Part shown: positions 1 to 64,000 of the stretch, one piece after another | Numbering within the stretch: the stretch's first letter is position 1 | Layout of the letters: every line of letters begins with the position of its first letter | IMG/VR virus record: IMGVR_UViG_3300021256_000062 | Coordinates: 94,918-158,917 of that record | Length of the DNA stretch: 64,000 bases | Strand: one strand, 5' to 3' | Source of the DNA: a virus | Taxonomy: Duplodnaviria; Caudoviricetes | Notes under the pieces: model-generated | The model's input: the letters and a program-made list of their open reading frames with translations, nothing else | What the model was told of the DNA's origin: nothing | The model's database searches: none | Program-made: the position numbers and the translations under genes

Positions 1-1133
1 TCAATTTCATCTAATTCAGTTCCAGCTGTTGCAATTGCTTTTTGACCTGCATATTTAACTTTTCTATCTTGTCTAATTTTATTTAGAAGTTCTTTATTTG
101 TTTTATAATTATTACTTGAGAATTTGTATTCATCATTTACATAAACATCTCTTTTTGCAAATGCTTCTTCAACATCTTCTTCATCATATTTATATTGTTT
201 GTCATAATCTCTTTCCCAAACAACACCTTCATCATATTCATCAATTACATCTTCAGACTCAAAGTCACTCACTAATGCAAATTGCAATTGTCTATGTGTT
301 ACTGAAATTCCCCTATTCTTCTTAGCGTCTGCAATTGCTTCTTCTTTAGTTTCAAAGTATTCTTCAGTTCCATCATCATATTCTACAATATATTCATCTT
401 GCCAATCTTCTCCGGTAACTGCAAGGTCAATATCATTAATAACTCTTTCATTTTGAATTGTGATAGTAAATGTATTAGTGTCACATCCATATGGGTCTTT
501 TTCAACATCATTATAATCACCGCTGATTTCTCCTGTAAATGTTGAATGTGACCATCCACCACCTAATCCACAATCAAATTCAAACTCATTATAATATTTA
601 ACTATTTGTTCAGGACTTTCTCCTTTAAATTCACTTTCCCAATAAGTAAAATTTAATTCAATTGTAGCTGGGATTGCAGCACCATCTACTATATCTCTTC
701 CATAATAATAAGAACTAGCACTTACATTTTCAATATCACAATTTGCAGTGGCAGTTACTGTAATTTCATTTTCTCCATATTTATTTGTTTCTGATTTAGT
801 ATCTAATATTTTAATATCTCTTAAACTAGAAACTGAACCTTTAACACTATATCCTGCACCAGGACCTTCTCTTAATGGTTTTTTACTTTCCACTAATTTA
901 CCACCACATACTGTATTACAAATAGATTCAACTAATTTGTTTATTTCATTTGATTTATTAATCATTACTTTAATTGTATCTCTATTTAATTTAGATGTCC
1001 AACTTTTATCATCATCACATGCATTTAATGATTCTACAATTGCATCAACTTTATCATTAATATTTAATGAGTATTTAACTTCTTTTAAACTTTCAGTTAA
1101 TTTTGATTTTAGTAAATTCTTATTTGATATCAT
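1..1133 (-). CDS. Acidic putative internal head protein, partial (runs off window start)
   Basis: Reading frame from ATG at 1133 (AGGAG RBS), MISNKNLLKSKLTESLKE...; read by eye at both ends; repeated LTES/IVES/LVES motifs; absent from the ORF track because it has no stop in the window. Confidence 0.7.
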   Translation of the reverse strand, partial: MISNKNLLKSKLTESLKEVKYSLNINDKVDAIVESLNACDDDKSWTSKLNRDTIKVMINKSNEINKLVESICNTVCGGKLVESKKPLREGPGAGYSVKGSVSSLRDIKILDTKSETNKYGENEITVTATANCDIENVSASSYYYGRDIVDGAAIPATIELNFTYWESEFKGESPEQIVKYYNEFEFDCGLGGGWSHSTFTGEISGDYNDVEKDPYGCDTNTFTITIQNERVINDIDLAVTGEDWQDEYIVEYDDGTEEYFETKEEAIADAKKNRGISVTHRQLQFALVSDFESEDVIDEYDEGVVWERDYDKQYKYDEEDVEEAFAKRDVYVNDEYKFSSNNYKTNKELLNKIRQDRKVKYAGQKAIATAGTELDEI

Positions 1134-1149
1134 TTTCTTTTTCTCCTTA

Positions 1150-1857
1150 TTAATCGTAAACATATGTTAATTGAGAATTAATTCTCAATGTCTCTCTTAA
1201 ATTATCTAAATCAGTTTGTCCTTCTTCAAGAAGTTGTTCACCGTCATTCTCCCAAAGTGAATTTGCAAGTTTATATCTAGTTCTAACTCTACCTACATAT
1301 AATTTTGTTAATGCAATACAATATCTAACTAGTATATCAATCCAATAATCACTTTTAACATCATCAACATCTAATAATTTAGGTACACATTCAAGTGTAA
1401 TATACACTGGATTATCTAATGTATTAATGTATATTTTCTTTTCTGAACTATCCCATACAAATGCTAAGTCAGTTGATATAGTATTTCTTATTTGTAATTT
1501 TGTGTTCCAAGCACCAAATCTCTCGGTAAAATCATTCAAGTTATATAAGTTATATCCATTACTGAATAGAAGAAATGCTGAAGCATAAAATGGGTCTAAA
1601 GCACCACCTCTATATGCATCTCCATCTCCATAACTTGAAGTTCTAAATACTCTAGATACTGAACTGATATTACTATCTTTTAAATCTATACATTTAGAGT
1701 ATGGCACTGTAATAAATTTAGTGGAGTCTATATATCTTTGAAGTTCTCTCAATGCTTTATCAATTATTTGATTTAATGTTTTATCATCTAACTCCAATTC
1801 TAAAATGTTAGCAGTTAGTTCTAATCTAATTTCGGAAATTATTTCTTCTCTTGTCAT
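1150..1857 (-). CDS. Neck / head-completion protein (T4 gp13-like)
   Basis: N-term EIRLEL..ILELELDDKTLNQIIDKAL and C-term YCIALTK..GR.R...DGEQLLEEG..DLDNLRETL resemble gp13; preceded by late-type motif. Confidence 0.7.
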   Translation of the reverse strand: MTREEIISEIRLELTANILELELDDKTLNQIIDKALRELQRYIDSTKFITVPYSKCIDLKDSNISSVSRVFRTSSYGDGDAYRGGALDPFYASAFLLFSNGYNLYNLNDFTERFGAWNTKLQIRNTISTDLAFVWDSSEKKIYINTLDNPVYITLECVPKLLDVDDVKSDYWIDILVRYCIALTKLYVGRVRTRYKLANSLWENDGEQLLEEGQTDLDNLRETLRINSQLTYVYD

Positions 1858-1894
1858 TTTGCATATAACTCCTTTACATCAAATTATATCTATA

Positions 1895-1904
1895 TAATTT
1901 AGCT
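1895..1904 (-). promoter_or_regulatory. Putative late promoter motif AGCTAAATTA (also 20390, 30577, 47865, 48435, 57825)
   Basis: Identical 10-mer in six intergenic regions upstream of virion/lysis-type genes. Confidence 0.65.
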
Positions 1905-2004
1905 CACTTATTTTTATAAACTTTAAAATATTGATAATCAGTAGTTTCCTACATACTATTATACAATTTTTTAATTATAAAATGACAAAAAAGACTAATA
2001 TAAA

Positions 2005-2232
2005 TTAGTCTTTACCTAGTACCCTATGAGTACCTTTAAATACATTACCTATTTGTTCACATTGTAGTGTAATTACATCATCACTAATAGTATGTTCTTT
2101 AAATAATTTAAATTCATTAAATCTATCAGATAATGATATCTTAATTTCAGTTAAATCGCATCCATCAAATTCAGCAACTAAATCATTAACTAAATTTTGT
2201 AAATCTTGTAAATTATTAATCAATACTACCAC
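2005..2232 (-). CDS. Hypothetical protein
   Basis: 75 aa ORF overlapping the upstream gene end; codon style matches neighbours. Confidence 0.55.
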   Translation of the reverse strand: MVVLINNLQDLQNLVNDLVAEFDGCDLTEIKISLSDRFNEFKLFKEHTISDDVITLQCEQIGNVFKGTHRVLGKD

Positions 2233-2830
2233 CCCTATTTAATTTCTTTTCAGTTGCTTTATCAATAGTTATTCTATGAATATCTTCTACTGATTTAAAG
2301 TATCCATTCTTGAATAATGATAATAAATTTATTGGAGTATAGTTAATATGTTCTGCACATACATTTAAATGATTTTCTCCAACAAACCAATTTGAATGGT
2401 CGTGTCCATGTATATTGAATATACAATTAGGTAAATTCAATGGTTCATGTGATAACATTACCTTTTCACTAATCATTAATGGTCCTTCATATATTTCATC
2501 AAATAAATGATTATCATAATTTTCATTAATTTCTCTTTTATATTTTGAACTACCTACATCATGATTACCTTTAATCAATACCTTATAACTAGCTCTTAAT
2601 TTAGATACAAAAGATATATCTCCAACATCTCCTAAACAAATTAATGTTGATTTTTTACCACATACTGAATTAATTCTTTTAATTTGTTCTTCATCAGATA
2701 TATAATTCTTTCTTATATATTTCATATCTGGGTCATTAAAATGTGGGTCTGAAATTATATAAACATCATTAGAATTATTAAACCATTTATCAAAACAATG
2801 ATATAAAAATTTATTCTCCATTAAAATCAC
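2216..2830 (-). CDS. Calcineurin-like metallophosphoesterase
   Basis: SDPH, LGD, GNHD, SHEP, HGHDH motifs. Confidence 0.85.
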   Translation of the reverse strand: MILMENKFLYHCFDKWFNNSNDVYIISDPHFNDPDMKYIRKNYISDEEQIKRINSVCGKKSTLICLGDVGDISFVSKLRASYKVLIKGNHDVGSSKYKREINENYDNHLFDEIYEGPLMISEKVMLSHEPLNLPNCIFNIHGHDHSNWFVGENHLNVCAEHINYTPINLLSLFKNGYFKSVEDIHRITIDKATEKKLNRGGSID

Positions 2831-2848
2831 CCTTTCATTATAAGTAAC

Positions 2849-2948
2849 AAGACAGTGTTCTTTGCTTGGGATTTGAACCCAAAATTGATTTCTTGGAAGG
2901 AAATTGACTTACCGTTTGTCTAGCATTTAGAATTGCTGTAACTGTCTT
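2849..2948 (-). ncRNA. Clamp RNA 1 enclosing a mini tRNA-Gly(TCC)-like cloverleaf
   Basis: AAGACAGT-TACAGCAA ... ACTGTCTT; interior D arm GAC-AAACGGTAA-GTC, anticodon arm ATTTC-CTTCCAA-GAAAT, T arm TTGGG-TTCAAAT-CCCAA; no full acceptor or CCA. Confidence 0.75.
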
Positions 2949-2958
2949 TAATTTTATT

Positions 2959-3032
2959 TGGCAGGGGCGGAGAGATTCGAACTCCCGTTGATGGTGTTGG
3001 AGACCATAGTCCTACCACTGAACGACACCCCT
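2959..3032 (-). tRNA. tRNA-Trp(CCA)
   Basis: Cloverleaf, ATGGT-CTCCAAC-ACCAT, encoded CCA. Confidence 0.95.
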
Positions 3033-3033
3033 A

Positions 3034-3413
3034 TGGTGGAGATGAGGGGAATTGAACCCCTGTATTGAAATCAGTCCATTTGACTTTCTACATATTATCT
3101 TATTTATGTCCTCGTACAAATTACATCATCAGTAAATAAGCAAATTAGAAATGTAATTCAATTAGTTTCTATGGTCATTTCGATTTCCTTTCGACTACTA
3201 ATAAATGCAAAGTTCATCTACCCCTATATCGATTAACTACTAATTAGTATAGGTATCCTAATTTTCGTTTCCTAATTTATCTAATTAGGCAAATGCATAT
3301 GCTCTAGGAGCATTGTTTAAAGTTGCGGTTATTTAAACCTCGACGTTGATAACCCAGTCTACTGGATATGCTTATCATCTTTCATAACTCCAAGCGAATC
3401 CATAAACATCCCC
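3034..3413 (-). ncRNA. ssrA: tmRNA; tag peptide ATLNNAPRAYAFA* (3285-3326)
   Basis: 5' GGGGATG..GGATTCG, 3' GGGGTTCAATTCCCCTCATCTCCACCA with G3-U70; resume context AATAACC-GCA. Confidence 0.93.
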
Positions 3414-3426
3414 ATATTTAATTTAT

Positions 3427-3501
3427 TGGCGGGTCCTGAGAGATTCGAACTCCCCTATGGCAGCTTAACAGGCTGCTGCCCAACCACTAGGCCAAGGACC
3501 C
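3427..3501 (-). tRNA. tRNA-Asn(GTT)
   Basis: GCAGC-CTGTTAA-GCTGC, CCA. Confidence 0.95.
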
Positions 3502-3918
3502 TTTTAATATATTATCAATTAAATAATCTTTTTCATACTTAATATTTGATTTTTGACCATTTTTTGGGTTATCATATCTAATATTAAGTCCACTTGTAGG
3601 TGCATCATCAATACTGATTAATAAAATAACATCTCTTGTTACATTATAACAAGCGAAATAATCAATTTCAGTAGCATTATAAATATGTCTAACACCTTTT
3701 GTACAATGAAGAGTTGATGATACTAAACTAAATTTCATAACTCCATTCTCAGCTTTAACTGATGTTTTAACTTGGATTTTATTTAATTTACCATTAAATT
3801 CTGCAATTAAGTCAGCCTTTTCATTATCACCGAAAGGTACATAAACAGGTATACCTAACTCCACAAATTTACATAATACTTTAGCCTCTCCAATATTCCC
3901 TATTGACTTACTATTCAT
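3487..3918 (-). CDS. PD-(D/E)XK endonuclease (free-standing homing-endonuclease type)
   Basis: GNIGE..., PFGDNEKADLI, KIQVKT, IDYFACY; probable start ATG 3918 after AGGAG; stop lies inside the tRNA-Asn 5' end. Confidence 0.85.
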   Translation of the reverse strand: MNSKSIGNIGEAKVLCKFVELGIPVYVPFGDNEKADLIAEFNGKLNKIQVKTSVKAENGVMKFSLVSSTLHCTKGVRHIYNATEIDYFACYNVTRDVILLISIDDAPTSGLNIRYDNPKNGQKSNIKYEKDYLIDNILKGSLA

Positions 3919-3938
3919 AATGTTACTCCTAATTATAA

Positions 3939-4015
3939 TGGTTCCACCTAGCGGACTCGAACCGCTCATCTACCGCGTGAAAGGCGGGTGTCTTAACCAA
4001 CTCGACTAAGGTGGA
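3939..4015 (-). tRNA. tRNA-Glu(TTC)
   Basis: CCGC-CTTTCAC-GCGG, CCA. Confidence 0.93.
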
Positions 4016-4053
4016 ATATACTGATTATCTTTTACAATAATCAAAAATATTAA

Positions 4054-4129
4054 TGGTGGACAGGCTTGGAATCGAACCAAGATATCTAGTTCTTCAGACT
4101 AGCGCACAGACCACATATGCCATCTGTCC
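4054..4129 (-). tRNA. tRNA-Phe(GAA)
   Basis: CTAGT-CTGAAGA-ACTAG, CCA. Confidence 0.9.
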
Positions 4130-4130
4130 A

Positions 4131-4207
4131 TGGTCTCCTAAATTGGATTTGAACCAATACTTTGTAAGGTTTGAGCTTACTACCTCTTCCAATTGGGTTA
4201 TTAGGAG
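4131..4207 (-). tRNA. tRNA-Leu(CAA), short variable arm
   Basis: GTAAG-CTCAAAC-CTTAC, CCA. Confidence 0.9.
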
Positions 4208-4213
4208 TTGTAA

Positions 4214-4289
4214 TGGAGGTCTCTCTCGGATTTGAACCGAGGTTCATGGTGTTGCAGACCATTGCCTTAATCCACTTGGCTAAGAGACC
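4214..4289 (-). tRNA. tRNA-Cys(GCA)
   Basis: ATGGT-CTGCAAC-ACCAT, U73, CCA. Confidence 0.93.
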
Positions 4290-4294
4290 TATAT

Positions 4295-4371
4295 TGGTGG
4301 ACCCTACAGGACTTGAACCTGTGACAACTCGGTTATGAGCCGAGAGTTCTAACCAACTGAACTAAAGGTCC
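4295..4371 (-). tRNA. tRNA-Ile2/Met(CAT), Ile2-like body
   Basis: GGACCTTTAGTTCAGTTGGTTAGA start typical of Bacillota Ile2; CTCGG-CTCATAA-CCGAG. Confidence 0.88.
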
Positions 4372-4377
4372 ATTTAC

Positions 4378-4446
4378 TAGATACATATTATAATCGGACA
4401 AATTTTCAGTTCGTAGATTTTAATAGTAATTTGCTGTTAGTATCTA
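4378..4446 (-). ncRNA. Clamp RNA 2 displaying a Phe(GAA) anticodon stem-loop
   Basis: TAGATAC-TAACAGCAA ... GTATCTA; apical ACGAA-CTGAAAA-TTTGT. Confidence 0.7.
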
Positions 4447-4511
4447 AATGTTCCTAATATTCTTTTAATGATGTATGATAGATTGCAACACAATTGATGA
4501 TTTATTTTTGC

Positions 4512-4636
4512 AAGTCACTTTCTCTATCAATTACTGATACACAATCCTTCATCATACATCCTGCATATTTTTAAATAATTTTCTTCATTGTAGTTGTTCT
4601 TTTAAATATTTATAAATTATTTGCAGTTCGTGACTT
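4512..4636 (-). ncRNA. Clamp RNA 3 (AT-rich interior, no tRNA mimic seen)
   Basis: AAGTCAC-GAACTGCAA ... GTGACTT-G. Confidence 0.55.
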
Positions 4637-4686
4637 AATGTGATTTTGTTTAAAATTGTTCACCAACAACTTTTCATTATTAAATA

Positions 4687-4762
4687 TGGTGAGTCCGACG
4701 AGGTTCGAACTCGTGACCCCATGATTAAAAGTCATGTGCTCTACCAGCTGAGCTACGGACTC
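4687..4762 (-). tRNA. tRNA-Lys(TTT)
   Basis: CATGA-CTTTTAA-TCATG, CCA. Confidence 0.95.
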
Positions 4763-4766
4763 ATCT

Positions 4767-4843
4767 TGGCACACCGTAAGAGATTCGAACTCCTAACTTA
4801 TCGCTTAGAAGGCGATTACTCTAATCCGTTGAGTTAACGGTGT
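4767..4843 (-). tRNA. tRNA-Arg(TCT)
   Basis: ATCGC-CTTCTAA-GCGAT, CCA. Confidence 0.95.
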
Positions 4844-4854
4844 ATTCACATATT

Positions 4855-4883
4855 ATTATACAACATATTTATTTAATTGTCAA
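4855..4883 (-). promoter_or_regulatory. sigmaA-type promoter
   Basis: TTGACA-17-TATAAT. Confidence 0.85.
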
Positions 4884-4921
4884 GTAGGACTAATTTAATA
4901 GCCCTACTTTTATTATTACAA

Positions 4922-6145
4922 TTAAATTAAATAGTGAATATTCTTTCCATAACTTCTCTTAAATACTAAATATTTTATTCCTTTAGAGATTAGAATATTA
5001 TTCTTACATCTATTGTAATTATCCTTATAAGTTGTTACAGCATTCTTATATTCATCTTCATTCTCAAAATCACATCTATCTGGTTGATAGATTGATTCTT
5101 TACGTAATTCACTTGAAACCAATTCATCATAGTCTATATGTAAATCATTAGAATTAATGATATTTAACATCAACTTTGTGTCAAACTGAATATCTTGTGT
5201 ATTAAATCTTATATAGTAACCATCGTAATCATAACAAGCATCTTGTTCACTAAATATATCTAGTCTTAATTTTGAAGTTGTTGTTTGTGTACCATCATTT
5301 AATATTGCATAAACATTGTAATAAACAGGTTCAATATTCACAATATTTAAATCTTTAATGGCTTCTTCAAATGGTATTCCTTGAGATAATTCAAATGATA
5401 TTGCTCTTAAACAATCATAGTTTATATCAACTTTATTTGCGAAATTAATTACTTTAGATATTTCACCATAATATTTAGGTTCTAATTTATCTTCCATATA
5501 TTCTCTAATTTCATCAGCTGTAGGATAATCAAATCTAAAATGATAATGAAATCTACCAGGTCTATTGATTAAGAAATCATTTAAACCATTTAAATCATTA
5601 CATGTTACTACAAATAATTTCTTACTATTTGCAAGACCATCAAATAAAGTTAATAATGTAGTTTGGGAACTTGATGATGAGCCATCTCTATCTTCATCTG
5701 TAAATTTCAAATTACCTCTACCACTTTGAGCTTGTGCAAAAGTTTTATCAAATTCATCAAATAAAACTACACACTCTTGTTCAATTTCAGTTAGGTAATC
5801 AGCTATACCTGGGATATACTTATTAACAACTATAACAGGTAAGTTTTCCTCTAAAGATTTTTTTGCAATTAATTTTGCACAAATTGATTTTCCTATTCCC
5901 TTATCTCCTGATAAAATAACACCAAGATTTCTGTTCATAAGTTTATAGGCATTTAATACCTTATTTACTTTAGATAAATGTGGACCATAAATCTTTTCAT
6001 TAACATCAATCATTGGATAAAGTTGTAAGAAAAATCCAGATAATGGAGAGAATTCTACAGTATAACACTTATTAGGTAATACATCATAAGTTCTCAAATC
6101 ATCATCATAAATTCTGTAAATATTTCCTGTATTTACAATTTTCAA
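4922..6145 (-). CDS. AAA+ ATPase
   Basis: Walker A GDKGIGKS, Walker B VLFDEFDK, TCN, RPGRF. Confidence 0.9.
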   Translation of the reverse strand: MKIVNTGNIYRIYDDDLRTYDVLPNKCYTVEFSPLSGFFLQLYPMIDVNEKIYGPHLSKVNKVLNAYKLMNRNLGVILSGDKGIGKSICAKLIAKKSLEENLPVIVVNKYIPGIADYLTEIEQECVVLFDEFDKTFAQAQSGRGNLKFTDEDRDGSSSSSQTTLLTLFDGLANSKKLFVVTCNDLNGLNDFLINRPGRFHYHFRFDYPTADEIREYMEDKLEPKYYGEISKVINFANKVDINYDCLRAISFELSQGIPFEEAIKDLNIVNIEPVYYNVYAILNDGTQTTTSKLRLDIFSEQDACYDYDGYYIRFNTQDIQFDTKLMLNIINSNDLHIDYDELVSSELRKESIYQPDRCDFENEDEYKNAVTTYKDNYNRCKNNILISKGIKYLVFKRSYGKNIHYLI

Positions 6146-6168
6146 TTAAATCACCCTTTCATTTTTTA

Positions 6169-6245
6169 TGGTGCCATCTCTGGGATTCGAACCCAGACTT
6201 AAGGGCTTTTAAGACCCTTGCCTCTGCCAATTGGGCTAAGGTGGC
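6169..6245 (-). tRNA. tRNA-Leu(TAA), short variable arm
   Basis: AGGGT-CTTAAAA-GCCCT, CCA. Confidence 0.92.
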
Positions 6246-6251
6246 ATTTAT

Positions 6252-6328
6252 TGGTTCGCCAAAGTGGATTTGAACCACTGACCTCTCGATTATCGGTCGA
6301 GTGCTCTAACCAACTGAGCTACTGGCGA
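6252..6328 (-). tRNA. tRNA-Ile(GAT) (C at position 33)
   Basis: CTCGA-CCGATAA-TCGAG, CCA. Confidence 0.9.
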
Positions 6329-6331
6329 ATA

Positions 6332-6460
6332 TGGTACCCACAAAAGGACTTGCACCTAATACTGTATTGCGTTCATCTCGGTGGCCATCTCCAAGATTCA
6401 TCCTCATCTCCTTATTTCAGTTTGCAACCATCCATAAATCAATGTGACTATAACGTGAGC
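6332..6460 (-). ncRNA. Oversized tRNA-like RNA (acceptor, T arm and CCA around a long non-tRNA interior)
   Basis: GCTCACG/TGTGGGT-A-CCA; T-like arm AGG-TGCAAGT-CCT. Confidence 0.45.
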
Positions 6461-6474
6461 ATATATAAGTTTAA

Positions 6475-6564
6475 TGGCGGTGCGTGTAGGATTTGAACCT
6501 ACGGGTGGAGAACCACCGCCGGTTTTCAAGACCGGTGCAATAAACCAGACTCTGCCAACGCACC
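6475..6564 (-). tRNA. tRNA-Ser(TGA)
   Basis: CCGGT-CTTGAAA-ACCGG, long variable arm, G73, CCA. Confidence 0.95.
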
Positions 6565-6571
6565 ATCTATT

Positions 6572-6647
6572 TGGCGACCCCAGTGAGACTTGAACTCACG
6601 ACACCGGCGTGACAGGCCAGCATTATAACCAGCTTAACTATGAGGCC
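6572..6647 (-). tRNA. tRNA-Asp(GTC)
   Basis: CTGGC-CTGTCAC-GCCGG, CCA. Confidence 0.93.
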
Positions 6648-6703
6648 AAAAATAACTTGGTATCTTCCTAACCATGGCTTGTGTAGATACCAGAACCGTA
6701 ACC

Positions 6704-6812
6704 TGGTGGATGAAGACAAGAATTTCACTTGCAAAGACCTTTAATTAACTAGTATACTGTATCAGTCACCATTGTTACAGAATGGCTACTTTTTATAATT
6801 GTATATTCATCC
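6704..6812 (-). ncRNA. Oversized tRNA-like RNA with Tyr(GTA)-type anticodon hairpin
   Basis: GGATGAA/TTCATCC-A-CCA; CCATT-CTGTAAC-AATGG; T-like GCAAG-TGAAATT-CTTGT; no canonical D arm. Confidence 0.5.
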
Positions 6813-6833
6813 ATTTACTAAATATTAAATTAA

Positions 6834-6910
6834 TGGTCGGAGTAGCAGGATTCGAACCTGCGACGTCTAGTTCCCAAAACTAGTGACCTAACCAGCTGGC
6901 CTATACCCCG
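6834..6910 (-). tRNA. tRNA-Pro(TGG)
   Basis: CTAGT-TTTGGGA-ACTAG, CCA. Confidence 0.95.
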
Positions 6911-7119
6911 ATATTATAAAGATTTCCCTGTTTTATATCTCTATCAATCCCAATGACTCATACTACATTTTCCGAAATTTTATAAACACTCTCATCTAAA
7001 CTACTACCAATGCTTAATGGTTCAGTTGTAACGTACTCTCAACGTTATATTACCAACTATATCTGTCTTTATCTTTTTCAACCCATATTTTACAGCCAGG
7101 ACTATAGCTATTTAATTAT

Positions 7120-7205
7120 TGGTGGTTGGGGTAGGATTCGAACCTACGTACCGATTAAGGAACAGATTTACAGTCTGTCGCGTTTAACCACTTCGCTACC
7201 CAACC
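7120..7205 (-). tRNA. tRNA-Tyr(GTA)
   Basis: ACAGA-CTGTAAA-TCTGT, variable arm, CCA. Confidence 0.95.
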
Positions 7206-7218
7206 ATATTATTTATTT

Positions 7219-7295
7219 TGGTGTGATGTGGGAGATTTGAACTCCCGACCCCTTGAGCCACAATCAAGTGTTCTACCAACTGAACTAACACCACC
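7219..7295 (-). tRNA. tRNA-His(GTG) with A73
   Basis: CTTGA-TTGTGGC-TCAAG; G-1 encoded; ACATCAC-A-CCA. Confidence 0.93.
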
Positions 7296-7300
7296 ATGTA

Positions 7301-7376
7301 TGGTGCAGTATACAGGACTTGAACCTATAACCTTTAGTTTGTAAGACTAACACTCTCCCAATTGAGTTAATACTGC
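7301..7376 (-). tRNA. tRNA-Val(TAC)
   Basis: TTAGT-CTTACAA-ACTAA, CCA. Confidence 0.93.
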
Positions 7377-7380
7377 ATAT

Positions 7381-7455
7381 TGGCAGGACCGGAAGGAATC
7401 GAACCTTCATAATTCGGGTCAAAGCCGAATGCACTAACCGTTGTGCTACAGTCCT
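7381..7455 (-). tRNA. tRNA-Gln(TTG)
   Basis: TTCGG-CTTTGAC-CCGAA, CCA. Confidence 0.93.
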
Positions 7456-7462
7456 ATAACTA

Positions 7463-7553
7463 TGGCGGTTGCTGAGGGACTTGAACCCCCGCGGGCTTTC
7501 ACACCCCTATCGCGTTAGCAATGCGACCTCTTCACCAACTTGAGTAAGCAACC
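7463..7553 (-). tRNA. tRNA-Ser(GCT)
   Basis: TCGCA-TTGCTAA-CGCGA, long variable arm, CCA. Confidence 0.92.
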
Positions 7554-7562
7554 ATCAAATAT

Positions 7563-7591
7563 ATTATACAATTATTTGTTTTAAATGTCAA
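7563..7591 (-). promoter_or_regulatory. sigmaA-type promoter
   Basis: TTGACA-17-TATAAT. Confidence 0.85.
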
Positions 7592-7612
7592 CTTTTTTAT
7601 ATTATTTTTTTT

Positions 7613-7688
7613 TGGCACATCCAGATGGATTCGAACCATCAATACCAGGTTCGTAGCCTGGTGGTTTAATCCATTAGCCTATGGATGT
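7613..7688 (-). tRNA. tRNA-Arg(ACG)
   Basis: CCAGG-CTACGAA-CCTGG, CCA. Confidence 0.93.
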
Positions 7689-7692
7689 ATAG

Positions 7693-7767
7693 TGGTACCA
7701 CCTACCAGACTTGAACTGATATTATTCGGGTATGAACCGAACTTCCTAACCATTGAAAGAAAGTGGC
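7693..7767 (-). tRNA. tRNA-Met(CAT), elongator-like
   Basis: TTCGG-TTCATAC-CCGAA, CCA. Confidence 0.8.
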
Positions 7768-7824
7768 ATAAAAAATATCAGTTTTCTTTTTAATTAGTCC
7801 TCTAAAACTGATAAAACCTGAACT

Positions 7825-7901
<77 letters not shown>

Positions 7902-7909
7902 ATATAAGT

Positions 7910-7987
7910 AATCAAACTCAATTGTGGAGGTGATTTAAGGTGAATGTTTTTTGGAGGAAAAAAATATTATTTCAATTGAGTTTGATT
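7910..7987 (-). ncRNA. Hairpin RNA with anti-Shine-Dalgarno-like loop
   Basis: 15 bp inverted repeat AATCAAACTCAATTG/CAATTGAGTTTGATT; loop has TTCCTCC, TTCACCTT, ATCACCTCC. Confidence 0.5.
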
Positions 7988-8062
7988 TGGAGCGGATGAT
8001 GGGAATCGAACCCACATATCCAGCTTGGAAGGCTGGAGTTCTAACCATTGAACTACATCCGC
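7988..8062 (-). tRNA. tRNA-Gly(TCC)
   Basis: CCAGC-CTTCCAA-GCTGG, U73, CCA. Confidence 0.95.
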
Positions 8063-8101
8063 ATTTGAAGGTTTCAAGTCTTATTATACCTACAACTTAT
8101 T

Positions 8102-8178
8102 TGGTGGGGATGGAGGGAGTCGAACCCACACTGTCTAGTTTCTAAAACTAGTTCCTCTGCCAATTGGGATACATCCCC
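8102..8178 (-). tRNA. tRNA-Leu(TAG), short variable arm
   Basis: CTAGT-TTTAGAA-ACTAG, CCA. Confidence 0.92.
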
Positions 8179-8185
8179 AAAATAC

Positions 8186-8302
8186 AAGACTCATTTATCA
8201 TGGGTTTTGCAGGACTTGAACCTGCTACTTTCAAATTAGAAGTTTGACGCTCTACCAAATGAGCTAAAAATCCTAGAATGGAGTATTTGCAGTATGAGTC
8301 TT
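8186..8302 (-). ncRNA. Clamp RNA 4 enclosing a near-complete tRNA-Arg(TCT)-like cloverleaf (8201-8273)
   Basis: AAGACTC-ATACTGCAA ... GAGTCTT-G; GGATTTT/AAAACCC acceptor with one mismatch, TCAAA-CTTCTAA-TTTGA, no discriminator+CCA tail. Confidence 0.8.
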
Positions 8303-8378
<76 letters not shown>

Positions 8379-8531
8379 ATTTTAAGTGTTGATTTTCCTA
8401 GGTTCAACACTAGCTTATAAGCTATCCCACCCATCGGAAGGAGATAAGTCACCACTTTATCTTTCTTTCATTTATCAGATGAACGCTTTATATCTATTAT
8501 AACTGTTCTATAGTAACAGATATAAACTATA

Positions 8532-8607
8532 TGGTGGAGCTAGTCGGGTTCGAACCGACGACTTTCAACTTGCAAAGCTGACACTCTCCCAACTGAGTTA
8601 TAGCCCC
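8532..8607 (-). tRNA. tRNA-Ala(TGC)
   Basis: GGGGCTA start with G3-U70, TCAGC-TTTGCAA-GTTGA, CCA. Confidence 0.95.
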
Positions 8608-8694
8608 AAACATGTCCAAGCTTAAAGTACGAGGACAGAATCCTACTAGAAGATAACTTAATATATTATACAATAATTGTTTTTAATTTTATAC

Positions 8695-8758
8695 AAGACT
8701 CTATTTTGGGTATTATGATTAAAAGTCATAGCCTAAAATAAATTGCGGTATAAGTCTT
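8695..8758 (-). ncRNA. Clamp RNA 5 displaying a Lys(TTT) anticodon stem-loop
   Basis: AAGACT-TATACCGCAA ... AGTCTT-G; TATTTTAGG/CCCAAAATA stem capped by TATGA-CTTTTAA-TCATA. Confidence 0.8.
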
Positions 8759-8792
8759 TTTAAATTGTTCTTTATATTATTTTAAATGATTC

Positions 8793-8898
8793 AAGACACT
8801 TCTTTTTGCGTATACCATTTCGCCACTTAGCACATGCTGCTGAGATAGGATTCGAACCTATAATAATCTAAAAGATTAAGGTTTGCTGTATGTGTCTT
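8793..8898 (-). ncRNA. Clamp RNA 6: YrlA-like permuted tRNA (variable arm, T arm, loop-closed acceptor, D arm)
   Basis: AAGACAC-ATACAGCAA ... GTGTCTT-G; ATAGG-TTCGAAT-CCTAT, CTCAGCA-GCATG-TGCTAAG, TG-GCGAAATGGTATACGC. Confidence 0.8.
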
Positions 8899-8932
8899 TA
8901 TATCAGTAAAATTATTTATTTTATAAGTAATC

Positions 8933-9072
8933 AAGACATTCTTGTTGATTTTAAGTGTGATACCATTACACCACTCCCCTATATAATTAAATATATGGCA
9001 GGGGAGGAATGGATTCGAACCATCATCACTGGAGTTGCAGTCCCTATCATTTAGAATTGCAGTAAATGTCTT
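8933..9072 (-). ncRNA. Clamp RNA 7: circularly permuted tRNA with Cys(GCA) anticodon arm and internal CCA
   Basis: AAGACAT-TTACTGCAA ... ATGTCTT-G; order GGA-CTGCAAC-TCC, GATGG-TTCGAAT-CCATT, CTCCCCT-G-CCA, AT hairpin, AGGGGAG-TG-GTG-TAATGGTAT-CAC. Confidence 0.8.
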
Positions 9073-9081
9073 TATTTTATT

Positions 9082-10713
9082 TTATAACCAAGAAGGTTTA
9101 TCCATCTTTGATATAGTATTTCCAGACCACTTAATTCCAGCTTTAGTGACATTCTCTAAATATGGAATTGAATCATATGTCTTAACATCTAATTCCTTAA
9201 CTAGTGCTAAGAATGGGTCAGTCTCACCATTTAACACCATATTTAAAGTATTAACTGAGAATCCTGATACTAATACAACACCATTTTCATTTTGTGTTAA
9301 TGGAATAGTGTTTGTTCTAGAACATACATTCCAGAATACTAATTTAGGTAATTTATATCCTGCACTAGCATATTTTGTTTGCGCATTTCTAAATACATTA
9401 CTATCACTATTAAAATGATTATAACCATATGAAGAATCAAATTCCATATCTGAAATAATTAAAATTTGTTCAGGCATATCTTCAGGTTTAACCTTACCTT
9501 CAACAGCTGTCTTTAAGATTAAATTGAATACATTCTCAATATTAGTGTTTGAACAATCACTATAACAAAGACAAGTTTGTAATTTAGAATGTAATGATTG
9601 ACACATAGATAAATCTACTAATTTAGCTTGAGATGAGAAAGTAATAAACTTATCTTTAAATGTATCATTTAATCTTTCTGAACAATAAATTGCCAATGCA
9701 GTTGATACATCTAATGCGGTTGTATTACCAGAACCTACTTTTGACGTCATTGAACCTGAACCATCTCTAACAACGATTGTGTTATTTAAACCATCTTTTT
9801 GTTTTAGGTTCTTCCATAATTGTTCTAATGCTTCATCATAATCAGTTAAATGTGAATACCATCCATCACAATTAAAGTATTTAGTAACAATTTCGTGTGG
9901 GAAGTTAACTGAAGAATTAATCTTTACTTCCTTACCATCCTTATCTACACCTACTCTTAATGCAGCTAAGAAATCTCTACGTCTTTCTTCATCGTGTCTT
10001 AAGAAAGCATCCTTATACTTTAAGTTTGCTTTTGATGGAACTTGATTATAATCAATCTTACTCCATTCATTTGCAGATGTATAAGTTTCAATTACCTTTA
10101 AGTATGCTCTTAACTTTGATAAAAGTTGTCTATACTCTTTAGATGTTGCACCAAATGATTTGATGAAAATCTTTGCCAATTTCTTTGTTTTAGGAGATGA
10201 TGCATTTTCAGATGGCATCCACTTAGCTAATAATGAAATTGGTTTGTTATTATTCATATTAGTGAAATCTTGTTTTAATTGACTTAAAACAGTTTGTACC
10301 ATAAAATCTTGATATTCAGTACCAATGAAAACAAATAAGTCATCATATCTACCAAATTCAACTATTTGAGTCTTAATTAAGTCTTTAACAATTTCATCTT
10401 TATTCTTGAAATCTGAAACCTTAATTAAATGATTTAAGGCTACTCTAAATAATCTTCTTTCACCTAATCCTTCTCTTACTCCTCTTACATAGAATAAGAA
10501 TTTTAATAAGTATCTAGCATCACCTTGTTCAGCTAATACTAAATCAATATCCTTACAAATATCAGCATCTGTAAGTTTACGATATGAAGTTACCTTGAAA
10601 TTCATATCTAGTAATGGGTGGAAAGTAGTCTTATATCCCTCCATACCATTTTCAGTAATTGATACATTGTTTTGTACCTTTTTCATAGTTCCATAAAAAT
10701 CCATATTATCCAT
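9082..10713 (-). CDS. DUF2828-family protein (TROVE/Ro60-like helical domain + C-terminal vWA)
   Basis: TENG..., FYVRGVREGLGERRLF, FGRYDDL, LLAKWMPSE, IDYNQVPSKA, MIDAS VRDGSGSM, IISDMEFD, FWNV, VSGFS. Confidence 0.85.
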   Translation of the reverse strand: MDNMDFYGTMKKVQNNVSITENGMEGYKTTFHPLLDMNFKVTSYRKLTDADICKDIDLVLAEQGDARYLLKFLFYVRGVREGLGERRLFRVALNHLIKVSDFKNKDEIVKDLIKTQIVEFGRYDDLFVFIGTEYQDFMVQTVLSQLKQDFTNMNNNKPISLLAKWMPSENASSPKTKKLAKIFIKSFGATSKEYRQLLSKLRAYLKVIETYTSANEWSKIDYNQVPSKANLKYKDAFLRHDEERRRDFLAALRVGVDKDGKEVKINSSVNFPHEIVTKYFNCDGWYSHLTDYDEALEQLWKNLKQKDGLNNTIVVRDGSGSMTSKVGSGNTTALDVSTALAIYCSERLNDTFKDKFITFSSQAKLVDLSMCQSLHSKLQTCLCYSDCSNTNIENVFNLILKTAVEGKVKPEDMPEQILIISDMEFDSSYGYNHFNSDSNVFRNAQTKYASAGYKLPKLVFWNVCSRTNTIPLTQNENGVVLVSGFSVNTLNMVLNGETDPFLALVKELDVKTYDSIPYLENVTKAGIKWSGNTISKMDKPSWL

Positions 10714-10720
10714 CCTTTCT

Positions 10721-10782
10721 AGACACTACCATGTATATCCAACAACCATTAGACTTTACACTATTTGTTGCTGTATGTGTCT
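10721..10782 (-). promoter_or_regulatory. Clamp RNA 8 in the 5' leader of the DUF2828 gene, abutting its RBS
   Basis: AGACAC-ATACAGCAA ... GTGTCT immediately followed by AGAAAGG-ATG. Confidence 0.75.
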
Positions 10783-10802
10783 TATGTATTTTTACAAGTT
10801 CT

Positions 10803-10831
10803 ATTATACCATTATTTAATTACTTTGTCAA
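10803..10831 (-). promoter_or_regulatory. sigmaA-type promoter of the DUF2828/clamp-RNA operon
   Basis: TTGACA-17-TATAAT. Confidence 0.85.
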
Positions 10832-10864
10832 CCCCTTAAAATTGACTAATTAATTTTTTATAAT

Positions 10865-12030
10865 TAAGATGTCCATGTAATACCTACTCATAGGTGTTAA
10901 CAACTCCTTAGGACTGAAGGGGAAGTGGTTTACATCCTTCGTATACTCCTCAAAGTATACCCGCTATTAATTAACTAAATTAAGGCTCAATATTATCTAT
11001 GGATAATATTGGAATAACTTGTGCTATTCTTTTACGCACTTAACCGCACGATTTATCTGTCGCCATCAAGGTTTATGGGTGCGACCCTGAGTTTGCTCTC
11101 TTCTACGCTGTATTCAGACTTCGCACTTATGGTAGCGAGGCACCAATAATTTTAACTGAACAAGGGTCGTTGTATTTCACATTCAGACCCTCAAAACTGT
11201 CAAGTGAATGATATTCTAGGTGTCATTCCCACTATTAATTTGTATTCAACAAGATACTCATCTAAGAGTACCTTGTGTTTTTGAATGTTTTCAGGCTAAC
11301 ATACAACCTTTCGCTAATCTAATAGCACTTTGTGAGGCTCAACCTCACTTGTCTTGAATAATAATTTGGTTGGACTTGAACCAACAATGGCTTTTAACCG
11401 ATAGGCTATGTGTTGCCAATCCCTATCTCATCGTTTCACCCATAAGGCATCTTTTTATTGGATTGAACGCTTGTGATTTCCCTCATTAATCTACAAATTA
11501 TTATTTTATATCAAGAGTTCCCTTTGCTAACGTGTCAGGTGGGTAGACCTATAATGTCGCAGCTCACATCTGCTAGACATTTACTTTTCGAACTGCTTAA
11601 GTCAGTTATTCCTACTTCGCAACTCAGTCCATTACGCTGTTTAATTTTTTCTACATTATAGGCCAAACGGGTTTAAATGCTACTTATGGTTCTCACATAA
11701 TCTTTCCGAAACTAAGTCGGTGCTTCGCATACTAGGAATAGTAAACATAATGTAAACTATTACGCTATTTGATGTATATCCCACATGATTAGGAGTTCTC
11801 ATTTAAATTGTAGTCACTATATAGTTTTCCTTCTAAGATTTCATTTTATATAGCGAAAAAATCAAATCCGCTAGTGTGTGATTAAAACCACATCCACCGC
11901 CACCTTATTTTTCTAAATAAGGAAAATATTTGCTCTTATTCTATGTTCTTTATATCGAGCTAACTTTTAGGAGTTTTTCATCCAATATATTTCAAGGACT
12001 AAAGTTAATTGAAATAATTAAGTTTCTCTA
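10865..12030 (-). ncRNA. Large (~1.15 kb) structured ncRNA candidate (GOLLD/ROOL-like class, family unassigned); ends approximate
   Basis: No credible ORF, raised GC, many hairpins and long-range complementarities, embedded tRNA-elbow domain, TGTATAAT -10 at ~12043-12050. Confidence 0.7.
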
Positions 12031-12060
12031 TTGAGATATTATATTATACAATATTTATTT

Positions 12061-12714
12061 TTAATTTTGTCTATAGGCATATAAGTCATCACCTAGATAT
12101 AATTCCTTACCATCATAACCAGAAAGAAAATGACCTCTTCCATCTAATGATAGACATTCTTCTACTATGGCATCAGTATCTAGACCAATAGTTCCATCTT
12201 TAATTAATCTTCTAACTTGTTCTTGTCCAAAATTAGATACAAACCATTGATAAGGGTCTCCTGCATTTTCAACTAAATATGCAGTATATTGTTCTTTTGC
12301 ATCATCTAAATCAACATCATCATTTAAAATAGGATATTCTTCATCTTCATCATCTGAATCATAATGAATATCATCACCTCTAATGAATCCATTTTGTAAT
12401 AATTCTTGAATAAGTTCATCTTCTTCCATTTCATCTACATAGTATTCCATGTCTTCTTGTAGAGCTTCTTCAAACCAATTCTCATTATCTAATGCATTTT
12501 CAACAATCCAATCTTGGAATGATGGAGTAAATGCTTCTAATCCCATTTCATCTATTGAGTTTTCAATATCATTATATGCAGCGTCATCGGCTTCTGAATC
12601 AGTATATACAGCATATTCTTGGTCACCATATTCAAAATGGTCTTCATCATATCCTTCAACGATGTCTTCAACATCACATTCTAAAAATTTTGCCAATTCT
12701 TCAATCTTTTCCAT
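12061..12714 (-). CDS. Highly acidic hypothetical protein
   Basis: 217 aa, D/E rich, own promoter at 12744-12771 (16 nt spacer). Confidence 0.75.
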   Translation of the reverse strand: MEKIEELAKFLECDVEDIVEGYDEDHFEYGDQEYAVYTDSEADDAAYNDIENSIDEMGLEAFTPSFQDWIVENALDNENWFEEALQEDMEYYVDEMEEDELIQELLQNGFIRGDDIHYDSDDEDEEYPILNDDVDLDDAKEQYTAYLVENAGDPYQWFVSNFGQEQVRRLIKDGTIGLDTDAIVEECLSLDGRGHFLSGYDGKELYLGDDLYAYRQN

Positions 12715-12785
12715 AAATCATACCTCTTTCTTAAGATAATTCCATTATACCATTAAAAATTGATTTGTCAATACTCTTGATATAA

Positions 12786-15725
12786 TTATTTTAAATCTTT
12801 ATCTAAAATTATATCATCATCAGTTAAATCATCTAAATCTAGATAATCATCAACATCAATTTCTTCAATTTCATCATCATCTTCATCTTTAATAATTTTA
12901 ACATTATTTAAATCATAATTATAAATTAAAGTACCATCAATATCATCATTGTACATTGAAATCTCTAAAGTATTACCTTCAGTAGATAGTATGATATCTG
13001 AACTTCCAATATAATCTTCTAATTTTCTCATTAATTCATCATAGAATTCATCATAATCATAAAATTCCCAACCATCTAAATATCTGATTGCCTTTTCTAC
13101 ATTATCATTAAATTTATTTTGTGCATAATTTCTTTCAATTCTTTTTTGTTTCTCTTGGTCATAAGTCTTTATAACTAACACAGGGAACTTTGTATCCCAT
13201 CCAAATAAATCCCCAGCTACCATCATTCTATGAAGACCCTCTTGTCCTGGATAATATGATAAATCAAGAACTGCAATAGGGAATTTCTTCTTCTTATCAG
13301 TGATAACTGTCTTAAGATAATCCAATGTCTTCTTATCATATTCTCTTTGTTGTTTTAAGTCGTTTGCAGTAACTTTCTTATGTTTCTTACTACTGAACAT
13401 ATCTGCACAAGCCTCATAATATTCTTGTGGAGACATTTGAACTATTTCACCAACTAAATTCTTTTTATTCTTATAATAATCAACATCATTACCTAATAAT
13501 AAATCTTTCCATGAACCAGTGGTACCTGTAGTTGATGTATCAAATATATCACTACCATTTACATCTCCTGTACCATAGTCAAAATCATCACTTTCCTTTA
13601 ATTTAGTTCTAAAGTTTTCAATGAACTCTAAACGTTTAGGATTTCCACCTAATACATCAAATAATTTAAAGTTTTTAATGTCTTGATATCTTGAATAGAT
13701 ATATCCATCATCAGTTTTATATTTAAAGTTATAATCATCTCCTACCACATCATATATCTCAAATTCATTAGTATGGTATGAATCAGGACAATAAATAGCA
13801 CATACTTGGTTCTTATCAAAATCATTTACTAAATCAGTACTTAAGTAACCATTTTGATATGCTGCATTTTTCATATCAGTATGAACACAATCATATGCAT
13901 TTGCAACTAAATATAAATTACCTTCAATATATAATCTTTGTGGTTCAGTTTTTGATAATAGGAAATTCTTAACTTGATATGGACTTTCAAACATATATAC
14001 ATCAAAAGCATCTTCATCAAATTTAACCATTTCAGTAAGTGATTCTTTTTTATCCCAATATGAATAGGCAACAGCTAATCTTTGTTTTTGATTTGGATAT
14101 TCTTTTTCAGTTGCACTCATAAATCTTGATATGAAATCTTTTTTAGTTTCATTATCTTTAGGATAAATTTCCAATAATTTACTTTCATTTATGTTATTAC
14201 TATTACTTGGATTCTTATTATCTATTAATTTTATTTGGTTAGGGTAAAAGGTAATGATTTGAGTATCAATACCTGCATTCATCATAGAATTGTATAAAAT
14301 AATTCCATCATAATCTCCCTCGCCTTGAACAGCGTCTATTACATCATAATATGATGTATCATTACTAAAATCATAAGCACCTAATAATGTGAAATACAAA
14401 TCTGGTGTATTTATTCCAAATTCATTGACTATATCTAATTCATTTTCAAAATAATCTTCACCATTGTCGTGTGCTTCTACAAAGTCCCATAACTTATCAT
14501 AGTCTATAATAAAAGGCTTTTCTAAATTTAGATAACATTCTTTTATCTTATTTCCATAGCCTAAAGAGAATTGTTTATTTGGAGTAAAAAATGTAGCATA
14601 TTTAAAAACATCGAAATCTTTATTTGTGGAATGATAACAAACTAATAATCTACCTTGATTATCTCTTACTTTACTATTCTTAAAAAACTCTACTTGCTCA
14701 TTACTAAGTGGGTTTCCTTCGCTATCTACTTCTTGTGATAAGTCTTCATTAAGTTCTTCATTTACAACACAATTATCAAAATCAACCAAACCATAAGTAA
14801 TAACACCACCTTCATCAGCCTTAATGCCGTCATATCCTAGAGATTGAATTAATACATAAAATGGGTATTCTGATGTTATATCGTAAATGTAATTTGAACT
14901 TTCTAACCTAAAACCAAATTGTGAAAGGAATTGTTTTAATTGTGTAGGTGTCATCTCAATTAACTTACAAAAGTTAAGAAATTCTTTGCTGTATTTACCT
15001 TTTACATTCCATATAGATGAACCTATATACCCTACATCTAGCAATTCACATTTAGAAAAATCTATATCTTTACTAAAGACCTTATTACCATATTCTTGAG
15101 CATATTTTTTATTTGGTGTAAACCAAGTAAGTCTATCTTTAGAATTAATTAATTTATCACTATCTTGACCATGATAGACAAGTTCTTCATCTAAACTTGT
15201 ATGTTCACCTACTATGTCAAAGTATCTATCTTCCCACTCATCAAATTGTTTTTCTAACTCATCATAATCTATTTCAGGTATTTCAGTTCTAACAGGTTTT
15301 TTTATCCATCCAGTATATAGAGAATAAACACCATTTGATTTAGCTGGTTGGTTTACATCTTCTACATATAATTCAACTTCTCTACCCTTTACTTTTATTT
15401 CATATTTACTGTTAAATAATGATTTATAGGCATTACAAAGTAATTGCATTATCTTTATGTCATCAGTAGTTCCTAAATCTGCTACTATATGTAAATCAAT
15501 ATCAGACATGTCAGTATAGTTATAATTTGCACTTGAACCTAATAATCTTATATCAACTACATCAAGAGTTAATCCATCTTCTTTTAGGTCATCTAAAAAA
15601 CTATCAGCTATATCTAATAATCTTTCTTTTACATCATCTCTTAATTCATCATCTTCATTCCATAATTTAGGATTAAGTGTATCATTAACTTTTATTTCTT
15701 CATTTAAATTTTTATCTATTTTCAT
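12786..15725 (-). CDS. Polyvalent protein: N-half of a nucleotidyltransferase + 2 ART-PolyVal-like + unknown module + ParB-like domain
   Basis: LNPKLW, GSSANYNY..SDIDLH, ELYVED, GVYS..W; YHG/YHS..FT...A..YG..GYDGI; EGLHR; LxE[ESD] linkers. Confidence 0.75.
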   Translation of the reverse strand: MKIDKNLNEEIKVNDTLNPKLWNEDDELRDDVKERLLDIADSFLDDLKEDGLTLDVVDIRLLGSSANYNYTDMSDIDLHIVADLGTTDDIKIMQLLCNAYKSLFNSKYEIKVKGREVELYVEDVNQPAKSNGVYSLYTGWIKKPVRTEIPEIDYDELEKQFDEWEDRYFDIVGEHTSLDEELVYHGQDSDKLINSKDRLTWFTPNKKYAQEYGNKVFSKDIDFSKCELLDVGYIGSSIWNVKGKYSKEFLNFCKLIEMTPTQLKQFLSQFGFRLESSNYIYDITSEYPFYVLIQSLGYDGIKADEGGVITYGLVDFDNCVVNEELNEDLSQEVDSEGNPLSNEQVEFFKNSKVRDNQGRLLVCYHSTNKDFDVFKYATFFTPNKQFSLGYGNKIKECYLNLEKPFIIDYDKLWDFVEAHDNGEDYFENELDIVNEFGINTPDLYFTLLGAYDFSNDTSYYDVIDAVQGEGDYDGIILYNSMMNAGIDTQIITFYPNQIKLIDNKNPSNSNNINESKLLEIYPKDNETKKDFISRFMSATEKEYPNQKQRLAVAYSYWDKKESLTEMVKFDEDAFDVYMFESPYQVKNFLLSKTEPQRLYIEGNLYLVANAYDCVHTDMKNAAYQNGYLSTDLVNDFDKNQVCAIYCPDSYHTNEFEIYDVVGDDYNFKYKTDDGYIYSRYQDIKNFKLFDVLGGNPKRLEFIENFRTKLKESDDFDYGTGDVNGSDIFDTSTTGTTGSWKDLLLGNDVDYYKNKKNLVGEIVQMSPQEYYEACADMFSSKKHKKVTANDLKQQREYDKKTLDYLKTVITDKKKKFPIAVLDLSYYPGQEGLHRMMVAGDLFGWDTKFPVLVIKTYDQEKQKRIERNYAQNKFNDNVEKAIRYLDGWEFYDYDEFYDELMRKLEDYIGSSDIILSTEGNTLEISMYNDDIDGTLIYNYDLNNVKIIKDEDDDEIEEIDVDDYLDLDDLTDDDIILDKDLK

Positions 15726-15907
15726 ATATCTATCCCTCTCCTAAATTATACAATTTTCAATTATCACATTGACAAATTGTTTTCAAATAATTAACCAATA
15801 CACACATCTCATAGATAGATAAAGAAGATGTATTGTGGTTTTCAATTACATCTTCTATAATATTACTATCTAAATACTTATTAAATTTAATAGTATAATC
15901 ATTTTAA

Positions 15908-16273
15908 TTAATCATCTTGTTTTTTGAATGGATATAATTTATTACCTGGTTTTTGAATAATATGTGCAGATGTATATATTCCAGATGAATCATCTTCTTT
16001 CATATCTTCAGGTTCATATGTAATTATATCTATTCCTTTTTGTTTAAAGAATTTAACTATCTCATTATCAAAGAATTGATGGTCATGGATTTTATCTCCC
16101 TCATCAATATGTGCAATCAAAACAAAGTTAGAATTATCTCCATCACTTTCAGCTGTTACACTGTAGTATTTAGGTATATCTAATTCTTTAAAATATGTTT
16201 CGATTTCTTTTGGTAATGTTTTAATTTCACTCTTTGTAAAAGCTGGATTACTATCTTCTTTCGATTCTTTTAG
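15908..16273 (-). CDS. Probable -1 frame C-terminal extension of the 16270-20352 gene (track ORF 15908-16120 is its distal part)
   Basis: Open frame from the A9 run, starting LKESKEDS...; no convincing start or RBS of its own. Confidence 0.6.
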   Translation of the reverse strand, partial: LKESKEDSNPAFTKSEIKTLPKEIETYFKELDIPKYYSVTAESDGDNSNFVLIAHIDEGDKIHDHQFFDNEIVKFFKQKGIDIITYEPEDMKEDDSSGIYTSAHIIQKPGNKLYPFKKQDD

Positions 16274-19200
16274 TTTTTTTTTACGCTAACTGATTCATTA
16301 AATTGAGATATACTATATTTATTATAAATTGATTTACCTCTTCTTAATAGTTTCTTTGCTTCTTCACTATTATCTTTCTTTAAATCAATTAAGACATCCC
16401 ACATTGTAATAAACCAATCATCTATTACTTCTGGGTCATCTAATGTATCTAAATCAATACTATTATTGTAGTAATCATCAACATCTCTCCACCATTTTCT
16501 TATCTTTAAGATATCTGGTTTTGAGAAATTAAATAATTCACTATTTTCATTCAATGATTCATTTGTATTGTCTTTATCTACATATTTTTTAACTTCTTCA
16601 ATACTATTAAAATAGATTGGTTCATATTGATTATTTCTTCCTATTCTAGATAGAGGTCTATTTGAATTAGTTGACCAAATAGTATACTTATCTCTATCTT
16701 CATCATAAACAATTACTGCATTTTTATAAGTTTCTTTATATTCAACTCCCCAATCATTATATACTTGAATATCTCCATCACAATCTTTATAAGTATGTCT
16801 TGATTCATTAACTTTCTTCTTATTGATTGCATTATCAACCTCATTGTATAAATCAGATAGGTCTACAGCTCTAGGGTCATCTTCATCTAACCCTTCAGTT
16901 TCATTAATTATATCAGTAAATATATCTCTCAATTCATCTAATGAATAATTATTTAAATTCTTTCTAATATTATCAATATCTAATGATTCATCTATTGAAC
17001 CATATTTACCTTGTTTAACTAATTTTAAATATCTATCGAATGCTTTTTTAGCATCTTCTTTTGTTGCATATTCTTTTTTTACAACAGTTTTATAAACATC
17101 ATTTGGTCCTTTTTCATATACTCCTACTGAATAATAACCACCTTGATATCCTTTATCCCATCTATATTCTACATTAAATTTTCCAACATTTTCTTGTTTT
17201 AATGTAACTGATGATTCAGTTAAACTTTCTTCAATGATAGGGTCTCCAAGTTCACTTACAAATTTAGTAGTATCTTTACCAAATAAGTCTTCAACTACAT
17301 CTGGAGTAGTTAATGAACCATCTTCAACGCCCTTCTTAATATCTTCTAATTCATCTTCTTTTATTCCTGCAGCTTTTAGGAAATTGTAGAATGGTTCAAA
17401 TGCACCATCTTTCCATCCAGCTTCATCCCAGAATTTAGTTATGAATTCTTTATCACCTAATTTGTAAGTTATCTTATTATGTTTAGGGTCATAGATTGCT
17501 TCTACATTTCCTTTTGTAGATTTATCCTTTGACTCATCTAAATCATCAGTCTTATTTATATCAATAAAGTATCCATCAGCTGGATTACCACCATAGTGAT
17601 TATCATCAATATTTAATTCTTTTGCAATGGCTAACATTTCTTTTCTATTTGCACAAGAAACATATCCTTCATCTTCTAAATAAACACTGTTGTCATATTT
17701 ATCTACAACTTCTTTTACTTTATCAATTGATACGTTATTACTTTCCTTAAGACTTTCCATAAACCATTCACTAGGTATATCTTCAGGTTCTTGAACATCA
17801 TCTGGACTTAATTTATGGAAATTATTTACTCTAACATAATTTCCTTTTTGTAATAAATCCCAAACATATTCAAATGCCTTATCTGGGTCATCAAATGTTT
17901 CTGAATTTGCAAGACCTCTATATTTATCATCATAGTAACCATCAACAGTGAATTTAGTTGGTTGTGAACCTACTACTTGTTCTTTTGCTTTCTTTGACCA
18001 TTTATTAGAATAGTCATCTAAAGTACTTTCTTCTAATTCTTTACCATCAAACTTGTAATTTAATGCACGAATAATATCTCTCTTTTCAAGACCATATCTC
18101 TTCATTAATAATTGAATAGAATAATTATCACCTAATAAAGAATCATTATATCCTTTACTTCTCTTAATATCATCAATTGCATGGTCTAATGTAATATCAT
18201 ACTTATTATCAGTCATTGCTAGTAAATCCTTAACAGGAATTGAAGATTCTTTTAAATTTTCCCAAAGATTACTTTCAGGTGTTACTTCTTCTATATCAAT
18301 TTCAATTTTTGGTGAAAGATTACGTTTTGCATATTCAGAGTTGAGTACTGCCATTGCTTTTTCCCTAGTATCATATACTTTTGCATCAATTAAAGAATCA
18401 TCTTCTCTATTTCTATAAACAACTGCATACTTTACACTATCTTTATAATAATCTTCGAAATCTTCTTTTAAACTTTCATCTAATTTACAATCAGTATAAA
18501 CTTGACAAATATAATTTGCTAAATCTTTTACACTATATTCATCATTTGCACCATAAGTATCTTGGTCTAACTCTAATGTGGTATTATTAGAAAAACCATC
18601 ATTAATTCCATCAATCAATGCTAAATCATTATAATATAGTTGAAATGCTAAATCATAACCTCCTCTAGCAATTTTCCAAGAACCTTGTTTTGCAAATTTT
18701 CCATTAGAATTGTATCTATCTAAAACCTTTTTTAAACTTGCTTTCTCTGGAATATTGTTTTTACTTTCCTTTAAACTTTCATCTAAATTTAATTCTACTT
18801 TAAATAATCCTTTTTTAGTAGTTCTATTTTTACCATAAGCTTTTGCAAGTAATTTCCAAGCATTTTCAGCGTCATCATCATCTACAAATTCAAATGTAGT
18901 TCCTTCAACATCAAATCTAATATTTGCATTATCTAAAATTCTATAGGCATCTTTTAATAATTCATTGTAGTTAACTGATTCTTTTAATTGTGCCTTTGGA
19001 ATCCAAATTTTAGTCATCTTCTTAACTTTATCAGTTCTTTCTTTATTCCATCTATAGTAAGTAACTGAAACTAATAATCCCTTATCAGTTTGTTCCATAA
19101 CAGTTCCTGTTGGTTCTATCTTTGTTGCATAGTTAAAATCGGCTTTTTCATCTCTACTTAACCATCTACCACCTTTTGCTAATTTCTTTAAGAAACTAGT

Positions 19201-20352
19201 TTCATATTTTGATAAATCAATCTTTTGTCCCTTTTCATAATTCTTTGATTCTTCTACAACTTGTGGTAACTCGTTTTTATTAGGTGACTTTCTAATTTTC
19301 TTATTATCAACATAGTCATAATGATATTCTATTGGTTTTACATCAGCACCTTTTAATCTACTTGCAATCATTAAAGTTAAATCTTCAAAATCTTCCCAGA
19401 ACTTATATGTTGCACAAACATCTGACCAATAATCATGTTCACCTTGAGTTGCAAATGGTAACATATCTTCAATATCAATGATTAATTGATTTTGTTCATC
19501 AATTGTATCTTCATTGTCTACATTATCAAAATATTCACCAACTAGTTTAGATAATCTTTTCCACTTATTTAAGAATTCTTTGTATTTATTCTTATCTACA
19601 TAATTCTTTTTTACTGATTCTAAAAATTCAGGTTTTTCAAATGGGTTATCAGTTTGTTGAACTAATAAGTCTAAACTTCTACCATCTTCAGTAGAATATG
19701 CATCTACAACTTCAGTCATTTCATAGTAAGCATCATCATAATCATTGAATCTTTTTGCTTCACTCTTATTAGTTGTAAATGTGTAGTAAGGTTCATCATT
19801 AGTTACATCATCAGCTAGGTACATACCATTCTTAATATTGTCATATAAACCATTATCACTATCAACTATAATGTAATAGTAATTGTATTCATCACTTTCT
19901 AACCATTCTTCAGCTTTCTTTAATTTATCTGGGTCAGATGTAATGAATTTTACTTGTTCTCCATATTCACCTACGTAACCAAGTTTACCATCACTAAACT
20001 TTACAAAATCAGGTGCATCTTTAGCAACTACATAATCTAATGCAGTTAAGTAACTATCAATACTATATTTTACATTACCATCAATATCAGTATATTTGCA
20101 CAATATTTCATCAAGGTCTATATCATTATCTATTAGAATTTGTTCTTCTTTTTCTTGCATATTTTGTTCAGGATAATCAATACCATCATCAGATTGATAT
20201 TCTTCTCCTGAGATAATTATTTCATAGTCAAGTGGTTTATCTACATCTTCACTTATCATACCACCACCCATAATGTTATTGAAAGTATTCATATTTCCTA
20301 ATGGGTCACCAAACATATTTATGCCGTTATACTTTTCTTTCTTATTTTTCAT
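16270..20352 (-). CDS. Large acidic modular protein, putative internal head polyprotein
   Basis: 1360 aa; small modules separated by ~15-20 LKES/LDES/VNES-type linkers; late motif upstream. Confidence 0.75.
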   Translation of the reverse strand: MKNKKEKYNGINMFGDPLGNMNTFNNIMGGGMISEDVDKPLDYEIIISGEEYQSDDGIDYPEQNMQEKEEQILIDNDIDLDEILCKYTDIDGNVKYSIDSYLTALDYVVAKDAPDFVKFSDGKLGYVGEYGEQVKFITSDPDKLKKAEEWLESDEYNYYYIIVDSDNGLYDNIKNGMYLADDVTNDEPYYTFTTNKSEAKRFNDYDDAYYEMTEVVDAYSTEDGRSLDLLVQQTDNPFEKPEFLESVKKNYVDKNKYKEFLNKWKRLSKLVGEYFDNVDNEDTIDEQNQLIIDIEDMLPFATQGEHDYWSDVCATYKFWEDFEDLTLMIASRLKGADVKPIEYHYDYVDNKKIRKSPNKNELPQVVEESKNYEKGQKIDLSKYETSFLKKLAKGGRWLSRDEKADFNYATKIEPTGTVMEQTDKGLLVSVTYYRWNKERTDKVKKMTKIWIPKAQLKESVNYNELLKDAYRILDNANIRFDVEGTTFEFVDDDDAENAWKLLAKAYGKNRTTKKGLFKVELNLDESLKESKNNIPEKASLKKVLDRYNSNGKFAKQGSWKIARGGYDLAFQLYYNDLALIDGINDGFSNNTTLELDQDTYGANDEYSVKDLANYICQVYTDCKLDESLKEDFEDYYKDSVKYAVVYRNREDDSLIDAKVYDTREKAMAVLNSEYAKRNLSPKIEIDIEEVTPESNLWENLKESSIPVKDLLAMTDNKYDITLDHAIDDIKRSKGYNDSLLGDNYSIQLLMKRYGLEKRDIIRALNYKFDGKELEESTLDDYSNKWSKKAKEQVVGSQPTKFTVDGYYDDKYRGLANSETFDDPDKAFEYVWDLLQKGNYVRVNNFHKLSPDDVQEPEDIPSEWFMESLKESNNVSIDKVKEVVDKYDNSVYLEDEGYVSCANRKEMLAIAKELNIDDNHYGGNPADGYFIDINKTDDLDESKDKSTKGNVEAIYDPKHNKITYKLGDKEFITKFWDEAGWKDGAFEPFYNFLKAAGIKEDELEDIKKGVEDGSLTTPDVVEDLFGKDTTKFVSELGDPIIEESLTESSVTLKQENVGKFNVEYRWDKGYQGGYYSVGVYEKGPNDVYKTVVKKEYATKEDAKKAFDRYLKLVKQGKYGSIDESLDIDNIRKNLNNYSLDELRDIFTDIINETEGLDEDDPRAVDLSDLYNEVDNAINKKKVNESRHTYKDCDGDIQVYNDWGVEYKETYKNAVIVYDEDRDKYTIWSTNSNRPLSRIGRNNQYEPIYFNSIEEVKKYVDKDNTNESLNENSELFNFSKPDILKIRKWWRDVDDYYNNSIDLDTLDDPEVIDDWFITMWDVLIDLKKDNSEEAKKLLRRGKSIYNKYSISQFNESVSVKKN

Positions 20353-20636
20353 ATTATTTCTCCTTAATAAATAAAATCTATTAACTATATAATTTAGCTA
20401 TTATATTCTAATAATTTATTATTCTATTTAACTTATATTACTCTTTATTACTATTTATTAATATTATTTTATAGATAGTATAATACTATCTAGTTGAAAA
20501 AGAGATGAAAGTCAAAAAGAAAATAAATAAAAGAAAAAGGAAAGCAGAGAAAAAGAATATTGTAATTTTACAAAATCTTTAGTATTAAGTTTTAACTATT
20601 TAATAAAACTTGCTACTATTTGCAAATTCCTATTAT

Positions 20637-20665
20637 ATTATACAATTTTTTAATTTACTTGTCAA
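20637..20665 (-). promoter_or_regulatory. sigmaA-type promoter (others at 25593-25621, 52825-52853, 55328-55356, 59914-59942)
   Basis: TTGACA-17-TATAAT in each case. Confidence 0.8.
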
Positions 20666-20779
20666 CTCTTTAGATATTTAAATAAAAATATCCCCTATTT
20701 TCAATCTTTATCTAAATGTAGTATAAGTTATCACTTTTTAATAAAAAATGAAAATAAGGGCAAATTTAATATGGTTTAA

Positions 20780-21004
20780 TTAATATTTAACTTCTTTCCA
20801 CCAATAATAACCATTATCTCTAAAGAATCTAAAATGTCTTTTAGTAGAGAATGAATATATCTCAACTGTAAACTCGTTTAATGGTGGTTTAAAATCTTCT
20901 TCAATCTCTTTTATTGCATAATGATTATCATTGTACTTATAAACAAATAAATCTCCAGGATTTAATTCTACAAATAAAAAATCGGATAATTGTAAAGTAT
21001 ACAT
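20780..21004 (-). CDS. Hypothetical protein
   Basis: 74 aa ORF with AAGGAG RBS. Confidence 0.6.
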   Translation of the reverse strand: MYTLQLSDFLFVELNPGDLFVYKYNDNHYAIKEIEEDFKPPLNEFTVEIYSFSTKRHFRFFRDNGYYWWKEVKY

Positions 21005-21039
21005 ACTACTCTCCTTAACTATCCTTTCTTTTATTTTCT

Positions 21040-21315
21040 TTACATTAATTTTATTACTTTTGCATAATCACAAACAAATTCAGTTTCATTTTGTGATATT
21101 ATTTCATTTGGTTCACATAAATATATAACAGGATTACCACCAAATTTACTACAACATTTTTGTGCATAATTATATGCAGATATTGGAGAGATGGTTAACC
21201 ATACAAAATTATCTTTACCTACTCTAAAATCTTCTCTCAATATGTTTGTTTCAGTTGGTGGTAATATTTCTGCTAATTTACCAAATATATCAGATGTTCC
21301 ATGATATAAGTTCAT
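21040..21315 (-). CDS. Small ADP-ribosyltransferase-fold protein (Arr-like)
   Basis: LYHGT ... VWLT.S..SAYNYA ... GNPVIYLCEP. Confidence 0.6.
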   Translation of the reverse strand: MNLYHGTSDIFGKLAEILPPTETNILREDFRVGKDNFVWLTISPISAYNYAQKCCSKFGGNPVIYLCEPNEIISQNETEFVCDYAKVIKLM

Positions 21316-21325
21316 ATTAGATTAC

Positions 21326-21559
21326 CTAGATTGATTCATGAATTGTACGACTAATTACATCATCCTGTTGTTCTTTTGTAAGCTTGATGAAGTTTACAGC
21401 ATAACCAGATACTCTAATAGTTAATTGAGGGTATTTTTCAGGATGAGCTTGTGCATCTAATAATGTTTCACGATTGAAAACATTAACATTTAAATGATAG
21501 CCGCCATCTGATACATATGTATCTAACATTTGAACTAAATTATTAACTCTATTACTCAT
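21326..21559 (-). CDS. grcA: Autonomous glycyl radical cofactor (PFL spare part)
   Basis: [31 protein letters not shown]. Confidence 0.92.
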
Positions 21560-21635
21560 TTAAGTTCTCCTTTAAATTATCATTGCTACTATAGATAGAA
21601 CTAAAACTGATGTCAATAACATTAATTTAAAAATA

Positions 21636-22280
21636 CTATGTAAGGTCTTTATCATCATACTTACCTTCTTTCATATTACAAAACATTTTAAAGTATGGTA
21701 AATTCTCAAGTGTTTTACAAAATTGTTGCCATTCTTCTAATCTATGGTTCTTTCTTTGATAATACATTGTCATTAGTTCTTCATAGTTTGTATCCACAGT
21801 TCTCTTTTGTAAGAATGATTCTGGTAATAATTTTTTAGCTCTTCTTAATAATTCATTCTTATTAGGACAATCTTTCTTAATGTACTCTTTTCTAATATTC
21901 TCTATTCTATCAACTGTAAAAGATAAAATTGTTGCATCTTCCTCATTATAAGAGAACATATCTAATGTGATGGGTTTATTACTTAATAACTTGTGCATAG
22001 TTGAACAGCTATTCTTTGTATTGAAATGATATGTATCAAATTCAGACCAAAAATATCTAGGTGCATTTAAATCAAACTGAACGTGAATCATTCTTAAGAA
22101 TTTTCTATGTTCAGGTCCTGACTTAATTAATTTATTAATTAACTTTAAATCATTTGGACCAATATCAATTACACCATTATTTAAATTACTATCACTTAAT
22201 TCCCAACTATCCATTGGGTTTCTCATACCACGAATAGCACCTTTAAATCCCCATACTTCTATTTCATTCATATTATTCAT
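21636..22280 (-). CDS. ThyX-like (flavin-dependent thymidylate synthase-related) phage protein
   Basis: HRKFLR, APRYFWSEFDTY, SCSTMHK, LPESFLQKRT, QRKNHRLEEW. Confidence 0.6.
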   Translation of the reverse strand: MNNMNEIEVWGFKGAIRGMRNPMDSWELSDSNLNNGVIDIGPNDLKLINKLIKSGPEHRKFLRMIHVQFDLNAPRYFWSEFDTYHFNTKNSCSTMHKLLSNKPITLDMFSYNEEDATILSFTVDRIENIRKEYIKKDCPNKNELLRRAKKLLPESFLQKRTVDTNYEELMTMYYQRKNHRLEEWQQFCKTLENLPYFKMFCNMKEGKYDDKDLT

Positions 22281-23368
22281 TAATTATCACCTCTTAATTT
22301 ATTTACTTTATCATTACCCCAATGATTTAATAATGTACAAACACTATTTACTTTTTCAAGTTGAGTAAAACAATATCCTTCTGGAAATTGATTGTATAAA
22401 CAAGTACCACTCACAACTGGTATAAATACTAACTCAGGAGTTAATAACATAGTTAGTAATACTCTCATGAATTCTCCATCTTGTTTAAATTGTAGATAAT
22501 CATTATCAATAAATGGCATTACCTTGTTTCCATAATTATTCTTATTAGAATAACTGTGTTGGATTATTTTAGTTATGTACTCAGGGTCATTTGGATTATC
22601 ATATGAGTTTGCATTCTCGTTAAACATACCACTCATAGTATACTTATCATCTAACTTTTCAACTCTAGTAGCATTGATTCCTAATTTATGTATTACTTGT
22701 TCGGCAATACTGACTTCTAGATTACCTTTATCAACATCTGATTTTCCATCAGGTTTAACACTCTTTAGATAGTAGTATTCAATATCTTTCTCTCTACCTT
22801 TAAATAATCCTGTAAGATATCTAGTATCTAATCCACCTGTTATTGATGGAATGAATAATTTATCATTAATTAAATTTCCAATATACTTTCTATACTTACT
22901 TATAAATAAATTTAACTTTGTATAGAATTCTTTATCATTGAATCCACATTTAAATAAATTATCAATAGGAAATCTTTCTAAAAGTGTGACATTACCTTTG
23001 TTATCAATTGTCACAGTTTCCCAATCATCAATATATGATACATTGTACTTATAATTCTTCATTACTGATGTTTTTATGTGAGCTCTAATATTTTTATCAA
23101 TGTCTTCTAAATTATCGAAAGTATCAGTTAATTTGATATCATGTTCATTTGCAAAATTAACAACACTATCAACATCAAAACTATAACAGAATAAATCATT
23201 TGACTTGACATAATATATACAAGGACAAGCTATAAAATTTGATTTAAATATAATTTCATCATTTATCTTTTTAATAGAATAATCTCTACTAGGACAGTCT
23301 TTTGGTTTTGGACCAATAAACTCACTGAACTCATTAATATTAAAATTTGTAATTACAGGAAATTCCAT
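22280..23368 (-). CDS. Asparagine synthetase-like (PP-loop) protein
   Basis: ITGGLDTR PP-loop-like motif; MPFID. Confidence 0.5.
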   Translation of the reverse strand: MEFPVITNFNINEFSEFIGPKPKDCPSRDYSIKKINDEIIFKSNFIACPCIYYVKSNDLFCYSFDVDSVVNFANEHDIKLTDTFDNLEDIDKNIRAHIKTSVMKNYKYNVSYIDDWETVTIDNKGNVTLLERFPIDNLFKCGFNDKEFYTKLNLFISKYRKYIGNLINDKLFIPSITGGLDTRYLTGLFKGREKDIEYYYLKSVKPDGKSDVDKGNLEVSIAEQVIHKLGINATRVEKLDDKYTMSGMFNENANSYDNPNDPEYITKIIQHSYSNKNNYGNKVMPFIDNDYLQFKQDGEFMRVLLTMLLTPELVFIPVVSGTCLYNQFPEGYCFTQLEKVNSVCTLLNHWGNDKVNKLRGDN

Positions 23369-24924
23369 TAGAATAATCTCCTTTCTTCAGTAGATAATTC
23401 ATAAACATATTTATAACCATCAGCTTCTCTAATTTGATTTGTTACGAAATTTACATTATAAAATAAATTTGAATGTGAATCAATTTTCTCAATAAATGAA
23501 TATCTATTATGTAAGAAATTTACTATAACACTGATTGTTGAATTATGAGTATCATTATTTAATAATTTATATGTTGAATAGAATTCTACAATATTTTCAG
23601 TATATCCAAACATAATTGAATCATTAATATACTTATAATTTCCCATACATAATTCATCACTACCTAAATAGTTTACATTATTTAGATTGTTAGTATTTGA
23701 ACCACTGAAAACATATTCAGTATCTAAAGATGTAAATTTATCAATAAATGAATCAGTTAAATCGTTTACAATTACACTAGGTTGTTTTACTATGAGTGTA
23801 TATTTTTTATTTATTTTCTTAAGTGTTTCATATAATTTATCTTCAGTTGTTTTATAATATAAAACATTATTGTTTTGTAACTGTTTTAATAATAGATGTT
23901 CATCATCTTGTAAAGTTGTTACAATTGCAATATCCTTACTGATATTTATCTCTCTATCTTTTTCATAATCAAACAATTGATATGAAACCTTATTCATCAC
24001 ATCTTGCATAGTTAACATATACAATTCATTTCCATCTCTATTGATGTACTTATCTTTTAATAATGAAAAATTAATTTTAGGTTGATTAACCTCACAATTA
24101 AATTCAAGTGGGATTGGTTCATAGTTATTACTGTTGATTACAGTATGGTAATACCCATCATACATTACATCATTATGATTTAATTCAAAGCTAATATTCT
24201 TTAAATCTTCTTGTGTTACTACATATGCCTTACCATTATTAACTAAAGAGTTTAATTCTAAATTAAGTGATTTTTCTAACTCTACTTTATCTTTTATTGT
24301 ATTTGTAAACTGATATACATTTCCATCAGATAATGGTAATAATAATCCTTGTTCCTTTTTAACTCTTACCATCTCATATAAATTATCAGTTAACAATTTA
24401 TCTCTAATAGCGTGTAATTCGAAATCTGCACTTTGATATTTTGGACAACTTATAAAATATAGTAATTCAAATCCATTTCTAATTTGTATTCTTGGTAGGT
24501 AATAATCACCTAAATGTTCATTAACTACTATGTTATTCAATCCTATACCGTTTATCATATTGGCAGTATATCCATTAATTTCAATTGAATAAAACTTATC
24601 ATGACTATTAACTTTAAAATATTCAATACTAACTATTTTATTGTGATTTGATATGACTGCATAGGTTCTTCTAAAATGACCCATTTTCTCCATTACATCA
24701 ATTAATTCAACATTTACACCATCAATCACTGCAATATAATTATCAGGATAATCAAAAATAGGTTTATCTAGTGGTGTGTGATTCTCATCATATACTAAAT
24801 AATATAAGTCTAGTTTATCTTCAAATTTTTCTTTAGTTTTCTTATTATATACATACTCAATACCTAATCCCTTAAAATCAATTGATAGGTATTTTTCTCT
24901 TTGTGCTCCACTTGTTAATACCAT
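23368..24924 (-). CDS. Hypothetical protein, possible degenerate PLOD-type glycosyltransferase C-terminus
   Basis: YVFSG...YKYINDSIMFGY...IDSHSNLF. Confidence 0.4.
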   Translation of the reverse strand: MVLTSGAQREKYLSIDFKGLGIEYVYNKKTKEKFEDKLDLYYLVYDENHTPLDKPIFDYPDNYIAVIDGVNVELIDVMEKMGHFRRTYAVISNHNKIVSIEYFKVNSHDKFYSIEINGYTANMINGIGLNNIVVNEHLGDYYLPRIQIRNGFELLYFISCPKYQSADFELHAIRDKLLTDNLYEMVRVKKEQGLLLPLSDGNVYQFTNTIKDKVELEKSLNLELNSLVNNGKAYVVTQEDLKNISFELNHNDVMYDGYYHTVINSNNYEPIPLEFNCEVNQPKINFSLLKDKYINRDGNELYMLTMQDVMNKVSYQLFDYEKDREINISKDIAIVTTLQDDEHLLLKQLQNNNVLYYKTTEDKLYETLKKINKKYTLIVKQPSVIVNDLTDSFIDKFTSLDTEYVFSGSNTNNLNNVNYLGSDELCMGNYKYINDSIMFGYTENIVEFYSTYKLLNNDTHNSTISVIVNFLHNRYSFIEKIDSHSNLFYNVNFVTNQIREADGYKYVYELSTEERRLF

Positions 24925-24961
24925 ATTATCATTCCTTTCATTATCTATATATTATACAATA

Positions 24962-25210
24962 TTATCTCCATACATTCTCTAAAATCAATTCACATTTACG
25001 AGATATAGCATAACCAGTTTCTAAAAATCTAGGACCATATCTTTTCTTTAAATCAAACTCAAGATGTAACTCAACTTTAGCAATTGCATTACTTTCACTA
25101 ATTGACCACACATTCATTTCACAAGTATAATCAGGATTACTTTCACCAGGATGATATCCACCTACTTGACCAATTGTTACACTTACCTTATACACATTAC
25201 CTTGTTTCAT
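24962..25210 (-). CDS. Hypothetical protein
   Basis: 82 aa ORF with GGAGG RBS. Confidence 0.6.
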   Translation of the reverse strand: MKQGNVYKVSVTIGQVGGYHPGESNPDYTCEMNVWSISESNAIAKVELHLEFDLKKRYGPRFLETGYAISRKCELILENVWR

Positions 25211-25211
25211 A

Positions 25212-25583
25212 TTAAAATTCCTCCTTTAGTAATCCTTTAAGATATTCAATTCTTTCTTGACATTGACTTATACGACATTTCATATAATTACTTATTTCAG
25301 TACTGATGATATCCTTTTTTAATTCAGACTCATAATATTCAATACCATTATTTAAATCAGTTATCTCTTTATCTACCTTATTTTTAATTGCTTCCTTCAT
25401 TCTATCTCGGTAGAAAAGATAATCTACACTACCAAGTAATTTAATTGCACTGATACAATTTGTTATTGCATACATATTTTCAAAATCAATATTACCTGAT
25501 TCAAAATCAGCTACTGCACCATCTAAATAATTTTCTAAAACTAATACTGCACCATTATACTTATCCATAAAGTACACCTCCAT
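25212..25583 (-). CDS. Hypothetical coiled-coil protein
   Basis: 123 aa ORF after a sigmaA promoter. Confidence 0.6.
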   Translation of the reverse strand: MEVYFMDKYNGAVLVLENYLDGAVADFESGNIDFENMYAITNCISAIKLLGSVDYLFYRDRMKEAIKNKVDKEITDLNNGIEYYESELKKDIISTEISNYMKCRISQCQERIEYLKGLLKEEF

Positions 25584-25639
25584 TCTAATGATATTATATC
25601 ATTATAACTATTAAATGTCAATAAAAAAGACAAGAAGTG

Positions 25640-26275
25640 TTAATTCTTGTCTATATCTTTAAATTTTTCTTTCATTAGGTTAGTTAGTTTGATTTTATTT
25701 TCAGGTGTATTAGCATCTTTATAATCAATGTTTAATTCATCTAAATAATCTATAAAATAAGGACTTCTTCTATTTGAAGGATTATTTTGAATTAGTGTAT
25801 CGTAATCAATATGTTGCACTAAGCAAGGGCGATACCTAACACTTGGTATATTTAAGTTATACATAGCCAAATTTTCTAATGTATCATATTGATTATATGG
25901 CTTACGTATTTTTTCCATTTCTTCTGCTAGTCTCTTACTTATACCTTTTGGATAATAAGTACATTGATTATATACGAAATGTCCAATAGTTGAAAATGAA
26001 GTGAACCACTCATGTGGTAATGTAAAGAAGTTTATTATTTGATTAGGCCATTCGGATATGGCCTTTTCAATATTTACTAAAAAATCCTTACATAATATGA
26101 CATCATCTTCTAATAATATGCTATCATACTTATCTATTTCTTTTAATTGTTTTATAAAAGAATCTACTGGTTTATGCTCTTTATCCACTAGCAATGTATA
26201 ATTGCCTTTTAGTTCTATATCAATAGATTCGTGAAGTTTGCGTTCACCAGTAGTTCTTATGAAAATCTTAATCAT
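25640..26275 (-). CDS. Glycosyltransferase family 25-like protein (paralog of 40247-40894)
   Basis: ILLEDD, YRPCLVQH. Confidence 0.65.
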   Translation of the reverse strand: MIKIFIRTTGERKLHESIDIELKGNYTLLVDKEHKPVDSFIKQLKEIDKYDSILLEDDVILCKDFLVNIEKAISEWPNQIINFFTLPHEWFTSFSTIGHFVYNQCTYYPKGISKRLAEEMEKIRKPYNQYDTLENLAMYNLNIPSVRYRPCLVQHIDYDTLIQNNPSNRRSPYFIDYLDELNIDYKDANTPENKIKLTNLMKEKFKDIDKN

Positions 26276-27386
26276 TTGAAGGAATAACTTTTAAGAATGA
26301 TTGCATATCTTCTAATGAGCAGTCATACCAAGTAGTATCGTTACTTGAAGAACCAGTTTTTATACCAATTCTTGGTGCTAAAACAGTATTTCTATAATTA
26401 GATAAGTTTGCGCCTTCTGTTATGCAAACGTCTCCTAATGCTTCTACTAACTTCTTAATAGTAAATGGCTCTTCTATGGTATAGGCATCACTGCTATATG
26501 CAATTGGCTCATAATCACCAGCCATTAAACTAAAGAATGTTTCACTATTTCCGCTTCCTTCGGTTGCGTAAATTGTAGCATAAAATGCATCGGCATTATG
26601 TCCTTCAGAAGAAGCATAACTTAAAGCACCAGAACCAATATATATTCCACCACTTGTTGAATAATCAAGCATAGTTTCCATTTCTGCGTCAATGTCTATA
26701 TTTAATTTTACAAGAACATCTAAAAACTTTTGTGGATAGAATTCAAGTTTAAATGTTTCTTCATTAGGGAATTCAAAATATTTATTTTTTCCACCTAACT
26801 CTTCCCAAGTGGAAGTAGTAATTGTCTCAGTATGTGAGCCACCTTCAAATAAGAATGCTATGTCTAATAATTCCAAATTTTCATTTGTTAGATTATCTAC
26901 AAAATATTGAGTAATTGTAGCTGAAGGGATTTCAGTAAATCCTTCTAATGTAGGTTCAATTAAATCTTCTGGTAAACTATTAGATGTACAGTGATATTCT
27001 ATACTATCATTGTCTCCTTCGTCATAGTTTATATAATATTCTGTAGGTCGGTCATCTTCATATGTGATTTTTTCAAGGTTAAGTAGGCTATAGCCTTCCT
27101 CATCAAAATAAAGTCCAACTATTGCCTGACCACTAGATAAAAGACTAGTAATATCTCCTGCAGTAACCTTATCTTTCAACTTAAAACTTTTACCTACTTT
27201 TAAATCACTAATCACTTTTTCTTCAGTAGTATTAGTACAAGTATAATATTTTCCATCTGGTGTTTTGTATAATACACCTTCTTTACCAACTTCTGGAAGT
27301 GTGTCAACTTTGATTAGGTCTCCACCACCTACTATCTTTCTTATTTCTGCTACTGCTTTACTATCTAAAATAATCTCATTATTCAT
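26268..27386 (-). CDS. Fibre/decoration-like protein, NNEIxLD family
   Basis: Shares VDTLPEVGKE..LYKTPDGK and AFLFEGGSHTE..TSTW with 40897 and 43821; directly follows the capsid gene. Confidence 0.55.
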   Translation of the reverse strand: MNNEIILDSKAVAEIRKIVGGGDLIKVDTLPEVGKEGVLYKTPDGKYYTCTNTTEEKVISDLKVGKSFKLKDKVTAGDITSLLSSGQAIVGLYFDEEGYSLLNLEKITYEDDRPTEYYINYDEGDNDSIEYHCTSNSLPEDLIEPTLEGFTEIPSATITQYFVDNLTNENLELLDIAFLFEGGSHTETITTSTWEELGGKNKYFEFPNEETFKLEFYPQKFLDVLVKLNIDIDAEMETMLDYSTSGGIYIGSGALSYASSEGHNADAFYATIYATEGSGNSETFFSLMAGDYEPIAYSSDAYTIEEPFTIKKLVEALGDVCITEGANLSNYRNTVLAPRIGIKTGSSSNDTTWYDCSLEDMQSFLKVIPSND

Positions 27387-27409
27387 CTTTCTTTCTCCTT
27401 ATTAAAATA

Positions 27410-27440
27410 TAAGGGAGTAACTTTTATATTACTCCCTATA
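27410..27440 (-). terminator. Hairpin after the major capsid gene
   Basis: AGGGAGTAA ... TTACTCCCT inverted repeat followed by T-rich sequence. Confidence 0.55.
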
Positions 27441-27460
27441 AATTAAAACTAGTTAATTAA

Positions 27461-28981
27461 TTATTCTTGTGCAGAAATATTAATAACTTGTGGTTCTTCA
27501 ACAATCTTACCAGCGATTAATAAGTCCTTATTTAATAATTGTAATGCATAAACAGAACTATAACCTTTAGTATTTGTTCCATCTGGAGTTTCTAGAGATG
27601 CAGTTGGAGTGATTGCTAAGAATGGAGCCCATACAGCAGCACTTGTTCCTAGGTCATTTCCATTAACACCTAAAACATATCTATCAGCTGGCATATTTGG
27701 AGTGATATATACTTTCATTCCATTATATGTACCAAAGTAGTAAGGACCATTTACAGATGCTAAGTTTGCAGCTTGTTTGAATCCTTCGCATAGAGGTAAA
27801 ATTGACATAAATTCAGTACCTGCTAACATATAGTTAGGAGTGAATTTTTGAGTTGCTTCGTATACTTTTTGTTGACCTTGTAATACTTTTCTAGCAAATC
27901 CAGCAAAGTGTTGAGCTAAGCTGATTCCTGTAGGAACAGCAATATTGAATGTTAGAGAGTCATCAAGTCTTGCATTTTTAACTAATAGATTAGTTACTTC
28001 TACGTCTGTTTCATATTTTAAAGTATGAATTGCAACTTGTTCTAATCTTGCACCTAAATTTTCACCATATTCTTTCTTATATTGATAAGCAGCCATTTGT
28101 GAATATTCGATAGCAATCTTTCTTGCTTCGCAAGTTACATAAATACCTTTTTGTTGAACAGTGATGTAAGGAATTTCATGTTGATTAATTGCAATGTTAT
28201 TGTATAAGTAGTTAACTTTAACAGGTGCAGTTACACCAACTAATGCAGTATCAAATACGATTGCAGCAGGTTCTTCATCATAGATGTCTCCTGTTACTGA
28301 TTTTGCTTTCTTATAACCATAAGTAATTGTACCTACTTTTGTAGCTGTACCAGCATCAACGATAAATCTACCAGCTACTCCTTCAATGTGTCCATTTGCA
28401 TCTTTTTGTTCAGCTGTGAATACTTTAGATGCGAATGTACCTTGATAGATTTTACCATCTCCACCATCGAAGAATGTGTTATCTCCAATTGTGAATTCTA
28501 CAGTACCAGGAATAATTGGGTCCCATTTTAATGCTAAAGTTTTATTATCTTCACCTAATGTAGCATTTTCAATAACTGTTTGGCTAGTGTAATTAGGGTC
28601 AACTTTACCATTTCTGAATGGGTTAACAATCATATCACCTACTGAAGATTCACCTTTGTTAGATGCTTTTGAGTATTCATAGTAAGTAATATAACCATTG
28701 AAATTGTCGATAGGTTTAGTTAATACTAAATCTGGAGCGATAAAGTTAGGTAATGCTAAAGTGGCAACGTCCATAACGAATTTCTTCATCATACCAATGT
28801 CACTTCTTTGAGTTGAAACTGATTGGTCACCATAAGTTTCAGTTAAATATTTGTTTTGGTTTTCAAGGATTTGTGCAGTAATGATTTTTCTATCCATAGG
28901 GATAACAGCACCATTATTATACTTTGCATATAATCCTTCAGAGATTGCTAATCTCTTTTTATACTTTTCTAATAAAGTCAT
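27461..28981 (-). CDS. Major capsid protein (T4 gp23-like)
   Basis: ILENQ..L.E, PNFIAPDLV.TKP, EARKI..EYS, G.YNGMKVY..P, AVWAPF; position after the protease. Confidence 0.85.
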   Translation of the reverse strand: MTLLEKYKKRLAISEGLYAKYNNGAVIPMDRKIITAQILENQNKYLTETYGDQSVSTQRSDIGMMKKFVMDVATLALPNFIAPDLVLTKPIDNFNGYITYYEYSKASNKGESSVGDMIVNPFRNGKVDPNYTSQTVIENATLGEDNKTLALKWDPIIPGTVEFTIGDNTFFDGGDGKIYQGTFASKVFTAEQKDANGHIEGVAGRFIVDAGTATKVGTITYGYKKAKSVTGDIYDEEPAAIVFDTALVGVTAPVKVNYLYNNIAINQHEIPYITVQQKGIYVTCEARKIAIEYSQMAAYQYKKEYGENLGARLEQVAIHTLKYETDVEVTNLLVKNARLDDSLTFNIAVPTGISLAQHFAGFARKVLQGQQKVYEATQKFTPNYMLAGTEFMSILPLCEGFKQAANLASVNGPYYFGTYNGMKVYITPNMPADRYVLGVNGNDLGTSAAVWAPFLAITPTASLETPDGTNTKGYSSVYALQLLNKDLLIAGKIVEEPQVINISAQE

Positions 28982-28994
28982 AATATTTCTTCTC

Positions 28995-30512
28995 CTATAA
29001 TAAATTTTTTAATTCTTCTAAACCAGAAACATCATCAGCTAAAGATGGTTCTTCATACTGACTTTCTTTTGATTCAGTAATTCTTACTCTTGGTTTCTTA
29101 CCAACGTTAAATGGTAATTTACCTATACGTAAGTTATATTGTTGTAAACTTTCACATATCTTATCAATGTCATCAAGTGTAAAATCATCTTCTAATCTAT
29201 TTTTAATTTCACTAGAACTGATTCCCAACATTGTTGCCTTTGAATTAATATATTTGTTTACTACTGATTTAATATCATTCTTGTATTTTTCAGTCAATTT
29301 ACGACTCTTATTTAAAGATGATTCTAATTCAGCACATTTCTTATTATTAATTTCAGATTGTTCTAATTTTTCCTTTAAGGATTTAATTTCATTTTGAGCA
29401 TTTTTTAATGATTCATTTAAGGTATTAATCTTACTATCTCTACTAGTTGTAGATTCAGTTAATGTCTTATTTGATTTAACACTCTCATTTAATTTCTTTC
29501 TTAAAATACTAATGTTAGAATTTTTCCCAATTAATTCAATATCCTTTTGTTTTAGTTGTTCTTGTAAAGATTGATTCTCTTGTTTCAAGTTTTTACTTTC
29601 AGATAACTTAGCACTCAAACGAACTGATGTCTTTTTGTATCTATCAAGTTCTTCTTCTAAACTATTAACTTTAGTATTACTAACTGCCAATTGTTCTTGA
29701 AGTTCTTGTACTTGTTTTTCTAAAGCCACTCTACTTCTTAAAGATTCAGTTAAACTCTTAACTAATGATTTAGAATCAACATCATTGACTTCCTTATCTT
29801 GGTTAACAGTCTCTTTAGTATCTTCAACTTTTTTATTTATATTATCACTCTCTTGAGTGTTAATATCTTCATTTAATTTCTTTTCTACTGCTTTAATTGT
29901 ATTTTTCATTGATTCCTTAACTGAAGAATCTGCATCATCTACTAATTTAGCAAGTGATTCTCTTAAAGATTTACCATTTAATGATTCTTTAACATATTTC
30001 ATTCTTGCCTTTTTAACAGCTGGTAAAATTACAGCATCCCAACAAGTTAAATCAAATGTATCAGGTTCAACACTTGAGTTGCCATCATAATCTTCAGTTA
30101 CATCTCCATTACCTCTTGAACTAACACCAATTACAGTTCCATAGTCACATAATGTTTTTAGGATACGACCATTAGGTAAGTCTAGTATATGGAATTCCCC
30201 ATATAACATACCATCATCACCAATTTTTGGTGTACTTGCTAAACACATACATGCTTCTTGTGGTTTTATCTCTTCTCTATCTGTAGGGTGTTCTAGTTCA
30301 CCTAGTACAGCTTTGTTTTGTAATTGTTCTTGGAAGATTGGGTCATTAATTGCTTTCTCCCATGCTTCTCTTGGATATAGTCTACCATTTCTAGTTGGCT
30401 GTTTAGTATCAGCAATAGGACCATATAATGTACCTAATATTCCTCTTTCTTTTTGTTCTTCTGGAGATAATTTTGTATATTCAAATTTATTTCCTACAAA
30501 TGTTTCTAACAT
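28995..30512 (-). CDS. Prohead protease fused to a coiled-coil scaffold (gp21+gp22-like)
   Basis: RNGRLYP, GELEHP, LPNGRIL, IGVSSRGNG, WDAV..PA; long coiled coil rich in LxES; start 30512 after GGAGG. Confidence 0.88.
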   Translation of the reverse strand: MLETFVGNKFEYTKLSPEEQKERGILGTLYGPIADTKQPTRNGRLYPREAWEKAINDPIFQEQLQNKAVLGELEHPTDREEIKPQEACMCLASTPKIGDDGMLYGEFHILDLPNGRILKTLCDYGTVIGVSSRGNGDVTEDYDGNSSVEPDTFDLTCWDAVILPAVKKARMKYVKESLNGKSLRESLAKLVDDADSSVKESMKNTIKAVEKKLNEDINTQESDNINKKVEDTKETVNQDKEVNDVDSKSLVKSLTESLRSRVALEKQVQELQEQLAVSNTKVNSLEEELDRYKKTSVRLSAKLSESKNLKQENQSLQEQLKQKDIELIGKNSNISILRKKLNESVKSNKTLTESTTSRDSKINTLNESLKNAQNEIKSLKEKLEQSEINNKKCAELESSLNKSRKLTEKYKNDIKSVVNKYINSKATMLGISSSEIKNRLEDDFTLDDIDKICESLQQYNLRIGKLPFNVGKKPRVRITESKESQYEEPSLADDVSGLEELKNLL

Positions 30513-30628
30513 TATAATACCTCCCAAATTGGTTGTGTATATAACTATATCACTGAATTAGTTACTCTAATTCATTTAATTTAGCTATATTATTTTTTTA
30601 AAAAATTTTAAATTTTTCACAGTTTTCA

Positions 30629-31084
30629 CTATTTTATTTGTTCTAGTGCCTTTAAATCAGCCTTAATTAATCTTAATAATTCCATACATTTAGTAATATC
30701 ATATGTTGTAAAGTAATTATTAAGTACTTTTGTAATATCACTTGCTCTAGAATGTTTTAAGAATAATGTTTTATTATCATCTAACTTTTTAGCAAATAAA
30801 AGAATCTGAGTTAGTAACGCAGACAAGGTAGTTAATACCTCATCTGGTTTCTCTATCTCTTTAACTATATTAATATAAATATTTGATTTTTTCTTGTTGT
30901 AATTTTTTCTTAATAGTTCATAGAAATTTAATACTTCTAATGGTCTATTTTTATTAATAAATTTTAATACACTTAAATCCACATTGGATTTACTTGCAAC
31001 TTTTTCAATTAATTCTCCTGCTTCACTATTTCCTTGTTCTTCTAGTTCTGCAAGTAATAATATGCAATCAGTATTTGTAATCAT
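30629..31084 (-). CDS. Hypothetical protein in head module
   Basis: 151 aa between portal and protease. Confidence 0.7.
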   Translation of the reverse strand: MITNTDCILLLAELEEQGNSEAGELIEKVASKSNVDLSVLKFINKNRPLEVLNFYELLRKNYNKKKSNIYINIVKEIEKPDEVLTTLSALLTQILLFAKKLDDNKTLFLKHSRASDITKVLNNYFTTYDITKCMELLRLIKADLKALEQIK

Positions 31085-31110
31085 AAAATTATCCTTTCAT
31101 TAAATCAATC

Positions 31111-32994
31111 TTAAACTTCTTGGTTATTATAATCTACACCAAGTTCAGCGAATGATGGAAGATAGTCTTCTCCACCTTGAGATTGTTCTATTTCAACTTG
31201 TCCTTCTTCCCCTGTAGGTTCTTGTTCTTGTGGTTCTTCTCCACCTAATCCTAGTTCTTGACCTATATCAGCCATTGGAGAGTTTCCACCAGAAGGACCT
31301 CTTCCACTTGGACCACTTGGACTTTCATTTCCACCTTGTGGATTTGGTTGTTGTGGTTGTTGTTTTTCTTGTTCTTCAACATACTCAATTTCATCTTGGA
31401 TATATTGAATAACATCAGGACTGTTAGTGATATCTTGCATTAAAACTTTAACGATTTTTAATCTTGTAGATTTTCTATCAATATCTCCTAATACATCCAT
31501 AGTATCTCTTAACATACCAAGTGCATTTGTTTGTGCTTCTCTTCTATCAATTTCTTCCTTTGTAACTGGAGCTTGCATTCTTAATGTAAAGTTATTTACA
31601 TAAGATAATAATCCTCTATCAATTAAAAGGATGTTAATTAAATCTCTAGTCATTGATATAAATGCTTGTTGAATTCTTTTAATTCTCTTAGCATATTTAG
31701 CTGAAATTAATGTTAATGATGTACCACCATTGAATCCTGTTTGGTCATCAGTAAATCCTACATATGACTTTGGAATACCTGTTGATGAGAAGAATCTATC
31801 TCTAAAGTATTCAAGGTCTGTTAATTGTTTAGGGTCATATTCTCCACCTACATTTGATACTGATAAATTACCAATTGTTCCATGTGTAGGTACATAAATA
31901 TTATTCTCTACAGGTCCTGGATTTGTATAGTTACCACTAGATATTCCAGTATCTATAGATGTCTTTTGTTCCATCATTGATTTAATACCTTGTAAATGGT
32001 TTGCAATCATTTCTTTAGGCATATCACCGACTTCTACTTGAATTACCCTAATTAAACTTGATTTAGTTAATCTTGTTAAAATAATTGCATTCTCTAGAAG
32101 TGTCATTTCTCTCCAAGATTTGAACCAATCATATAACAAAGATTTACCTCTTTTAACATCATAAGAATGAGAATTAGTACCAGTCTTATAATCATCATCA
32201 TTATCAAATAAATCTACAGTTTCTTTAGTTCTTCCTGTATCATCAAATAGATATCCATGTACATAATCAGTTGCACTAAATACATTGATATCTCCTTTAG
32301 CTACTTTATAGTTTTGAATAAAGTTATATTCAGTTTGATTATAATCATTTACATTTAAGGTATTAAATACATTATATGGAGCATTAATATATCCTTGTGT
32401 TTTACCCTTACTAGTAAGTTCAAACATCTCAGCAGGATTTGATACTTTCTCTACGAAATTAACATAATGTTCACTTTTATCTTCAATGTGTAAAATAACA
32501 TCTTCATGTAATCTACTCTTCTTATTTATAGCGTCATTGTCAAATATACTACTTTCTTCATATTCACTTTCTTTAAATAGTTTTAGATATAAGTCACCAT
32601 ATTTGATTAATGAGTTAACCCATCCATATGCATTTTCATTTATTTGTAAAGTAGATAATAAGAATGTAACATATTTTACTACATCCGCATCTTCTGATTC
32701 TACCCACATTACATTTCCATCTGGGTTAGTTTCAGTAGCATCTTCAGCATATGACTCAATGATAGATGCCACAGTACCATCTTGTGACATCATATCAATT
32801 AATCTATATACATTCTCTCTATTTTGTGCTACTGATAGGAAATTCTCTAATTCACTTAAATTAAGAGTATCATTGATTGCTGCATTAACAATATTTTCAG
32901 CAAAATGCCCTTCAGTATCCATTCCTACATTTACAGGTTCTTTAGGCACTGCTGTTATTTTCTTACCTACTAAATCATTTTCTTTATTTTCCAT
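31111..32994 (-). CDS. Portal protein (T4 gp20-like)
   Basis: LIKYGDLY, LLENAIILTRL..S..IRVIQVEVGDMP, DLEYFRDRFFSSTGIPKSY, YAKRIKRIQ. Confidence 0.88.
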   Translation of the reverse strand: MENKENDLVGKKITAVPKEPVNVGMDTEGHFAENIVNAAINDTLNLSELENFLSVAQNRENVYRLIDMMSQDGTVASIIESYAEDATETNPDGNVMWVESEDADVVKYVTFLLSTLQINENAYGWVNSLIKYGDLYLKLFKESEYEESSIFDNDAINKKSRLHEDVILHIEDKSEHYVNFVEKVSNPAEMFELTSKGKTQGYINAPYNVFNTLNVNDYNQTEYNFIQNYKVAKGDINVFSATDYVHGYLFDDTGRTKETVDLFDNDDDYKTGTNSHSYDVKRGKSLLYDWFKSWREMTLLENAIILTRLTKSSLIRVIQVEVGDMPKEMIANHLQGIKSMMEQKTSIDTGISSGNYTNPGPVENNIYVPTHGTIGNLSVSNVGGEYDPKQLTDLEYFRDRFFSSTGIPKSYVGFTDDQTGFNGGTSLTLISAKYAKRIKRIQQAFISMTRDLINILLIDRGLLSYVNNFTLRMQAPVTKEEIDRREAQTNALGMLRDTMDVLGDIDRKSTRLKIVKVLMQDITNSPDVIQYIQDEIEYVEEQEKQQPQQPNPQGGNESPSGPSGRGPSGGNSPMADIGQELGLGGEEPQEQEPTGEEGQVEIEQSQGGEDYLPSFAELGVDYNNQEV

Positions 32995-33004
32995 TATTAT
33001 TCTC

Positions 33005-35044
33005 CTACCAAACCATTATTCCATTTTTAACATTCATATAGTTCTTTGCAGCTTCTAACCTATCTTGTTTAGTAACTTCTTTTTCTCTATTGAATAAATG
33101 GGTATTTAATAATGTTTCTTTAAGTTCATCTTCAAAATTAACTACATATTGTTGTTTAACTTGATTTACATATGAGAATGGATTATTTGCTTCTAAAATA
33201 GTTTTTAATGATTCACCATAATCATATGCATATTGTTCCGCGTGTAGAGATGCATTATATAGAGAACCTGTTATACTATCTATGGCATCCTTTGAACCAT
33301 ATTTACCATTTTCAGGGTGCTCTATTTTACCACTAGATTCTCTTTCAAGTCCTAATACTTCTTCAGTTAAGAAATCACAATCTTTATATACTTCTATTCT
33401 CTTGTCATATAAAGTTGATTTAAAGTATGCATAAGGTAAGCATTGTTTTGCTTTAGAATCAATAACATCCACTGATATTTGTTTTACATCAAAACCATCA
33501 GCTATAAGTTGTTGTTGTATTTGAGCTGAGTTGTAACTATCACAACTTACTCCTTTTACTGCAAAACCTTGTTCTTTTAACCATCTAATAAACATTCTAG
33601 ATTTATCAAAAGATAACTCATATCCTTTAGGTGCTTTAACTGATACACTGAATGCAACCTTAAAATATAATTCTCTAGAACTTTCTTCTCCCTCTACTTT
33701 AGGTTTTTTACCCATTACATATACACCTGCAATACCTGTCTTGTCTCCTGATTTTGATAAGTCGAGATGTACATATAAAGGTTTAGATTTTAACTCTAGA
33801 GGAACTCTTGATAAATCAAAGAAATCTTTGTATTGTGTATCATCATTTGTTCCTACTTCAATTATTTCTTTTACAAATGGATTCTTGTAGGTATCTACTT
33901 TAACTTCATTCCATCTAACACCTGAAATATATTTTAATCCAGATGTAGATGATATACCTGCAATATCCATTAATGCACCATCAATGTTTTCTTGGAAATT
34001 CTCTAAATAACCAATAGGAACTTCTAATATATTGTATCCTCTTGCCCTATAGAATGATAATTCTTCTTGTGTAACTGATAAAGGTAATAATTCATTTGCT
34101 AAGAATTTATTACCAATTGCAACAAAGAATTTAACTGCACTATCTTTTCTTGAGTCTACAACCCATTGTGGCTCATCTACAATTAATGTATTCTTACTTT
34201 CATTTTTCTTTTTAGTATCAATATATTCATCCAAGAATGATTGGTCACTGTTCTTACTTGATGCAATAATATTTAATGTAGGTAAGTAAGTACCAGTTTC
34301 TCTTTCTCTCATAAATCTTGATTTCATTCTGGCATCAATTTGAGATACTAATTGTTTATATTTCTTCTTTAATTTTTCAGTATCATTGGTGATACCCCAG
34401 TTAACTTCATCTGAGAAGTTAGCAAATACGGCACGTCCAATTACTTGGTTATTACTTGATGCTGTAATTAATTCAATGTGTTTATTTGGTTTATATTCTA
34501 GATTAGTTGTACCACTCATTGAACCATGACTCATAAACCATTCACTAGATAGAATCATTTGATTCATTTTATCTAGTGCAACACCTTTGGCATTTTGAAT
34601 AGTAATATTCATTAGAGATATTGTTATTTTATCAATAGGTTGCATTCCATAATAAAGATATGGGTCTTTTAAACATAACAATCTATATAACATATATAAT
34701 AAACTAACTACTGCAACAGTTGATTTACCAATACCAATCGCACCTGTTAAGATGATAGTATTATAAGCTGTTGTAGTATTTGTAGGGAATATCTCTTTTA
34801 ACTTATCTTCCCAATAAGGGAATAATGTAAATCTTCCATCAGCATCATAAAGTGCATTTCCTAAATATTTTCTATCATGTAAAAATGTATGTATATCTAC
34901 AGGTATTTCATCATAGTCAGAATATTTAAGAGTGTCTAATAATTCAGATGAACCTTCTGTTGCCATTTGGTTTAATATCTTTAATACATAATCCTTTTCT
35001 TCTGGAGAAAGGTTATTAAATTTTTCTATTTTAGTATAATCCAT
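33005..35044 (-). CDS. terL: Terminase large subunit
   Basis: TGAIGIGKS, FSDE, HLDLSKSGDKTGI, KIEHP...SKD..D. Confidence 0.9.
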   Translation of the reverse strand: MDYTKIEKFNNLSPEEKDYVLKILNQMATEGSSELLDTLKYSDYDEIPVDIHTFLHDRKYLGNALYDADGRFTLFPYWEDKLKEIFPTNTTTAYNTIILTGAIGIGKSTVAVVSLLYMLYRLLCLKDPYLYYGMQPIDKITISLMNITIQNAKGVALDKMNQMILSSEWFMSHGSMSGTTNLEYKPNKHIELITASSNNQVIGRAVFANFSDEVNWGITNDTEKLKKKYKQLVSQIDARMKSRFMRERETGTYLPTLNIIASSKNSDQSFLDEYIDTKKKNESKNTLIVDEPQWVVDSRKDSAVKFFVAIGNKFLANELLPLSVTQEELSFYRARGYNILEVPIGYLENFQENIDGALMDIAGISSTSGLKYISGVRWNEVKVDTYKNPFVKEIIEVGTNDDTQYKDFFDLSRVPLELKSKPLYVHLDLSKSGDKTGIAGVYVMGKKPKVEGEESSRELYFKVAFSVSVKAPKGYELSFDKSRMFIRWLKEQGFAVKGVSCDSYNSAQIQQQLIADGFDVKQISVDVIDSKAKQCLPYAYFKSTLYDKRIEVYKDCDFLTEEVLGLERESSGKIEHPENGKYGSKDAIDSITGSLYNASLHAEQYAYDYGESLKTILEANNPFSYVNQVKQQYVVNFEDELKETLLNTHLFNREKEVTKQDRLEAAKNYMNVKNGIMVW

Positions 35045-35125
35045 AATGACACTCCTTTCTATATATTATACAATAATGTTTACTATTATTGACAAAAAGT
35101 GTTATTTTGTTTACTATAGTAAACA

Positions 35126-36961
35126 TTATTTATTTTCTTCAAGGTTCTCTAAACTCATTTTTTTAGATTGTAATTTTGTTTTTAAATTTTTAAGATTATC
35201 TAGATATCCCATATTTCTAAATTCTTTAAATACTAAATTACCAATACCAAATTCACCATCTTGTTGAATAGATTGTTGTCTTAATGCATATATATCATCA
35301 ATTAATTTATCTATCTCATCTAGTTGTTCTTGTTCTTGTGAATCTAAATCTTCTTTAACATCTATGATAGTATTTTGTGGAGTGATAGATTCTATTTGAT
35401 TATGAATAATCTCATCTAACTCATCTACTGAATTAAACTTTTGTCTATCTACTTCTTTACCATCTAATATGTTTTTATTAAATCCTTTATAAGTTGCAAC
35501 TGTATTGTAATCTAAATTAGCTCTAATGAAATAATAAATATCATTATCTTTAGTTAATTCTTTTTTACCACTATACACTACAAATCCATATCCTTGACCT
35601 GGATTATCATATGTCCATACACCATATCCTTCTCTTTGTATCTTTTCAAGTAATTCATCTAATGCATACTCATCTATTTCAGTAACATCAGTATCTACCT
35701 TTTTAATTTGATAAGATTCTTCTTGAATAAGTGGTCTACTACCATCACTTGACCATCCATATCTTGTTCTTATTTTATTAGGTTTAGGTAAAACTTTATA
35801 TAGTGGACATTCTTTAAAATTGCAATGTCTTGATGTTATTACTCCAAAGTCATAATAATATTCAGTATCATAATCATCTTCAGGAATTTTAGCACCATAT
35901 GTATCATCAATTAAATGTGTAGGTGCAAATATTAAATAGAATAGTTTATCTTCATCTTCAGCTTCATCTAAATAACCACTTACATTATATCTATTTACAT
36001 CTAATTGAGGTGGATAGTAATAGTTATCAATTGCAGCATCAATCATATTTCTATGAATTATATTATTATGATAACATACCATATATTTTTTAATATTATC
36101 ATCATATAATATTCTTAATGAATCTGGTGTACTTTTAATTCTATCAGCTACTTGTGGAGCACTAGTTGTAATTAAAATTCTAGAACCTGTATCTTCATCA
36201 TAAATATAATCTTCATTTAATGATTCAGTCATACTTTCATGTAATCCTAGTTCTTTTAATGTCTTATCTCCACCTTGTCTATGTATAGGTTCAATACCAT
36301 TTTGTTTTAGAATCTCATTTACTTGATAATCATCTAGTAATTTATCCACTTTAATTTGACCTGTAATAACCCAAGGAACTGTGTCTGGATTAGGATTAGT
36401 TCTATACTTATAAAAACCTTTTACAGGCAATTTTTTAAGTCCTGCAAGGGAATGTTGATATTTATCAGATTTATAAGTAATGACATTTCCATTATCATCT
36501 ACTTTAGTTCTCATATATCCTTGTTCATCAGCTTCAGGTTGATAATCAATATCCATTGCATATTCACATTCTGCCCATACAAAATCTTTAGGAAATTCGT
36601 ATTCACCTGTTTCTTTATTTAATCTATCAAATTGTTTTGCTCTAGGGATGTCACCAAGGTGCCAGCCTGGGCGATAAGCAAGTACTCCAGAATTATTTGC
36701 TCTTTTAACTTGAGGTCTACCTGTCTTTGAATTACCTGCAAATTCTCCTTCTTCTGCATCAATCCATACTCCAACAGGTGTATCCTTACCACCACTATTT
36801 GCAACCATAGGTGGATATAATTTACCATTTTTAACTCTAAATACTTTATAAGCTCTACCTGTTTTAGTAGGGATGTTTGAATTAGGAGAGACAGCCTCTT
36901 TAATTTCATCATCAGTTGATAACAATCCCATATCTATATATTTCTTATCTTCTCTATCCAT
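35126..36961 (-). CDS. Polyvalent protein ending in the C-terminal half of a nucleotidyltransferase
   Basis: AYKVF..KLYPP..LAYRPGWH module; module shared with the 12786 gene; C-term IYALRQQSI..DGEFGIGNLVFKEFRNMGY. Confidence 0.7.
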   Translation of the reverse strand: MDREDKKYIDMGLLSTDDEIKEAVSPNSNIPTKTGRAYKVFRVKNGKLYPPMVANSGGKDTPVGVWIDAEEGEFAGNSKTGRPQVKRANNSGVLAYRPGWHLGDIPRAKQFDRLNKETGEYEFPKDFVWAECEYAMDIDYQPEADEQGYMRTKVDDNGNVITYKSDKYQHSLAGLKKLPVKGFYKYRTNPNPDTVPWVITGQIKVDKLLDDYQVNEILKQNGIEPIHRQGGDKTLKELGLHESMTESLNEDYIYDEDTGSRILITTSAPQVADRIKSTPDSLRILYDDNIKKYMVCYHNNIIHRNMIDAAIDNYYYPPQLDVNRYNVSGYLDEAEDEDKLFYLIFAPTHLIDDTYGAKIPEDDYDTEYYYDFGVITSRHCNFKECPLYKVLPKPNKIRTRYGWSSDGSRPLIQEESYQIKKVDTDVTEIDEYALDELLEKIQREGYGVWTYDNPGQGYGFVVYSGKKELTKDNDIYYFIRANLDYNTVATYKGFNKNILDGKEVDRQKFNSVDELDEIIHNQIESITPQNTIIDVKEDLDSQEQEQLDEIDKLIDDIYALRQQSIQQDGEFGIGNLVFKEFRNMGYLDNLKNLKTKLQSKKMSLENLEENK

Positions 36962-39900
36962 TATTTACTGTCCTCCGTTTTAACAAACTTAATCTTTTCG
37001 CCAGTATCTTTATAACATTTAGTACAATACCATCTAGGACTACCATTAGGTAAATCATCACCATATGTTTTAACAAATGGAGTTTGTCTTGCATATCTTA
37101 ATGTACTACCACAACCTGGACATGCAAATTTATATGGGAATTCATCTTTAGTGACCTCTTTCCAATTCTCACTATCAGATAGTCTAGAGAATGGAATACC
37201 ACTTACTGCACTAATTTTATTCATAATATCTTTCCATACTTTTCCATGACCAGATAATTTACCTTTATATTTCTTATCTCTATATTTACATTTTTGAGAT
37301 TCTCCATCATAATAGATATAATTCTCAAAATCATTTTGATAAGCAATAACGTGTCCTAATTCATGTAGGACTGTATCTTTAATTTCATCTTCTGGTAACT
37401 CTTCTAGGTGTTTACTAAATGTAACCATAGTATATCCATATTCAGGATAATAAGCTGAACCTAAATTATTTATTCTAGATGATTCAGTCCAGAATCTTAA
37501 TGGATAATTATATAGGTAATGAGTATATTCATTATTCATATAATCCATTAAATCATACCCAGCTTCTTTTACTATACCAATACATTCTTCTACAATCTTT
37601 TTCATTTTAGGAGATAGTGCTGATTTAGTATCTACATTAAAAGCTTCTTCTAAACTACTATTTAAATCTATATCTTTTAAATCAACTTGAGATAGATTAA
37701 ATACACAATAACAATTGCTGCCATCTTCTATTGATTTAATTCCATCATATCCATTCTTAATGCATAACTCTTTAAATGATTTTAATTGTACTATAGATAA
37801 TATTCTTTGTGCATTCTTATCTAAATTTGCAAGTTCTTTTGGTTCTACATTTAATTTATTTGCAATATCAATAAATTCTTTTCTAAATTTAGTAGGTATT
37901 ATATCTCTAATATATAAATCAGTATTACCAACATCTATTGGATTATGTAAAGATATATCTGCAATAAATATATTATCTCCATATATAAATCCATATCCAA
38001 TATCTTCAGTAAACCATAACATTGTTTCAGATTTATTTACATCTATTTCTTTACTTGGTGTACAGTGATATACATTCTTAATATTAAATTCATTATCTAA
38101 TGATTCTTCTATAATTACAGGTAGTTCTACAAACTCATATCCATCATTATATAATGCTCTAGTTCTATGTCTACCATCACCTAGTTCTAATCTTCCATCT
38201 TTCTTTCTAACTGCATAAGGTACTTCACTCATTCTCCACTTACTTGCTTTATCTTTATCAATAGAGAATTCACTTGCAGATTTATTATCCCATTGTCTTT
38301 GATGATATGAATTTAAGTCATCATCATCTAATAAATTATTATCATCTACTAATTTTTTAATAGGTACTCTTTCAACACTAGCTTTTCTATCTTTCCAATA
38401 GTAGTCAATAGATGCTTGTGAATTAGGGAAAGTAAAGACTTTAGATTCATTTATATTGGATGAGTTAGTAGGGTCAGTATTGTCTATATTTTTTATTTGG
38501 TCTTGATACATTACACCAATTGTCATACTACCCATCTCTATTGCTATTTGACCATCATATCCTCTTTCTTTTAGGATGTCTCTAAATCCACTTGTTCTTG
38601 TTATATCAAATAGTTCGATACCAAAAAAGAATTCAGTACCAAAATTAGTTTCCTCTTGTCCTATTTCAATTAAATCCTCCACATCTACATTTAATCTATT
38701 TGCAAGGTCTATAAGATATTTAGTAGGTGTCTTGCCATCATCTTCTACTGCAGGTTGATGTGTATCTCCTGTATCGAATGGGTTCTTAACATTTAAATAA
38801 ACATTGAATGTATAACTATTAATTCCCTTATATCCATCATTAGAATAGTTTTTAGTGTATTCTTTATCTGGACTGAACCAAGCAAATTCATCTCTTCCTA
38901 CATATCTACCAAGTTCAAACACATCAAACTTACCATTCATAGTTCCATGATGACATAATAATAATTTACCATTATTGTCTCTAATTTTACTGTCTTTAAA
39001 GTAGTTAACTTGTTCTTGAGATAATGGATTTCCTGCTGAATCAGTTTCTTGTGTTAAATCTTCATTAATATTATTTGAATTAGTAGGCTTAGTATTATTA
39101 ACTGATTTAATTTGATTCTCATTAAATACAACATAAACATCCATAGGTATTGATTTACCTCTTGGATTGTCTATTACATTCTTTACAATAATTCCATCAC
39201 AATTATTTTTATGTGCATCTTCAAATGCTTTAGGATACACATTATAGAAATAATCTCCATTTGCATCTAATATAAATGGTTGTTTAATATTAAGATAGCA
39301 AGTTTTTAATGTTCCTAATCTTTCAGTATTATTTTCATAATCTTCATCATTTAATAAATCAGATAACTTGTTTGTTCCTGTATAATCCATAAATGCTTTT
39401 TTAGTTTCATCATTAGGATTATCAGTAAATTTCTTTAGTAATTCATCTTTATCTTTTGTATATTTCTTAACTCTTTCATCAGTCATTGTATCAACTGAAT
39501 AACCTTGAGCTTTAGATTTATTATTTGTAAAATAGAACGCCTTGCCAAAGTCCTGTCCTGTTTGATGGTTAGGGTCATATATAAAAGTATCAAAATCAGT
39601 CTTTGACTTACTACCGTGATATAACACTAATAAGTGACCACTATCATCTCTTGCCTTTGAATCTTTAAAGAATTCTATTTGTTCTGGAGTAAGATTGTTT
39701 CCTTGTGAATCTGTTTGTACTGATTCATCTAATACAGTTTCATCTCCTAAATCACATAAAGGACATTCTCCTGCATCATTTAATTCAGTTCCACAATTAG
39801 GACACTTTGGATTTCTAATTGGTTCACTTGCATTATAATCAGTTCCATTCTTTAATTCATCTTCAGTATATAAATATATAGGATTTAGAAAAATCTTTGC

Positions 39901-40059
39901 CTTTCTAGGGTCAAGTCCTAATTTAGGTTTTATTTTAAATTGTAAATTCTTTAATGCCTCTTCATCACTTTTAGCATGAGTGTCTTCATTTACATTATAG
40001 CTATTTCCATTGACATCCTTTACAATGCCTATGTAGTAATATTGTTTTTTATCATCCAT
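36961..40059 (-). CDS. Polyvalent protein: Zn ribbon, 3 ART-PolyVal-like, ParB-like, SprT-like metallopeptidase
   Basis: CPNC/CPLC; YHGS, HHGT, YHCT; GDGRHR; HELGH..GHGKVW + CPGC/CTKC. Confidence 0.78.
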   Translation of the reverse strand: MDDKKQYYYIGIVKDVNGNSYNVNEDTHAKSDEEALKNLQFKIKPKLGLDPRKAKIFLNPIYLYTEDELKNGTDYNASEPIRNPKCPNCGTELNDAGECPLCDLGDETVLDESVQTDSQGNNLTPEQIEFFKDSKARDDSGHLLVLYHGSKSKTDFDTFIYDPNHQTGQDFGKAFYFTNNKSKAQGYSVDTMTDERVKKYTKDKDELLKKFTDNPNDETKKAFMDYTGTNKLSDLLNDEDYENNTERLGTLKTCYLNIKQPFILDANGDYFYNVYPKAFEDAHKNNCDGIIVKNVIDNPRGKSIPMDVYVVFNENQIKSVNNTKPTNSNNINEDLTQETDSAGNPLSQEQVNYFKDSKIRDNNGKLLLCHHGTMNGKFDVFELGRYVGRDEFAWFSPDKEYTKNYSNDGYKGINSYTFNVYLNVKNPFDTGDTHQPAVEDDGKTPTKYLIDLANRLNVDVEDLIEIGQEETNFGTEFFFGIELFDITRTSGFRDILKERGYDGQIAIEMGSMTIGVMYQDQIKNIDNTDPTNSSNINESKVFTFPNSQASIDYYWKDRKASVERVPIKKLVDDNNLLDDDDLNSYHQRQWDNKSASEFSIDKDKASKWRMSEVPYAVRKKDGRLELGDGRHRTRALYNDGYEFVELPVIIEESLDNEFNIKNVYHCTPSKEIDVNKSETMLWFTEDIGYGFIYGDNIFIADISLHNPIDVGNTDLYIRDIIPTKFRKEFIDIANKLNVEPKELANLDKNAQRILSIVQLKSFKELCIKNGYDGIKSIEDGSNCYCVFNLSQVDLKDIDLNSSLEEAFNVDTKSALSPKMKKIVEECIGIVKEAGYDLMDYMNNEYTHYLYNYPLRFWTESSRINNLGSAYYPEYGYTMVTFSKHLEELPEDEIKDTVLHELGHVIAYQNDFENYIYYDGESQKCKYRDKKYKGKLSGHGKVWKDIMNKISAVSGIPFSRLSDSENWKEVTKDEFPYKFACPGCGSTLRYARQTPFVKTYGDDLPNGSPRWYCTKCYKDTGEKIKFVKTEDSK

Positions 40060-40246
40060 AAATTGTATCTCCTTAATAAAATAGGAGTAACATTTAGCAA
40101 CCGATTAAGTGTTACTATCTTGTTACTCCTTCTCATCACATAATTAACACTCAAGAAATATCTAAAAGTATTATCGTTTATTGTTCTCTTTATTATACAA
40201 TATTTTCATTATATTATTTTAATAAAATTAAGAATGTTCCCTATAA

Positions 40247-40894
40247 TTATTTAATATTGTTCTTATTAAATTTAGAATTCATTAATGCTATTAATTTCTT
40301 TTTATTTTCTTTTGTCCAAGCATCTTCATAAGATATATCAAGTTCTTCTAGATAATCTATAAAAAATGGTGATGAACGTGGAAAATCAAACTGAGGTTTA
40401 TTATCATTACCTAATAAACTTTTATTATCATTATGTTGTACTAATACTGGTCTGTAATTTATAATATCTATTTTTAACTTATGTAATGCAATATTCTCAA
40501 TAGTATCATACTGTCTATATCTATCCTTATTTTCCCACATTATTTTTGCAATAAGTTTACCGAATCCTTTCGGATAATAAGTTCCAACATTACTACTGAA
40601 TATACTGGCTTTAGTTGTAGTGAACCATATGTAAGGCTCAGTAAAGAAATTAATTACCTTATCAGGATACTCACTAATTGCTTTCTCTATGTGCTTTTTA
40701 AAATTCTTACACAAAATCGCATCATCTTCTAATAATATGCTATCATAATCAGATATAGTTTCTAATTGCTCAATAAAACTCTTAACTGGTTGATGTTCAT
40801 AGTCAACTAGGAGAGTATAATCCTCCCCTAGTTCTCTACTCACGCTCTCATCCAATTCACGCTCTAAAGTAGTTCTTATAAAGTATTTAATCAT
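40247..40894 (-). CDS. Glycosyltransferase family 25-like protein
   Basis: ILLEDD, YRPVLVQH; close paralog of 25640-26275. Confidence 0.65.
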   Translation of the reverse strand: MIKYFIRTTLERELDESVSRELGEDYTLLVDYEHQPVKSFIEQLETISDYDSILLEDDAILCKNFKKHIEKAISEYPDKVINFFTEPYIWFTTTKASIFSSNVGTYYPKGFGKLIAKIMWENKDRYRQYDTIENIALHKLKIDIINYRPVLVQHNDNKSLLGNDNKPQFDFPRSSPFFIDYLEELDISYEDAWTKENKKKLIALMNSKFNKNNIK

Positions 40895-40896
40895 TT

Positions 40897-41946
40897 TTAA
40901 TCTTTAAACATAGAGAAAGTTTCTTCAAATGAGATATACTCTTTACTTCCAGAATGCCAGTCATATATAGAGTTAACAAAAATATCTTCTGAAGGTGTAT
41001 TATGAATATTATCTCTAGATAATACTATAGATTCAATTTTTTCTTTATTAAGAGTTAATACTCCTCTATATGTATTAGATGAAACTAAGTCTTCTAATCG
41101 AGTGCCAAATAAATAAATATCGGAACCTCCTACACATACATTATATCCAAATCTAATAACAGTCCAGTCTTCTCCAGAATCATTGTTATATCCTATATGG
41201 ATTGTTTTTTGGTCTTCTGGTGAAATAGGTTCGTCAATATTGAAATTGTATTTTTCAAGTAATGCAATAACAGCATCTACATCAAAATGCTTACCAAATA
41301 CTGAGTTAAAATCATAGAAAGTACAAACATACTTACTACTTGAGCTACTTCCACTACCTACTTCAGTCCAAGTAGAAGTTGTTATTTCTTCAGTATGTGA
41401 ACCACCTTCAAATAAGAATGCTATATTTAATAAATCCGTATTCACATCTTCTAGATTATCTACAAAAGTTTGAGTAATTGTAACTGAAGGTATTTCAGTG
41501 AATTCATACATACTAAATTCAGCCAAATCTTCTGGTAAACTTTCAAATAAACATTCGTAGGATATAGACCTGTTTCCATTATCAGCATAATAGTGTATAG
41601 TGTATTCTACAGGTTGTTTTCCAGGGTTGTACTTGTTGAATTCAAAATAAGTTTCATCATCAACCTCGACTGTAACTATACCACTAATGCCAGTTAAATG
41701 ATTTCTAATATCTTTTACTAAGATTTCATCCTTAAATTTATAACTCTTGCCTACTTCTAAATCACTAATTACTTTTTCCTCCACAGTAGTAGTATAACTC
41801 CAAATTTTACCATCTGGTGTTTTATAAAGAGTATTTTCATTACCGACTTCTGGTAAGGTATCTACTAATTGTACACCACCTTTACTAAATTTACCTTTTA
41901 AATAATCTGTAGCCTTTTTATCTAATTTTATTTCATTATTTGTCAT
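40897..41946 (-). CDS. Fibre-like protein, NNEIxLD family
   Basis: Conserved blocks shared with 26268 and 43821. Confidence 0.55.
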   Translation of the reverse strand: MTNNEIKLDKKATDYLKGKFSKGGVQLVDTLPEVGNENTLYKTPDGKIWSYTTTVEEKVISDLEVGKSYKFKDEILVKDIRNHLTGISGIVTVEVDDETYFEFNKYNPGKQPVEYTIHYYADNGNRSISYECLFESLPEDLAEFSMYEFTEIPSVTITQTFVDNLEDVNTDLLNIAFLFEGGSHTEEITTSTWTEVGSGSSSSSKYVCTFYDFNSVFGKHFDVDAVIALLEKYNFNIDEPISPEDQKTIHIGYNNDSGEDWTVIRFGYNVCVGGSDIYLFGTRLEDLVSSNTYRGVLTLNKEKIESIVLSRDNIHNTPSEDIFVNSIYDWHSGSKEYISFEETFSMFKD

Positions 41947-42258
41947 TTTTTATTTTATTCTCCTTTTTATTATTTTTATAATTCAAAATCTAAATCTAAC
42001 GAACTGATAGTTTCAAAATTATACCAAATAACTTTCTATTGAAACACCACCATTTGGAATATTATCCCTTTTAATATTAGGATAAATATTAATAGATGAA
42101 TCACCCTTCTTTTTTAATGTTGTAATTGTATCTGACATAATTAATCACCTTCCTTATTGTATTTGAATAGTATTATCATAGAATGACACTAAATTACTTG
42201 CGATGAAGAATGAGTTTTCTTTTTCGTTATAATATTTCATAGGCTTTTCCTTTTCTAA

Positions 42259-42798
42259 TTAAAATAATTGTATCACAATATCTTCAAACATTCCGTTATA
42301 ATCATCTAAATCTTTTTGAGTGATATAATCAGTTTTAAGTTCATACATTTGGTCATCGTAACAAATTCCTAACTTAGTTAAATCATTTTCATCATCATTG
42401 TAAACACCTGTTATAACATACCCATTCTCACTACCACTAGCATTTATACACTTAGGTTTTCCATTATTATATTCGAAGCCGTTATCGTATAAATATCTTA
42501 CTAATGTGTTTAAAGTAAGTGGAGTGTTTGAAGTGGTAATTATAGATGTAGTTAAGAAAAAACTTTGTTCTGCATCTTCCGGTCCAATTATTGCATTTAA
42601 TGTAATATTATGTTGATAAAGTGTAGGTCCACTAGATGAAATAACATACTTAACACCATCTACTTCTAAACCAGTTAAAGATTCTTCATCACCACTTAAT
42701 GTAGGATTAGCAACTACTGTAGTTCCACCTTGTCCACCTATCTTATCCTTTAGGTAGTTTGTCGCTTTTTGGTCTAGTTTAATTTCATTTGTTGCCAT
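42259..42798 (-). CDS. Short fibre-like protein, NEIKLD family
   Basis: Same N-terminal anchor; VVANPTLSG...LYQH.I motif. Confidence 0.55.
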   Translation of the reverse strand: MATNEIKLDQKATNYLKDKIGGQGGTTVVANPTLSGDEESLTGLEVDGVKYVISSSGPTLYQHNITLNAIIGPEDAEQSFFLTTSIITTSNTPLTLNTLVRYLYDNGFEYNNGKPKCINASGSENGYVITGVYNDDENDLTKLGICYDDQMYELKTDYITQKDLDDYNGMFEDIVIQLF

Positions 42799-42874
42799 TT
42801 TTTATTTTTCCTTCCTTTTTTATATTTTAAAAATGGACGAATGATTTAACACTCATCCTTATAATTTAATCATA

Positions 42875-43276
42875 TTAGTTTCCTAAATATGTAATTGAGA
42901 AATTTTCATCATCAATAATTTTTATTGGATTTCCACTTGTATTCACTACAATTAAATTATGTTCATTCGCAAAAGGTGTACTAACTGATTGACTTGCTAT
43001 TGCAATAAAAATTTCATCACCATTGGAATTAGTACCAAATGTAGAAATGAATGTAGCATCATTTGTCCTAATACCTTTATTATATAAGTAATTATATAAA
43101 TCTTCATAAGTTTCTAGTGTATTATCATCAACTTGAATTGTCACATCCATCGTATAATCGTTAATAGAACCATAAATATCAATATATTGTATTTGTGAAC
43201 CACCTGAACCTCCTCCACCTAACTTATCTTTTAGGTAGTTAGTTGCTTTACTATCTAATTTAATCTCGTTATTCAT
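42875..43276 (-). CDS. Short fibre-like protein, NEIKLD family
   Basis: MNNEIKLDSKATNYLKDKLGGGG anchor. Confidence 0.55.
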   Translation of the reverse strand: MNNEIKLDSKATNYLKDKLGGGGSGGSQIQYIDIYGSINDYTMDVTIQVDDNTLETYEDLYNYLYNKGIRTNDATFISTFGTNSNGDEIFIAIASQSVSTPFANEHNLIVVNTSGNPIKIIDDENFSITYLGN

Positions 43277-43296
43277 ACTTTAAGTTTCTCCTTTAT

Positions 43297-43671
43297 TTAT
43301 TTCTTTAAACTATAAATTACGCTTTCAATCTTATTCTTTAAGTATTCTTGAACATCTCCAAAATTAGCCTTAATATAATCTACTAATTCTGTTGTTAATT
43401 GAGAATTAATGATTGCTAATGCTCTTTCTTTTGCTTCTTCCTGTTTCTCTTTTGTAAATGCTCCTTGTTTCTTTAATACATCAACGAATGATTGAAATAC
43501 TGATTGAACTGCATTCATTGTTATTGTGGTAATATCTGTTGAAATCTTAGCCATCTTTTTATCTTTAATTTTACTATTAAAGAAATTAGTTATTACTATT
43601 GTTAGCCAAGATAATAATCCTGTAATAAATGTTCCAACAGCTGTCCACAATATTGCATAAAATTGTTCCAT
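43297..43671 (-). CDS. Putative holin (LL-H-like)
   Basis: N-terminal TM helix; AVQSVFQ.FVD.LKK.G.F, KIES.IY.LK. Confidence 0.6.
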   Translation of the reverse strand: MEQFYAILWTAVGTFITGLLSWLTIVITNFFNSKIKDKKMAKISTDITTITMNAVQSVFQSFVDVLKKQGAFTKEKQEEAKERALAIINSQLTTELVDYIKANFGDVQEYLKNKIESVIYSLKK

Positions 43672-43820
43672 ATATTCTCTTTCTCCTTTTAATAAAATAA
43701 AATTATGTAAGTAGATGCTTAGTTAAGTGTTACCCTACTTACATAAGTATTATACAAGAAAATATTAATTAAGTGATGAGAAATTCCACTATTTTTTCTA
43801 ACACTTTCTTTCTCTTTTAA

Positions 43821-44762
43821 TTATTCTACTGCTTTAAAACGCCATTCACCATCTTGTTGACTATATTCAATTTGATAAGTATATTGTCCAGCATCTGTAT
43901 TTACATCATAATCATTAATAATTACAAATGTATAAGGCGATATCTCTGTCTCATCTTCGTAATAATCAGCACTTGTAATGACTGAATTAATATATGCGTG
44001 ATGAGTTTCAGGACCTGCATTTGCGATATAGCCATTAATAAATACAGGACCATTTTTTAACATATTATATATTTCTTCATTAGTTTTATTTAATGTTAAT
44101 TTAAGTGTGGCTATGTCAACACTTAATATTTTAACTAATTGCATACCACTAGAACCTCCTACTTCAGACCAAGTAGAAATAGTAGTTGTTTCAGTATGTG
44201 AACCACCCTTAAATAAGAATGCAAATTCTATAAGTTCTGCATCTGCATTTTGAACTTGGTCTACAAAAGTTTGAGTAATTGTAACTAAAGGAATTTCAGT
44301 AAATCCATCTAATGTTATTGCAACTTTTTCTTGTGTGTATCCTTCAGGAACCGTAAAACTTGCAATATAAGATTCTTCATCAGTATCCTCAATATATTCT
44401 ATAAGATTTAGATGTATATCTTGTTCAGGAATTACACCTTCACGAACTTCAAAATGTGTATATTTCTCTCCATCATCCTTAAATTCAAAACTACAGTCAT
44501 TATATTTATTGAAAAATTGCTGAAAATCACTAAGTTCAATTTCCGAATTTAACTTATAACTCTTACCTACTTCTAAGTCGCATATAGTCTTAGTTTCAGT
44601 AGTGTTAATACAAGACCAAATCTTGCCATCTGGTGTTTTATATAATGTATCTTCTTTACCTATTTCTGGTAGTTCATCTACTAAAACCATACCTCCACCA
44701 CTACCTGTTATTTTCTTTAATTGATTTAATGCTTTATTATCAAATATTGCTTTATTATTCAT
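43821..44762 (-). CDS. Fibre-like protein, NNEIxLD family
   Basis: Conserved blocks shared with 26268 and 40897. Confidence 0.55.
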   Translation of the reverse strand: MNNKAIFDNKALNQLKKITGSGGGMVLVDELPEIGKEDTLYKTPDGKIWSCINTTETKTICDLEVGKSYKLNSEIELSDFQQFFNKYNDCSFEFKDDGEKYTHFEVREGVIPEQDIHLNLIEYIEDTDEESYIASFTVPEGYTQEKVAITLDGFTEIPLVTITQTFVDQVQNADAELIEFAFLFKGGSHTETTTISTWSEVGGSSGMQLVKILSVDIATLKLTLNKTNEEIYNMLKNGPVFINGYIANAGPETHHAYINSVITSADYYEDETEISPYTFVIINDYDVNTDAGQYTYQIEYSQQDGEWRFKAVE

Positions 44763-44783
44763 TTATTATATTCTCCTTCTTTT

Positions 44784-47060
44784 TTATATTTTTTGGTTAG
44801 TTTGCTCTGTAATAGTTAGTGTTGATGATGATGTGAAAGCAATAGCACCACCTACACCCACACTACCATTAATTGTATTAGTGAAGCAAGATTGTAATCC
44901 CTTATTGTTTTCATCTGAATTAGCCATAAAGCCCATACTACTAATAATTTCGTTTTCGACTTTTACACCAATGAAATCATATTCACAAATTGTTCTACCA
45001 TTATCTTGTTTAGCGTAAGATAAAACTAATTGAAATACTTGCTTTAATGATGTGAAATTATCACTTGTATCACTCTTTAAAGTGTCATATAGAGTTATAA
45101 CATCAGTAGGTGTTGAAAGGCTAGTTCCCATAGCAGTATTAATAGCAGTTAATAATTCACTAAACTTGCTAGGTGTTATAAAAGCATATAATCTAACATA
45201 AGGAATATCAATATCTTCATCTTCCAAAACGATTTTGTAATAACTCTCACTTGTTGATGAGCCACCACCACAGAATGAATAATCACTAACAACTACATTT
45301 GATACTCTTGTAAAAGCTTGACCTGTAAATAAAGGATACAAACCAAGTAGGTCGTATATTTCTTTTAGTGTTGCACCACGCCTTTGAGATTCTACAAATG
45401 TTCCATCAATATAATCGTATGAAAAATCAATTAATATTTTAGTTAATGAACTTGATACATATATTGCTTGTCCGTATAGTTGCAAAACATTACTATCAGT
45501 ATTTCCTAAAGTAGATATTTGTTGATTAATCATTTGTGCTATTTCATTAATGCTAGTAAAATTAGTTTGCATAGCACTATTAACCTGTGATACAATTTCT
45601 TGCTCTTGATTTTTTAGAATTATAATTTCAAAATCTCTTTTTAATGAAGCAGTTTGTGTTGTATCGTTTGTATCAGTATATGTTTCATCTTTCTCGGCAC
45701 TAAATACAATTTTATATGCGTTATTGCTATCAACACTGCTTCCACCATTTCCACCAGAAGCTGTTGTACTCTTTGATAGCTTTAAAGATACTAAATTACT
45801 TTTTGTAATATTGTAAACAGTACCTTCAAATTCAGCAAGACGTAATTTTATAATATAATCAGGAACTCCTGGATTAGGATTAAATAATAAATCCCAAGTA
45901 TTAGTATCACTATTATCTTCAAAGTAGAAACGTGCTCCTACATGGAAAACTGATTCATCACCAGGTACTCCGTCTGTGTAAGTTGTACCGCTTAGTACTC
46001 TAGCTACGCCATACATTAATACATTTCCTACAATAACTGGTCCTAGAGTATCTTTATATTGATTAGCAAGATTAATTATATCTTCTAGATTACTTACAGT
46101 AACTTGTAAACCTAAATCTGCTAATTCTTTATTAGTGAACTTAACCATAAAGTTAATTGTTCTTTCTTCGTTAGGTACTAGAGCTTTAATATAGAATCTA
46201 GTAGTTGTAGTTTCACTATCTACACTATCAAATTCTGTTTCTAGAATATAATCAGATTCTCCACTAGAACCTCCTGATTTATTAGGAAATAGTACAAACA
46301 ATACTGCAGGTTCTTGTCCTACAACATATTCTAAAAGTGTACCTCTAAAAGCATATAGTCCTGCTCCTGTTTCAGGGTCTGTTCCTACTTTAAAATTATC
46401 AATAGTTTTCTTTGTTAATAAAGGAGCACTACCTAAATAGAAGTTAGAATCCATATCTACTACAACTGTTGTCATCCCTCCTAGTGCAAATGCTAGAGGT
46501 TTATTTTCATCTAAATTAGCTATTACGTTATCTGTATCCTCATAAGCTAATGTAATAACAGATTCAGTAGCTCCTATATTTGAACTAAATACTTCGAAAC
46601 TTTCACTAAAACCTTCCTTATATTCCAGATTACCTTGTACCGAACCTTTAGTATAAGGGTATTCATTTCTACTGAATATAACATCATTATTTTCATAATA
46701 TAGTGTGAATAGTAAATCTGTGATGACAGCTGTATCTAAATGAACAAGTTTGTTATAGACAGCATAAGTATTACTACCTAAACATTTTAGATAAATTCTA
46801 TTTCCTGAGAAATGATAGTTTCCTAGTAGATTATTATCTAAATCTTCTGTATAGAATAGTAAGTCTTTATTTGCACCAATAGCACTTCTTAATTCCAAAG
46901 AGATAGTTGCTCTATAATCTTCTACTCCATCTCCAGATTGTCGATGGAATTCTATGTCTGTATGTTTTACTTGATAGACATTACTTTCTCCACTACTTCC
47001 ACCACCACCTTGTTTCAAGGCTTGTGCTGCCATACCTCTTGCAATAATATCAGTTGCCAT
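44784..47060 (-). CDS. Large fibre/receptor-binding-like protein with Gly/Ser-linked modules
   Basis: MATDIIARGMA start; repeated GG(G)SS..S.Y linkers separating related modules. Confidence 0.5.
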   Translation of the reverse strand: MATDIIARGMAAQALKQGGGGSSGESNVYQVKHTDIEFHRQSGDGVEDYRATISLELRSAIGANKDLLFYTEDLDNNLLGNYHFSGNRIYLKCLGSNTYAVYNKLVHLDTAVITDLLFTLYYENNDVIFSRNEYPYTKGSVQGNLEYKEGFSESFEVFSSNIGATESVITLAYEDTDNVIANLDENKPLAFALGGMTTVVVDMDSNFYLGSAPLLTKKTIDNFKVGTDPETGAGLYAFRGTLLEYVVGQEPAVLFVLFPNKSGGSSGESDYILETEFDSVDSETTTTRFYIKALVPNEERTINFMVKFTNKELADLGLQVTVSNLEDIINLANQYKDTLGPVIVGNVLMYGVARVLSGTTYTDGVPGDESVFHVGARFYFEDNSDTNTWDLLFNPNPGVPDYIIKLRLAEFEGTVYNITKSNLVSLKLSKSTTASGGNGGSSVDSNNAYKIVFSAEKDETYTDTNDTTQTASLKRDFEIIILKNQEQEIVSQVNSAMQTNFTSINEIAQMINQQISTLGNTDSNVLQLYGQAIYVSSSLTKILIDFSYDYIDGTFVESQRRGATLKEIYDLLGLYPLFTGQAFTRVSNVVVSDYSFCGGGSSTSESYYKIVLEDEDIDIPYVRLYAFITPSKFSELLTAINTAMGTSLSTPTDVITLYDTLKSDTSDNFTSLKQVFQLVLSYAKQDNGRTICEYDFIGVKVENEIISSMGFMANSDENNKGLQSCFTNTINGSVGVGGAIAFTSSSTLTITEQTNQKI

Positions 47061-47061
47061 A

Positions 47062-47409
47062 TTAGTATACCTCCATCATTGTAATTATAGTATCTTCTGA
47101 AAGGTTGTTTACTTTTAATCTAACTTTTTGACAACCTGCTAATGAAGCGAAATATATTCCTTTTGCTTCTGCCTTACTACTTACTGAATAATCACTAGCA
47201 TTGATTAAAGCAATTGTAGTCCATTCTAATTCACTAGTAGTGTTTACTGCTACTTGAACTTCAATGTCACAAGTATCTGTTCCTTTAATCTCTAATACTA
47301 CATCACTTAAATTAAAACAATTAAAAGATGGAGAATATTCACCATCTATCTTATTTTTCTCATCTTGAAATATTATCATTGTTGGGCTTGTTGGATTAAT
47401 ATTTTTCAT
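47062..47409 (-). CDS. Putative small structural protein
   Basis: 115 aa beta-rich, coupled to the downstream fibre-like gene. Confidence 0.5.
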   Translation of the reverse strand: MKNINPTSPTMIIFQDEKNKIDGEYSPSFNCFNLSDVVLEIKGTDTCDIEVQVAVNTTSELEWTTIALINASDYSVSSKAEAKGIYFASLAGCQKVRLKVNNLSEDTIITMMEVY

Positions 47410-47424
47410 CTTCTATTTTCTCCT

Positions 47425-47799
47425 TTACTCATTTAAAATTTTCTTTTTAGGACTTTCTTCAGGTAGTGACATAAATCTTTCGTGGATTCCATCCATTACA
47501 CCATTCTTACCTAAATTATGATATCCCATGTAAATAAATTCAAAGTCGTTCTTAACATCTATAGGTGCATATCCTTTTGGATAGTACTCATTATATATGT
47601 CGTATAACTCATGTCTTAATAATGCTTGAACAGCTCTTCTTAAATTCTCATCTCTCGCTTCTAGTTCTTTTGCAAGTATCTTAGCATTCTGTACTTTTCT
47701 TTTAGTAGAGTTTGCAATAAGATTAAATATTAGATTTACTGTAGCAGTTATTAATGCTGAACCACCCAGTGCAAGAACAATTGTTAACCATATTGGCAT
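47425..47799 (-). CDS. Membrane protein, holin-associated family
   Basis: N-terminal TM; ALLRHEL...YHNLGKNGVMD. Confidence 0.55.
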   Translation of the reverse strand: MPIWLTIVLALGGSALITATVNLIFNLIANSTKRKVQNAKILAKELEARDENLRRAVQALLRHELYDIYNEYYPKGYAPIDVKNDFEFIYMGYHNLGKNGVMDGIHERFMSLPEESPKKKILNE

Positions 47800-47932
47800 A
47801 CTATTTACCTCACTTCTATCATATTATACATTATTAAGATACAGTTATATCTTTATAATTCATATAATTTAGCTAACTCATAAATAATTTTTTACCTTTA
47901 ATTTTATTAAAAATTATAAAAAAAAAAGAAGA

Positions 47933-48409
47933 CTACCTCTTTACTATGGTAGTCCCTATATATGTAGCTGAACCTTCAAACCAAATTGAATCATAATCTG
48001 TTGGTGGTGTTACTCCTTGTTTATCATAGTTATATTCTCTATACCAATATCTTATGAATGATGGTATTGATACTAGTACTAACATAAATGGTCCTAGGAT
48101 TGCATTTTGATATGTATGTCCTAATTCATGCATTGATACATCTTCAGTTGAATCAGTATCTCTTACAAACATTAATCCTGTTTCAAATCCACCCCAACAT
48201 CTTCCTACATTAAAGTAATAGATTCCATGATATCTCTTTGGTTTCTTTCCTACTAGTAATAATCCTAATGTCACTATGAATCCTATTAAGGTTAGTGGTA
48301 ATCCCCAGGTTAAATTTAAAATGTAATATAACCATTTATGTCTTGCTAACTTTAATGATAGATTGTTAATAGTGTTGTACATAAAGTTTCCTAATATTGT
48401 TCTCTTCAT
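47933..48409 (-). CDS. Membrane zincin-like protein
   Basis: WGLP TM segment, HELGHTYQ, WFE..A. Confidence 0.65.
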   Translation of the reverse strand: MKRTILGNFMYNTINNLSLKLARHKWLYYILNLTWGLPLTLIGFIVTLGLLLVGKKPKRYHGIYYFNVGRCWGGFETGLMFVRDTDSTEDVSMHELGHTYQNAILGPFMLVLVSIPSFIRYWYREYNYDKQGVTPPTDYDSIWFEGSATYIGTTIVKR

Positions 48410-48629
48410 TTTTAATCTCTCCTATCTAATCATATAATTTAGCTTAAAGATTAAAGTGATTTTGAGCTGGAACCTTTTCTTTTTTCTTTTTATATATTTT
48501 TTCTTTATTTCTTTTAGATATTAGATAATATATTATTATTACTAGTATATATATAATTATAAATGATTTATACTAATTTATTATAAAAGATATATATCTT
48601 TTCTTTGGTTCTTTCTTTTCTAAAATATC

Positions 48630-48848
48630 CTAACCCAAAATAATGAAATCATCTTCAGATGGAATAATAGATAAACTACCCCAAGTACCAAAGAGATTAT
48701 AAGAGTCATCAATACTAGTAATTGTACCAACCTTACCATCATACTGACAAGTATCAGTCATACCTACTATCCTAACCTTATCTCCTACTTTAACACCTAA
48801 ACTCTCAACTATTTGTCTGTTCTTATCAACATCTTTTAAGAATGTCAT
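48630..48848 (-). CDS. DUF4314-like protein
   Basis: GDKVRIV.M.D....G..GTIT.IDD...L..TWGSLS. Confidence 0.65.
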   Translation of the reverse strand: MTFLKDVDKNRQIVESLGVKVGDKVRIVGMTDTCQYDGKVGTITSIDDSYNLFGTWGSLSIIPSEDDFIILG

Positions 48849-48874
48849 CTATTATTCACCTCTTCCGATTTTAA

Positions 48875-49216
48875 TTATTGCTTAACTACTTTCTTTAAAA
48901 TGCTATTAAAGATATATCCAGCATTATAGTTGTTACCTAATACGTATTTAGTAATTGCAATTGAGATTCCCTTTTCTAAATCAAAGGTATCACCATCTTG
49001 TACTTCTACCTTTGTAGTTTCACCAGTTTCCCACTTAACTACAATTACACCTTTCTTCTCATTAACATATATCTTGTCAATTAAAGGTACAAAGATGTGT
49101 CTATTGACTCTATCATTAACTTTCTTATCTTCTTCAAAATCTTTTTTCATTTCTTCAGCAATTTCATCTAGTCTTCTTTTATAAAGATTGTCAACATCCC
49201 TAAACATCATTTTCAA
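48875..49216 (-). CDS. Conserved phage hypothetical protein
   Basis: IDKIYVN..VIVVKW.TG.TTKV...GDTFDLEKG. Confidence 0.65.
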   Translation of the reverse strand: MKMMFRDVDNLYKRRLDEIAEEMKKDFEEDKKVNDRVNRHIFVPLIDKIYVNEKKGVIVVKWETGETTKVEVQDGDTFDLEKGISIAITKYVLGNNYNAGYIFNSILKKVVKQ

Positions 49217-49313
49217 TTCTCCTTTATTTATCTTTATTTTAGTTTTTATTTATAGAATGATACATTTTACCACCCTACAATAAAAATTGATTTATGAGCC
49301 AATTTTAACCTAA

Positions 49314-49592
49314 TTACTTGGTTTCAAATTGTTCTACATACTTACTGATACTCATATAAGCACCATCTTCATCAGTACCGTCTATCTCAATGTGAATCTT
49401 CTTACCATTTGCCATACATAATGACATTACACCTAAAATAGACTTAAGGTCTATAGTTAAGTTATTTGAAGAACCATCAACACTGATTGTGATATCACTG
49501 ATGAACTCACTTGCATGGTGTACCATTCCTGTACATAAATTTACCAATTTAGTTTCTTTTGGTATGTTAAGTACAAAGTCTATAGTTTTCAT
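49314..49592 (-). CDS. HPr-family protein lacking the His15 motif
   Basis: IDLKSILGVMSL (Ser46 signature), I.IDG.DE; no GLHARP. Confidence 0.75.
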   Translation of the reverse strand: MKTIDFVLNIPKETKLVNLCTGMVHHASEFISDITISVDGSSNNLTIDLKSILGVMSLCMANGKKIHIEIDGTDEDGAYMSISKYVEQFETK

Positions 49593-49664
49593 ATTTCAAC
49601 TTCCTTTCTAAAAATTAAAAAGTTTGGATTAGGTAAAGACTTATACAACTTAATTTATTTTTCT

Positions 49665-49815
49665 AGTCTCTATTAAATCATATAGTACTTACTTAAGAGC
49701 CAAACTCGACTGAGATTCTAGGTTATGCTAGTTTGCTCAGTCTCTTCCTCATTAAAAATTTGTTATCAATCTTCTTTTAAATATTTTTAAATAATTAAGA
49801 TTGCTGTGTGAGACT
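49665..49815 (-). ncRNA. Clamp RNA 9, between the RNA ligase and HPr-like genes
   Basis: AGTCTC-ACACAGCAA ... GAGACT-AG; internal GACTGAG/CTCAGTC hairpin; TGTATAAT just upstream. Confidence 0.6.
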
Positions 49816-49848
49816 TCCTATATTCATAGGTACATAATATTATACAAT

Positions 49849-51039
49849 TTATAAATTATGTTTCATTAAATATTCTGGAGATACTGCCTTGAAGGATAGC
49901 TTACCATCCTTACCTCTAAATACAATACCCTCTCTTAGAACATCCTTATTAACAACTGACTTATCAGTTGCAATCTTTAGTAACTCGTCAACTGTATCTG
50001 GTAGAATAAAGTTCTCATCTAGAATTGGAACCCAAGGGATTGGTGTATCCCATGACTCAAGTAACTTTTTAGCTGTTATTGAATCCCATCTACCATTTTT
50101 AGAATCCTTGAAGTTGAATGCTGCAAAGTGATGACCCTTTAACTTTAAAGGATTACCTTGCCATCCTTCTCCATATGATTCTCCCTGGATACATACCCAA
50201 TCTAAATCTTTATTCTCATTAAGATATTTTTTAAGTTGATTTTCTACATCATATCTAGTTGCCATTTCCCAATAGATATTATCATTACCTTGGTATGTAT
50301 GTTCATTTGAATCATTCCATAATCTAATATTTCTAGAGCATACATAGAATTCAAATTTATTCTTTCCCTTTCTTACTAGTAAGAAAGTAGTAGATGTACC
50401 ATCAATCTTTTCAGTTGCAATTAATGGTGTCTTATCTTGTAGTAAGTAAGGCATATTCTGAATTCTCTCTTCATCAGTTTTAGATACAAATTCAGTTGGG
50501 AATGCTTTCTTCATATCCTTATGACCTTTTTTCATTCCTCTTAAGAATAACCATCTAAAGAATTTATATCTCATTAACCATTTAACTAACTTATTATTAA
50601 AGAACTTCTTATGTTTAGCTTTGTACTGTTTAATAGCTTGTTCTCTAACATCAGATTTTCTATAGTTATCTTCTACTACTGAATATGTTACTCCTAACTT
50701 TTCAGTTAAATCAGTTAATATTTCAGTATTAGGGTCTATACCTAATACATCTAAAGGTAAAATTAGTCCTTGTGATATAACATTAAATTTACCTAATTTA
50801 TAAGTTTTAATCTTATAATGTTTATTAGCAAGGAATTCAAATGCAGGATTTGATTCTGGTACCTTTGAATCAATTTCAAAGAATGCACATTTATCTCCTG
50901 GTTTAAATTCTCCTTTTTTAGTAATTAATGTCCAACCTAGTACATGTGCTAATTCAATATTATCTGCACCTTCAATAGGTTCTATTGAATCAACTACTTG
51001 AACATAGGCCAACATTCTTTTTCCATCTTTATCTAACAA
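49849..51039 (-). CDS. RNA ligase (DRB0094/Rnl2-like)
   Basis: IEPIEGADNIE, FFEIDS, SQGL, KTDEERIQN, TEKIDGTS, QGE, REGIV, SFKAVS. Confidence 0.9.
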   Translation of the reverse strand: MLDKDGKRMLAYVQVVDSIEPIEGADNIELAHVLGWTLITKKGEFKPGDKCAFFEIDSKVPESNPAFEFLANKHYKIKTYKLGKFNVISQGLILPLDVLGIDPNTEILTDLTEKLGVTYSVVEDNYRKSDVREQAIKQYKAKHKKFFNNKLVKWLMRYKFFRWLFLRGMKKGHKDMKKAFPTEFVSKTDEERIQNMPYLLQDKTPLIATEKIDGTSTTFLLVRKGKNKFEFYVCSRNIRLWNDSNEHTYQGNDNIYWEMATRYDVENQLKKYLNENKDLDWVCIQGESYGEGWQGNPLKLKGHHFAAFNFKDSKNGRWDSITAKKLLESWDTPIPWVPILDENFILPDTVDELLKIATDKSVVNKDVLREGIVFRGKDGKLSFKAVSPEYLMKHNL

Positions 51040-51041
51040 GA

Positions 51042-51266
51042 TTAATCATCTCCTTTTAATTCTTTAATTCTTCTATTGATATACCAAATGGCTTTTTGTA
51101 AGTCTTCAACTTCCTTATCCTTATTTTTCTTACCAGCTCTAGATATATACTTAATTGCATTACCTAGACAAAAACCTAATTGTTTATCTTCAATATAATC
51201 AATAACTTCAATCTTACCATCAGTATAGTGTGATGGATGATTTACAACATCATTTTTAGTATCCAT
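51042..51266 (-). CDS. DUF3310 family protein
   Basis: VNHPSHY, GNAIKYISRAGKK, EDLQKAIWY. Confidence 0.88.
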   Translation of the reverse strand: MDTKNDVVNHPSHYTDGKIEVIDYIEDKQLGFCLGNAIKYISRAGKKNKDKEVEDLQKAIWYINRRIKELKGDD

Positions 51267-52314
51267 TTATTGTTCTATACCTTTCTCCATATTCTAAAAA
51301 TTTTTCCACAAACTCATCTGATTCAGAATGTTTATCACATTCACTAAGTATCTCAAGATACCATCCAAGATGTTCTCCTAATAGGTTCATATCTTTTCTT
51401 TTACTCTTGGATGAATCTTTCCAAGCTTCTAGTGGTCTCATATGGTAATTAATTAAAATTGCCATATTGTACTTATCTTCATCAGTAAATTCATTTACAA
51501 AACCTAAATGATTGACATCTTTAAAATTAGTGAAATCTATATCTAAAGATAAATAGGCACCGACATTTGCATGTTGGTAATAATGTGCAATTTCAGTTAT
51601 TTCACCTTTTCTATTTTTATAAATCTTACAAAACTTTTTACCAATATCATGAAATAATATTGCATACTTTAGATAGATATCGAAATTGTGAAATTCATAG
51701 TTATTTATAAAATAATCTAGTGCTGCAAACATATGTAAATCAATATCCATATTATGATGTGGATTATCATGTGGTTCTTGACCAACAAAATAATTTACAG
51801 CATTTAAATATGGAACTCTTGGTTTAGTTGTATATTCAACTTTAATTTTATTCCATCCCTCACCATAAACAGGTAATTCAAAATTTTGTAACATTCTATC
51901 AATAATATTTGAAGGAACTTTTCTATCCCTATTTTCATTTCTTTGTTTACAAGTATCAATATTAGTATATACTACAATACATTCTTTTTCAAATTCATTC
52001 TCTACATCTCTATCCAAGTTATTAAGTAACTCCACTCTATGTTTCCTATTAATGTTTGTAGCATCATATACTATTAAATTATACTCGTGAGTATTTAAGA
52101 AATTAACAGTTCTATCATACATAATTTTGAATACCTGTTCTGGATTGTCTTGAATACTTGCATCACCATATAACTCTTCTCTAATTTCATCTGAAGATAA
52201 TATTAATGATTCGCCATGTACTAATTTACAACTTATATAGTTATCAACAATTCTTTTTGCAAAAGTAGATTTACCTGAACCAGGTAAACCCACTAACATT
52301 ACAAAATGATTCAT
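51256..52314 (-). CDS. Polynucleotide kinase (AAA_33) fused to an HD domain
   Basis: GLPGSGKST, SSDEIR, DATN, RN..R.R.VP; HDIGK, HANVG, YHM, D. Confidence 0.85.
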   Translation of the reverse strand: MNHFVMLVGLPGSGKSTFAKRIVDNYISCKLVHGESLILSSDEIREELYGDASIQDNPEQVFKIMYDRTVNFLNTHEYNLIVYDATNINRKHRVELLNNLDRDVENEFEKECIVVYTNIDTCKQRNENRDRKVPSNIIDRMLQNFELPVYGEGWNKIKVEYTTKPRVPYLNAVNYFVGQEPHDNPHHNMDIDLHMFAALDYFINNYEFHNFDIYLKYAILFHDIGKKFCKIYKNRKGEITEIAHYYQHANVGAYLSLDIDFTNFKDVNHLGFVNEFTDEDKYNMAILINYHMRPLEAWKDSSKSKRKDMNLLGEHLGWYLEILSECDKHSESDEFVEKFLEYGERYRTINGY

Positions 52315-52326
52315 TATAACACATCC

Positions 52327-52788
52327 TTATAATTTCTTTACACTTAATGATGTTTCAGTATTTTTTGTATAGTACTCAGCTAATTTATTAGCTACACTAT
52401 CAGATTCTTTGATGACCTTATTAAGTTCAGTTTCATTAATTGTTTGTATAACATATTGTTTTAATACTTCATCATTTAAAAGTAATCCAATTAATTTAGA
52501 CTTATCTTCATACTTAATCTTGTCTTTAAATGTTATAGTTGCAGTGTAATTATCTCCAACATACTTTTTAGTTGAATAACTTTCAGTAAGTAAATTAACT
52601 AATGCAGCATTCATCTCTTTTAACTTTTTAGACTTAGTGTCTACTTCACTCTTTAGTTCAAAATATTCTCGAATGGCGACATCTAAATCATTTTCCTTTG
52701 ATGCATAGTCTTCAGCATCAGCATCTCCCCAATTCTTTCTCATATCTTCAACTAGTTCTTGTTTTGTCAATGATTCATTTAACATCAT
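52327..52788 (-). CDS. Hypothetical protein
   Basis: 153 aa after a sigmaA promoter. Confidence 0.65.
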   Translation of the reverse strand: MMLNESLTKQELVEDMRKNWGDADAEDYASKENDLDVAIREYFELKSEVDTKSKKLKEMNAALVNLLTESYSTKKYVGDNYTATITFKDKIKYEDKSKLIGLLLNDEVLKQYVIQTINETELNKVIKESDSVANKLAEYYTKNTETSLSVKKL

Positions 52789-52868
52789 ATAATTAATCCT
52801 CCTATATTTACATTTGACAAGTACATTATAACATTATAATTTTTTATTGTCAATAATTATTTGATATT

Positions 52869-53513
52869 TTATTTCATATTTTTGTGTAGGTCAATAGTAT
52901 CATCAGGTTGATACTGATTAAATTCTTTAATTTCAATAGGTTCAAACTCTTGTCTCTCAACACAAACACACCTACTATTTTCTGTAGCTGTAATGAATTG
53001 AGGTAAGGAATGAACATGACCATATATAAAATAAAATGGACTAGACATAGGGTGCATCCACTCTAAAGGATGATGTGATAACACAAAGAAATTTTTAAGT
53101 ATAACTGGATATTTAGATACAAAATTAAATCCTATATTTCTATAATACTCATCTGGAAGATTATCATGGTTTCCTCTAATTATTCTTTTATCACCATTTA
53201 ATTTACTTACACACTCTTTTAGGTATTCTTTATTTCCCATACCTAAATCACCAAGAAACCAAACAGTGTCTCCCTTTTTTACCTTTTTATTCCATTTATA
53301 TATCAGCATATCATCGTGATATTTTAAAACTTTAAAAACTAAATCTTTGTTGCTTGAATTGAAATCATTTAATACATCATCTTTTGTAAAGTCTACATAC
53401 AAACCTAGTACGTTTACCATATAATCTAAAGTAGCATCTATTCTACTAGGTTCATATCTCAATACATTCTTATGATTAAAATGTAAATCGGAAATAAAAT
53501 ATGTCTTACTCAT
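52869..53513 (-). CDS. Calcineurin-like metallophosphoesterase
   Basis: SDLHFNH, LGD, GNHD, SHHP, GHVH. Confidence 0.88.
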   Translation of the reverse strand: MSKTYFISDLHFNHKNVLRYEPSRIDATLDYMVNVLGLYVDFTKDDVLNDFNSSNKDLVFKVLKYHDDMLIYKWNKKVKKGDTVWFLGDLGMGNKEYLKECVSKLNGDKRIIRGNHDNLPDEYYRNIGFNFVSKYPVILKNFFVLSHHPLEWMHPMSSPFYFIYGHVHSLPQFITATENSRCVCVERQEFEPIEIKEFNQYQPDDTIDLHKNMK

Positions 53514-53684
53514 AATTATCTCCTACACAACTGCAAGTATAGTTATTACTAATAACATAGTTAGAAATAACATACAAATTCTACGACTAGTTTTATTTGT
53601 ATTATATTCATCTAAACATAAATTTGCAGCATACAATATTTTATGTCTTTTTGCAAATAACTCTTTATTCTTCATAATAATCTC

Positions 53685-54452
53685 CTACTTTATCAAGTCT
53701 TCAATATATGTTCTATTATCAATAAATAGAGCTGGGTCAGTTACAATAGACCATTCTGTCTTGCCATTATCCAAATCAATCTTTTTAACAACACTACCCC
53801 ATTTTTGTTCTCCTGCAAATTTTGACCAATCAATAGATTTTTCACTGATAACTTTATTTACAACTTGGTCAGCATTTAAACCATTTAATTGTTTTTGGTT
53901 GTAGAATGATTGACCTAAAGCTGATTTTGAATTTCTAATTGCATCTTGTTGTCTCCAAATAAAATAGTTTGCAACTTCTTCTTTTGGAATATTAAAACAT
54001 CTTGAATCAAATGTTGCACCAATCTTACTTGCATTATAATGTGGAGTATAGTATTCAGCACTTGCAATATGGAATTCTTTAGATACTAATTCATTAAAGA
54101 ATCTATTAAAAGCTAATGTAGCTAATGATGCTGATACTGAACATACTTTTTGAACATTATAGTCAAACCAAGCATCAGTATCTAGGTTAGTATAATCAAC
54201 TAATAATAAACTGATTTCATCTGATTGAGTATAACCTAACTTAACACCCTGGATATTCTCACATAAGTATTTAGTTGTTTGTTGCATTGCAGTTGCAAAT
54301 AACTTATCAAATGGTTTCTCAAACTTTTTACAAAATGTATGAAAATGACACCCATCAATTCTAATAATGACAGGCATTCTTCTTGTTAAATAATTCTTAC
54401 TTCTATTCTCGTAGTTTTCTTTCATACGAGTTCCTAATTTATCCTTTACCAA
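53685..54452 (-). CDS. thg1: tRNA-His guanylyltransferase / Thg1-like 3'-5' polymerase
   Basis: RMK.YE, IIRIDG..FH.F, YTQSDEISL, FDSR, YFIWRQQDA.RNS. Confidence 0.92.
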   Translation of the reverse strand: MVKDKLGTRMKENYENRSKNYLTRRMPVIIRIDGCHFHTFCKKFEKPFDKLFATAMQQTTKYLCENIQGVKLGYTQSDEISLLLVDYTNLDTDAWFDYNVQKVCSVSASLATLAFNRFFNELVSKEFHIASAEYYTPHYNASKIGATFDSRCFNIPKEEVANYFIWRQQDAIRNSKSALGQSFYNQKQLNGLNADQVVNKVISEKSIDWSKFAGEQKWGSVVKKIDLDNGKTEWSIVTDPALFIDNRTYIEDLIK

Positions 54453-54464
54453 ATTATCATCTCC

Positions 54465-54707
54465 TTATGATTTTAAATTATGAACGTATTCTAACTCATC
54501 TAAAGTAAATACTTTCATATTAATAACATATATGTCTTCTTTTCCAGTGTAATATAATACTCCTTGATATATAGTTGAATCACCTTTTAATCTTAATTCA
54601 ACTTCAAGTCCAACAAAATAACTTATATCTATATTATTCATAATTATCTTTCCACCACAATACCATTGCAAGTTAATAGAGAATATAGGTTCATACTTGG
54701 AATACAA
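54465..54707 (-). CDS. Hypothetical protein
   Basis: Short ORF; true start probably internal (MNNIDISY). Confidence 0.5.
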   Translation of the reverse strand: MYSKYEPIFSINLQWYCGGKIIMNNIDISYFVGLEVELRLKGDSTIYQGVLYYTGKEDIYVINMKVFTLDELEYVHNLKS

Positions 54708-55144
54708 TTAACTGCAGTACAAGATTTCTTAACTATAACTTTAGCCTTTGGGAACAATGACTTTAAAGCAAGTGCATTTATTAATACACTATCATATCCA
54801 TTTAATCCAACCACAGTTATTTCAATAGGGTCTCTAATTAGACTTGCCCAATTAGTATATAAAGGTGTTTCCTTTTCTAAACAATTTATCATAACACCAT
54901 CACTTATTGCAACATTTTGAATGGCGTCAACTATTTGAGCACAATATTTCCACCCATCAGTATCTCTTATACAAAAGTCTTTCCCATTTAACCATGTAGT
55001 AAATAGATACCCATAGTCTCCATCCATTACTTCAGTTACAATAGGGTTAATAATATTAAGTCCCTCTTGACCAGCCTTTTTAATAACATCTACTTGCATA
55101 TCACAAATAATTAAATACTTTTTGTTCATAATAATTCCTTTCAC
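54644..55144 (-). CDS. Isochorismatase/nicotinamidase-like protein, degenerate
   Basis: LIICDMQVD, CIRDTDGW; GLNGYDSV in place of catalytic G..TD.CV. Confidence 0.6.
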   Translation of the reverse strand: MKGIIMNKKYLIICDMQVDVIKKAGQEGLNIINPIVTEVMDGDYGYLFTTWLNGKDFCIRDTDGWKYCAQIVDAIQNVAISDGVMINCLEKETPLYTNWASLIRDPIEITVVGLNGYDSVLINALALKSLFPKAKVIVKKSCTAVNCIPSMNLYSLLTCNGIVVER

Positions 55145-55373
55145 TTTCTATATCTTTTTCTACCATCATAACAATCATCTTCATCATCTTTATTCATTCT
55201 TTTAAATGGGTATAAATCTTTTGAATAACAAATGATTCCAATAACTACTATTAATGATATAACCAATAATATTGATAATACTATAAATAACTCCATCTAC
55301 ATCACCACCTAATACTATTCTAATATAATTATACAAGTAAAAAAATATTTTGTCAATAAAAAAGAGTGAAAAA

Positions 55374-57788
55374 TTAATCTTCACTCTCATCATTATCAAA
55401 AATGCTTCTTTTTCTATATCCCTGGTTCTTGAATCTAGGTCTTGACATCTTTGGTTTACTTGTTTCTACATCTTCAGGTTCTTCAACTCCATAATCGAAA
55501 ATTGATTGTTGTTTAAATGTAGGATTATTTTGTTTTGGTTCTTGTTCAATTTGTGGTTTTTCTTCTTCTGGTTGATTATCAACTTGAGCCTCCTTATCAA
55601 ATATTGTAATTTGATTTGGATTAGGTTTGAACTTTGGTTTCTTATTTGGATTAGGTTTGAATTGTCCACGTCTCTTACCAAAGTCATTAATTGCATCAAT
55701 TACACCTTTTGAATGTCTCAAGTACATTCTATCAAACATACCCATTTGAACAGCGTCAGGATATTTAACACCATACACAGCAGGGAATATAATATCTGCA
55801 AATTGTCTTTGCATAAATGTCTCTGCATAATGAATGTAGTTATTAATTACTGATGCGACTTTCATCATCCACGATAAATTAGATAATACTAGATTACAGT
55901 GTTTACATCCACCACCCATATCATCATGACTATTTGTCCAATCAAATCTATTAGGTCTATTTTCAGGTTTTCCTGAGTTGAATCCTTGAACTGTTGCCCA
56001 ATGGTTAAATCTAAATTTGAAATCTGGACAAGAACAATTCTCGTACACATCTCCATTATTAAATACTCTAGATAATGATTGAGATATTGTTCTATAATCT
56101 AATGTATTATTGTTTGCTTGAACATTCTTTTGTAATTCCTTTAAAACCCCATTAAATTTGATTTTAACAATGTAATCATCAGTTTCCCCTTTAACTGGTA
56201 CATTGACAATTAAAACATCTTTTTTAAAGAATGCATTCATGTCAATGGAATTGAATTCTCTAGTTGATGATGCTACTCTTGACCATTTCTTTCTTTCCCA
56301 TCTATTCTTACCTAATGCTTGATTTTTAGGAGAATACTCTCTACCATTTTTAGATTTATTAATTAAGTCTCTACGACTAACCTCTAATAATAGTGCTTCA
56401 GTTAGTTTAGGGCTATTATATACTAATACCTCAGCTTTACCATATCCCATATTATATAATGCCCATAATCTATGATTACCATCCATTATTTTCAAGTCTT
56501 GTGTAAGTCTAATAGGATTTATTCTTTCATTATCTTTATCTTTAGAATACCAATATAGTTCGGGTTCTTCACCCCATACACTAGTTCTTCTGCTAAACAT
56601 TCCATGATTTGGATTATCTAGTTTATTTCTTTTAATTACATCTTTTAAATTTACTTCTTTGATTGTGTAATCGGGATAATATTTTTTAAGGTATTCTTTA
56701 TCATCATCAGATAATTTAAGTGTAACACCTCTTCTAAACTTTCTAGATTGTTCAATAGTGTCTAACATAGATTTATACCAGAAAGAATTTTTATTATTAG
56801 GTTCTTGTTCAGTTGGTTCATCTAGTTCAGTATCTTCTAAACCTTTTAAATCTAATAACTGTGTTAATTCATCTGGGTCTAAATCATATTCATAATCATC
56901 AAATTCTACTTCTTCATCAATTCTATTACTTGAGCTTGGATTCTTGTTAGATATAGATTTTATTTGATTACCTGAACTTAATGTAATTATGTCAGTAGTT
57001 ATATCACTGAACATATCTTTACTGTCGTGTATATCTTTTATGATTATACCATCATATCCTTCATCTAATGATAGTACAAATCTAACTACATCATCAGTTG
57101 AGAAATAATAATCATTAGGGTCTTCACCTACAATATCATCTTTTAATTGGTCATACATATCATCATCAAATAACTCATCAGTTGAGTATTGATATTCTAG
57201 AATATGTTCTGCACCTATGAAACTATTTCTACCTAAATTCCATAAATCAAAGTAATCTATGTCCATTGGGTCAGTATCTTCATCATACACATCACTTGGT
57301 CTTAACTCTAAATTAAGTTTACTTAAATCATTATTTAATTCATTGAATCTGAAATCAGAATAATCTAATATCTTACCTTTCCACTTATTAAATATTCTAT
57401 CAAATAGTTTTATTTGTTGTTCTCTTAATCTATCATCTTTAATATTTAAATGGGATTTAATTTCAGCTTCACTTTTATTATCTACTATATATGGATTAAC
57501 TATATTAATGTAACATTCAAATATAGTACCATCATCATATCCAAATTCAGTATATGTGGATGCTGATTTTCTATCAGTAGTAAAATAATTTACATTATGA
57601 TTTCCAAACTTGTATTTACCAAATTGTGATTTACTATCTTTAGGATTAAATTCTTTAAAACCTGGATTAGGACTTCCATGATAACAAACTAAAAGATTAT
57701 TATTACTATCTACAATTTTAGTATCTTTAAAATAATCCATTTGTTCTTTAGTTAATTCATTTCCTAAATTATCTTTATTATTTATCAT
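55374..57788 (-). CDS. Polyvalent protein: ART-PolyVal-like + ParB-like + SWIM zinc finger
   Basis: DNLGNELTKEQ..YFK..VCYHGS..GYDGII; MDGNHR; CSCPDF...CKH. Confidence 0.72.
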   Translation of the reverse strand: MINNKDNLGNELTKEQMDYFKDTKIVDSNNNLLVCYHGSPNPGFKEFNPKDSKSQFGKYKFGNHNVNYFTTDRKSASTYTEFGYDDGTIFECYINIVNPYIVDNKSEAEIKSHLNIKDDRLREQQIKLFDRIFNKWKGKILDYSDFRFNELNNDLSKLNLELRPSDVYDEDTDPMDIDYFDLWNLGRNSFIGAEHILEYQYSTDELFDDDMYDQLKDDIVGEDPNDYYFSTDDVVRFVLSLDEGYDGIIIKDIHDSKDMFSDITTDIITLSSGNQIKSISNKNPSSSNRIDEEVEFDDYEYDLDPDELTQLLDLKGLEDTELDEPTEQEPNNKNSFWYKSMLDTIEQSRKFRRGVTLKLSDDDKEYLKKYYPDYTIKEVNLKDVIKRNKLDNPNHGMFSRRTSVWGEEPELYWYSKDKDNERINPIRLTQDLKIMDGNHRLWALYNMGYGKAEVLVYNSPKLTEALLLEVSRRDLINKSKNGREYSPKNQALGKNRWERKKWSRVASSTREFNSIDMNAFFKKDVLIVNVPVKGETDDYIVKIKFNGVLKELQKNVQANNNTLDYRTISQSLSRVFNNGDVYENCSCPDFKFRFNHWATVQGFNSGKPENRPNRFDWTNSHDDMGGGCKHCNLVLSNLSWMMKVASVINNYIHYAETFMQRQFADIIFPAVYGVKYPDAVQMGMFDRMYLRHSKGVIDAINDFGKRRGQFKPNPNKKPKFKPNPNQITIFDKEAQVDNQPEEEKPQIEQEPKQNNPTFKQQSIFDYGVEEPEDVETSKPKMSRPRFKNQGYRKRSIFDNDESED

Positions 57789-57964
57789 TTAAGGACGTGC
57801 CTCCTTTACTATATATTATACAATTAATTTAGCTCATTTTATATAAAATAAAAGAGAACAAAATGTTCTCAATTATTTATTATGGAGTAATAACAGTGAT
57901 TAAACCATTTTCACCCATTTGATAAGTAGGTAACTTACCATCCCAAGTTTCAATAGTGTAAACC

Positions 57965-58147
57965 TTATTCAGTTACTCCCTTTAATTTTTGTAATCTTAA
58001 TTCTTTCTTATTTTTCCACATAGTCTTTTTATAATTATTAATATTTGATAATACATTATATCTTTGAGTGTTACTTAATTGTGACCAAACGTCAGACTTA
58101 ATGCCAACTCCTTTAGGCATCTTCATATTTCTACCATTTCTTTTCAT
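57965..58147 (-). CDS. Small basic hypothetical protein
   Basis: 60 aa ORF. Confidence 0.45.
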   Translation of the reverse strand: MKRNGRNMKMPKGVGIKSDVWSQLSNTQRYNVLSNINNYKKTMWKNKKELRLQKLKGVTE

Positions 58148-58164
58148 TTTTATATTTTCCTTTC

Positions 58165-58716
58165 CTAATCAATAATATCAATGTGACACATTTTCATTGC
58201 TTGTAATGCATTTTTATGTGAATCAACAGTAACTCCTGCACAACAAGATTCTTTAACCTTAATTGGCACATTTGGGAGTACTGATTTAATTCCTAATACA
58301 TTAGAAATAACACAAATATCTGTACAATATCCAATTACTTCGATTTCATCAATACATTCACAACAATCTATTGTATTTATGTAATAACCATCAAGTAATT
58401 CTTTCCAACCATCAAATCCAAATGTAGGCTTAGTTACAATTTCAAACTTATTTGATGTATTGTACAATTCATCTACAACTTCCTTGCATAATTTCCATCC
58501 CCATGTATCCCTAATACAATGTGGGATAGGTAATTTTTGTCCTTCAATTGAGTAGGAATAAGTCTCATCATAGTGAGTATCTTTAGTTAATATAATTGGT
58601 CCTTTCCAATCCCTAATCTCTTTACATACATTAGGTAATTTCTTAATAGCTTCTTCATTTCTTAATGAACCTGTGACAAAATCATTCTGTACATCTATCA
58701 CTACTAATAGTTTCAT
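58165..58716 (-). CDS. pncA: Nicotinamidase (isochorismatase family)
   Basis: VIDVQNDF, DTH, PHC..GW, KPTFG, GYCTDICV. Confidence 0.85.
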   Translation of the reverse strand: MKLLVVIDVQNDFVTGSLRNEEAIKKLPNVCKEIRDWKGPIILTKDTHYDETYSYSIEGQKLPIPHCIRDTWGWKLCKEVVDELYNTSNKFEIVTKPTFGFDGWKELLDGYYINTIDCCECIDEIEVIGYCTDICVISNVLGIKSVLPNVPIKVKESCCAGVTVDSHKNALQAMKMCHIDIID

Positions 58717-59311
58717 CCTTTTCTTCCTCCTTTTCTAAATTTCTATTATCTTTCATTCTAATAATACTACCCATAGAACGTACATAAGGATGTAATAATT
58801 TATTTAAACAATCCTTAGCTTTACATTCACTAGAAAATCCATATTCAGCTAAATAGCATCTAACCATTGATGCATTGATAGGAATTAAATTTCTACTTAT
58901 AGTTAATTCAGTTAAATTATCATATACATTTTTATCAATCCAATCATTTCTATCAACTTCAGTACCATTGATTACAAAGTCTGGATATTCTCCACAATAA
59001 TATTTAATTGTGTTCATCAAATAATTACCCCATTCAGGAACATAACCAATTCCAATATTAATTATAGGATATATCTCAACTTTGTCTCCATAGATTTCTT
59101 TGATTAGTGTTTTTCTCTCTTCAAATGTAAATGGATTATTTTTAGTTCTAGATGTTTCAGCATTACCTAATAGAATTACAAACCTATCACATAAGGATAG
59201 ACCTAAATCAATTAATTGTTCATGACCTTTGTGTATAGGTTGCATTCTTCCTACCATAAATCCTAGTTTAAACTTATTATTCATTACAATCAACTCCTTT
59301 CTTAACAGCAT
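58682..59311 (-). CDS. NadM-like NMN/NaMN adenylyltransferase
   Basis: GRMQPIHKGH, NPFTFEER, INASMVR. Confidence 0.82.
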   Translation of the reverse strand: MLLRKELIVMNNKFKLGFMVGRMQPIHKGHEQLIDLGLSLCDRFVILLGNAETSRTKNNPFTFEERKTLIKEIYGDKVEIYPIINIGIGYVPEWGNYLMNTIKYYCGEYPDFVINGTEVDRNDWIDKNVYDNLTELTISRNLIPINASMVRCYLAEYGFSSECKAKDCLNKLLHPYVRSMGSIIRMKDNRNLEKEEEKDETISSDRCTE

Positions 59312-59314
59312 TTC

Positions 59315-59725
59315 TTAAATATGTTGTATATTCTTAAATCTATCTAATTCATCTATATGTTTAAGTTCATCATAAATTTCTAGCATCCCTAGATAGTTAT
59401 AATATATGAAAAAGGATACTTGTGGATAATCTGAATAAATTCTAGATGCTACATCCAATAATGAAACTGGTGTTTGATTAGTCATCATAGTCATACATGA
59501 ATAAACGTCAGGAATATCACCTAAATATGACATAATTTTAACATATTCATCTCTAAATTTACAACACATATGAATATTTACATCACAAGTTAAAAATAGT
59601 CGGCCTAATTTTTCATTAAAATGACAAGTAAACCCTGCACTTAAAGGTTTACTTTTTAAATAAGATATTACTCCATCCACTGATAATAATATAGGTTTAC
59701 CTTCATCCTTTTTAAAGTAGACCAT
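59315..59725 (-). CDS. Hypothetical protein
   Basis: 136 aa ORF. Confidence 0.6.
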   Translation of the reverse strand: MVYFKKDEGKPILLSVDGVISYLKSKPLSAGFTCHFNEKLGRLFLTCDVNIHMCCKFRDEYVKIMSYLGDIPDVYSCMTMMTNQTPVSLLDVASRIYSDYPQVSFFIYYNYLGMLEIYDELKHIDELDRFKNIQHI

Positions 59726-60099
59726 TATGCTTCCACCTCTCTAAATTCCATTTGCCAATTATCACATTCTTGGTATATTATACCTGTAATGAAATTAATA
59801 TTATCTAAACTCCAATCAGATAAATTGTACCAACTAGTTTTAAGACCATTTTTTCTTATAATTCTAAATTGTTTTTTCATAATAAATACCTCCAAATTTG
59901 TATTTCTACACTAATTATATCATTGAGATATTAATATGTCAATAATTTTTTTTATAATACTAAAAAATAAAATCATAAATACAATAATTACAACATCTAA
60001 AAGAATCTTAATAAGTCTACACTGATACTTATTTCATTAGAGTGTTCTTTATTTGCAATTATTTTATCTATGATTGATGGGCATCTAAATTATACTTTT

Positions 60100-60465
60100 T
60101 TATTTTTCATTTAATATCAACCCTTTACCATCAATTTCTATTGCTACATAATTTAATGCAGTTTCAGTTTCTATTACACCATATAGTATACAAGTTGTAT
60201 TTTGCTTATCGTGGTCATAAACGTACTTAGCATCCTCGTATGTATCGTATGCAGAAAATGTATTGCTTTCTACAAACTTAATGATAAAGCAGTCGCATAA
60301 CTCATCTATTGAATCGGCTGTTTTCAATGCTTTTGAAAATCCGTTTACATCATTGTCAAACTTTGCTACAAGTGTTATTCTTCCATCATCATAACAACAC
60401 TTATAGTATCTTTCATTTTCTTCAACTACTTCATATACTTTTTCTTTTGTTCTTACATATTTCAT
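60100..60465 (-). CDS. Hypothetical protein (tandem paralog of 60462-60815)
   Basis: YVRT..VYE, DELCD.F, YG.I.T...L.Y.A. Confidence 0.65.
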   Translation of the reverse strand: MKYVRTKEKVYEVVEENERYYKCCYDDGRITLVAKFDNDVNGFSKALKTADSIDELCDCFIIKFVESNTFSAYDTYEDAKYVYDHDKQNTTCILYGVIETETALNYVAIEIDGKGLILNEK

Positions 60466-60815
60466 AGTAATTCAAACTCACCTTTCTCATTTAGTTTTGC
60501 TGCATAGATAAGTCCTTTATCAGTCCATATTGCGCCTTTAATAGTTGATATTGCTTTAAGTGAAAAAGAAATATCAATATCAGTATCATAATCGTACCAC
60601 ATATCAGTATTGCTATCTCTCCAGCATTTTTCGTGTTTTAAAAAATTGTTAAATTCATATCTAAACTCATCACATAAATCAGCTAAGTTGTCGGATTGTT
60701 TAAGTATTTCAAATGAAGATATATATTTATTTTTGTTACCATTATTACAATAACAAGAACCATCTCCCAAACATTTAATAGTTTCATATATTCCATTTTC
60801 AGTTCTTACAAACAT
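60462..60815 (-). CDS. Hypothetical protein (tandem paralog)
   Basis: FVRT..IYE, DLCDEF, GAIWT.KGL.Y.A. Confidence 0.65.
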   Translation of the reverse strand: MFVRTENGIYETIKCLGDGSCYCNNGNKNKYISSFEILKQSDNLADLCDEFRYEFNNFLKHEKCWRDSNTDMWYDYDTDIDISFSLKAISTIKGAIWTDKGLIYAAKLNEKGEFELL

Positions 60816-60830
60816 CTTTACTCACCAACC

Positions 60831-61103
60831 TTACTCAACTTGATTTCCTAAAGAACAAGTTTCACGCTTTGATATATACAAACTAACATTATTAGTAGTC
60901 CATATAGATAATTCAATATCAATTTTTCTAGCATATTTTTCTAAAAGACAAATAACCTCATCAAAAGAATCAACATTCAATTCTAACTTTATGCCAAATA
61001 CATCTTCTTCAATAGTGAGTAGATGTTTATTTCTAAGTTCATCAACTAAACTTTTTAAAAATTGTTCTTCTTTATAATCATAAACTTTAATTTCAACTAT
61101 CAT
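60831..61103 (-). CDS. Hypothetical protein
   Basis: 90 aa ORF in a tightly packed small-gene array. Confidence 0.55.
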   Translation of the reverse strand: MIVEIKVYDYKEEQFLKSLVDELRNKHLLTIEEDVFGIKLELNVDSFDEVICLLEKYARKIDIELSIWTTNNVSLYISKRETCSLGNQVE

Positions 61104-61106
61104 TAT

Positions 61107-61349
61107 TTATTCACCAACTTTCTTAATCTTACATACTAGCCAACTAAACTTAATGAAAATAGGCTTACCATCATCATCTTTACCATCATAATCATAATAA
61201 CCATCTTCATAGATTTCATTTTTAAATGTTCCTGATATAACCTTTAAACCATCTATTTCCTTTTTGTGATAACTTTTACCATTATACTCAAACTTTTTAA
61301 TATCTGGATTCTTTTCCAACTGCTCTTTGCAGTAATCAAATAATGTCAT
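61107..61349 (-). CDS. Hypothetical protein
   Basis: 80 aa ORF. Confidence 0.55.
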   Translation of the reverse strand: MTLFDYCKEQLEKNPDIKKFEYNGKSYHKKEIDGLKVISGTFKNEIYEDGYYDYDGKDDDGKPIFIKFSWLVCKIKKVGE

Positions 61350-61978
61350 CCCATCATCTCCTTTAACACTTTCTTTCTAATTTCAATAGTTTTTTCTTTA
61401 TTTAAGATTTTGCATAGCCATTGTGGTTGTATTGAGATTAAGATTTTATCTTCTACATCCCATTCACACACTTTCATCATATTTTGAGGTGCTTTCATAA
61501 CTTGTTGATAATCATAAAAACTACTGCATTTCTTACAATCAAAACCAAAATTATTGCAACTATCACAAATGATTGAATCATAAGTTTGTGGTTTTCTAGT
61601 TGTATAATCACTTAAATCTCTTGGCTCATCAAATATATGTAAGTTTTTAATGTGGATGGCATAACCTTTGTTATACCCTAGATACTCCTCTACTTGTTGA
61701 TGATTTAAGCAACTTTTATCATAGAATTTATCTACAAATGTATTTTGTGGCTCGTAATAGTGATATGGCTTATTGTTAGCAACTATTAAACTGTATTCTA
61801 TTTCCTCAACCTCAAAATCACATTCACCTACGATTTTGCCATTTAATAAGTAATCTTGTTTTTCGTGAAATTTATGAGTAGATGTTATATATTTACTTTC
61901 ATAAAATTCATAAACGTTTTGATTAAATAAATAAGGCTTTGCTTTAGTGCAGTATAGTAATAGTTTCATCCTAACCAC
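61346..61978 (-). CDS. Circularly permuted ASCH-domain protein
   Basis: YCTK..NGKIVGEC..GYAIHI..L.IFDEP..APQ precedes ILISIQPQW..KIL..EKTIEIRK. Confidence 0.6.
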   Translation of the reverse strand: MVRMKLLLYCTKAKPYLFNQNVYEFYESKYITSTHKFHEKQDYLLNGKIVGECDFEVEEIEYSLIVANNKPYHYYEPQNTFVDKFYDKSCLNHQQVEEYLGYNKGYAIHIKNLHIFDEPRDLSDYTTRKPQTYDSIICDSCNNFGFDCKKCSSFYDYQQVMKAPQNMMKVCEWDVEDKILISIQPQWLCKILNKEKTIEIRKKVLKEMMG

Positions 61979-62550
61979 CTCTTTAATAAATCATATTCAT
62001 TATCAGTAAGCTCGGTAGTTTCACCAGTTTTATGCTTTACTCTTGTATAATAATCAAGCCAACTTGTAGATTTTTTTAATAATTTTATATCGACATCTTT
62101 TTCCTTAATAATCTCTAACACCTTTTCTTGCTCTTGTGCTTTTTCATATTCAAGAAAGGCATTCATTAGTTCACTATATTTTGCTAATTGCATACAAACT
62201 AAATTTTTATTTTTATAGGTAAAATGAGAACTAGATTGTTCATCCGGTAATCTTAATGACAAATCCAATCTTCTAAATTCAAGCAAGGCTTGTTTAATAG
62301 GTAAAATTAAGTTATCAACATAATCGTTAATAGAATCATTTATACCATTACCGATTAACATATCTTTTAGTGTTTCTAATACTTTATCAGGCTTTGCTTC
62401 CTTAATTGCTTTTAGTTCAAGTAAAGCATTATTTACAATATCAAGTTCTTCTTTTAATGGATTCTCAACATATTCACTACCCATATCGTGTATGATTTCA
62501 TCATTATAATGATATATAGTAGTCCACGCTTCATCTAATTCTTTATTCAT
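61966..62550 (-). CDS. Hypothetical protein
   Basis: 194 aa; LEIIKEKDVD...LT..EYDLLK.WL C-terminus. Confidence 0.6.
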   Translation of the reverse strand: MNKELDEAWTTIYHYNDEIIHDMGSEYVENPLKEELDIVNNALLELKAIKEAKPDKVLETLKDMLIGNGINDSINDYVDNLILPIKQALLEFRRLDLSLRLPDEQSSSHFTYKNKNLVCMQLAKYSELMNAFLEYEKAQEQEKVLEIIKEKDVDIKLLKKSTSWLDYYTRVKHKTGETTELTDNEYDLLKRWLG

Positions 62551-62714
62551 CTTTCTTCACCACTATCATAAATACACTATTAAAAGCATAATCAACTTTA
62601 ATGATAATATAACCTTTTTCTAAAAATTCTTTTTGAATATTTGATAAATCACTTTCGTGAAATATTTCTATTAATAATTCATCTTCATTTTCATCAATTT
62701 TCCAAATTCTATAA

Positions 62715-62948
62715 TTACTCATTATCTTCTACCTCGATTTTTTCTTTTGTTTTTTTCTTATTTACCTTTGCTCCCAAGAAAGCAATACCTAATATTAAAG
62801 ATACAGTTGCTACTGTGATTATTAATACTTGACTAGCAAATATAATTAAATCTTCTTCATCTCTAATGATTATTAGCCGAACAACTAATAGTATCGATAC
62901 TGCCACTAATAACAAACCCATTAGTTTTAATAAAATCTTATCTATCAT
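62715..62948 (-). CDS. Small two-TM membrane protein
   Basis: Two hydrophobic stretches. Confidence 0.55.
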   Translation of the reverse strand: MIDKILLKLMGLLLVAVSILLVVRLIIIRDEEDLIIFASQVLIITVATVSLILGIAFLGAKVNKKKTKEKIEVEDNE

Positions 62949-63162
62949 CTATTGCTTTCCTCAATTCATCTATTATTTGTTTATCTATTATGTTGTAATC
63001 ATAATATGTTCCTAATACTATCATTTTGCCATCTTTTGTCTTATAGCAAACAAGAGCAGTTGTAAAATCTCTACCATCACTCTCATCTATTCCTACTAGA
63101 CAAGTGATTTCTTTTACCTTTACTGCATTACGCTTGATTTTATCTATGTCTAGTTTTGGCAT
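62938..63162 (-). CDS. Hypothetical protein
   Basis: 74 aa ORF. Confidence 0.55.
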   Translation of the reverse strand: MPKLDIDKIKRNAVKVKEITCLVGIDESDGRDFTTALVCYKTKDGKMIVLGTYYDYNIIDKQIIDELRKAIDDR

Positions 63163-63164
63163 AT

Positions 63165-63578
63165 CTATTCACTCTTATCCTTTTTAAACTTAATTCCGTT
63201 TATAATTAAATAGTCAATTTGTTCTATTTTTTCATTAGAAACTTCAATTTTTAAATCCATTGAAGTTTGGTTTAAATAAATATGTTCACATTCAATTGTT
63301 AAAATGTTGTCTGCTGGATTATGTAATGTATATTCTTCCGTTATCTTTGGCATTACTCGATTTTCCTCCATATAAAAATTAATTTTATCATAAGTATTTT
63401 TATCGACTATATATAAATCATCAATCACAGGCTCTGATGTTATTTTAATACTATCTATAATCTCATTATCATCATTTAAAATATAATATTCTATATGATT
63501 TATGCATTGATAATTTGGTCGCCTACAATGTATTTTATCAAAGCATTTTAAATCTATCACATATTCATCATCTCTCAT
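63165..63578 (-). CDS. Hypothetical protein
   Basis: 137 aa ORF. Confidence 0.55.
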   Translation of the reverse strand: MRDDEYVIDLKCFDKIHCRRPNYQCINHIEYYILNDDNEIIDSIKITSEPVIDDLYIVDKNTYDKINFYMEENRVMPKITEEYTLHNPADNILTIECEHIYLNQTSMDLKIEVSNEKIEQIDYLIINGIKFKKDKSE

Positions 63579-64000
63579 TTTAGCAATTCCTCCTGTTGCT
63601 TTATTTTCTTTACTTCTTCTTCTGGTATGAATCTTATAATCTTGATTCGGTTACTTAATAAGGCTCCGTTATGTTCTACTACTGCTCCTAATGGCTCTAT
63701 TTCACAATAGCAAGTAGGACTATAATGTTTTGATATCTCGGTTATACTTTCACAAAAATGAAATACCTTATCAGTAGCATTACATTTTTCACCACCTAGA
63801 ACATTGATTTCATCATTACTGAATTTTGTTTCATAGGTTTTGCCAATCTCGAACTTGAAATCGTTCCAACCTTTAAACTGTGTATCAGATAACTTATGAT
63901 AGAATCCTTTGTAGTAGTGAATATTTCTCTTTGGTGCTTTTTCCTTTATTGGTTTGAAGTTCTTAAACCATTCATTAAATGCAGCTTGAACTTCATCGCT
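63575..64000 (-). CDS. Hypothetical protein, 5'-truncated
   Basis: Open frame ...FKFEIGKTYE...FHFCES...YCEIEPLG...; TGA overlaps the next ATG. Confidence 0.6.
   Translation of the reverse strand, partial: SDEVQAAFNEWFKNFKPIKEKAPKRNIHYYKGFYHKLSDTQFKGWNDFKFEIGKTYETKFSNDEINVLGGEKCNATDKVFHFCESITEISKHYSPTCYCEIEPLGAVVEHNGALLSNRIKIIRFIPEEEVKKIKQQEELLK

What the first reader, a model, noticed from the sequence alone, without database searches (positions are those of the whole stretch)
8933..9072. Circularly permuted tRNA with internal CCA inside a clamp
Seen: the transcript order is Cys(GCA) anticodon arm, T arm, 3' acceptor strand CTCCCCT-G-CCA, AT hairpin linker, 5' acceptor strand AGGGGAG, D arm. 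The break lies between the D and anticodon arms and is closed by the clamp. The acceptor and G73 resemble this phage's tRNA-Trp (AGGGG.../CCCCT-G-CCA) while the anticodon is Cys. Known: permuted tRNA genes occur in some algae and archaea and mature through circular intermediates. Inference: either a decoy, or a precursor cut by RNase P and a 3' nuclease to give a two-piece, possibly chargeable RNA tethered to the Ro-like protein.
Basis: partly seen in the sequence, partly recalled or inferred. Interest (0 to 1): 0.85.

Follow-up and report, generated by a model that had tools for sequence, protein, structure and literature searches.

The report
Permuted tRNA mimic on phage Y-RNA handle
The 140-nt element is real and conserved: it is a phage Y-RNA-like small RNA of the YrlA type, with a protein-binding "handle" that carries a complete, circularly permuted tRNA look-alike whose acceptor end has an encoded CCA, lying just after the gene for a Ro60-shaped protein; this is a new variant of a known kind, not a working tRNA gene.

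Summary
Observation confirmed. On the minus strand, 9072..8933 reads: 8-bp closing stem, unpaired ACWGCAA motif, anticodon-like hairpin (7-nt loop, GCA), 4-nt variable loop, T arm, 7-nt acceptor 3' strand + G-CCA, AU linker, acceptor 5' strand, U8, D arm, closing stem.

An ortholog in a related phage (neighbouring gene 73% aa identical) keeps the stem, motif and acceptor+GCCA 100% identical. Its D stem, T stem, anticodon stem and the 15:48 tertiary pair change by compensation, and its anticodon becomes GUC.

The upstream gene (DUF2828/DUF7788) models as a Ro60 ring: the top 13 PDB fold matches are all Ro60. The stem+ACWGCAA handle occurs 231 times on the gene strand against 11 on the other strand in 80 DUF2828 phage loci. 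It also flanks a mycobacteriophage RNA that Rfam's YrlA model detects.

So E1 is a YrlA-class Y-like RNA. The literature already calls YrlA "circularly permuted tRNAs", and M. smegmatis YrlA is cut by RNase P and receives CCA.

What differs from described YrlAs: a full anticodon arm, a genome-encoded NCCA (recurrent in this family, always with U at -1), a tRNA-Trp-like acceptor, a different handle motif, and no match to Rfam YrlA.

Processing and charging remain untested. This scan had already noted the handle family on this same genome.

The parts
9065..9072 (-). Handle (clamp) 5' strand, 8 nt, pairs with 8933-8940
   Evidence: Identical in the L010 ortholog. The stem covaries among paralogs and across phages.
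9057..9064 (-). Unpaired handle motif (family consensus NNACWGCAA), the presumed site bound by the Ro60-like protein
   Evidence: The pattern occurs 8 times in the window, all on the minus strand, against 0.8 expected. In 80 DUF2828 loci it occurs 231 times on the gene strand and 11 times on the opposite strand. Protein binding is inferred, not shown.
9046..9056 (-). 5' connector, shared with the paralog at 2948-2849
   Evidence: 7 of 11 nt identical in the ortholog.
9029..9045 (-). Anticodon-like arm: 5-position stem (3 standard pairs) and 7-nt loop with U33, GCA, A37
   Evidence: The ortholog keeps a 4-bp stem and a 7-nt loop but only 6 of 17 nt are identical and the anticodon is GUC.
9025..9028 (-). 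4-nt variable loop; its last base (U48) matches A15 of the D loop
   Evidence: The 15:48 pair is A:U here and G:C in L010 and L101; it covaries (pair columns 51/114: CG 2, UA 2).
9007..9024 (-). T arm: 5-bp stem with one bulged U (9008) and a UUCGAAU loop
   Evidence: Pair 50:64 is A-U here, G-U in L010 and L101, and U-A in L099.
8996..9006 (-). Acceptor 3' strand (7 nt) followed by G73 and CCA
   Evidence: 11 of 11 nt identical in the ortholog. The same acceptor+GCCA is present in L099, L100, L101, L106 and L108; all but L101 show the handle.
8981..8995 (-). AU-rich linker that closes the acceptor stem, ending in U(-1)
   Evidence: Length and sequence vary in relatives.
8972..8980 (-). Acceptor 5' strand (7 nt) plus U8 and G9
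   Evidence: 8 of 9 nt identical in the ortholog.
8957..8971 (-). D arm with A14 and G18-G19
   Evidence: the Rfam tRNA model aligns this half. Pair 12:23 is G-C here and U-A in L010.
8941..8956 (-). 3' connector with a run conserved in the ortholog
   Evidence: 12 of 16 nt identical.
8933..8940 (-). Handle 3' strand
   Evidence: 8 of 8 nt identical in the ortholog.
9082..10713 (-). 543-aa DUF2828/DUF7788 protein with a Ro60-like fold (helical-repeat ring plus vWA domain); E1 starts 9 nt after its stop codon
   Evidence: Pfam; PHROG 850 'RNA-binding protein'; AF2 model pLDDT 85, pTM 0.85; the top 13 Foldseek PDB matches are all Ro60.
10803..10831 (-). Sigma-70-type promoter (12 of 12 match, extended -10), the probable start of the operon transcript
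   Evidence: No terminator-like site is predicted between it and 8100.
10718..10785 (-). Cargo-less handle RNA in the leader of the DUF2828 gene
8793..8898 (-). E2, a second handle RNA with the classical YrlA layout (T arm, acceptor closed by a 5-nt loop, D arm; no CCA)

Best explanation
E1 is a Y-RNA-like noncoding RNA of the YrlA type and belongs to a phage Ro60-like RNP system.

Its two ends pair into a short handle: an 8-bp stem plus a one-sided unpaired ACWGCAA motif. By analogy with Ro60 and Y RNAs, this handle is where the neighbouring DUF2828/DUF7788 Ro60-fold protein binds (inferred).

The handle carries a complete tRNA body in circularly permuted order. The chain enters at the D/anticodon junction (position 26/27). 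The acceptor stem is closed by an AU-rich linker that follows an encoded G73-CCA.

E1 is probably co-transcribed with the protein gene from the promoter at 10831-10803 (inferred from layout; no terminator predicted).

The tRNA-shaped module presumably presents tRNA features to a tRNA-binding factor: the elbow, a tRNA-Trp-like acceptor and a swappable anticodon loop. That factor could be a processing or repair enzyme, an exonuclease, or a host tRNA-targeting nuclease, which would make E1 a tether or a bait (inferred).

I give about 40% odds that RNase P cuts at U(-1)/A(+1) and that 3' trimming exposes the CCA. The product would be a two-piece RNA held together by the acceptor stem and the handle, as shown experimentally for M. 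smegmatis YrlA.
For: Sequence anatomy.

Partner protein: it models as Ro60. AF2 pLDDT is 85. Foldseek's top 13 PDB hits are all Ro60, including phage phiLo Ro60, aligned at full length with E down to 6e-8.

Handle family tied to the gene:
- 75 of 80 IMG/VR DUF2828 loci carry it, 231 copies on the gene strand against 11 on the opposite strand.
- The stems covary.
- It is also found in Tsamsa, PK-3, Enterococcus and Staphylococcus phages.
- In Mycobacterium phage Kingsolomon one handle RNA is hit by Rfam YrlA at 37.9 bits, E 1e-5.

The T arm / closed acceptor / D arm order inside handles recurs in at least 14 elements, all on the gene strand.

Ortholog L010:
- Handle, motif and acceptor+GCCA are 43 of 44 nt identical, while the gene's third codon positions are only 66% identical.
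- Compensatory changes occur in the D, T and anticodon stems and in the 15:48 pair.

RNase P substrate features: 7-bp acceptor, NCCA and U(-1).
- NCCA directly after a 7-bp acceptor recurs in independent elements with other acceptor sequences: L029, L041, L052, L066, L017.
- It is kept while the acceptor covaries between positional orthologs.

Precedent: YrlA and the RNase P cut plus CCA addition in M. smegmatis (PMC4201824); YrlA described as 'circularly permuted tRNAs' (10.1101/312249).

RNA-repair/processing context: the phage encodes a PolyA_pol-family (CCA-adding-type) enzyme and an RNA ligase, and a ninth handle RNA lies just downstream of the ligase gene.
Against: - There are no expression, binding or cleavage data.
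- Rfam's YrlA model does not hit E1 or E2 even at E up to 10.
- The YrlA GNCGAA-type motif is replaced by ACWGCAA.
- The protein has no detectable sequence match to Pfam TROVE or to Ro60 chains. The link to Ro60 is structural only, with TM about 0.5.
- The thermodynamic MFE (-38.2 kcal/mol) prefers another fold over the cloverleaf-in-clamp (-25 to -28 kcal/mol).
- The anticodon stem has only 3 standard pairs and the T stem has a bulge.
- The encoded NCCA could be a relic of birth from tandem tRNA genes rather than a processing signal.
Confidence: 0.8

Rival explanations
1. E1 is a true permuted tRNA gene. The transcript would be circularised or ligated at the clamp and opened at the acceptor, giving a conventional decoding tRNA-Cys, as in red algae and some archaea.
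For: All four arms, a 7-nt anticodon loop identical to that of the phage tRNA-Cys, and an encoded CCA are present. ARAGORN accepts the un-permuted sequence. The phage encodes an RNA ligase.
Against: - The ortholog has anticodon GUC on the same acceptor, so no amino-acid identity is conserved.
- G73 is conserved, whereas established knowledge is that CysRS needs U73.
- The clamp with its ACWGCAA motif is shared with cargo-less RNAs and with non-permuted cargos, so it is a family handle and not a splice junction.
- The junction would leave about 27 extra nucleotides between the D and anticodon arms.
- A normal tRNA-Cys already exists at 4214-4289.
Confidence: 0.04
2. E1 is a decaying remnant of two adjacent tRNA genes (the 3' two-thirds of one plus the 5' third of the next) with no function of its own.
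For: - The proposed origin of YrlA RNAs is dimeric tRNA transcripts (10.1101/312249).
- NCCA followed by a short AU spacer and U(-1) is what tRNA-tRNA junctions in this array look like.
- My generic scan also picks up real tRNA junctions.
Against: - The acceptor strands pair 7 of 7 and are 100% conserved in a phage whose neighbouring gene is only 66% identical at third codon positions.
- The stems change by compensation.
- The same layout inside the same handle recurs in many phages, on the gene strand only.
Confidence: 0.05
3. The clamps are DNA-level or processing signals rather than parts of a stable RNP. Examples would be terminal repeats of a mobile tRNA cassette, or cleavage signals that punctuate the long tRNA-array transcript.
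For: - The clamps flank tRNA-sized units throughout the tRNA array.
- Cargo differs between positional orthologs: the anticodon arm is only 35% identical, as if swapped.
Against: - Terminal repeats recognised by a protein should be conserved, but these covary.
- The ACWGCAA motif lies on one arm only and is always on the transcribed strand.
- The elements cluster around one protein gene of Ro60 fold, including in its own leader.
- A 7-8 bp stem is shorter than known RNase III substrates (established knowledge).
Confidence: 0.08

Closest known systems
Mycobacterium smegmatis YrlA (Chen et al. 2014, PMC4201824)
   Same: - Encoded next to a Ro60-type gene.
- RNA ends form the protein-binding stem.
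- T arm, 7-bp acceptor-like stem closed by a loop, then D arm.
- Cut by RNase P and bearing CCA in vivo, giving a two-piece RNA bound to Rsr.
   Different: - There the CA is added after cleavage; in E1 the GCCA is genome-encoded.
- Per 10.1101/312249, YrlA lacks an anticodon loop and its anticodon stem runs into the Ro-binding stem. E1 has a separate anticodon arm plus the handle.
- The handle motif differs: ACWGCAA against GNCGAA.
- The partner is a DUF2828 protein, not a Pfam TROVE protein.
Salmonella Typhimurium YrlA, crystal structure 6CU1 (10.1101/312249); Rfam RF02553
   Same: Shares the L-shape-forming nucleotides: U8, A14, G18-G19, the 15:48 pair, and the T loop with G53-C61. The paper describes these RNAs as resembling circularly permuted tRNAs.
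   Different: - 6-bp closed acceptor, no CCA, no anticodon loop, not cut by RNase P.
- The Rfam model built on these RNAs gives no hit on E1.
Mycobacteriophage YrlA-like RNAs beside 'Ro-like RNA binding protein' genes (e.g. phage Kingsolomon)
   Same: - Same protein family (DUF2828+DUF7788).
- Same handle (stem plus ACAGCAA) and the same position just downstream of the gene, in a tandem of three handle RNAs.
   Different: - The cargo is a classical YrlA: 6-bp acceptor closed by a 9-nt loop, no CCA, no anticodon hairpin.
- It is detected by Rfam YrlA at 37.9 bits, whereas E1 is not.
Thermus phage phiLo Ro60 with Yrl1/Yrl2 (PMC12135203)
   Same: A phage-encoded Ro60-fold protein (among the top fold matches) with two small RNAs encoded beside it.
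   Different: The phiLo Yrls have a CGAA-motif bulge and are not described as tRNA-like. The protein belongs to a different sequence family.
Circularly permuted tmRNA genes giving two-piece tmRNA (alpha-proteobacteria, some cyanobacteria; from my own knowledge, not checked here)
   Same: A bacterial precedent for a permuted tRNA-like gene. The CCA-bearing 3' acceptor strand lies upstream of the 5' strand, the spacer is excised, and the two-piece product is aminoacylated.
   Different: tmRNA carries an mRNA-like module, works with SmpB, and has an alanine-identity acceptor. It has no Ro60 partner and no handle.
Permuted tRNA genes of Cyanidioschyzon merolae and some archaea
   Same: The 3' half is encoded upstream of the 5' half, and the linker at the acceptor end is removed by RNase P and a 3' nuclease.
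   Different: - They mature through a bulge-helix-bulge junction and a circular intermediate into ordinary decoding tRNAs.
- E1's junction is the family handle, its anticodon is not conserved, and no such pathway is known in bacteria.

Membership tests
YrlA-type bacterial/phage Y RNA | Encoded adjacent to a Ro60 (Rsr) homolog | tested here: met
   E1 starts 9 nt after the stop of the DUF2828/DUF7788 gene. The AF2 model's top 13 PDB fold matches are all Ro60. Caveat: there is no Pfam TROVE or Ro60 sequence match.
YrlA-type bacterial/phage Y RNA | 5' and 3' ends pair into a conserved stem that serves as the Ro60-binding module | tested here: inconclusive
   The end-to-end stem is present, covaries and is tied to the gene. 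Binding could not be tested with these tools.
YrlA-type bacterial/phage Y RNA | tRNA-like module in the order T arm, closed acceptor stem, D arm, with the tRNA tertiary nucleotides | tested here: met
   U8, A14, G18-G19 and the T loop are present, and the 15:48 pair covaries.
YrlA-type bacterial/phage Y RNA | Conserved GNCGAAN0-1G motif on the 5' strand of the Ro-binding module (PMC4201824) | tested here: not met
   The handle carries NNACWGCAA instead.
YrlA-type bacterial/phage Y RNA | Score at or above the gathering threshold of Rfam RF02553 (69 bits) | tested here: not met
   No YrlA hit at E up to 10 on 8600-9150. The best hits in the genome score at most 18.8 bits and lie at tRNA junctions, not at E1. 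A mycobacteriophage relative with the same handle scores 37.9 bits.
Permuted tRNA genes (algal/archaeal type) | 3' half upstream of the 5' half, with all four arms and CCA or a discriminator base | tested here: met
Permuted tRNA genes (algal/archaeal type) | Termini form a bulge-helix-bulge junction specific to that tRNA, which is cut and ligated into a circular intermediate | tested here: not met
   The junction is an 8-bp stem plus a one-sided 8-9 nt loop. The same junction is found on cargo-less and non-permuted family members. Circular intermediates are not testable here.
Permuted tRNA genes (algal/archaeal type) | Product is a decoding tRNA with a conserved anticodon and matching identity elements | tested here: not met
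   GCA here and GUC in the ortholog, on an identical G73 acceptor.
Canonical tRNA gene | Recognised in native order by tRNA finders | tested here: not met
   ARAGORN and Rfam tRNA (at gathering threshold) do not call it. The only sub-threshold tRNA hit (20.4 bits) joins E1's D half to E2's T half.
Ro60/TROVE protein (the partner) | Helical-repeat ring plus C-terminal vWA/MIDAS domain | tested here: met
   Foldseek full-length matches to 1yvr, 9kop and 2nvo with probability 1.00; weak Pfam VWA_2 match.
Ro60/TROVE protein (the partner) | Pfam TROVE domain match | tested here: not met
   Only DUF2828 and DUF7788 match.

The most novel reading that the evidence does not exclude
E1 is matured by RNase P and 3' trimming into a two-piece RNA with a free CCA. 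This RNA would be aminoacylated through its conserved tRNA-Trp-like acceptor (A1-U72, G2-G5, G73) while held on the Ro60-like ring by its handle. The result would be a protein-tethered, chargeable tRNA whose anticodon arm is a swappable cassette (GCA here, GUC in the sister phage). It could serve as a sensor or bait for host enzymes that attack or read tRNAs during infection.
Probability: 0.15. Interest if true: 0.85.

Novelty: new variant of a known kind. Interest (0 to 1): 0.6.

Why it matters
YrlA RNAs are known tRNA mimics, but what their tRNA module is for remains open.

This phage variant carries the features that canonical YrlA lacks and that would be needed to interact with the translation and tRNA-processing machinery. 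These are an anticodon stem-loop, a 7-bp acceptor with a conserved Trp-type discriminator, and an encoded CCA with U(-1). It therefore makes directly testable whether a Y RNA can be cleaved, CCA-ended and charged.

It also helps define a large, apparently undescribed RNA family: the stem+ACWGCAA handle, with several copies per genome. This family partners the DUF2828 'RNA-binding protein' found in hundreds of phages, including Felix O1-like, Listeria, Staphylococcus, Enterococcus, Bacillus and mycobacteriophages. One member of that protein family was reported to counter a bacterial defence (PMC11482910).

In practical terms, at least two 'tRNA genes' in this array (8201-8273 and 2858-2929) are cargos of such RNAs. 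They lack CCA while all other tRNAs in the array encode it, so tRNA counts in such phages are inflated.

Tried and rejected
- The search for related loci with the single protein found nothing. A 5-protein alignment was needed to reach relatives.
- Sequence searches of the protein against PDB chains, with the single sequence and with a profile, gave no Ro60 hit. Only the fold comparison did.
- Single-sequence MFE folding of E1 does not give the cloverleaf, and E2's fold is no better than shuffles. I rejected the MFE alternative because its helices break in the ortholog.
- I considered that the loop CUGCAA might be a second copy of the handle motif. I rejected this because the ortholog's loop differs.
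- I considered that the hairpin might be a class-II variable arm, with the handle standing in for the anticodon stem. The 5+7+5 hairpin followed by a 4-5 nt spacer before the T stem fits an anticodon arm better, though this is not excluded.
- My first two parsers for YrlA-like cargos were too strict, and the clamp-independent one also caught real tRNA-tRNA junctions. Counts are therefore not used as statistics.
- A MAFFT alignment of 15 cargos misaligned the acceptor and D strands because linker lengths vary, so I built no covariance model from it.
- DNA pattern scans of IMG/VR found only one other phage with E1. The metagenome scan added L099, L100, L101, L106 and L108, plus five unrelated GC-rich chance matches.
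- There is no RtcB in the phage.
- Literature searches for DUF2828, for phage Ro60 with tRNA-like RNAs, and for permuted tRNAs in phages found no description of this handle family.
Full report
**1. What is in the sequence**

- an 8-nt arm (9072-9065) complementary to the last 8 nt (8940-8933);
- an unpaired motif matching NNACWGCAA;
- an 11-nt connector;
- a hairpin with a 7-nt loop, CUGCAAC (9040-9034);
- four nucleotides of variable loop;
- a T arm with a UUCGAAU loop;
- a 7-nt strand followed by G-CCA;
- 15 AU-only nucleotides;
- the complementary 7-nt strand, then U-G;
- a D arm with A14 and G18-G19;
- a 16-nt connector, and the closing arm.

Three details need correcting. The anticodon-like stem has only three standard pairs. 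The T stem has one bulged U (9008). The AU 'hairpin' is not conserved as a hairpin in relatives.

ARAGORN and Rfam's tRNA model do not call the element in its native order. The one sub-threshold tRNA hit (20.4 bits) joins E1's D half to the T half of the next element.

When the two halves are swapped in silico, ARAGORN calls a tRNA-Cys(gca) in 15 of 18 junction choices.

The loop is the same 7 nt as that of the phage's real tRNA-Cys. The acceptor stem with G73-CCA differs from that of the phage tRNA-Trp at a single pair (6:67). tRNA-Trp is the best match among the 28 tRNAs for both halves.

**2. Context**

The window is part of a 158.9-kb virus record. It has 27 ARAGORN tRNA calls plus a tmRNA, all on the minus strand.

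E1 begins 9 nt after the stop of a 543-aa gene (10713..9082) that matches Pfam DUF2828 and DUF7788 and PHROG 850 'RNA-binding protein'. HMMER finds no link to TROVE or to Ro60 chains.

An AlphaFold2 model built on 30 homologs has pLDDT 85 and pTM 0.85. Its 13 best Foldseek matches in the PDB are all Ro60: Xenopus, human, Deinococcus Rsr and Thermus phage phiLo. They align over the full length with probability 1.00 and E down to 6e-8. The 'Ro-like' label is therefore justified by fold.

A perfect sigma-70-type promoter lies at 10831-10803. No terminator-like site is predicted down to 8100. The gene, E1, E2 and the following elements are probably one transcript; this is an inference.

**3. The clamp is a family handle**

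The pattern AAGACAYNTACWGCAA (up to 2 mismatches) occurs 8 times in the window against 0.8 expected, and always on the minus strand.

Requiring a 7-bp stem plus NNACNGCAA finds handle RNAs at 10783, 9072 (E1), 8898 (E2), 8758, 8302, 4636, 4446 and 2948. Their arms differ between copies but stay complementary.

The cargos differ:
- none or a simple hairpin (10783, 8758, 4446);
- a tRNA-like body in normal order (8302 encloses 'tRNA-Arg' 8201-8273; 2948 encloses the Rfam-only 'tRNA' 2858-2929; both lack CCA, while every other tRNA in the array encodes it);
- a tRNA-like body in permuted order (E1, E2).

The same handle lies beside DUF2828 genes in Bacillus phages Tsamsa and PK-3, an Enterococcus Schiekvirus and a Staphylococcus Sextaecvirus.

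In 80 IMG/VR loci retrieved with a DUF2828 alignment, 75 have the handle on the gene strand. The totals are 231 copies on the gene strand against 11 on the opposite strand.

In Mycobacterium phage Kingsolomon the 'Ro-like RNA binding protein' is also DUF2828+DUF7788. Three handle RNAs follow it. The middle one is detected by Rfam's YrlA model at 37.9 bits, E 1e-5, below the 69-bit gathering score.

This ties the handle family to the YrlA RNAs that Chen et al. reported beside Ro60 homologs in bacteria and phages (PMC4201824).

**4. E1 is conserved and its arms covary**

One IMG/VR phage (locus L010) has a DUF2828 protein 73% identical to this one, with 66% identity at third codon positions. It has an ortholog of E1 at L010:5331-5470.

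Identity by part:
- handle 5' strand plus motif: 16/16
- acceptor 3' strand plus GCCA: 11/11
- acceptor 5' strand plus U8-N9: 8/9
- handle 3' strand: 8/8
- anticodon arm: 6/17
- D arm: 9/15

Despite that divergence, the ortholog's hairpin is again a 4-bp stem with a 7-nt loop carrying U33 and A37, now with GUC. The D stem pair 12:23 changes from G-C to U-A, and pair 13:22 from U·U to C-G. T-stem pair 50:64 changes from A-U to G-U. The tertiary 15:48 pair changes from A:U to G:C. The bulged U of the T stem is absent.

Of 28 proposed pairs, 27 are standard pairs in the ortholog, with 4 double compensatory changes. The single exception is a gap-placement artefact. Of the 42 pairs in the thermodynamic MFE fold, 9 break and none are compensated.

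Metagenomic sequences L099 and L101 were then added. On that 4-sequence alignment 89.9% of cells pair, against 40-58% when partners are slid by 1-3 columns. Eight pairs change on both sides, a value reached by 4 of 500 shuffles.

Energy alone is a caveat: the MFE is -38.2 kcal/mol against -25 to -28 kcal/mol for the cloverleaf-in-clamp. I give the comparative evidence more weight.

**5. The encoded CCA is a recurrent, maintained feature**

Among handle RNAs with permuted cargo, N-CCA directly follows a 7-bp acceptor in several independent elements that have different acceptor sequences:
- L029 (CCCA)
- L041:3294 (UCCA)
- L052 (GCCA)
- L066 (ACCA)
- L017:375 (ACCA, with a 38-nt linker)

. By base composition the chance of CCA at that position is about 1%.

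The element just after the gene in L010 (acceptor followed by A-CCA) has positional orthologs L100, L106 and L108 (G-CCA). These differ from it by double compensatory changes at pairs 1:72 and 5:68 and at N73, yet all keep CCA.

Every NCCA-bearing element I examined has U at -1. Only about half of the CCA-less elements do. U(-1) is the nucleotide bacterial RNase P prefers, which is established knowledge.

The exact E1 acceptor plus GCCA also occurs in three different cargo types in other metagenomic phage contigs. That search required the motif, so I do not count it as enrichment.

These facts fit either selection for a processing or recognition signal, or repeated birth from tRNA-tRNA junctions. 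The conservation in the E1 and L100 lineages favours selection.

**6. Comparison with what is known**

Chen et al. 2014 (PMC4201824) defined YrlA as:
- a Ro60-bound RNA whose ends form the Ro-binding stem;
- with an effector module that mimics the T arm, acceptor stem (closed by a loop) and D arm.

M. smegmatis YrlA has a 7-bp acceptor. It is cut by RNase P in vitro at the predicted site. In vivo it exists as two Rsr-bound pieces, the 5' one ending in CCA.

[quoted passage not shown] Phage Ro60 homologs with Y-like RNAs are known from mycobacteriophages, CcrColossus, Bacillus phage G and Thermus phage phiLo (PMC12135203). A preprint reports that Bas63 gp130, a Ro60-like protein encoded next to the tRNA genes, counters the Ppl defence, and guesses that some of the annotated tRNAs are Y RNAs (PMC11482910).

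E1 therefore belongs to a known kind. It differs in five respects:
- It has a separate anticodon arm, so the chain break is at position 26/27 rather than in the anticodon loop.
- It has a genome-encoded G73-CCA on a tRNA-Trp-like acceptor.
- Its anticodon arm is hypervariable, less conserved than silent codon positions.
- Its handle motif is ACWGCAA rather than GNCGAA.
- It does not match Rfam RF02553.

I found no paper describing the ACWGCAA handle or RNAs associated with DUF2828.

**7. How it most likely works**

Shown:
- the anatomy of E1;
- conservation and covariation of its arms;
- the Ro60 fold of the neighbouring protein;
- the genomic association between the handle and that protein family.

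Inferred:
- The protein binds the handle.
- The tRNA-shaped module recruits or distracts a tRNA-recognising factor.
- With about 40% odds, RNase P and 3' exonucleases convert E1 into a two-piece, CCA-ended RNA.

The wider context fits tRNA and RNA maintenance or conflict:
- E1 lies in a tRNA/tmRNA array.
- Other handle RNAs display bare anticodon arms.
- The phage encodes a PolyA_pol-family (CCA-adding-type) enzyme.
- It encodes an RNA ligase with a ninth handle RNA immediately downstream.
- It has no RtcB.

Whether E1 is charged is open. Its anticodon does not match its acceptor identity, so efficient charging by an anticodon-reading synthetase seems unlikely.

**8. Verdict**

E1 is not a tRNA-Cys gene and not a decaying remnant. 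It is a new variant of the YrlA class of tRNA-mimicking Y RNAs, within a large and apparently undescribed handle family that partners DUF2828 Ro60-like proteins in phages. Other notes of this scan had already flagged the handle family on this same genome. I re-derived it independently and extended it to 80 other loci and to the mycobacteriophage YrlA link.

Noticed in passing
window 8186-8302 and 2849-2948 (minus strand): The 'tRNA-Arg(tct)' at 8201-8273 (ARAGORN; Rfam 68.5 bits) and the Rfam-only tRNA at 2858-2929 lie inside handles. They lack an encoded CCA, whereas every other tRNA of the array has one. They are probably Y-like RNA cargos rather than working tRNAs.
   Followed up: partly
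window 49665-49815 (minus strand), next to the ORF at 49849-51039: A ninth handle RNA (stem plus ACACAGCAA) with its own -10-like box lies immediately downstream of a 396-aa RNA ligase gene (Pfam PF09414, E 7e-22).
   Followed up: partly
G000:C1:10434-10799 (outside the window): The phage encodes a PolyA_pol-family nucleotidyltransferase (CCA-adding-enzyme type; 441-aa open frame, E 4e-43).
   Followed up: no
window 10865-12030 (minus strand): A stretch of about 1.15 kb without ORFs, GC-richer than its flanks, lies just upstream of the DUF2828 promoter. The only Rfam match there is a split tRNA-like hit spanning 140 nt at 11361-11500 (30.5 bits, E 4.5e-4). It could be a large structured RNA or an interrupted tRNA.
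   Followed up: partly
L010:5143-5306; also L100, L106, L108: Sister phages carry an extra handle RNA directly after the DUF2828 stop codon, and the window lacks it. It has a permuted tRNA-like cargo with a non-canonical T loop, N-CCA and a long linker. Its acceptor covaries between phages.
   Followed up: partly
L101:1154-1324 (minus strand): A close relative of the L010 version of E1 (same T arm, D arm, acceptor and GCCA) sits behind its own promoter-like box. It has no recognisable ACWGCAA handle.
   Followed up: no
L001 (Bacillus phage Tsamsa) 4210-4535 (minus strand): About 330 nt of GC-richer sequence without ORFs lies between two handle RNAs upstream of the Tsamsa DUF2828 gene. It may be a structured RNA.
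   Followed up: no
window 12786-15725 (minus strand): A 979-aa protein has an ART-PolyVal ADP-ribosyltransferase domain (E 1e-13) and a weak nucleotidyltransferase match. It lies upstream of the DUF2828 operon.
   Followed up: no
window 3034-3413 (minus strand): A phage-encoded tmRNA (tag ATLNNAPRAYAFA) lies within the tRNA array, next to tRNA-Trp and the 2948 handle RNA.
   Followed up: no

What the first reader, a model, noticed from the sequence alone, without database searches (positions are those of the whole stretch)
10706..10831. Clamp in the DUF2828 gene's own leader: probable autoregulation
Seen: the transcript from a perfect sigmaA promoter begins ~15 nt before clamp 8, whose 3' arm GTGTCT directly abuts AGAAAGG-ATG. 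This copy has no tRNA cargo. Inference: free protein binds its own mRNA and blocks translation, matching protein supply to the number of cargo RNAs. The placement independently ties the motif to this protein.
Basis: partly seen in the sequence, partly recalled or inferred. Interest (0 to 1): 0.75.

Follow-up and report, generated by a model that had tools for sequence, protein, structure and literature searches.

The report
Partner-RNA handle in Ro60-like gene's leader
A large gut or rumen phage puts a copy of the short RNA "handle" that marks its Y-RNA-like small RNAs between the promoter and the ribosome-binding site of its Ro60-shaped protein gene, and most related phages do the same, so the protein probably binds its own messenger and limits its own synthesis, though no binding has been shown.

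Summary
On the minus strand a 12/12 sigma-A promoter (10831-10803) is followed about 13 nt after the predicted start by a full handle. Its parts are a 5' arm (10782-10777), a 2-nt spacer, ACAGCAA (10774-10768), 41 nt of cargo and a 3' arm (10726-10721). The arm ends one base before the Shine-Dalgarno stretch (10719-10713).

The protein (DUF2828 + DUF7788) models as a Ro60 ring. Three relatives at 74-78% identity keep the promoter, the handle and the handle/SD junction; two of them carry a compensatory arm change. Among 81 homologues chosen by protein alone, 61 have a handle ending within 45 nt of the SD, and 16 of these abut it. All seven true handle-plus-SD matches in a reverse pattern search precede a DUF2828 gene. 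Cargo-less handles occur almost only at this position. In KVP40-type vibriophages the SD lies inside the handle and the start codon in its 3' arm.

Autoregulation is the best reading (about 0.55) but is unproven. The RNA arrays are tightly packed anyway, and a co-transcribed Y-like RNA that is later cut out fits as well. This scan has already reported the same arrangement in at least four other genomes.

The parts
10803..10831 (-). Sigma-A/sigma-70-type promoter with an extended -10 (TG); predicted start near 10796-10794
   Evidence: 12 of 12, the only perfect match in 8500-12200. The -10 is invariant in L001 and L002 and is present in L006.
10721..10783 (-). Leader handle: 5' arm, 2-nt spacer, ACAGCAA, 41-nt cargo, 3' arm
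   Evidence: There is a compensatory arm change in L001/L002. Handles at the same place were found in 61 of 81 homologues.
10713..10719 (-). Shine-Dalgarno stretch GAAAGGA, starting one base after the 3' arm
   Evidence: It is predicted to be unpaired in the free RNA (probability 0.76-1.0).
9082..10704 (-). Gene for the DUF2828 + DUF7788 (vWA) protein, 540 aa, modelled with a Ro60-like fold
   Evidence: Pfam. (model, pLDDT 77.5); the top 12 PDB fold matches are all Ro60/Rsr/phage Ro60, over the full length.
8695..9072 (-). Three cargo-bearing handles directly after the gene's stop codon (8933-9072, 8793-8898, 8695-8758), the presumed primary ligands
   Evidence: No terminator-like site on this strand between the promoter and these copies.
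10788..10795 (-). First bases of the predicted transcript, complementary to codons 2-4 (10700-10693); a possible outer closing helix, weakly supported
   Evidence: z = -1.2 here and -2.9 to -3.6 in L001, L002 and L006. It is not general in other lineages.

Best explanation
The leader element is a genuine member of the phage's ACAGCAA-handle family. This family is the presumed docking site of the Ro60-shaped DUF2828 protein on its Y-RNA-like partner RNAs. Here it is built into the protein's own mRNA, one base upstream of the Shine-Dalgarno stretch. When there is more protein than partner RNA, the free protein binds this copy. The bound 60-kDa ring keeps the 30S subunit off the ribosome-binding site, so synthesis falls. 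When partner RNAs are in excess they take up the protein and the mRNA is translated. Shown here: the element, its conservation and covariation, its position, the Ro60-like fold, and the link between handle and gene. Inferred: that the protein binds handles, that it binds this one, and that binding represses translation.
For: (1) Conservation with covariation. L001, L002 and L006 (74-78% protein identity) keep the -10, the handle and the junction of 3' arm and SD, while the cargo differs. L001/L002 carry a compensatory A-T to G-C change. (2) Breadth. 52 of 73 distinct 150-nt leaders hold an exact ACAGCAA. Across all loci the motif occurs 472 times on the gene strand and 22 times on the other. 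The complement of the 6-mer at the canonical offset is found for 53 of 60 motifs, against 3-14 of 60 at control offsets. (3) Of 81 distinct homologues chosen by protein alone, 61 have a handle ending within 45 nt of the SD and 16 within 9 nt. The abutting state needs 5-10 separate changes on the protein tree, which also holds four pattern-found rows. (4) Reverse test. Of the 80 listed IMG/VR loci (104 stretches matched) for 'motif, 25-55 nt, 3' arm plus SD start', 7 have complementary arms. All 7 are followed by a DUF2828 gene at 35-71% identity; one is cut off after 30 aa and judged only by its N-terminal motif, and one was matched only after the second ATG was taken as its start. (5) Leader handles are a special subclass. 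None has cargo of 80 nt or more, against 70 of 197 elsewhere (p = 3e-8). Cargo under 25 nt occurs in 9 of 46 leader handles against 7 of 197 elsewhere (p = 6e-4), and 5 of those 7 lie in coding DNA and are probably false hits. Only leader handles are followed by an ORF start within 30 nt. (6) In KVP40-group vibriophages the 3' arm contains the start codon and the SD lies inside the handle. In Vibrio phage MS02 the SD overlaps the 3' arm. (7) There is no room for a promoter between handle and ORF, so the handle is part of the mRNA. (8) The free RNA leaves the SD open, so any block would need a bound factor.
Against: There is no binding, footprint or expression evidence. Spacers between neighbouring handles are mostly 5-14 nt, and handles also follow the stop codon within 5-15 nt, so tight abutment is the norm in these loci. 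In many lineages the handle ends 12-30 nt before the SD, too far for simple occlusion. Many leader copies in relatives carry anticodon-arm cargo like free-standing mini RNAs, so they may simply be the first RNA of the operon. Stems of abutting leader copies are not weaker than those of other handles (p = 0.24). The KVP40 arms never vary and the fold is no more stable than shuffled sequence. Lineages without a leader handle express the gene from a plain leader: L004/L005, L007, Enterococcus phage iF6, Salmonella PHA46, E. coli JH2 and Mycobacterium phage Nicholas.
Confidence: 0.55

Rival explanations
1. The leader copy is simply the first Y-like small RNA gene of a polycistronic RNA-plus-protein operon. 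It is cut out of the primary transcript and works like the other handle RNAs. Its closeness to the SD only reflects the tight packing of the locus.
For: Inter-element spacers of 5-14 nt are typical. Equivalent leader copies carry tRNA-Lys, Asn, Ser or Ile-type anticodon-arm cargo like free-standing minis. M. smegmatis YrlA and YrlB lie upstream of rsr and are processed from one precursor (PMC4201824). Thermus phage phiLo Yrl1 and Yrl2 lie upstream of its Ro60 gene (PMC12135203). Listeria phage CKA15 has three tandem handles between a promoter and the gene.
Against: It does not explain why cargo-less handles are found almost only at this position. It does not explain why no leader handle carries a tRNA-sized cargo (0 of 46). 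It does not explain why in KVP40-type and MS02-type leaders the ribosome-binding site lies inside the handle, where excision would destroy the mRNA.
Confidence: 0.27
2. The bound handle acts positively or neutrally on the mRNA. It could be a 5' structure or RNP that shields the message from 5'-end-dependent decay, or a site that loads newly made protein onto RNA in cis.
For: In this clade the handle lies about 13 nt from the predicted 5' end. The SD stays open in the free RNA.
Against: In many lineages the leader handle is preceded by other RNAs rather than by a promoter, so a 5'-terminal position is not conserved. Handles that enclose the SD or the start codon are hard to reconcile with activation.
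Confidence: 0.12
3. It is a chance match or a decaying relic without function.
For: Some lineages show decayed versions: the L021 type keeps the stem but has lost the motif, and the L008 type has ACAGCAT with G-U pairs. The free-RNA fold is not more stable than shuffles (z = -0.66).
Against: The 16-mer is exact, the arms are complementary, a compensatory change is present, and the element is conserved across homologues down to 35% identity.
Confidence: 0.03

Closest known systems
Ro60 (Rsr) with Y RNAs encoded next to its gene: M. smegmatis YrlA/YrlB, D. radiodurans Yrn RNAs, Thermus phage phiLo Yrl1/Yrl2 (PMC4201824, PMC12135203)
   Same: A ring-shaped HEAT plus vWA protein. Small RNAs closed by a 5'/3' stem, with a conserved motif on the 5' strand just inside the stem. 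The RNAs lie on the same strand, directly upstream of the protein gene. Some carry tRNA-like modules.
   Different: The protein matches Pfam DUF2828/DUF7788 and gives no sequence hit to solved Ro60 chains. The motif is ACAGCAA, not GNCGAAN0-1G or GGUCCGA. There is no Rfam YrlA or Y_RNA hit. No autoregulatory role is described in the parts of these papers I searched.
Autogenous translational control by mimicry of the primary RNA ligand: E. coli thrS operator, ribosomal-protein operons (S8, L1, L20, S15), T4 gp32 and RegA, MS2 coat-protein hairpin (from my own knowledge)
   Same: A copy of the protein's normal RNA target placed at or next to the ribosome-binding site of its own mRNA. This predicts competition between the mRNA and the abundant primary ligand.
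   Different: No biochemical evidence here. The protein family and the RNA motif are unrelated to these systems. The distance between operator and SD varies from overlapping to about 30 nt across lineages.
Listeria phage CKA15/A511 locus (PMC12282133)
   Same: A DUF2828 homologue (CKA15_055), which that paper likens to Rsr by HHpred, lies downstream of tRNA genes. Non-coding RNAs driven by sigma-A-type promoters lie nearby.
   Different: That paper only speculates about Y RNAs and does not describe the handle. In CKA15 three tandem handles fill the 5' UTR, and the last one ends about 60 nt before the SD.

Membership tests
ACAGCAA-handle RNAs of DUF2828 phages (uncatalogued; described by this scan) | Complementary 5' and 3' arms of at least 6 bp that covary between copies | tested here: met
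ACAGCAA-handle RNAs of DUF2828 phages (uncatalogued; described by this scan) | AC(N)GCAA placed 2 nt after the 5' arm | tested here: met
   exact match at 10768-10774.
ACAGCAA-handle RNAs of DUF2828 phages (uncatalogued; described by this scan) | Same strand as, and close to, a DUF2828 gene | tested here: met
   The handle ends 16 nt before the start codon. The motif occurs 472 times on the gene strand against 22 on the other across the loci.
YrlA / Y RNA (Rfam RF02553, RF00019) | Match to the Rfam covariance model | tested here: not met
   No hit at the gathering threshold, none at E up to 10 in 8600-10900, and none in seven cultured-phage loci.
YrlA / Y RNA (Rfam RF02553, RF00019) | GNCGAAN0-1G (bacterial) or GGUCCGA (animal) motif on the 5' strand | tested here: not met
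   The motif here is ACAGCAA. The definition is taken from PMC4201824.
YrlA / Y RNA (Rfam RF02553, RF00019) | tRNA-like T and D arms in the internal domain | tested here: not met
   The 41-nt cargo of this copy has no such arms. Other copies in the window do have them.
Ro60 / TROVE proteins | HEAT-repeat ring plus vWA fold | tested here: met
   the top 12 PDB matches are Ro60/Rsr/phiLo Ro60, E from 4e-9 to 4e-5, about 550 aligned columns, TM 0.41-0.52. The model has pLDDT 77.5.
Ro60 / TROVE proteins | Sequence-level membership (Pfam TROVE, or a hit to solved Ro60 chains) | tested here: not met
   One search gives DUF2828, DUF7788 and a weak VWA_2 only. One search gives no Ro60 chain at E up to 1.
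Autogenous translational operators | A copy of the protein's RNA target at or next to its own ribosome-binding site | tested here: met
   assuming that handles are the protein's target.
Autogenous translational operators | The protein binds the site and represses translation | not testable with these tools
   This needs EMSA, toeprinting and reporter assays.

The most novel reading that the evidence does not exclude
The leader handle is a true translational operator. A Ro60-like protein measures its own level against the pool of tRNA-mimicking Y-like RNAs through a copy of their shared handle in its mRNA. This feedback device has been kept or re-invented in phages of Firmicutes, Campylobacter and Vibrio, and it is testable in cultured phages such as KVP40.
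Probability: 0.5. Interest if true: 0.7.

Novelty: new variant of a known kind. Interest (0 to 1): 0.55.

Why it matters
The handle's place in the gene's own leader gives independent, position-based evidence that the ACAGCAA handle is the docking site of the DUF2828 Ro60-like protein. That pairing is in no RNA catalogue, and I found it in no paper. If the feedback is real, it would be, to my knowledge, the first autogenous control described for any Ro60-type protein. It also offers a simple assay for handle recognition (leader-reporter, EMSA, toeprint). Cultured phages carry the arrangement (KVP40 group, Campylobacter Fletchervirus, Listeria A511/P100 group), so it can be tested directly.

Tried and rejected
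- A single-protein scan of IMG/VR found no relatives. An alignment-based scan was needed.
- The metagenome scan gave only three loci.
I could not test whether the window's unusual cargo is shared by them.
- A profile search against PDB sequences gave no Ro60 hit. Only the fold search did.
- Rfam gave nothing but tRNAs.
- Most hits of the collection-wide pattern search were chance. Only 7 of the 80 listed loci had complementary arms.
- I expected operator copies to have weaker stems than true ligands. They do not (p = 0.24).
- A long-range helix between the transcript's 5' end and codons 2-4 looks conserved in the window's own clade but is not general.
- Free-RNA folds of the window, KVP40 and MS02 leaders are no more stable than shuffles.
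- The relatives of MS02 gave no covariation.
- The CKA15 paper and its supplement hold no coordinates for transcript ends.
- Literature searches for DUF2828, for the motif and for Ro60 autoregulation found nothing relevant.

Full report
**What is there.** The window is a low-GC region (about 28% G+C) with 28 tRNA genes and a tmRNA on the minus strand. Its DUF2828 protein is on record on a contig of about 156 kb.

- The ORF 9082-10704 (minus strand) encodes a 540-aa protein with Pfam DUF2828 and DUF7788 (vWA-like).
- A 12/12 sigma-A-type promoter with an extended -10 lies at 10831-10803.
- The handle starts about 13 nt after the predicted transcription start. It has a 5' arm (10782-10777), a 2-nt spacer, ACAGCAA (10774-10768), 41 nt of cargo and a 3' arm (10726-10721).
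- After one further base comes the Shine-Dalgarno stretch (10719-10713), and the start codon lies at 10704.
Homologues and the database protein start at 10704.

**More than chance.** The 16-mer of arm plus motif is identical to that of the copy at 8883-8898. The window holds 8 matches with up to 3 mismatches, against 0.81 expected.

**The protein.** An AlphaFold model built on 20 homologues (pLDDT 77.5) has Ro60, Rsr and Thermus phage phiLo Ro60 as its 12 best PDB matches, over its full length. Sequence profiles do not reach them. Homologues occur in 701 cultured-phage records, and the mycobacteriophage ones are annotated 'Ro-like RNA binding protein'.

**Close relatives.** Three relatives at 74-78% protein identity (L001, L002, L006) keep the -10 and the handle. 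All keep the exact junction between 3' arm and SD, while the cargo differs. L001 and L002 show a compensatory arm change. Their cargo is a 5-bp stem with a 7-nt loop: the tRNA-Lys(UUU) anticodon-loop sequence in L002 and L006, a variant loop in L001. The window's cargo has no such hairpin. Instead, part of the motif can pair with the cargo, a feature seen only in the window.

**Wider survey.** I used 80 IMG/VR loci found by a protein profile, three metagenome loci and four cultured phages.

- 52 of 73 distinct 150-nt leaders hold an exact ACAGCAA. Across the loci the motif occurs 472 times on the gene strand and 22 times on the other.
- The complement of the 6-mer at the canonical offset is found for 53 of 60 motifs, against 3-14 of 60 at control offsets.
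- Of 81 distinct proteins chosen without regard to the leader, 61 have a handle ending within 45 nt of the SD: 16 within 9 nt, 18 at 10-20 nt and 27 at 21-45 nt.
- On the protein tree, which also holds four pattern-found rows, the abutting state needs 5-10 separate changes.
- In these three classes the distances from arm to start codon cluster near 16, 30 and 42 nt.

**Reverse test.** A pattern of 'motif, 25-55 nt, 3' arm plus SD start' matched 104 IMG/VR stretches, about what chance would give. Of the 80 loci listed, 7 have complementary arms. All 7 are followed by a DUF2828 gene at 35-71% identity. One of them is cut off after 30 aa and was judged only by its N-terminal motif. Another matched only after the second ATG was taken as its start.

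**Leader handles are a subclass.**

- None has cargo of 80 nt or more (0 of 46, against 70 of 197 elsewhere, p = 3e-8).
- Cargo shorter than 25 nt is enriched among them (9 of 46 against 7 of 197). Five of those seven exceptions lie inside coding DNA and are probably false hits.
- Where two handles precede the gene (L037, L051, L059), the one next to the gene has no cargo and runs into the SD.

**Cultured phages.**

- Campylobacter phage QDYZ has two upstream handles, the last ending about 11 nt before the SD.
- Listeria A511 and CKA15 have a promoter, three tandem handles and then the gene.
- Bacillus PK-3 and Thrax2 have a handle about 90 nt upstream.
- Enterococcus iF6 has a handle, then a terminator-like hairpin and a separate promoter-like site.
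- Staphylococcus BE22 and Mycobacterium phage Nicholas have the motif only downstream of the gene; in Nicholas three full handles.
- Salmonella PHA46 and E. coli JH2 have none in the leader.
- In six KVP40-group vibriophages a sigma-70 promoter is followed by a short handle. Its 3' arm contains the start codon and its interior contains the SD. The arms never vary, so there is no covariation to count.
- In Vibrio phage MS02 the SD overlaps the 3' arm.
- KVP40 also has at least two plausible cargo-bearing handles in its tRNA cluster.

**What weakens the autoregulation reading.**

- Elements in these arrays are usually only 5-14 nt apart, and handles follow the stop codon within 5-15 nt. Abutment alone therefore proves little.
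- Abutting leader stems are not weaker than other stems.
- The free leader folds are unremarkable and leave the SD open.
- Y RNAs upstream of rsr are known to be processed from a precursor (PMC4201824).
- Several lineages lack the leader copy.

**Verdict.** The element and its placement are real, conserved and specific to this gene. The most likely mechanism is feedback repression through occlusion of the ribosome-binding site by the handle-bound protein (about 0.55). The main rival is a co-transcribed Y-like RNA that is processed out (about 0.27). The system resembles Ro60/Y RNA in how it works, but it fails the sequence-level membership tests for TROVE and YrlA. I found no paper on the motif or on Ro60 autoregulation. 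Earlier reports of this scan reached the same reading for leader handles in at least four other genomes. Those are not independent evidence.

Noticed in passing
window 49314-49900 (minus strand): The ninth handle copy (49665-49815) also starts about 20 nt after a TATAAT. It ends about 55 nt before the SD of a 92-aa ORF with a PTS HPr domain (49592-49314), just after an RNA ligase gene (49849-51039). It may be a second mRNA carrying a handle in its leader.
   Followed up: partly
window 10788-10795 with 10693-10700 (minus strand): The first bases of the predicted transcript are complementary to codons 2-4. L001, L002 and L006 keep the complementarity (z = -2.9 to -3.6, against -1.2 in the window). 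This could be an outer helix that closes over the handle, the SD and the start codon. It is not seen in other lineages.
   Followed up: partly
window 10767-10773 with 10740-10746 (minus strand): In this copy alone, most of the ACAGCAA motif can pair with the cargo (7 bp, in the minimum-energy fold). The nearest relatives could not be fetched to test this.
   Followed up: no
L020, L024, L033, L034, L044, L056, L008 (20-35 nt before the start codon): Leaders whose handle ends 21-45 nt before the SD carry a small A/U-rich hairpin, typically beginning GGAWT, between handle and SD.
   Followed up: no
L021-L032 type leaders: The stem of a leader handle is kept but the ACAGCAA motif has decayed. The sister clade (L008 type) has ACAGCAT with G-U pairs. 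These look like relics.
   Followed up: no
L208 (Listeria phage CKA15) 1110-1760: The very abundant 'CKA15_059-061' transcripts of PMC12282133 come from a separate structured non-coding region about 1 kb upstream of the handle array, not from the handles. This window likewise has a gene-free RNA island just upstream of the promoter (10853-12033).
   Followed up: no
NC_005083.2 (KVP40) 175156-175366 and 177347-177431, minus strand: Two plausible cargo-bearing handles lie inside the tRNA cluster. The record also annotates five oversized 'tRNA-Pseudo' features of 75-124 nt there, which may be tRNA look-alikes in handles.
   Followed up: partly
PMC12282133, Table 1: The Listeria homologue CKA15_055 was detected in purified virions (20 peptides, 57% coverage). 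The Ro60-like protein may be packaged and delivered with the DNA.
   Followed up: no

What the first reader, a model, noticed from the sequence alone, without database searches (positions are those of the whole stretch)
10865..12030. ~1.15 kb ornate non-coding RNA candidate next to the DUF2828 operon
Seen: the largest ORF-free stretch in the window, GC-richer than its flanks, with dense hairpins (e.g. 10941-10960, 10988-11011, and others near 11163, 11249, 11332, 11903) and long-range complements (11073-11081 with 11437-11445; 11548-11557 with 11653-11662; 11357-11368 with 11494-11505). An extended -10 lies just upstream. Known: GOLLD and ROOL are large phage- and tRNA-array-associated RNAs. 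I could not match this one to either from memory and it is longer than typical examples, so it may be a variant or a new class.
Basis: partly seen in the sequence, partly recalled or inferred. Interest (0 to 1): 0.8.

Follow-up and report, generated by a model that had tools for sequence, protein, structure and literature searches.

The report
New modular large phage RNA
The 1.3 kb gene-free gap in this large rumen-type phage encodes a real, previously undescribed structured RNA of about 0.85-1.2 kb, built from conserved folded domains plus a plug-in tRNA look-alike; it sits beside the phage's tRNA genes as the known giant RNAs ROOL and GOLLD do, but is not related to them.

Summary
Window 10714-12060 is non-coding in all frames and codes, GC-richer than its flanks, and every listed hairpin and complement is exact. 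It is headed by the phage's recurrent RNA-gene promoter box (12042-12051). Homologs exist in only four other related phage contigs, always co-oriented with the tRNA/DUF2828 island. Blocks are 94-98% identical between genomes whose tRNAs are only 72-86% and DUF2828 DNA 78.5% identical. A diverged copy (L084, ~75%) gives about 14 compensatory base-pair changes across four domains. The anatomy is modular: a ~600-nt backbone, one expansion hairpin with three unrelated sequences, and tRNA-like cassettes present or absent as precise units. Domain order is permuted in L084. No Rfam family matches at E ≤ 10; the ROOL model scores 379 bits on a true ROOL in a related phage but nothing here. Verdict: a new, narrow family of large modular phage RNA, GOLLD/ROOL-like in niche only. 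Whether it works as one RNA or is cut into several is open; function is inferred, not shown. First readers of this scan noted the same element on another genome.

The parts
12042..12051 (-). Promoter box TTGTATAATA heading the RNA; predicted transcription start near 12036
   Evidence: 14 copies in the window against 1.4 expected, 12 on the minus strand, in front of tRNA sub-arrays and a handle RNA. Exactly one box heads the backbone in each of W, G001, L082 and L084, with none inside it.
11926..12010 (-). Domain A1 (5' domain): closing stem plus inner hairpins
   Evidence: Nearly invariant in W, G001 and L082. L084 copy is ~76% identical, with 3 pairs changed on both sides and kept.
11846..11925 (-). 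Core: hairpin H1 (11903-11922), invariant G-rich tract (11888-11903), hairpins H2 and H3
   Evidence: The only block found in all five genomes. C-G to U-A compensatory change in H1 in L084 and L085. 96.8% of cells paired against 38-62% in slid registers.
11662..11845 (-). Domain A3: five helices including a 160-nt-range closing helix
   Evidence: 33 pairs, 98.5% paired, 6 pairs changed on both sides, 0 of 500 shuffles reach this, slid controls give 0-1. U.G pairs fit the minus strand only.
11546..11664 (-). V1 expansion hairpin (12-bp closing stem in W)
   Evidence: Three unrelated sequences of 108, 41 and 72 nt in W, G001 and L082. Each folds as a self-contained stem-loop closed at the same conserved GGC...GUC junction.
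11509..11548 (-). Block B1: C-rich strand complementary to the core G tract; its 3' end forms half of the stem that carries T1
   Evidence: Conserved in W, G001 and L082. A core:B1 duplex of 12 bp is predicted. In L084 the partner is retained but lies 5' of the core, and is the best duplex in that gap at -18.5 kcal/mol.
11357..11508 (-). T1: tRNA-like cassette with acceptor-like stem extended to 12 bp, D arm, T arm, and an ~85-nt insert in place of the anticodon arm
   Evidence: Rfam tRNA 30.5 bits with 67- and 18-nt insertions. Standard ARAGORN finds nothing there. With introns allowed the anticodon calls disagree, Arg(cct) in W and Ala(ggc) in G001. Present in W and G001 and precisely absent from L082, where the host hairpin is closed by a 5-nt loop. 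One A-U to G-C compensatory change in the insert.
11330..11356 (-). Block B2: second half of the T1-bearing stem plus a 7-bp hairpin; the T2 insertion site lies at 11329/11330
   Evidence: Invariant in the three genomes. G001 and L082 carry a second tRNA-like cassette T2 (128 and 96 nt) exactly here; W has none.
11200..11329 (-). Domain C: three hairpins including an 11-bp stem
   Evidence: 94% identical in G001 and L082. No diverged copy is available, so there is no covariation test.
11155..11220 (-). Block D hairpin
   Evidence: 89% identical to L082 6105-6170, which sits about 700 nt further from block C there.
10984..11127 (-). F' piece: decayed promoter box (11100-11115) followed by two or three hairpins
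   Evidence: About 70% identical to L084 3559-3665 and G001 L140 3461-3565. The terminal hairpin is kept through at least 3 compensatory changes. In G001 this piece follows an intact second promoter box and leads into tRNA-Met.
10835..10983 (-). 3' tail with local hairpins, unique to this phage
   Evidence: No homolog in any locus or genome searched. It ends at the DUF2828 promoter 10831-10803. Whether it belongs to the RNA is unknown.

Best explanation
The gap is a gene for a previously undescribed, modular, structured non-coding RNA on the minus strand. Shown: it is non-coding. It is headed by the same promoter box that precedes this phage's tRNA sub-arrays. It is conserved far better than the neighbouring tRNA and protein genes. 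At least four of its domains (A1, core, A3, F') keep their helices through compensatory changes. It carries an expansion hairpin and optional tRNA-like cassettes grafted at defined helix positions. Inferred: one primary transcript starts near 12036 and runs at least to about 11200 (about 0.85 kb). In this phage it probably continues to about 10840 (1.2 kb), because the internal promoter has decayed and no terminator is seen. The roughly 600-nt backbone folds into a multi-domain particle. The tRNA-like elbow (T loop plus D loop, no anticodon arm, no CCA) is displayed at the tip of a long helix. Proposed mechanism: made together with the phage tRNAs, the RNA acts as a stable scaffold or decoy that engages proteins which recognise the tRNA elbow, such as host tRNA-targeting defence or processing enzymes, as part of this phage's tRNA-centred island (27 tRNAs, tmRNA, Ro60-like DUF2828 with Y-like RNAs). 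In niche it parallels GOLLD and ROOL, but it is not homologous to them. My odds: real structured RNA about 0.85; functions as one large RNA about 0.5; decoy or scaffold role about 0.3.
For: - Non-coding.
- Minus strand: homologs are always co-oriented with DUF2828 and the tRNAs, U.G pairs fit only that strand, and the MFE is 16 kcal/mol lower on it.
- Promoter box is enriched 10-fold and heads the RNA genes; there is one box per backbone in four genomes.
- Blocks are 94-98% identical against 72-86% for tRNAs and 78.5% for DUF2828 DNA in the same genome pair.
- Covariation: A3 has 6 compensatory pairs, 0 of 500 shuffles; A1 has 3; core has 1-2; F' has at least 3; the T1 insert has 1.
- V1 is three unrelated hairpins at one junction.
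- T1 and T2 are present or absent as exact units.
- A true ROOL in a related DUF2828 phage sits inside its tRNA array on the same strand, which is the same niche.
- GOLLD sometimes carries tRNAs in its linker (bioRxiv 10.1101/2024.12.08.627333).
Against: - No expression data.
- Only five genomes, three of them near-identical, so covariation rests mainly on one diverged copy (L084).
- Domain order is permuted in L084 and only the core is present in L085, which fits semi-autonomous modules as well as one fold.
- No long-range helix linking distant domains has clean covariation: core:B1 is retained in L084 but in a different register and order, and is absent in L085.
- Identity of 94-98% could reflect recent recombination between co-circulating phages, not constraint.
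- Folding z-scores are only about -2.
- No terminator, so the 3' end is undefined.
- The decoy or scaffold role is an inference from context only.
Confidence: 0.55

Rival explanations
1. An array of independent small structured RNAs (A1, core, A3, T1, C, D, F' and so on). They are co-transcribed like the tRNA array and cut apart, perhaps at the tRNA-like elements by RNase P or RNase Z. There would then be no single 1 kb functional RNA.
For: Modules occur in different orders and combinations in the five genomes, and the core stands alone in L085. Cassettes come and go as units. The covariation found is all within local domains. The phage already makes many small Y-like RNAs in the same island (notes; handle check). 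tRNA-like elements are known processing signals (general knowledge).
Against: There are no internal promoter boxes or terminators in the backbone. T1 is embedded in a 12-bp extended helix, with no free acceptor end and no CCA. V1 and T1 behave like expansions at helix tips of a larger fold. Complementarity between the core and B1, which lie ~350 nt apart, is retained across a rearrangement. The backbone order is identical in three genomes.
Confidence: 0.3
2. A recombination scrapyard: decayed tRNA genes, dead promoters and shuffled fragments in a hot spot of phage mosaicism, recently exchanged between phages and without function.
For: Mosaic block structure with sharp boundaries. A decayed promoter box at 11100-11115. 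tRNA-like elements that are not tRNAs. High identity fits recent exchange. Distribution is very narrow.
Against: About 14 compensatory pair changes against the 75%-identical L084 copy. A conserved promoter sits at the same place in four genomes. Three unrelated V1 sequences all form hairpins at one junction. T1 and T2 are not recent copies of any real tRNA.
Confidence: 0.07
3. A highly divergent member of ROOL or GOLLD that the Rfam models fail to recognise.
For: Same niche (phage, next to a tRNA array, rumen-type metagenomes); backbone size of about 600 nt is close to ROOL's 581 nt (PMC5737381); tRNA-like elements are embedded, as tRNAs are in the GOLLD linker (bioRxiv 10.1101/2024.12.08.627333).
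Against: No hit to either family at E <= 10 with lax filters in three copies. The ROOL model finds nothing in the whole genome or in G001, yet scores 379 bits on a true ROOL in a related phage. GOLLD has a conserved 3' and a variable 5' region; here the 5' part is conserved and the 3' part is variable.
Confidence: 0.03
4. A long cis-regulatory leader of the DUF2828 gene.
For: It lies directly upstream of DUF2828, on the same strand, with no terminator between them.
Against: DUF2828 has its own perfect promoter at 10831-10803 and its own handle-bearing leader. In L082 the RNA lies downstream of DUF2828, and in G001 it is 8 kb away, ahead of the tRNA array.
Confidence: 0.03

Closest known systems
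ROOL RNA (Rfam RF03087; Weinberg et al. 2017, PMC5737381)
   Same: A large structured RNA of phages and prophages, first found in rumen metagenomes, typically next to tRNA genes. The backbone here (~600 nt) is of similar size. A true ROOL in a related DUF2828 phage sits in the same kind of place, inside a co-oriented tRNA array.
   Different: No sequence or structure match to the ROOL model at any threshold. Carries tRNA-like cassettes and a hypervariable expansion hairpin. Domain order differs between genomes. Known from only five related phage contigs, not from several phyla.
GOLLD RNA (Weinberg et al. 2009; cryo-EM in bioRxiv 10.1101/2024.12.08.627333)
   Same: A phage-borne RNA of over 800 nt near tRNA islands. 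Part of the molecule is conserved and part is variable, and tRNAs are sometimes embedded in a linker, which parallels the T1 and T2 cassettes here.
   Different: No Rfam match. Polarity is reversed: here the 5' part is conserved and the 3' part varies. The embedded elements are tRNA mimics without an anticodon arm, not tRNA genes. Oligomeric cage formation is untested.
Bacterial and phage Y RNAs of the YrlA type with Ro60/Rsr (Rfam RF02553), and the 'handle' RNAs of this phage
   Same: Same genomic island, and both display tRNA-like modules on a helical stem. The gene next door encodes a Ro60-like DUF2828/DUF7788 protein (PHROG 'RNA-binding protein').
   Different: Ten times larger. No YrlA hit inside the region. 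The handle motif occurs only in the DUF2828 leader at 10721-10782, not in the candidate. The tRNA-like cassette is not circularly permuted. Linkage to DUF2828 is loose.

Membership tests
ROOL (RF03087) | Match to the Rfam covariance model at or above 99.1 bits | tested here: not met
   No hit at E <= 10 in W, G001 or L082. No hit at E <= 0.01 in the whole genome or in G001. The positive control G042 scores 379.2 bits.
ROOL (RF03087) | Phage or prophage location close to tRNA genes | tested here: met
   T4-like phage (Gp23 capsid); 27 tRNAs and a tmRNA lie within 2-9 kb on the same strand.
ROOL (RF03087) | [quoted passage not shown] | not testable with these tools
   Too few diverged homologs to derive a full consensus structure. 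Only local helices have been verified.
GOLLD | Match to the Rfam GOLLD model | tested here: not met
   All-family scans at the gathering threshold and at E <= 10 list no GOLLD hit. A GOLLD-only genome search was not run, because my recalled accession was wrong.
GOLLD | Universally conserved 3' region with a less conserved 5' region, and tRNAs sometimes in the linker (bioRxiv 10.1101/2024.12.08.627333) | tested here: not met
   Here the 5' 0.85 kb is conserved and the 3' 0.35 kb is variable. The embedded elements are tRNA-like, not tRNAs.
YrlA / Y RNA (RF02553) and this phage's handle RNAs | Ro-binding stem or handle motif closing a tRNA-like module | tested here: not met
   No YrlA hit in 10600-12200 at E <= 10. 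The handle motif is found only at 10774, in the DUF2828 leader.
tRNA gene (RF00005), for cassette T1 | Cloverleaf with an anticodon arm and a consistent anticodon | tested here: not met
   30.5 bits, reached only with 67- and 18-nt insertions. Standard ARAGORN finds no gene there. With introns allowed, the call is Arg(cct) in W and Ala(ggc) in G001.
Self-splicing intron or known ribozyme | Match to Rfam group I, group II or small-ribozyme models | tested here: not met
   None listed at E <= 10, apart from a 14-bit chance hit outside the element in L082.

The most novel reading that the evidence does not exclude
This is a new class of giant phage RNA that is the functional counterpart of ROOL and GOLLD in a clade of rumen T4-like phages. 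It would be a ~600-nt folded backbone that tolerates circular permutation of its domains and serves as a platform onto which tRNA-elbow mimics are grafted, acting in the phage-host conflict over tRNAs or forming a higher-order RNA assembly.
Probability: 0.35. Interest if true: 0.8.

Novelty: new variant of a known kind. Interest (0 to 1): 0.62.

Why it matters
Large, protein-independent structured RNAs are rare in bacteria and phages, and each new family has opened new biology. ROOL and GOLLD were recently shown to form RNA-only cages, and their function is still unknown. This locus occupies the same niche in a phage clade that lacks them, and it has features that can be tested directly:

- plug-in tRNA-like cassettes at defined helix positions;
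- an expansion hairpin that is wholly replaced between near-identical copies;
- a domain order that differs between relatives.

Together these amount to a natural experiment in modular RNA architecture. They may also show why large phage RNAs travel with tRNA arrays. The family is very narrow (five metagenomic contigs) and has no cultured host, which limits its immediate reach.

Tried and rejected
- BLAST of the gap against 50,697 phage records found no match.
- Single-protein back-translation scans for DUF2828 and the 217-aa neighbour in IMG/VR found nothing.
- nhmmer and blastn of the gap against 80 DUF2828 loci gave only tRNA-like or handle-like words.
The 70-80% identical DUF2828 relatives from ENA and Logan, which are the best source of further homologs, could not be fetched.
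- The core 21-mer scan hit only G001 in viral contigs and two chance coding hits in GC-rich bacterial MAGs. A host origin is therefore unsupported.
- BLAST and two covariance models over 50 related phage genomes and 96 loci found no further members.
- Alternative genetic codes and small ORFs were rejected: stops are dense, and L084 has frame-breaking indels.
- An intron-bearing tRNA reading of T1 was rejected.
- An antisense target or repeat within the phage genome was not found.
- The T1-to-F' 9-nt complement is exact, but about what chance gives, and its one covarying position is equally explained by a local hairpin.
- The MFE fold of L084 alone was uninformative (z = -0.9).
- The hairpin shared by B1/B2 and G001's T2 insert is not a widespread motif.
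- RF01998 was a wrongly remembered accession (a group II fragment, not GOLLD), so one search carries no weight.

Full report
**What is there.** The window belongs to a 159 kb IMG/VR virus record of a T4-like phage (Gp23 capsid). Between a 217-aa ORF of unknown family (12061-12714) and a DUF2828/DUF7788 gene (9082-10713; PHROG 'RNA-binding protein') lies a 1347-nt gap. All genes, 27 tRNAs and a tmRNA in this part of the genome are on the minus strand. The gap has 25-42 stop codons in every frame, and no long frame opens under any stop-codon recoding. Its GC content is 0.36-0.39 against 0.26-0.31 in the flanks. Taken alone, the statistical excess is modest: inverted repeats are about twice expectation (p about 0.04), and folding z is about -2 on both strands. 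The gap is the second-largest ORF-free stretch; the larger one is the tRNA array.

**Strand and promoter.** The motif TTGTATAATA occurs 14 times in the window against 1.4 expected. Twelve copies are on the minus strand, directly ahead of tRNA sub-arrays (4854, 7562, 8664) and of a handle RNA (49838). One copy lies at 12042-12051, about 30 nt before conservation begins. W, G001, L082 and L084 each have exactly one such box heading the element and none inside the backbone. Homologs always have the orientation of DUF2828 and the tRNAs. Several verified pairs are U.G on the minus strand only, and the minus strand folds 16 kcal/mol better. No terminator is detectable.

**Relatives.** Phage GenBank records hold nothing similar. 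I used an alignment of DUF2828 homologs to fetch 80 viral and 50 metagenomic loci, and also searched whole related genomes. This turned up four homologs:
- G001 (IMGVR_UViG_3300021399_000106), where the element lies ahead of the tRNA array, 8 kb from DUF2828;
- L082, where it lies downstream of DUF2828;
- L084, where it lies upstream;
- L085, which has only the ~90-nt core, between tRNA-Met and tRNA-Gln.

Fifty further DUF2828 phage genomes and 96 loci hold nothing by BLAST or by two covariance models. A 21-nt core pattern hits only G001 in IMG/VR and only chance coding sites in bacterial genomes. The family is real but very narrow.

**Conservation.** Between W and G001 the blocks are 94-97% identical. 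In the same pair, DUF2828 DNA is 78.5% identical and orthologous tRNAs are 72-86%. The flanking ORFs do not align at the DNA level. This means either unusually strong constraint or recent exchange of this segment among co-circulating phages. The data cannot separate the two, but both imply the segment is favoured.

**Anatomy.** After the promoter come, in order:
- domain A1 (12010-11926);
- the core (11925-11846), with hairpin H1, an invariant G-rich tract and hairpins H2 and H3;
- domain A3 (11845-11662);
- V1 (11664-11546);
- B1 (11548-11509);
- the tRNA-like cassette T1 (11508-11357);
- B2 (11356-11330);
- domain C (11329-11200);
- hairpin D (11220-11155);
- F' (11127-10984);
- a unique tail running to the DUF2828 promoter.

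V1 is 108, 41 and 72 nt of unrelated sequence in W, G001 and L082. It is always a self-contained hairpin closed at the same GGC...GUC junction. T1 sits in the loop of a stem formed by the end of B1 and the start of B2; L082 lacks T1 exactly and closes that stem with a 5-nt loop. A second cassette, T2, is inserted after B2 in G001 and L082 but not in W. T1 and T2 both have D and T arms able to form a tRNA elbow, but they have no anticodon arm and no CCA. They are not copies of any real tRNA of these phages, and they get inconsistent anticodon calls.

**Structure is under selection.** L084 carries diverged copies (~75%).

| Domain | Result |
|---|---|
| A3 | 33 predicted pairs, 98.5% paired; 6 pairs keep pairing through changes on both sides; 0 of 500 shuffles reach this; slid registers give 0-1 |
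| A1 | 3 such pairs |
| Core | a C-G to U-A change shared by L084 and L085, plus a G.U to G-C change |
| F' | terminal hairpin rebuilt with at least 3 compensatory pairs |
| T1 insert | one A-U to G-C change between W and G001 |

In total about 14 compensatory pairs are spread over 1 kb.

**One RNA or many.** In favour of one RNA:
- there is a single promoter and no internal boxes or terminators;
- the backbone order is identical in three genomes;
- V1 and T1 behave as expansions at helix tips;
- the core G tract and B1, ~350 nt apart, are complementary (12 bp), and L084 retains a partner, which is the best duplex in its gap.

Against:
- in L084 the order is A1, A3, X, B1', core, so the core has moved behind B1. 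This is either a circular permutation of a folded domain or evidence that the modules are autonomous;
- L085 has the core without a partner;
- in G001, F follows a second intact promoter and leads into tRNA-Met, so the 3' third of the W region is a fused neighbour, not part of a conserved whole.

I put about even odds on a single functional RNA of ~0.85 kb, and 0.3 on an array of processed small RNAs.

**Known families.** No Rfam family reaches its threshold in the window other than tRNA and tmRNA. At E <= 10 with lax filters, the W, G001 and L082 copies give only weak tRNA hits for T1 and T2 plus noise. The ROOL model, run over 50 genomes, finds a true ROOL at 379 bits in G042, between tRNA-Thr and tRNA-Ala on the same strand, but nothing in this genome or in G001. 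That is a working positive control, and it also shows niche equivalence. GOLLD is covered by the all-family scans; my attempt at a GOLLD-only search used a wrong accession and is void. The handle motif of this phage's Y-like RNAs occurs only in the DUF2828 leader and not inside the candidate. From the literature, ROOL averages 581 nt, was found in rumen data, and like GOLLD lies near tRNAs and in prophages (PMC5737381). Both form RNA cages, and GOLLD has a conserved 3' region and a variable 5' region with tRNAs sometimes in the linker (bioRxiv 10.1101/2024.12.08.627333). The present RNA resembles them in niche, size class and embedded tRNA-like parts, but not in sequence, model match or polarity of conservation.

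**Mechanism (inferred).** The RNA is probably made with the tRNAs early in infection. It would fold into a multi-domain particle that presents one or two tRNA elbows on long helices. The surrounding island is devoted to tRNA supply and RNA quality control (27 tRNAs, tmRNA, a Ro60-like protein with tRNA-mimic Y-like RNAs). The most economical role is therefore a decoy or scaffold for proteins that recognise the tRNA elbow. Processing at T1 is the main alternative. No antisense target exists in the phage genome.

**Limits.** There is no expression evidence and no cultured host. Covariation depends largely on one diverged copy. First readers of this scan noted the same element on another genome, as 'ROOL-like' and as a '1.3-kb block of structured RNAs'. 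The ROOL label does not survive testing.

Noticed in passing
L150:1501-2089 (G042 = IMGVR_UViG_3300006201_000003, 135257-135845): A genuine ROOL RNA (379 bits) inside a tRNA array, between tRNA-Thr and tRNA-Ala, in a complete 138 kb DUF2828-bearing phage. It is the only one among the 50 related genomes searched.
   Followed up: partly
window 1957, 4854, 7562, 8664, 12042, 20636, 24950, 35064, 40191, 43748, 49838, 57814 (minus); 27265, 62043 (plus): TTGTATAATA is a 10-fold over-represented promoter-like box. Several copies head tRNA sub-arrays and small RNA genes, so it is probably this phage's own early or RNA-gene promoter type.
   Followed up: partly
window 11888-11904 (minus); also L084, L085, L082, G001: Invariant G-rich tract of the form G2-N-G2-N-G2-N-G2 in a 29% GC phage (3 such tracts in 64 kb against 0.1 expected; the other two lie inside protein-coding ORFs). 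It could pair with B1 or form a two-tier G-quadruplex. L085 keeps it without any C-rich partner.
   Followed up: partly
L132:2065-2080 and L082:5180-5196: The extra 32 nt in G001's T2 cassette contains almost the same small hairpin as the B1/B2 stem that hosts T1. This may be a preferred docking or insertion hairpin. It is not found elsewhere in the family.
   Followed up: partly
L082:4147-4272 and 4334-4455; L085:3781-3887: Sub-threshold YrlA (Y RNA-like) hits of 26-48 bits directly downstream of the DUF2828 homologs, in line with earlier notes that these phages pair a Ro60-like protein with Y-like RNAs.
   Followed up: no
L085: about 1690-1775: A canonical handle RNA (AAGACAC...ACAGCAA...GUGUCUU) closes the 870-nt gap that holds the lone core. 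The whole gap folds with z = -4.1.
   Followed up: no
window 12786-15725 (minus): A 979-aa protein combining a weak nucleotidyltransferase domain with an ART-PolyVal ADP-ribosyltransferase domain, two genes upstream of the RNA. It is a possible host-takeover or counter-defence enzyme.
   Followed up: no
window 11100-11115 (minus): A decayed copy of the promoter box. The homologous site in G001 (L132:2446) is intact and starts a separate unit leading into tRNA-Met, a gene this phage lacks at that place.
   Followed up: yes

Follow-up and report, generated by a model that had tools for sequence, protein, structure and literature searches.

Core and C-terminal module of the phage nucleotidyltransferase family phrog_36119 are divided between two polyvalent proteins flanking the head genes

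The usual view of polyvalent cargo proteins is that of self-contained domains strung together. The stretch of phage DNA analysed here (the window; 64,000 nucleotides, positions 94,918 to 158,917 of IMG/VR record IMGVR_UViG_3300021256_000062) raises the question of whether two such proteins, P0001 and P0002, can instead carry the parts of a single nucleotidyltransferase, and whether these parts still work together. The positions of the two pieces, called here the N-piece and the C-piece, and of their surroundings are given in Table 1.

Table 1. Location of the two nucleotidyltransferase pieces, their carriers and the neighbouring genes in the window.
Feature	Position	Strand	Remarks
P0001, polyvalent protein, 979 aa	12786..15725	(-)	Pfam ART-PolyVal, E 1e-13
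Shared module copy, P0001 residues 566-696	13638..14030	(-)	profile E 1.4e-16
SLDEE junction after the N-piece, candidate L-x-E site	15183..15197	(-)	P0001 residues 177-181
N-piece, Pol-beta nucleotidyltransferase core and helix alpha5	15195..15725	(-)	P0001 residues 1-177, extreme N-terminus of the ORF
Head module between the pieces: gp23-like capsid protein, protease, 151-aa protein, T4-like portal, large terminase	27461..35044	(-)	
T4-type prohead serine protease (S77)	28995..30527	(-)	Peptidase_S77 E 2.5e-17, phrog_207 E 7e-39
P0002, polyvalent protein, 611 aa	35126..36961	(-)	module limits from BLAST HSPs and PHROG
C-piece, clade-specific leader and three-helix module	35129..35350	(-)	P0002 residues 538-611, extreme C-terminus of the ORF
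VKED junction before the C-piece, candidate [LIV]-x-E site	35348..35359	(-)	P0002 residues 535-538
Shared module copy, P0002 residues ~245-400	35762..36229	(-)	homologous to P0124, P0130, P0134, P0135
1032-aa polyvalent protein next door: DUF3990/PARP-like, two ART-PolyVal, SprT-like zincin peptidase	36961..40059	(-)	

The initial annotation had read the two pieces as halves of one protein. The motifs that it quoted are all present in the two translations, and the pieces do tile one family of ~245 aa, as seen with the phrog_36119 profile and with tblastn. In the PHROG profile search, residues 6-156 of P0001 correspond to positions 14-167 of the profile (E 2.8e-26) and residues 538-604 of P0002 to positions 181-247 (E 3.1e-9), the profile being 247 positions long. 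When the whole 158,917-bp record was scanned in six frames, these two phrog_36119 matches were the only ones, and no intact copy with core and C-module in one polypeptide was found, the parts lying 20 kb apart. P0001 carries LLGSS, SDIDLH, and ELYVED, which represent hG[GS], the DxD pair, and the third carboxylate of the neighbouring strand, and which align with the family-invariant residues G64, S65, D76, D78, and E120. The match of P0001 to PF01909 lies close to the cut-off of 21 bits, with 23.2 bits in the genome scan and 20 bits, just under it, in a whole-protein hmmscan. The N-piece keeps every N-side invariant and the C-piece keeps the invariants Y, R, F, K, R, and L, while P0002 has no match to a Pfam family at E<=1 and no nucleotidyltransferase core. 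Another nucleotidyltransferase of this genome was considered as a partner of the C-piece and rejected, being a complete protein of the RlaP family.

In 36 phage records, both halves are found by tblastn head to tail in one gene, for example at 524558-524941 and 525071-525241 in Lak-A1 and at 8416-8880 and 8176-8352 in S-H34, and this gene is annotated as one CDS of 237-250 aa. Single-chain members of the same family as the window pieces occur in the T4-like cyanophages S-H34, S-CRM01, and DSL-LC02/03, in Caulobacter phage Cr30, in the Maribacter phages Molly/Colly, and in the Lak megaphages. Their core motifs and their C-terminal R..GE..NL.FK.LRN.GYL align residue for residue with the pieces. 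These members are free-standing ORFs of 235-265 aa, often among early or replication genes, whereas in the window the family is found as two pieces on different polyvalent proteins, one on either side of the head genes. In G001, the closest relative in which the family is intact, residues 750-988 of a polyvalent protein make up the whole domain without interruption. Near-identical genomes were not found, given that a megablast search with the region in 50,697 phage records returned a 150-nt grcA-like match only. In IMG/VR, full-length P0001 has no close relatives and the relatives of P0002 share its N-terminal domain only, four such phage records of 37-46 kb being without phrog_36119. A search seeded by the N-only protein P0081 returned unsplit relatives only.

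The module boundaries of both carriers were drawn from BLAST HSPs. In P0001, the N-piece is followed by an ART-like region (~183-330), ART-PolyVal (355-507), and small, shared, and C-terminal modules, while in P0002 a phrog_30118 domain (36-230), the shared module, and an unassigned domain (~433-535) precede the C-piece, the end of which is separated from the downstream terminase gene by 82 nt. The module that the initial annotation had noticed in both genes is real, as seen from the match of P0001 to a profile built from P0002 residues 244-410 and homologues, with P0001 excluded; direct pairwise BLAST of the two copies gave E 0.07 only. Its reading of the carriers as polyproteins is likewise supported, both being polyvalent proteins beside head genes. 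Polyvalent proteins from phages and from conjugative elements have been described as strings of effector domains encoded next to virion genes, for which processing and delivery along with the DNA have been proposed (Iyer et al. 2017, PMC5512222). The likeness lies in the ART-PolyVal, zincin/SprT-like peptidase, and Pol-beta nucleotidyltransferase domains found there as well, and P0001 combines a nucleotidyltransferase with ART-PolyVal, with a SprT-like peptidase encoded adjacent to the carriers and virion genes between them. In the parts of that survey available to us, the minimal nucleotidyltransferase is described mostly from conjugative elements of Firmicutes, fused to ArdC-N, and no case of one enzyme split over two such proteins appears.

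The same split layout is found in a diverged, syntenic relative, G006, which uses code 4 (TGA read as Trp) and has an identical gene order in the head module. There, the gene that precedes the terminase has the C-piece at its end, and 23 kb downstream another gene begins with the N-piece. Identity to G006 is 69-70% for the N-piece and 78-80% for the C-piece, with 43-59% for terminase, portal, protease, and capsid protein, and the dN/dS values are 0.21 for the N-piece and 0.23 for the C-piece versus 0.38-0.50 for capsid, portal, and terminase. Purifying selection acts on both pieces. All invariant residues (23/23) are kept in the present phage (G000), in G006, and in the independently split G007, and four derived substitutions are common to G000 and G006. 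The N-only clade comprises 16 tips, all of them N-only (support 96), and is mirrored by the C-piece clade, in which 18 of 19 members are C-only, and the C-module is missing in 13/13 cluster representatives with at least 62% identity to the N-piece. In the four IMG/VR records with separated parts (G000, G006, G007, and G043), the same record always contained the partner, and this includes fragments with a completeness of 11-26%. Judging from these comparisons, the split is old and conserved across a group of rumen and gut phages, and for this reason the two pieces probably still cooperate.

The boundary at which the pieces tile the family is exactly the loop between helices alpha5 and alpha6, and this arrangement is inherited. 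Unrelated domains, of at least five families, are also inserted at this hinge. The model of the intact domain is one compact unit (pLDDT 90.6, pTM 0.81), in which the break coincides with the sole loop between helices 158-177 and 182-206; the N-piece alone was modelled by AF2 with pLDDT 87 and pTM 0.78. Helix alpha5 is strongly conserved in N-only proteins, and both broken ends bear conserved extensions that are specific to their clades. The family is also recurrently broken at a second point, profile position ~107-115, which lies within the catalytic core; 3 A-pieces and 13 B-pieces represent this break, with adjacent genes in G043. The core fragments that result from it are unlikely to fold alone. 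Across the relatives, the same family is found cut at two fixed points, with insertions and in permuted order. Residues 12-144 of the intact-homologue model align with the minimal nucleotidyltransferase 2rff (Z 7.3) and also with MNT, TENT5, and CD-NTases, the Z values being middling, and Foldseek and VIA aligned essentially the core only. For the C-module, no lead came from ESM Atlas, Pfam, or a profile search against PDB sequences.

Conservation with G006 stops just before SLDEE, and conservation with the C-only clade starts at VKED. The tail of the N-only clade reads D[IV]VGEH and continues with ELEE-like motifs, and [LIV]xE stands exactly before the C-piece in 15/16 clade members, the sequences upstream of it being unrelated. 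Clustering of [LI]xE at the module junctions gave enrichment P values of 3e-5 and 1e-4, which are post hoc and come from linkers that are rich in Glu; as background, 26% of random 12-residue windows contain [LIV]xE. Absence of the motif from the hinges of unsplit proteins was dropped as an argument, given that 86/142 of them have it. The leader L-x-E-D-I-E-K-H before the core is likewise doubtful as a cleavage site, since free-standing proteins have it too, and it may belong to the fold instead. In the head module, the tail of the S77 protease is coiled-coil and scaffold-like, with many L-[NT]-E-S motifs, and L-[TN]-E closes the propeptide of the capsid protein, before the mature part, being conserved in three phages. 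Release of the pieces by the T4-type prohead protease followed by reassembly, which the initial annotation had proposed, is plausible as a hypothesis, also with non-covalent association of the pieces, the indications for release by the protease being circumstantial.

On balance, we lean towards an ancient fission of a two-module phrog_36119 nucleotidyltransferase in rumen and gut phages of ~150-160 kb with T4-like heads, the pieces of which would be packaged, cut, and reassembled. The core with alpha5 would have become the N-terminus of one late polyvalent protein and the C-module the C-terminus of another, upstream of the terminase. From the gene positions and by analogy with T4 Alt, both polyvalent proteins would be packaged in the head, and the S77 prohead protease or the neighbouring SprT-like peptidase could cut them at [LIV]-x-E. 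Once freed, the pieces would restore one enzyme by non-covalent association, and this enzyme may enter the host with the DNA and nucleotidylate some host target. A stricter form can be put forward only tentatively, namely that of an obligate two-fragment enzyme with inactive precursors, the pieces of which would be freed by proteolysis, join through the clade-specific end extensions, and be active in the mature particle or the newly infected cell only. As an observation that runs counter to reassembly, the N-piece has all catalytic motifs and resembles minimal nucleotidyltransferases of ~110 aa that act alone (2rff, MNT).

A different reading of the same genes is that the N-piece is a self-sufficient minimal nucleotidyltransferase and the C-module an autonomous accessory, for example for substrate binding or targeting, brought to their present places by ordinary domain shuffling. 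This is possible but rather doubtful. It would agree with the complete set of catalytic motifs on an N-piece that folds alone in silico, with structural neighbours of the core that are stand-alone minimal enzymes, and with the variety of unrelated domains at the hinge. The C-module, which has 1096 cluster representatives at E<=1e-3, is moreover without the core in the same protein in 71/144 of its best, newly classified matches, where its partners include a YafQ-like toxin and leucine-rich (BspA-type) repeats. Nonetheless, among the genomes examined the C-module never occurs without the core on the same record, the intact model is a single compact body, and alpha5 and the broken ends are strongly conserved in N-only proteins. 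Given that the second break divides the core itself, independent modules cannot account for that break.

It is very improbable that the pieces are functionless, decaying remnants of recombination between polyvalent genes. Such proteins are mosaics that freely swap modules, which fits remnants of this kind, but the invariants are complete, the dN/dS values lie under those of capsid, portal, and terminase, and the pieces have persisted through a clade that even switched its genetic code. Covalent rejoining by a split intein or other trans-splicing, or an assembly artefact, is less probable still, given that no point in support of either was found. On the coding strand the C-piece comes first and the N-piece second, neither P0001 nor P0002 contains an intein or Hint family at E<=1, an ART-like domain follows the N-piece in frame, and unrelated domains precede the C-piece. 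The artefact that the initial annotation had named as a possible refutation is ruled out by the recurrence of the layout in independent assemblies, namely in G006, P0269 (99% identity), and P0271 (a 152-kb contig).

What has been kept here over long evolution is a small enzyme in two fragments on two different cargo proteins, which suggests that cargo polyproteins can also bear enzyme parts that must meet after processing. If true, this would be a natural case of protein-fragment complementation in a virion and a simple means of silencing an injected enzyme until maturation. Should the obligate two-fragment reading be true, the breaks at two hinges would point to complementation as a general design principle of cargo polyproteins. 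For annotation, it is a warning that the missing half of a domain that looks "truncated" in a phage polyprotein may be encoded at another place of the genome.

In T4, Alt and the internal proteins are taken into the head and undergo trimming by gp21, the propeptide of Alt being 7 residues long (PMC9026906). The present phage is similar in its T4-type S77 protease, gp23-like capsid protein, gp20-like portal, and predicted ADP-ribosyltransferase cargo, and its short N-terminal leaders, which end in [LIV]-x-E, are comparable to the Alt propeptide. The T4 cargo proteins are single enzymes, unlike the putative split cargo described here. A minimal Pol-beta core with a separate helical partner, fused or encoded apart, is also found in MNT-HEPN and kanamycin-type nucleotidyltransferases, and the core matches the MNT structures 8xeo (Z 6.3) and 7ae9. 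Unlike in MNT-HEPN, the C-piece has only ~60 aa and no histidine, and therefore no Rx4-6H HEPN motif, P0002 has no match to a HEPN family, and there is no toxin-antitoxin gene pair. The virion RNA polymerase of the giant phages phiKZ and SPN3US is also split into several polypeptides, which are assembled and carried in a T4-related head for infection (PMC5694885); this is a large multisubunit enzyme with genes of its own, whereas in the present phage the fragments are embedded in polyvalent proteins.

The window comprises the final 64 kb of a 158,917-bp IMG/VR phage record rated 94% complete, and every gene of the region lies on the minus strand, with a G+C content of 25-32%. The two pieces of the nucleotidyltransferase are carried by P0001 (the N-piece, a Pol-beta core with helix alpha5) and by P0002 (the C-piece, a three-helix C-module). 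The interval between these genes encodes the large terminase, a T4-like portal, a protein of 151 aa, an S77 prohead protease whose tail is a coiled coil, and a gp23-like capsid protein. Immediately upstream of P0002 is the gene for a protein of 1032 aa that combines PARP-like, ART-PolyVal and SprT-like peptidase domains. Given this head-gene setting, the ART-PolyVal domain of P0001 and the adjoining multi-domain protein, both carriers are regarded as polyvalent proteins in the sense of Iyer et al. 2017 (PMC5512222).

Coordinates of the carrier genes and of the domains discussed in the text
Feature	Window position	Strand	Description
P0001	12786-15725	-	979 aa; polyvalent protein, bears ART-PolyVal
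P0002	35126-36961	-	611 aa; polyvalent protein
Shared module, P0001	13638-14030	-	~135-150 aa
Shared module, P0002	35762-36229	-	~135-150 aa
phrog_30118 domain	36274-36856	-	P0002 residues 36-230, N-terminal
Capsid propeptide	28830-28981	-	first ~50 residues of capsid protein; ends in conserved L-[TN]-E

The initial annotation had proposed that the two genes hold the halves of what is normally one protein, and this is borne out by the profile of phrog_36119 (247 positions), whose positions 14-167 match P0001 6-156 and positions 181-247 match P0002 538-604. Both halves match the same gene, head to tail, in 36 phage genomes, where its annotation is a single CDS 237-250 aa long. In the alignment, one short linker of the family contains both the end of the N-piece and the start of the C-piece. 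All the motifs quoted in that annotation are present in the translations, with SLDEE at P0001 residues 177-181 and VKED at P0002 residues 535-538, and the module that it had seen in both proteins is real; this module matches no Pfam or PHROG family, and P0134 bears two copies of it. Beyond P0001 and P0002, the whole 158,917-bp record contains no further phrog_36119 match. The genome has just one other Pol-beta enzyme, a complete RlaP-family protein (RNA-repair-associated; 356 aa, G000:C1:7873-8943, minus strand, locus L133 274-1344), which lies outside the window and far from both pieces.

Among the records examined, G001 is the closest relative in which the copy is intact: residues 750-988 of a polyvalent protein of 1127 aa form the undivided domain, which has 43% identity to the N-piece and 56% to the C-piece. 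AlphaFold2 models this domain confidently (pLDDT 90.6, pTM 0.81): an alpha/beta core is followed by a helix (158-177), a loop of four residues and three helices across 182-237, and the break in the window falls in that loop. The core has structural neighbours at Z 6-7 among minimal nucleotidyltransferases, MNT antitoxins, TENT5, TUTases and CD-NTases; the structure search with this model gave none for the C-module, which also matched nothing by sequence or language-model look-up. Modelled alone, the N-piece of the window has a confident predicted fold, with a slightly less confident final helix.

The same gene order and split are found in G006, a 43-kb fragment in which the C-piece forms the final 72 residues of the gene preceding the terminase and the N-piece, 23 kb downstream, the first ~180 residues of a protein of 1612 aa. 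Given that independent assemblies carry the same architecture, the split is not an assembly artefact. Between the two phages the N-piece is 70% and the C-piece 80% identical, versus 43-59% for terminase, portal, protease and capsid protein. The N-piece has a dN/dS of 0.21 and the C-piece one of 0.23, whereas the portal, the capsid protein and the terminase reach 0.38-0.50; these values are usable as a comparison only since dS is near saturation. The two pieces retain 23 of 23 invariant family columns, and four derived substitutions are common to both phages. In a set of 5.8 billion proteins, the 13 cluster representatives with at least 62% identity to the N-piece all lack the C-module, while matches below 53% identity are unbroken or carry an insert. 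In the core tree the window lies inside a clade of 16, all with the core only (support 96), and in the C-module tree inside a clade in which 18 of the 19 members have the C-module only (support 83, from only 56 columns). These comparisons indicate that the split is inherited and maintained.

As judged from the sequences, the family breaks repeatedly at fixed points. The best 80 IMG/VR loci with a C-module comprise 74 that are contiguous, three with a 140-180-aa insert at the hinge (the loop after helix alpha5) and three with the partner elsewhere. Hinge inserts belong to at least five unrelated families (P0154, P0193, P0224, P0243 and other insert-type relatives), and one inserted domain has a zinc-ribbon-like CPxCG...CPLCD motif. 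Core-only proteins stop at the same helix, give or take a few residues; G007 (149 kb, 99% complete) has the two parts in successive polyvalent genes, the core in the first and the C-module in the second, and in P0145 the C-module immediately precedes the core in one protein. A second break, at profile position ~107-115, cuts the core itself and is represented by 16 proteins in databases (3 first pieces and 13 second pieces, the latter all starting at positions 96-111). In G043 (IMGVR_UViG_3300021255_002340, 3344-6845, locus L132) the core is broken at position ~114, with the first piece in a 912-aa ORF and the remainder plus the C-module in an adjacent 245-aa ORF.

Pieces produced by the second break are probably not domains in their own right, and this speaks for complementation in trans within the family; the partner piece is on the same record in all four records with non-contiguous parts. 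It is predicted, with somewhat better than even confidence, that the two pieces reassemble into one enzyme. The main competing explanation, in which the core needs no partner and the C-module is an independent accessory, draws on the 71 of 144 classified best C-module matches (about half) whose protein contains no core, some of them joined to a YafQ-like toxin or leucine-rich repeats; we consider it rather unlikely. Decay, artefact or covalent rejoining, even taken together, appear highly improbable.

The T4 protease specifically prefers Leu or Ile two residues ahead of Glu. T4-related prohead proteases cleave after Glu within a short motif and remove both ends of the packaged ADP-ribosyltransferase Alt (PMC9026906, PMC5694885). 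In the window's phage, G006 and G001, a conserved L-[TN]-E just ahead of the conserved capsid protein body is a likely site of maturation cleavage by which the protease motif could be calibrated; the prohead protease tail contains many L-[NT]-E-S. In the C-only clade, [LIV]-x-E stands exactly at the start of homology in 15 of 16 members, regardless of the upstream sequence. Members of the N-only clade share the conserved tail D[IV]VGEH, after which ELEE mostly follows, and have short leaders that terminate in [LIV]-x-E. In P0001 and P0002, [LI]xE sites concentrate at module junctions. This evidence for release is not given much weight, since the motif is common (26% of 12-residue windows taken at random and 86 of the 142 unbroken hinges), the junction intervals were picked post hoc, and the SprT-like peptidase is an alternative candidate processing enzyme. 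Cleavage at these candidate sites is likely.

Pol-beta nucleotidyltransferases, polyvalent proteins and T4-type head cargo are all components of known kinds. A limited literature search found no description of one small enzyme long kept as two fragments on separate cargo proteins flanking the head genes, with mirrored clades and fixed break points.

Among entries P0004, P0006, P0143 and P0342-P0367, unbroken members of the family carry a fusion to MazF or YafQ-type RNase toxins or, in a 646-aa group, to an M23 peptidase that includes a peptidoglycan-binding domain; P0143 combines a YafQ-like domain with the C-module only. These RNase and cell-wall hydrolase fusions give no clear pointer to the substrate. 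The phrog_30118 domain of P0002 is 56-61% identical to proteins from nine smaller IMG/VR records (10-46 kb); the nucleotidyltransferase family is absent from all four of these that were searched, three of them rated complete, and therefore this domain moves widely among phage types. G006 (IMGVR_UViG_3300028805_000213, loci L108-L110) needs TGA to be read as Trp, which raises its summed ORF length from 6745 to 10967 aa and its longest ORF from 513 to 1612 aa; given that the window's phage uses the standard code, these two related phages have different genetic codes.
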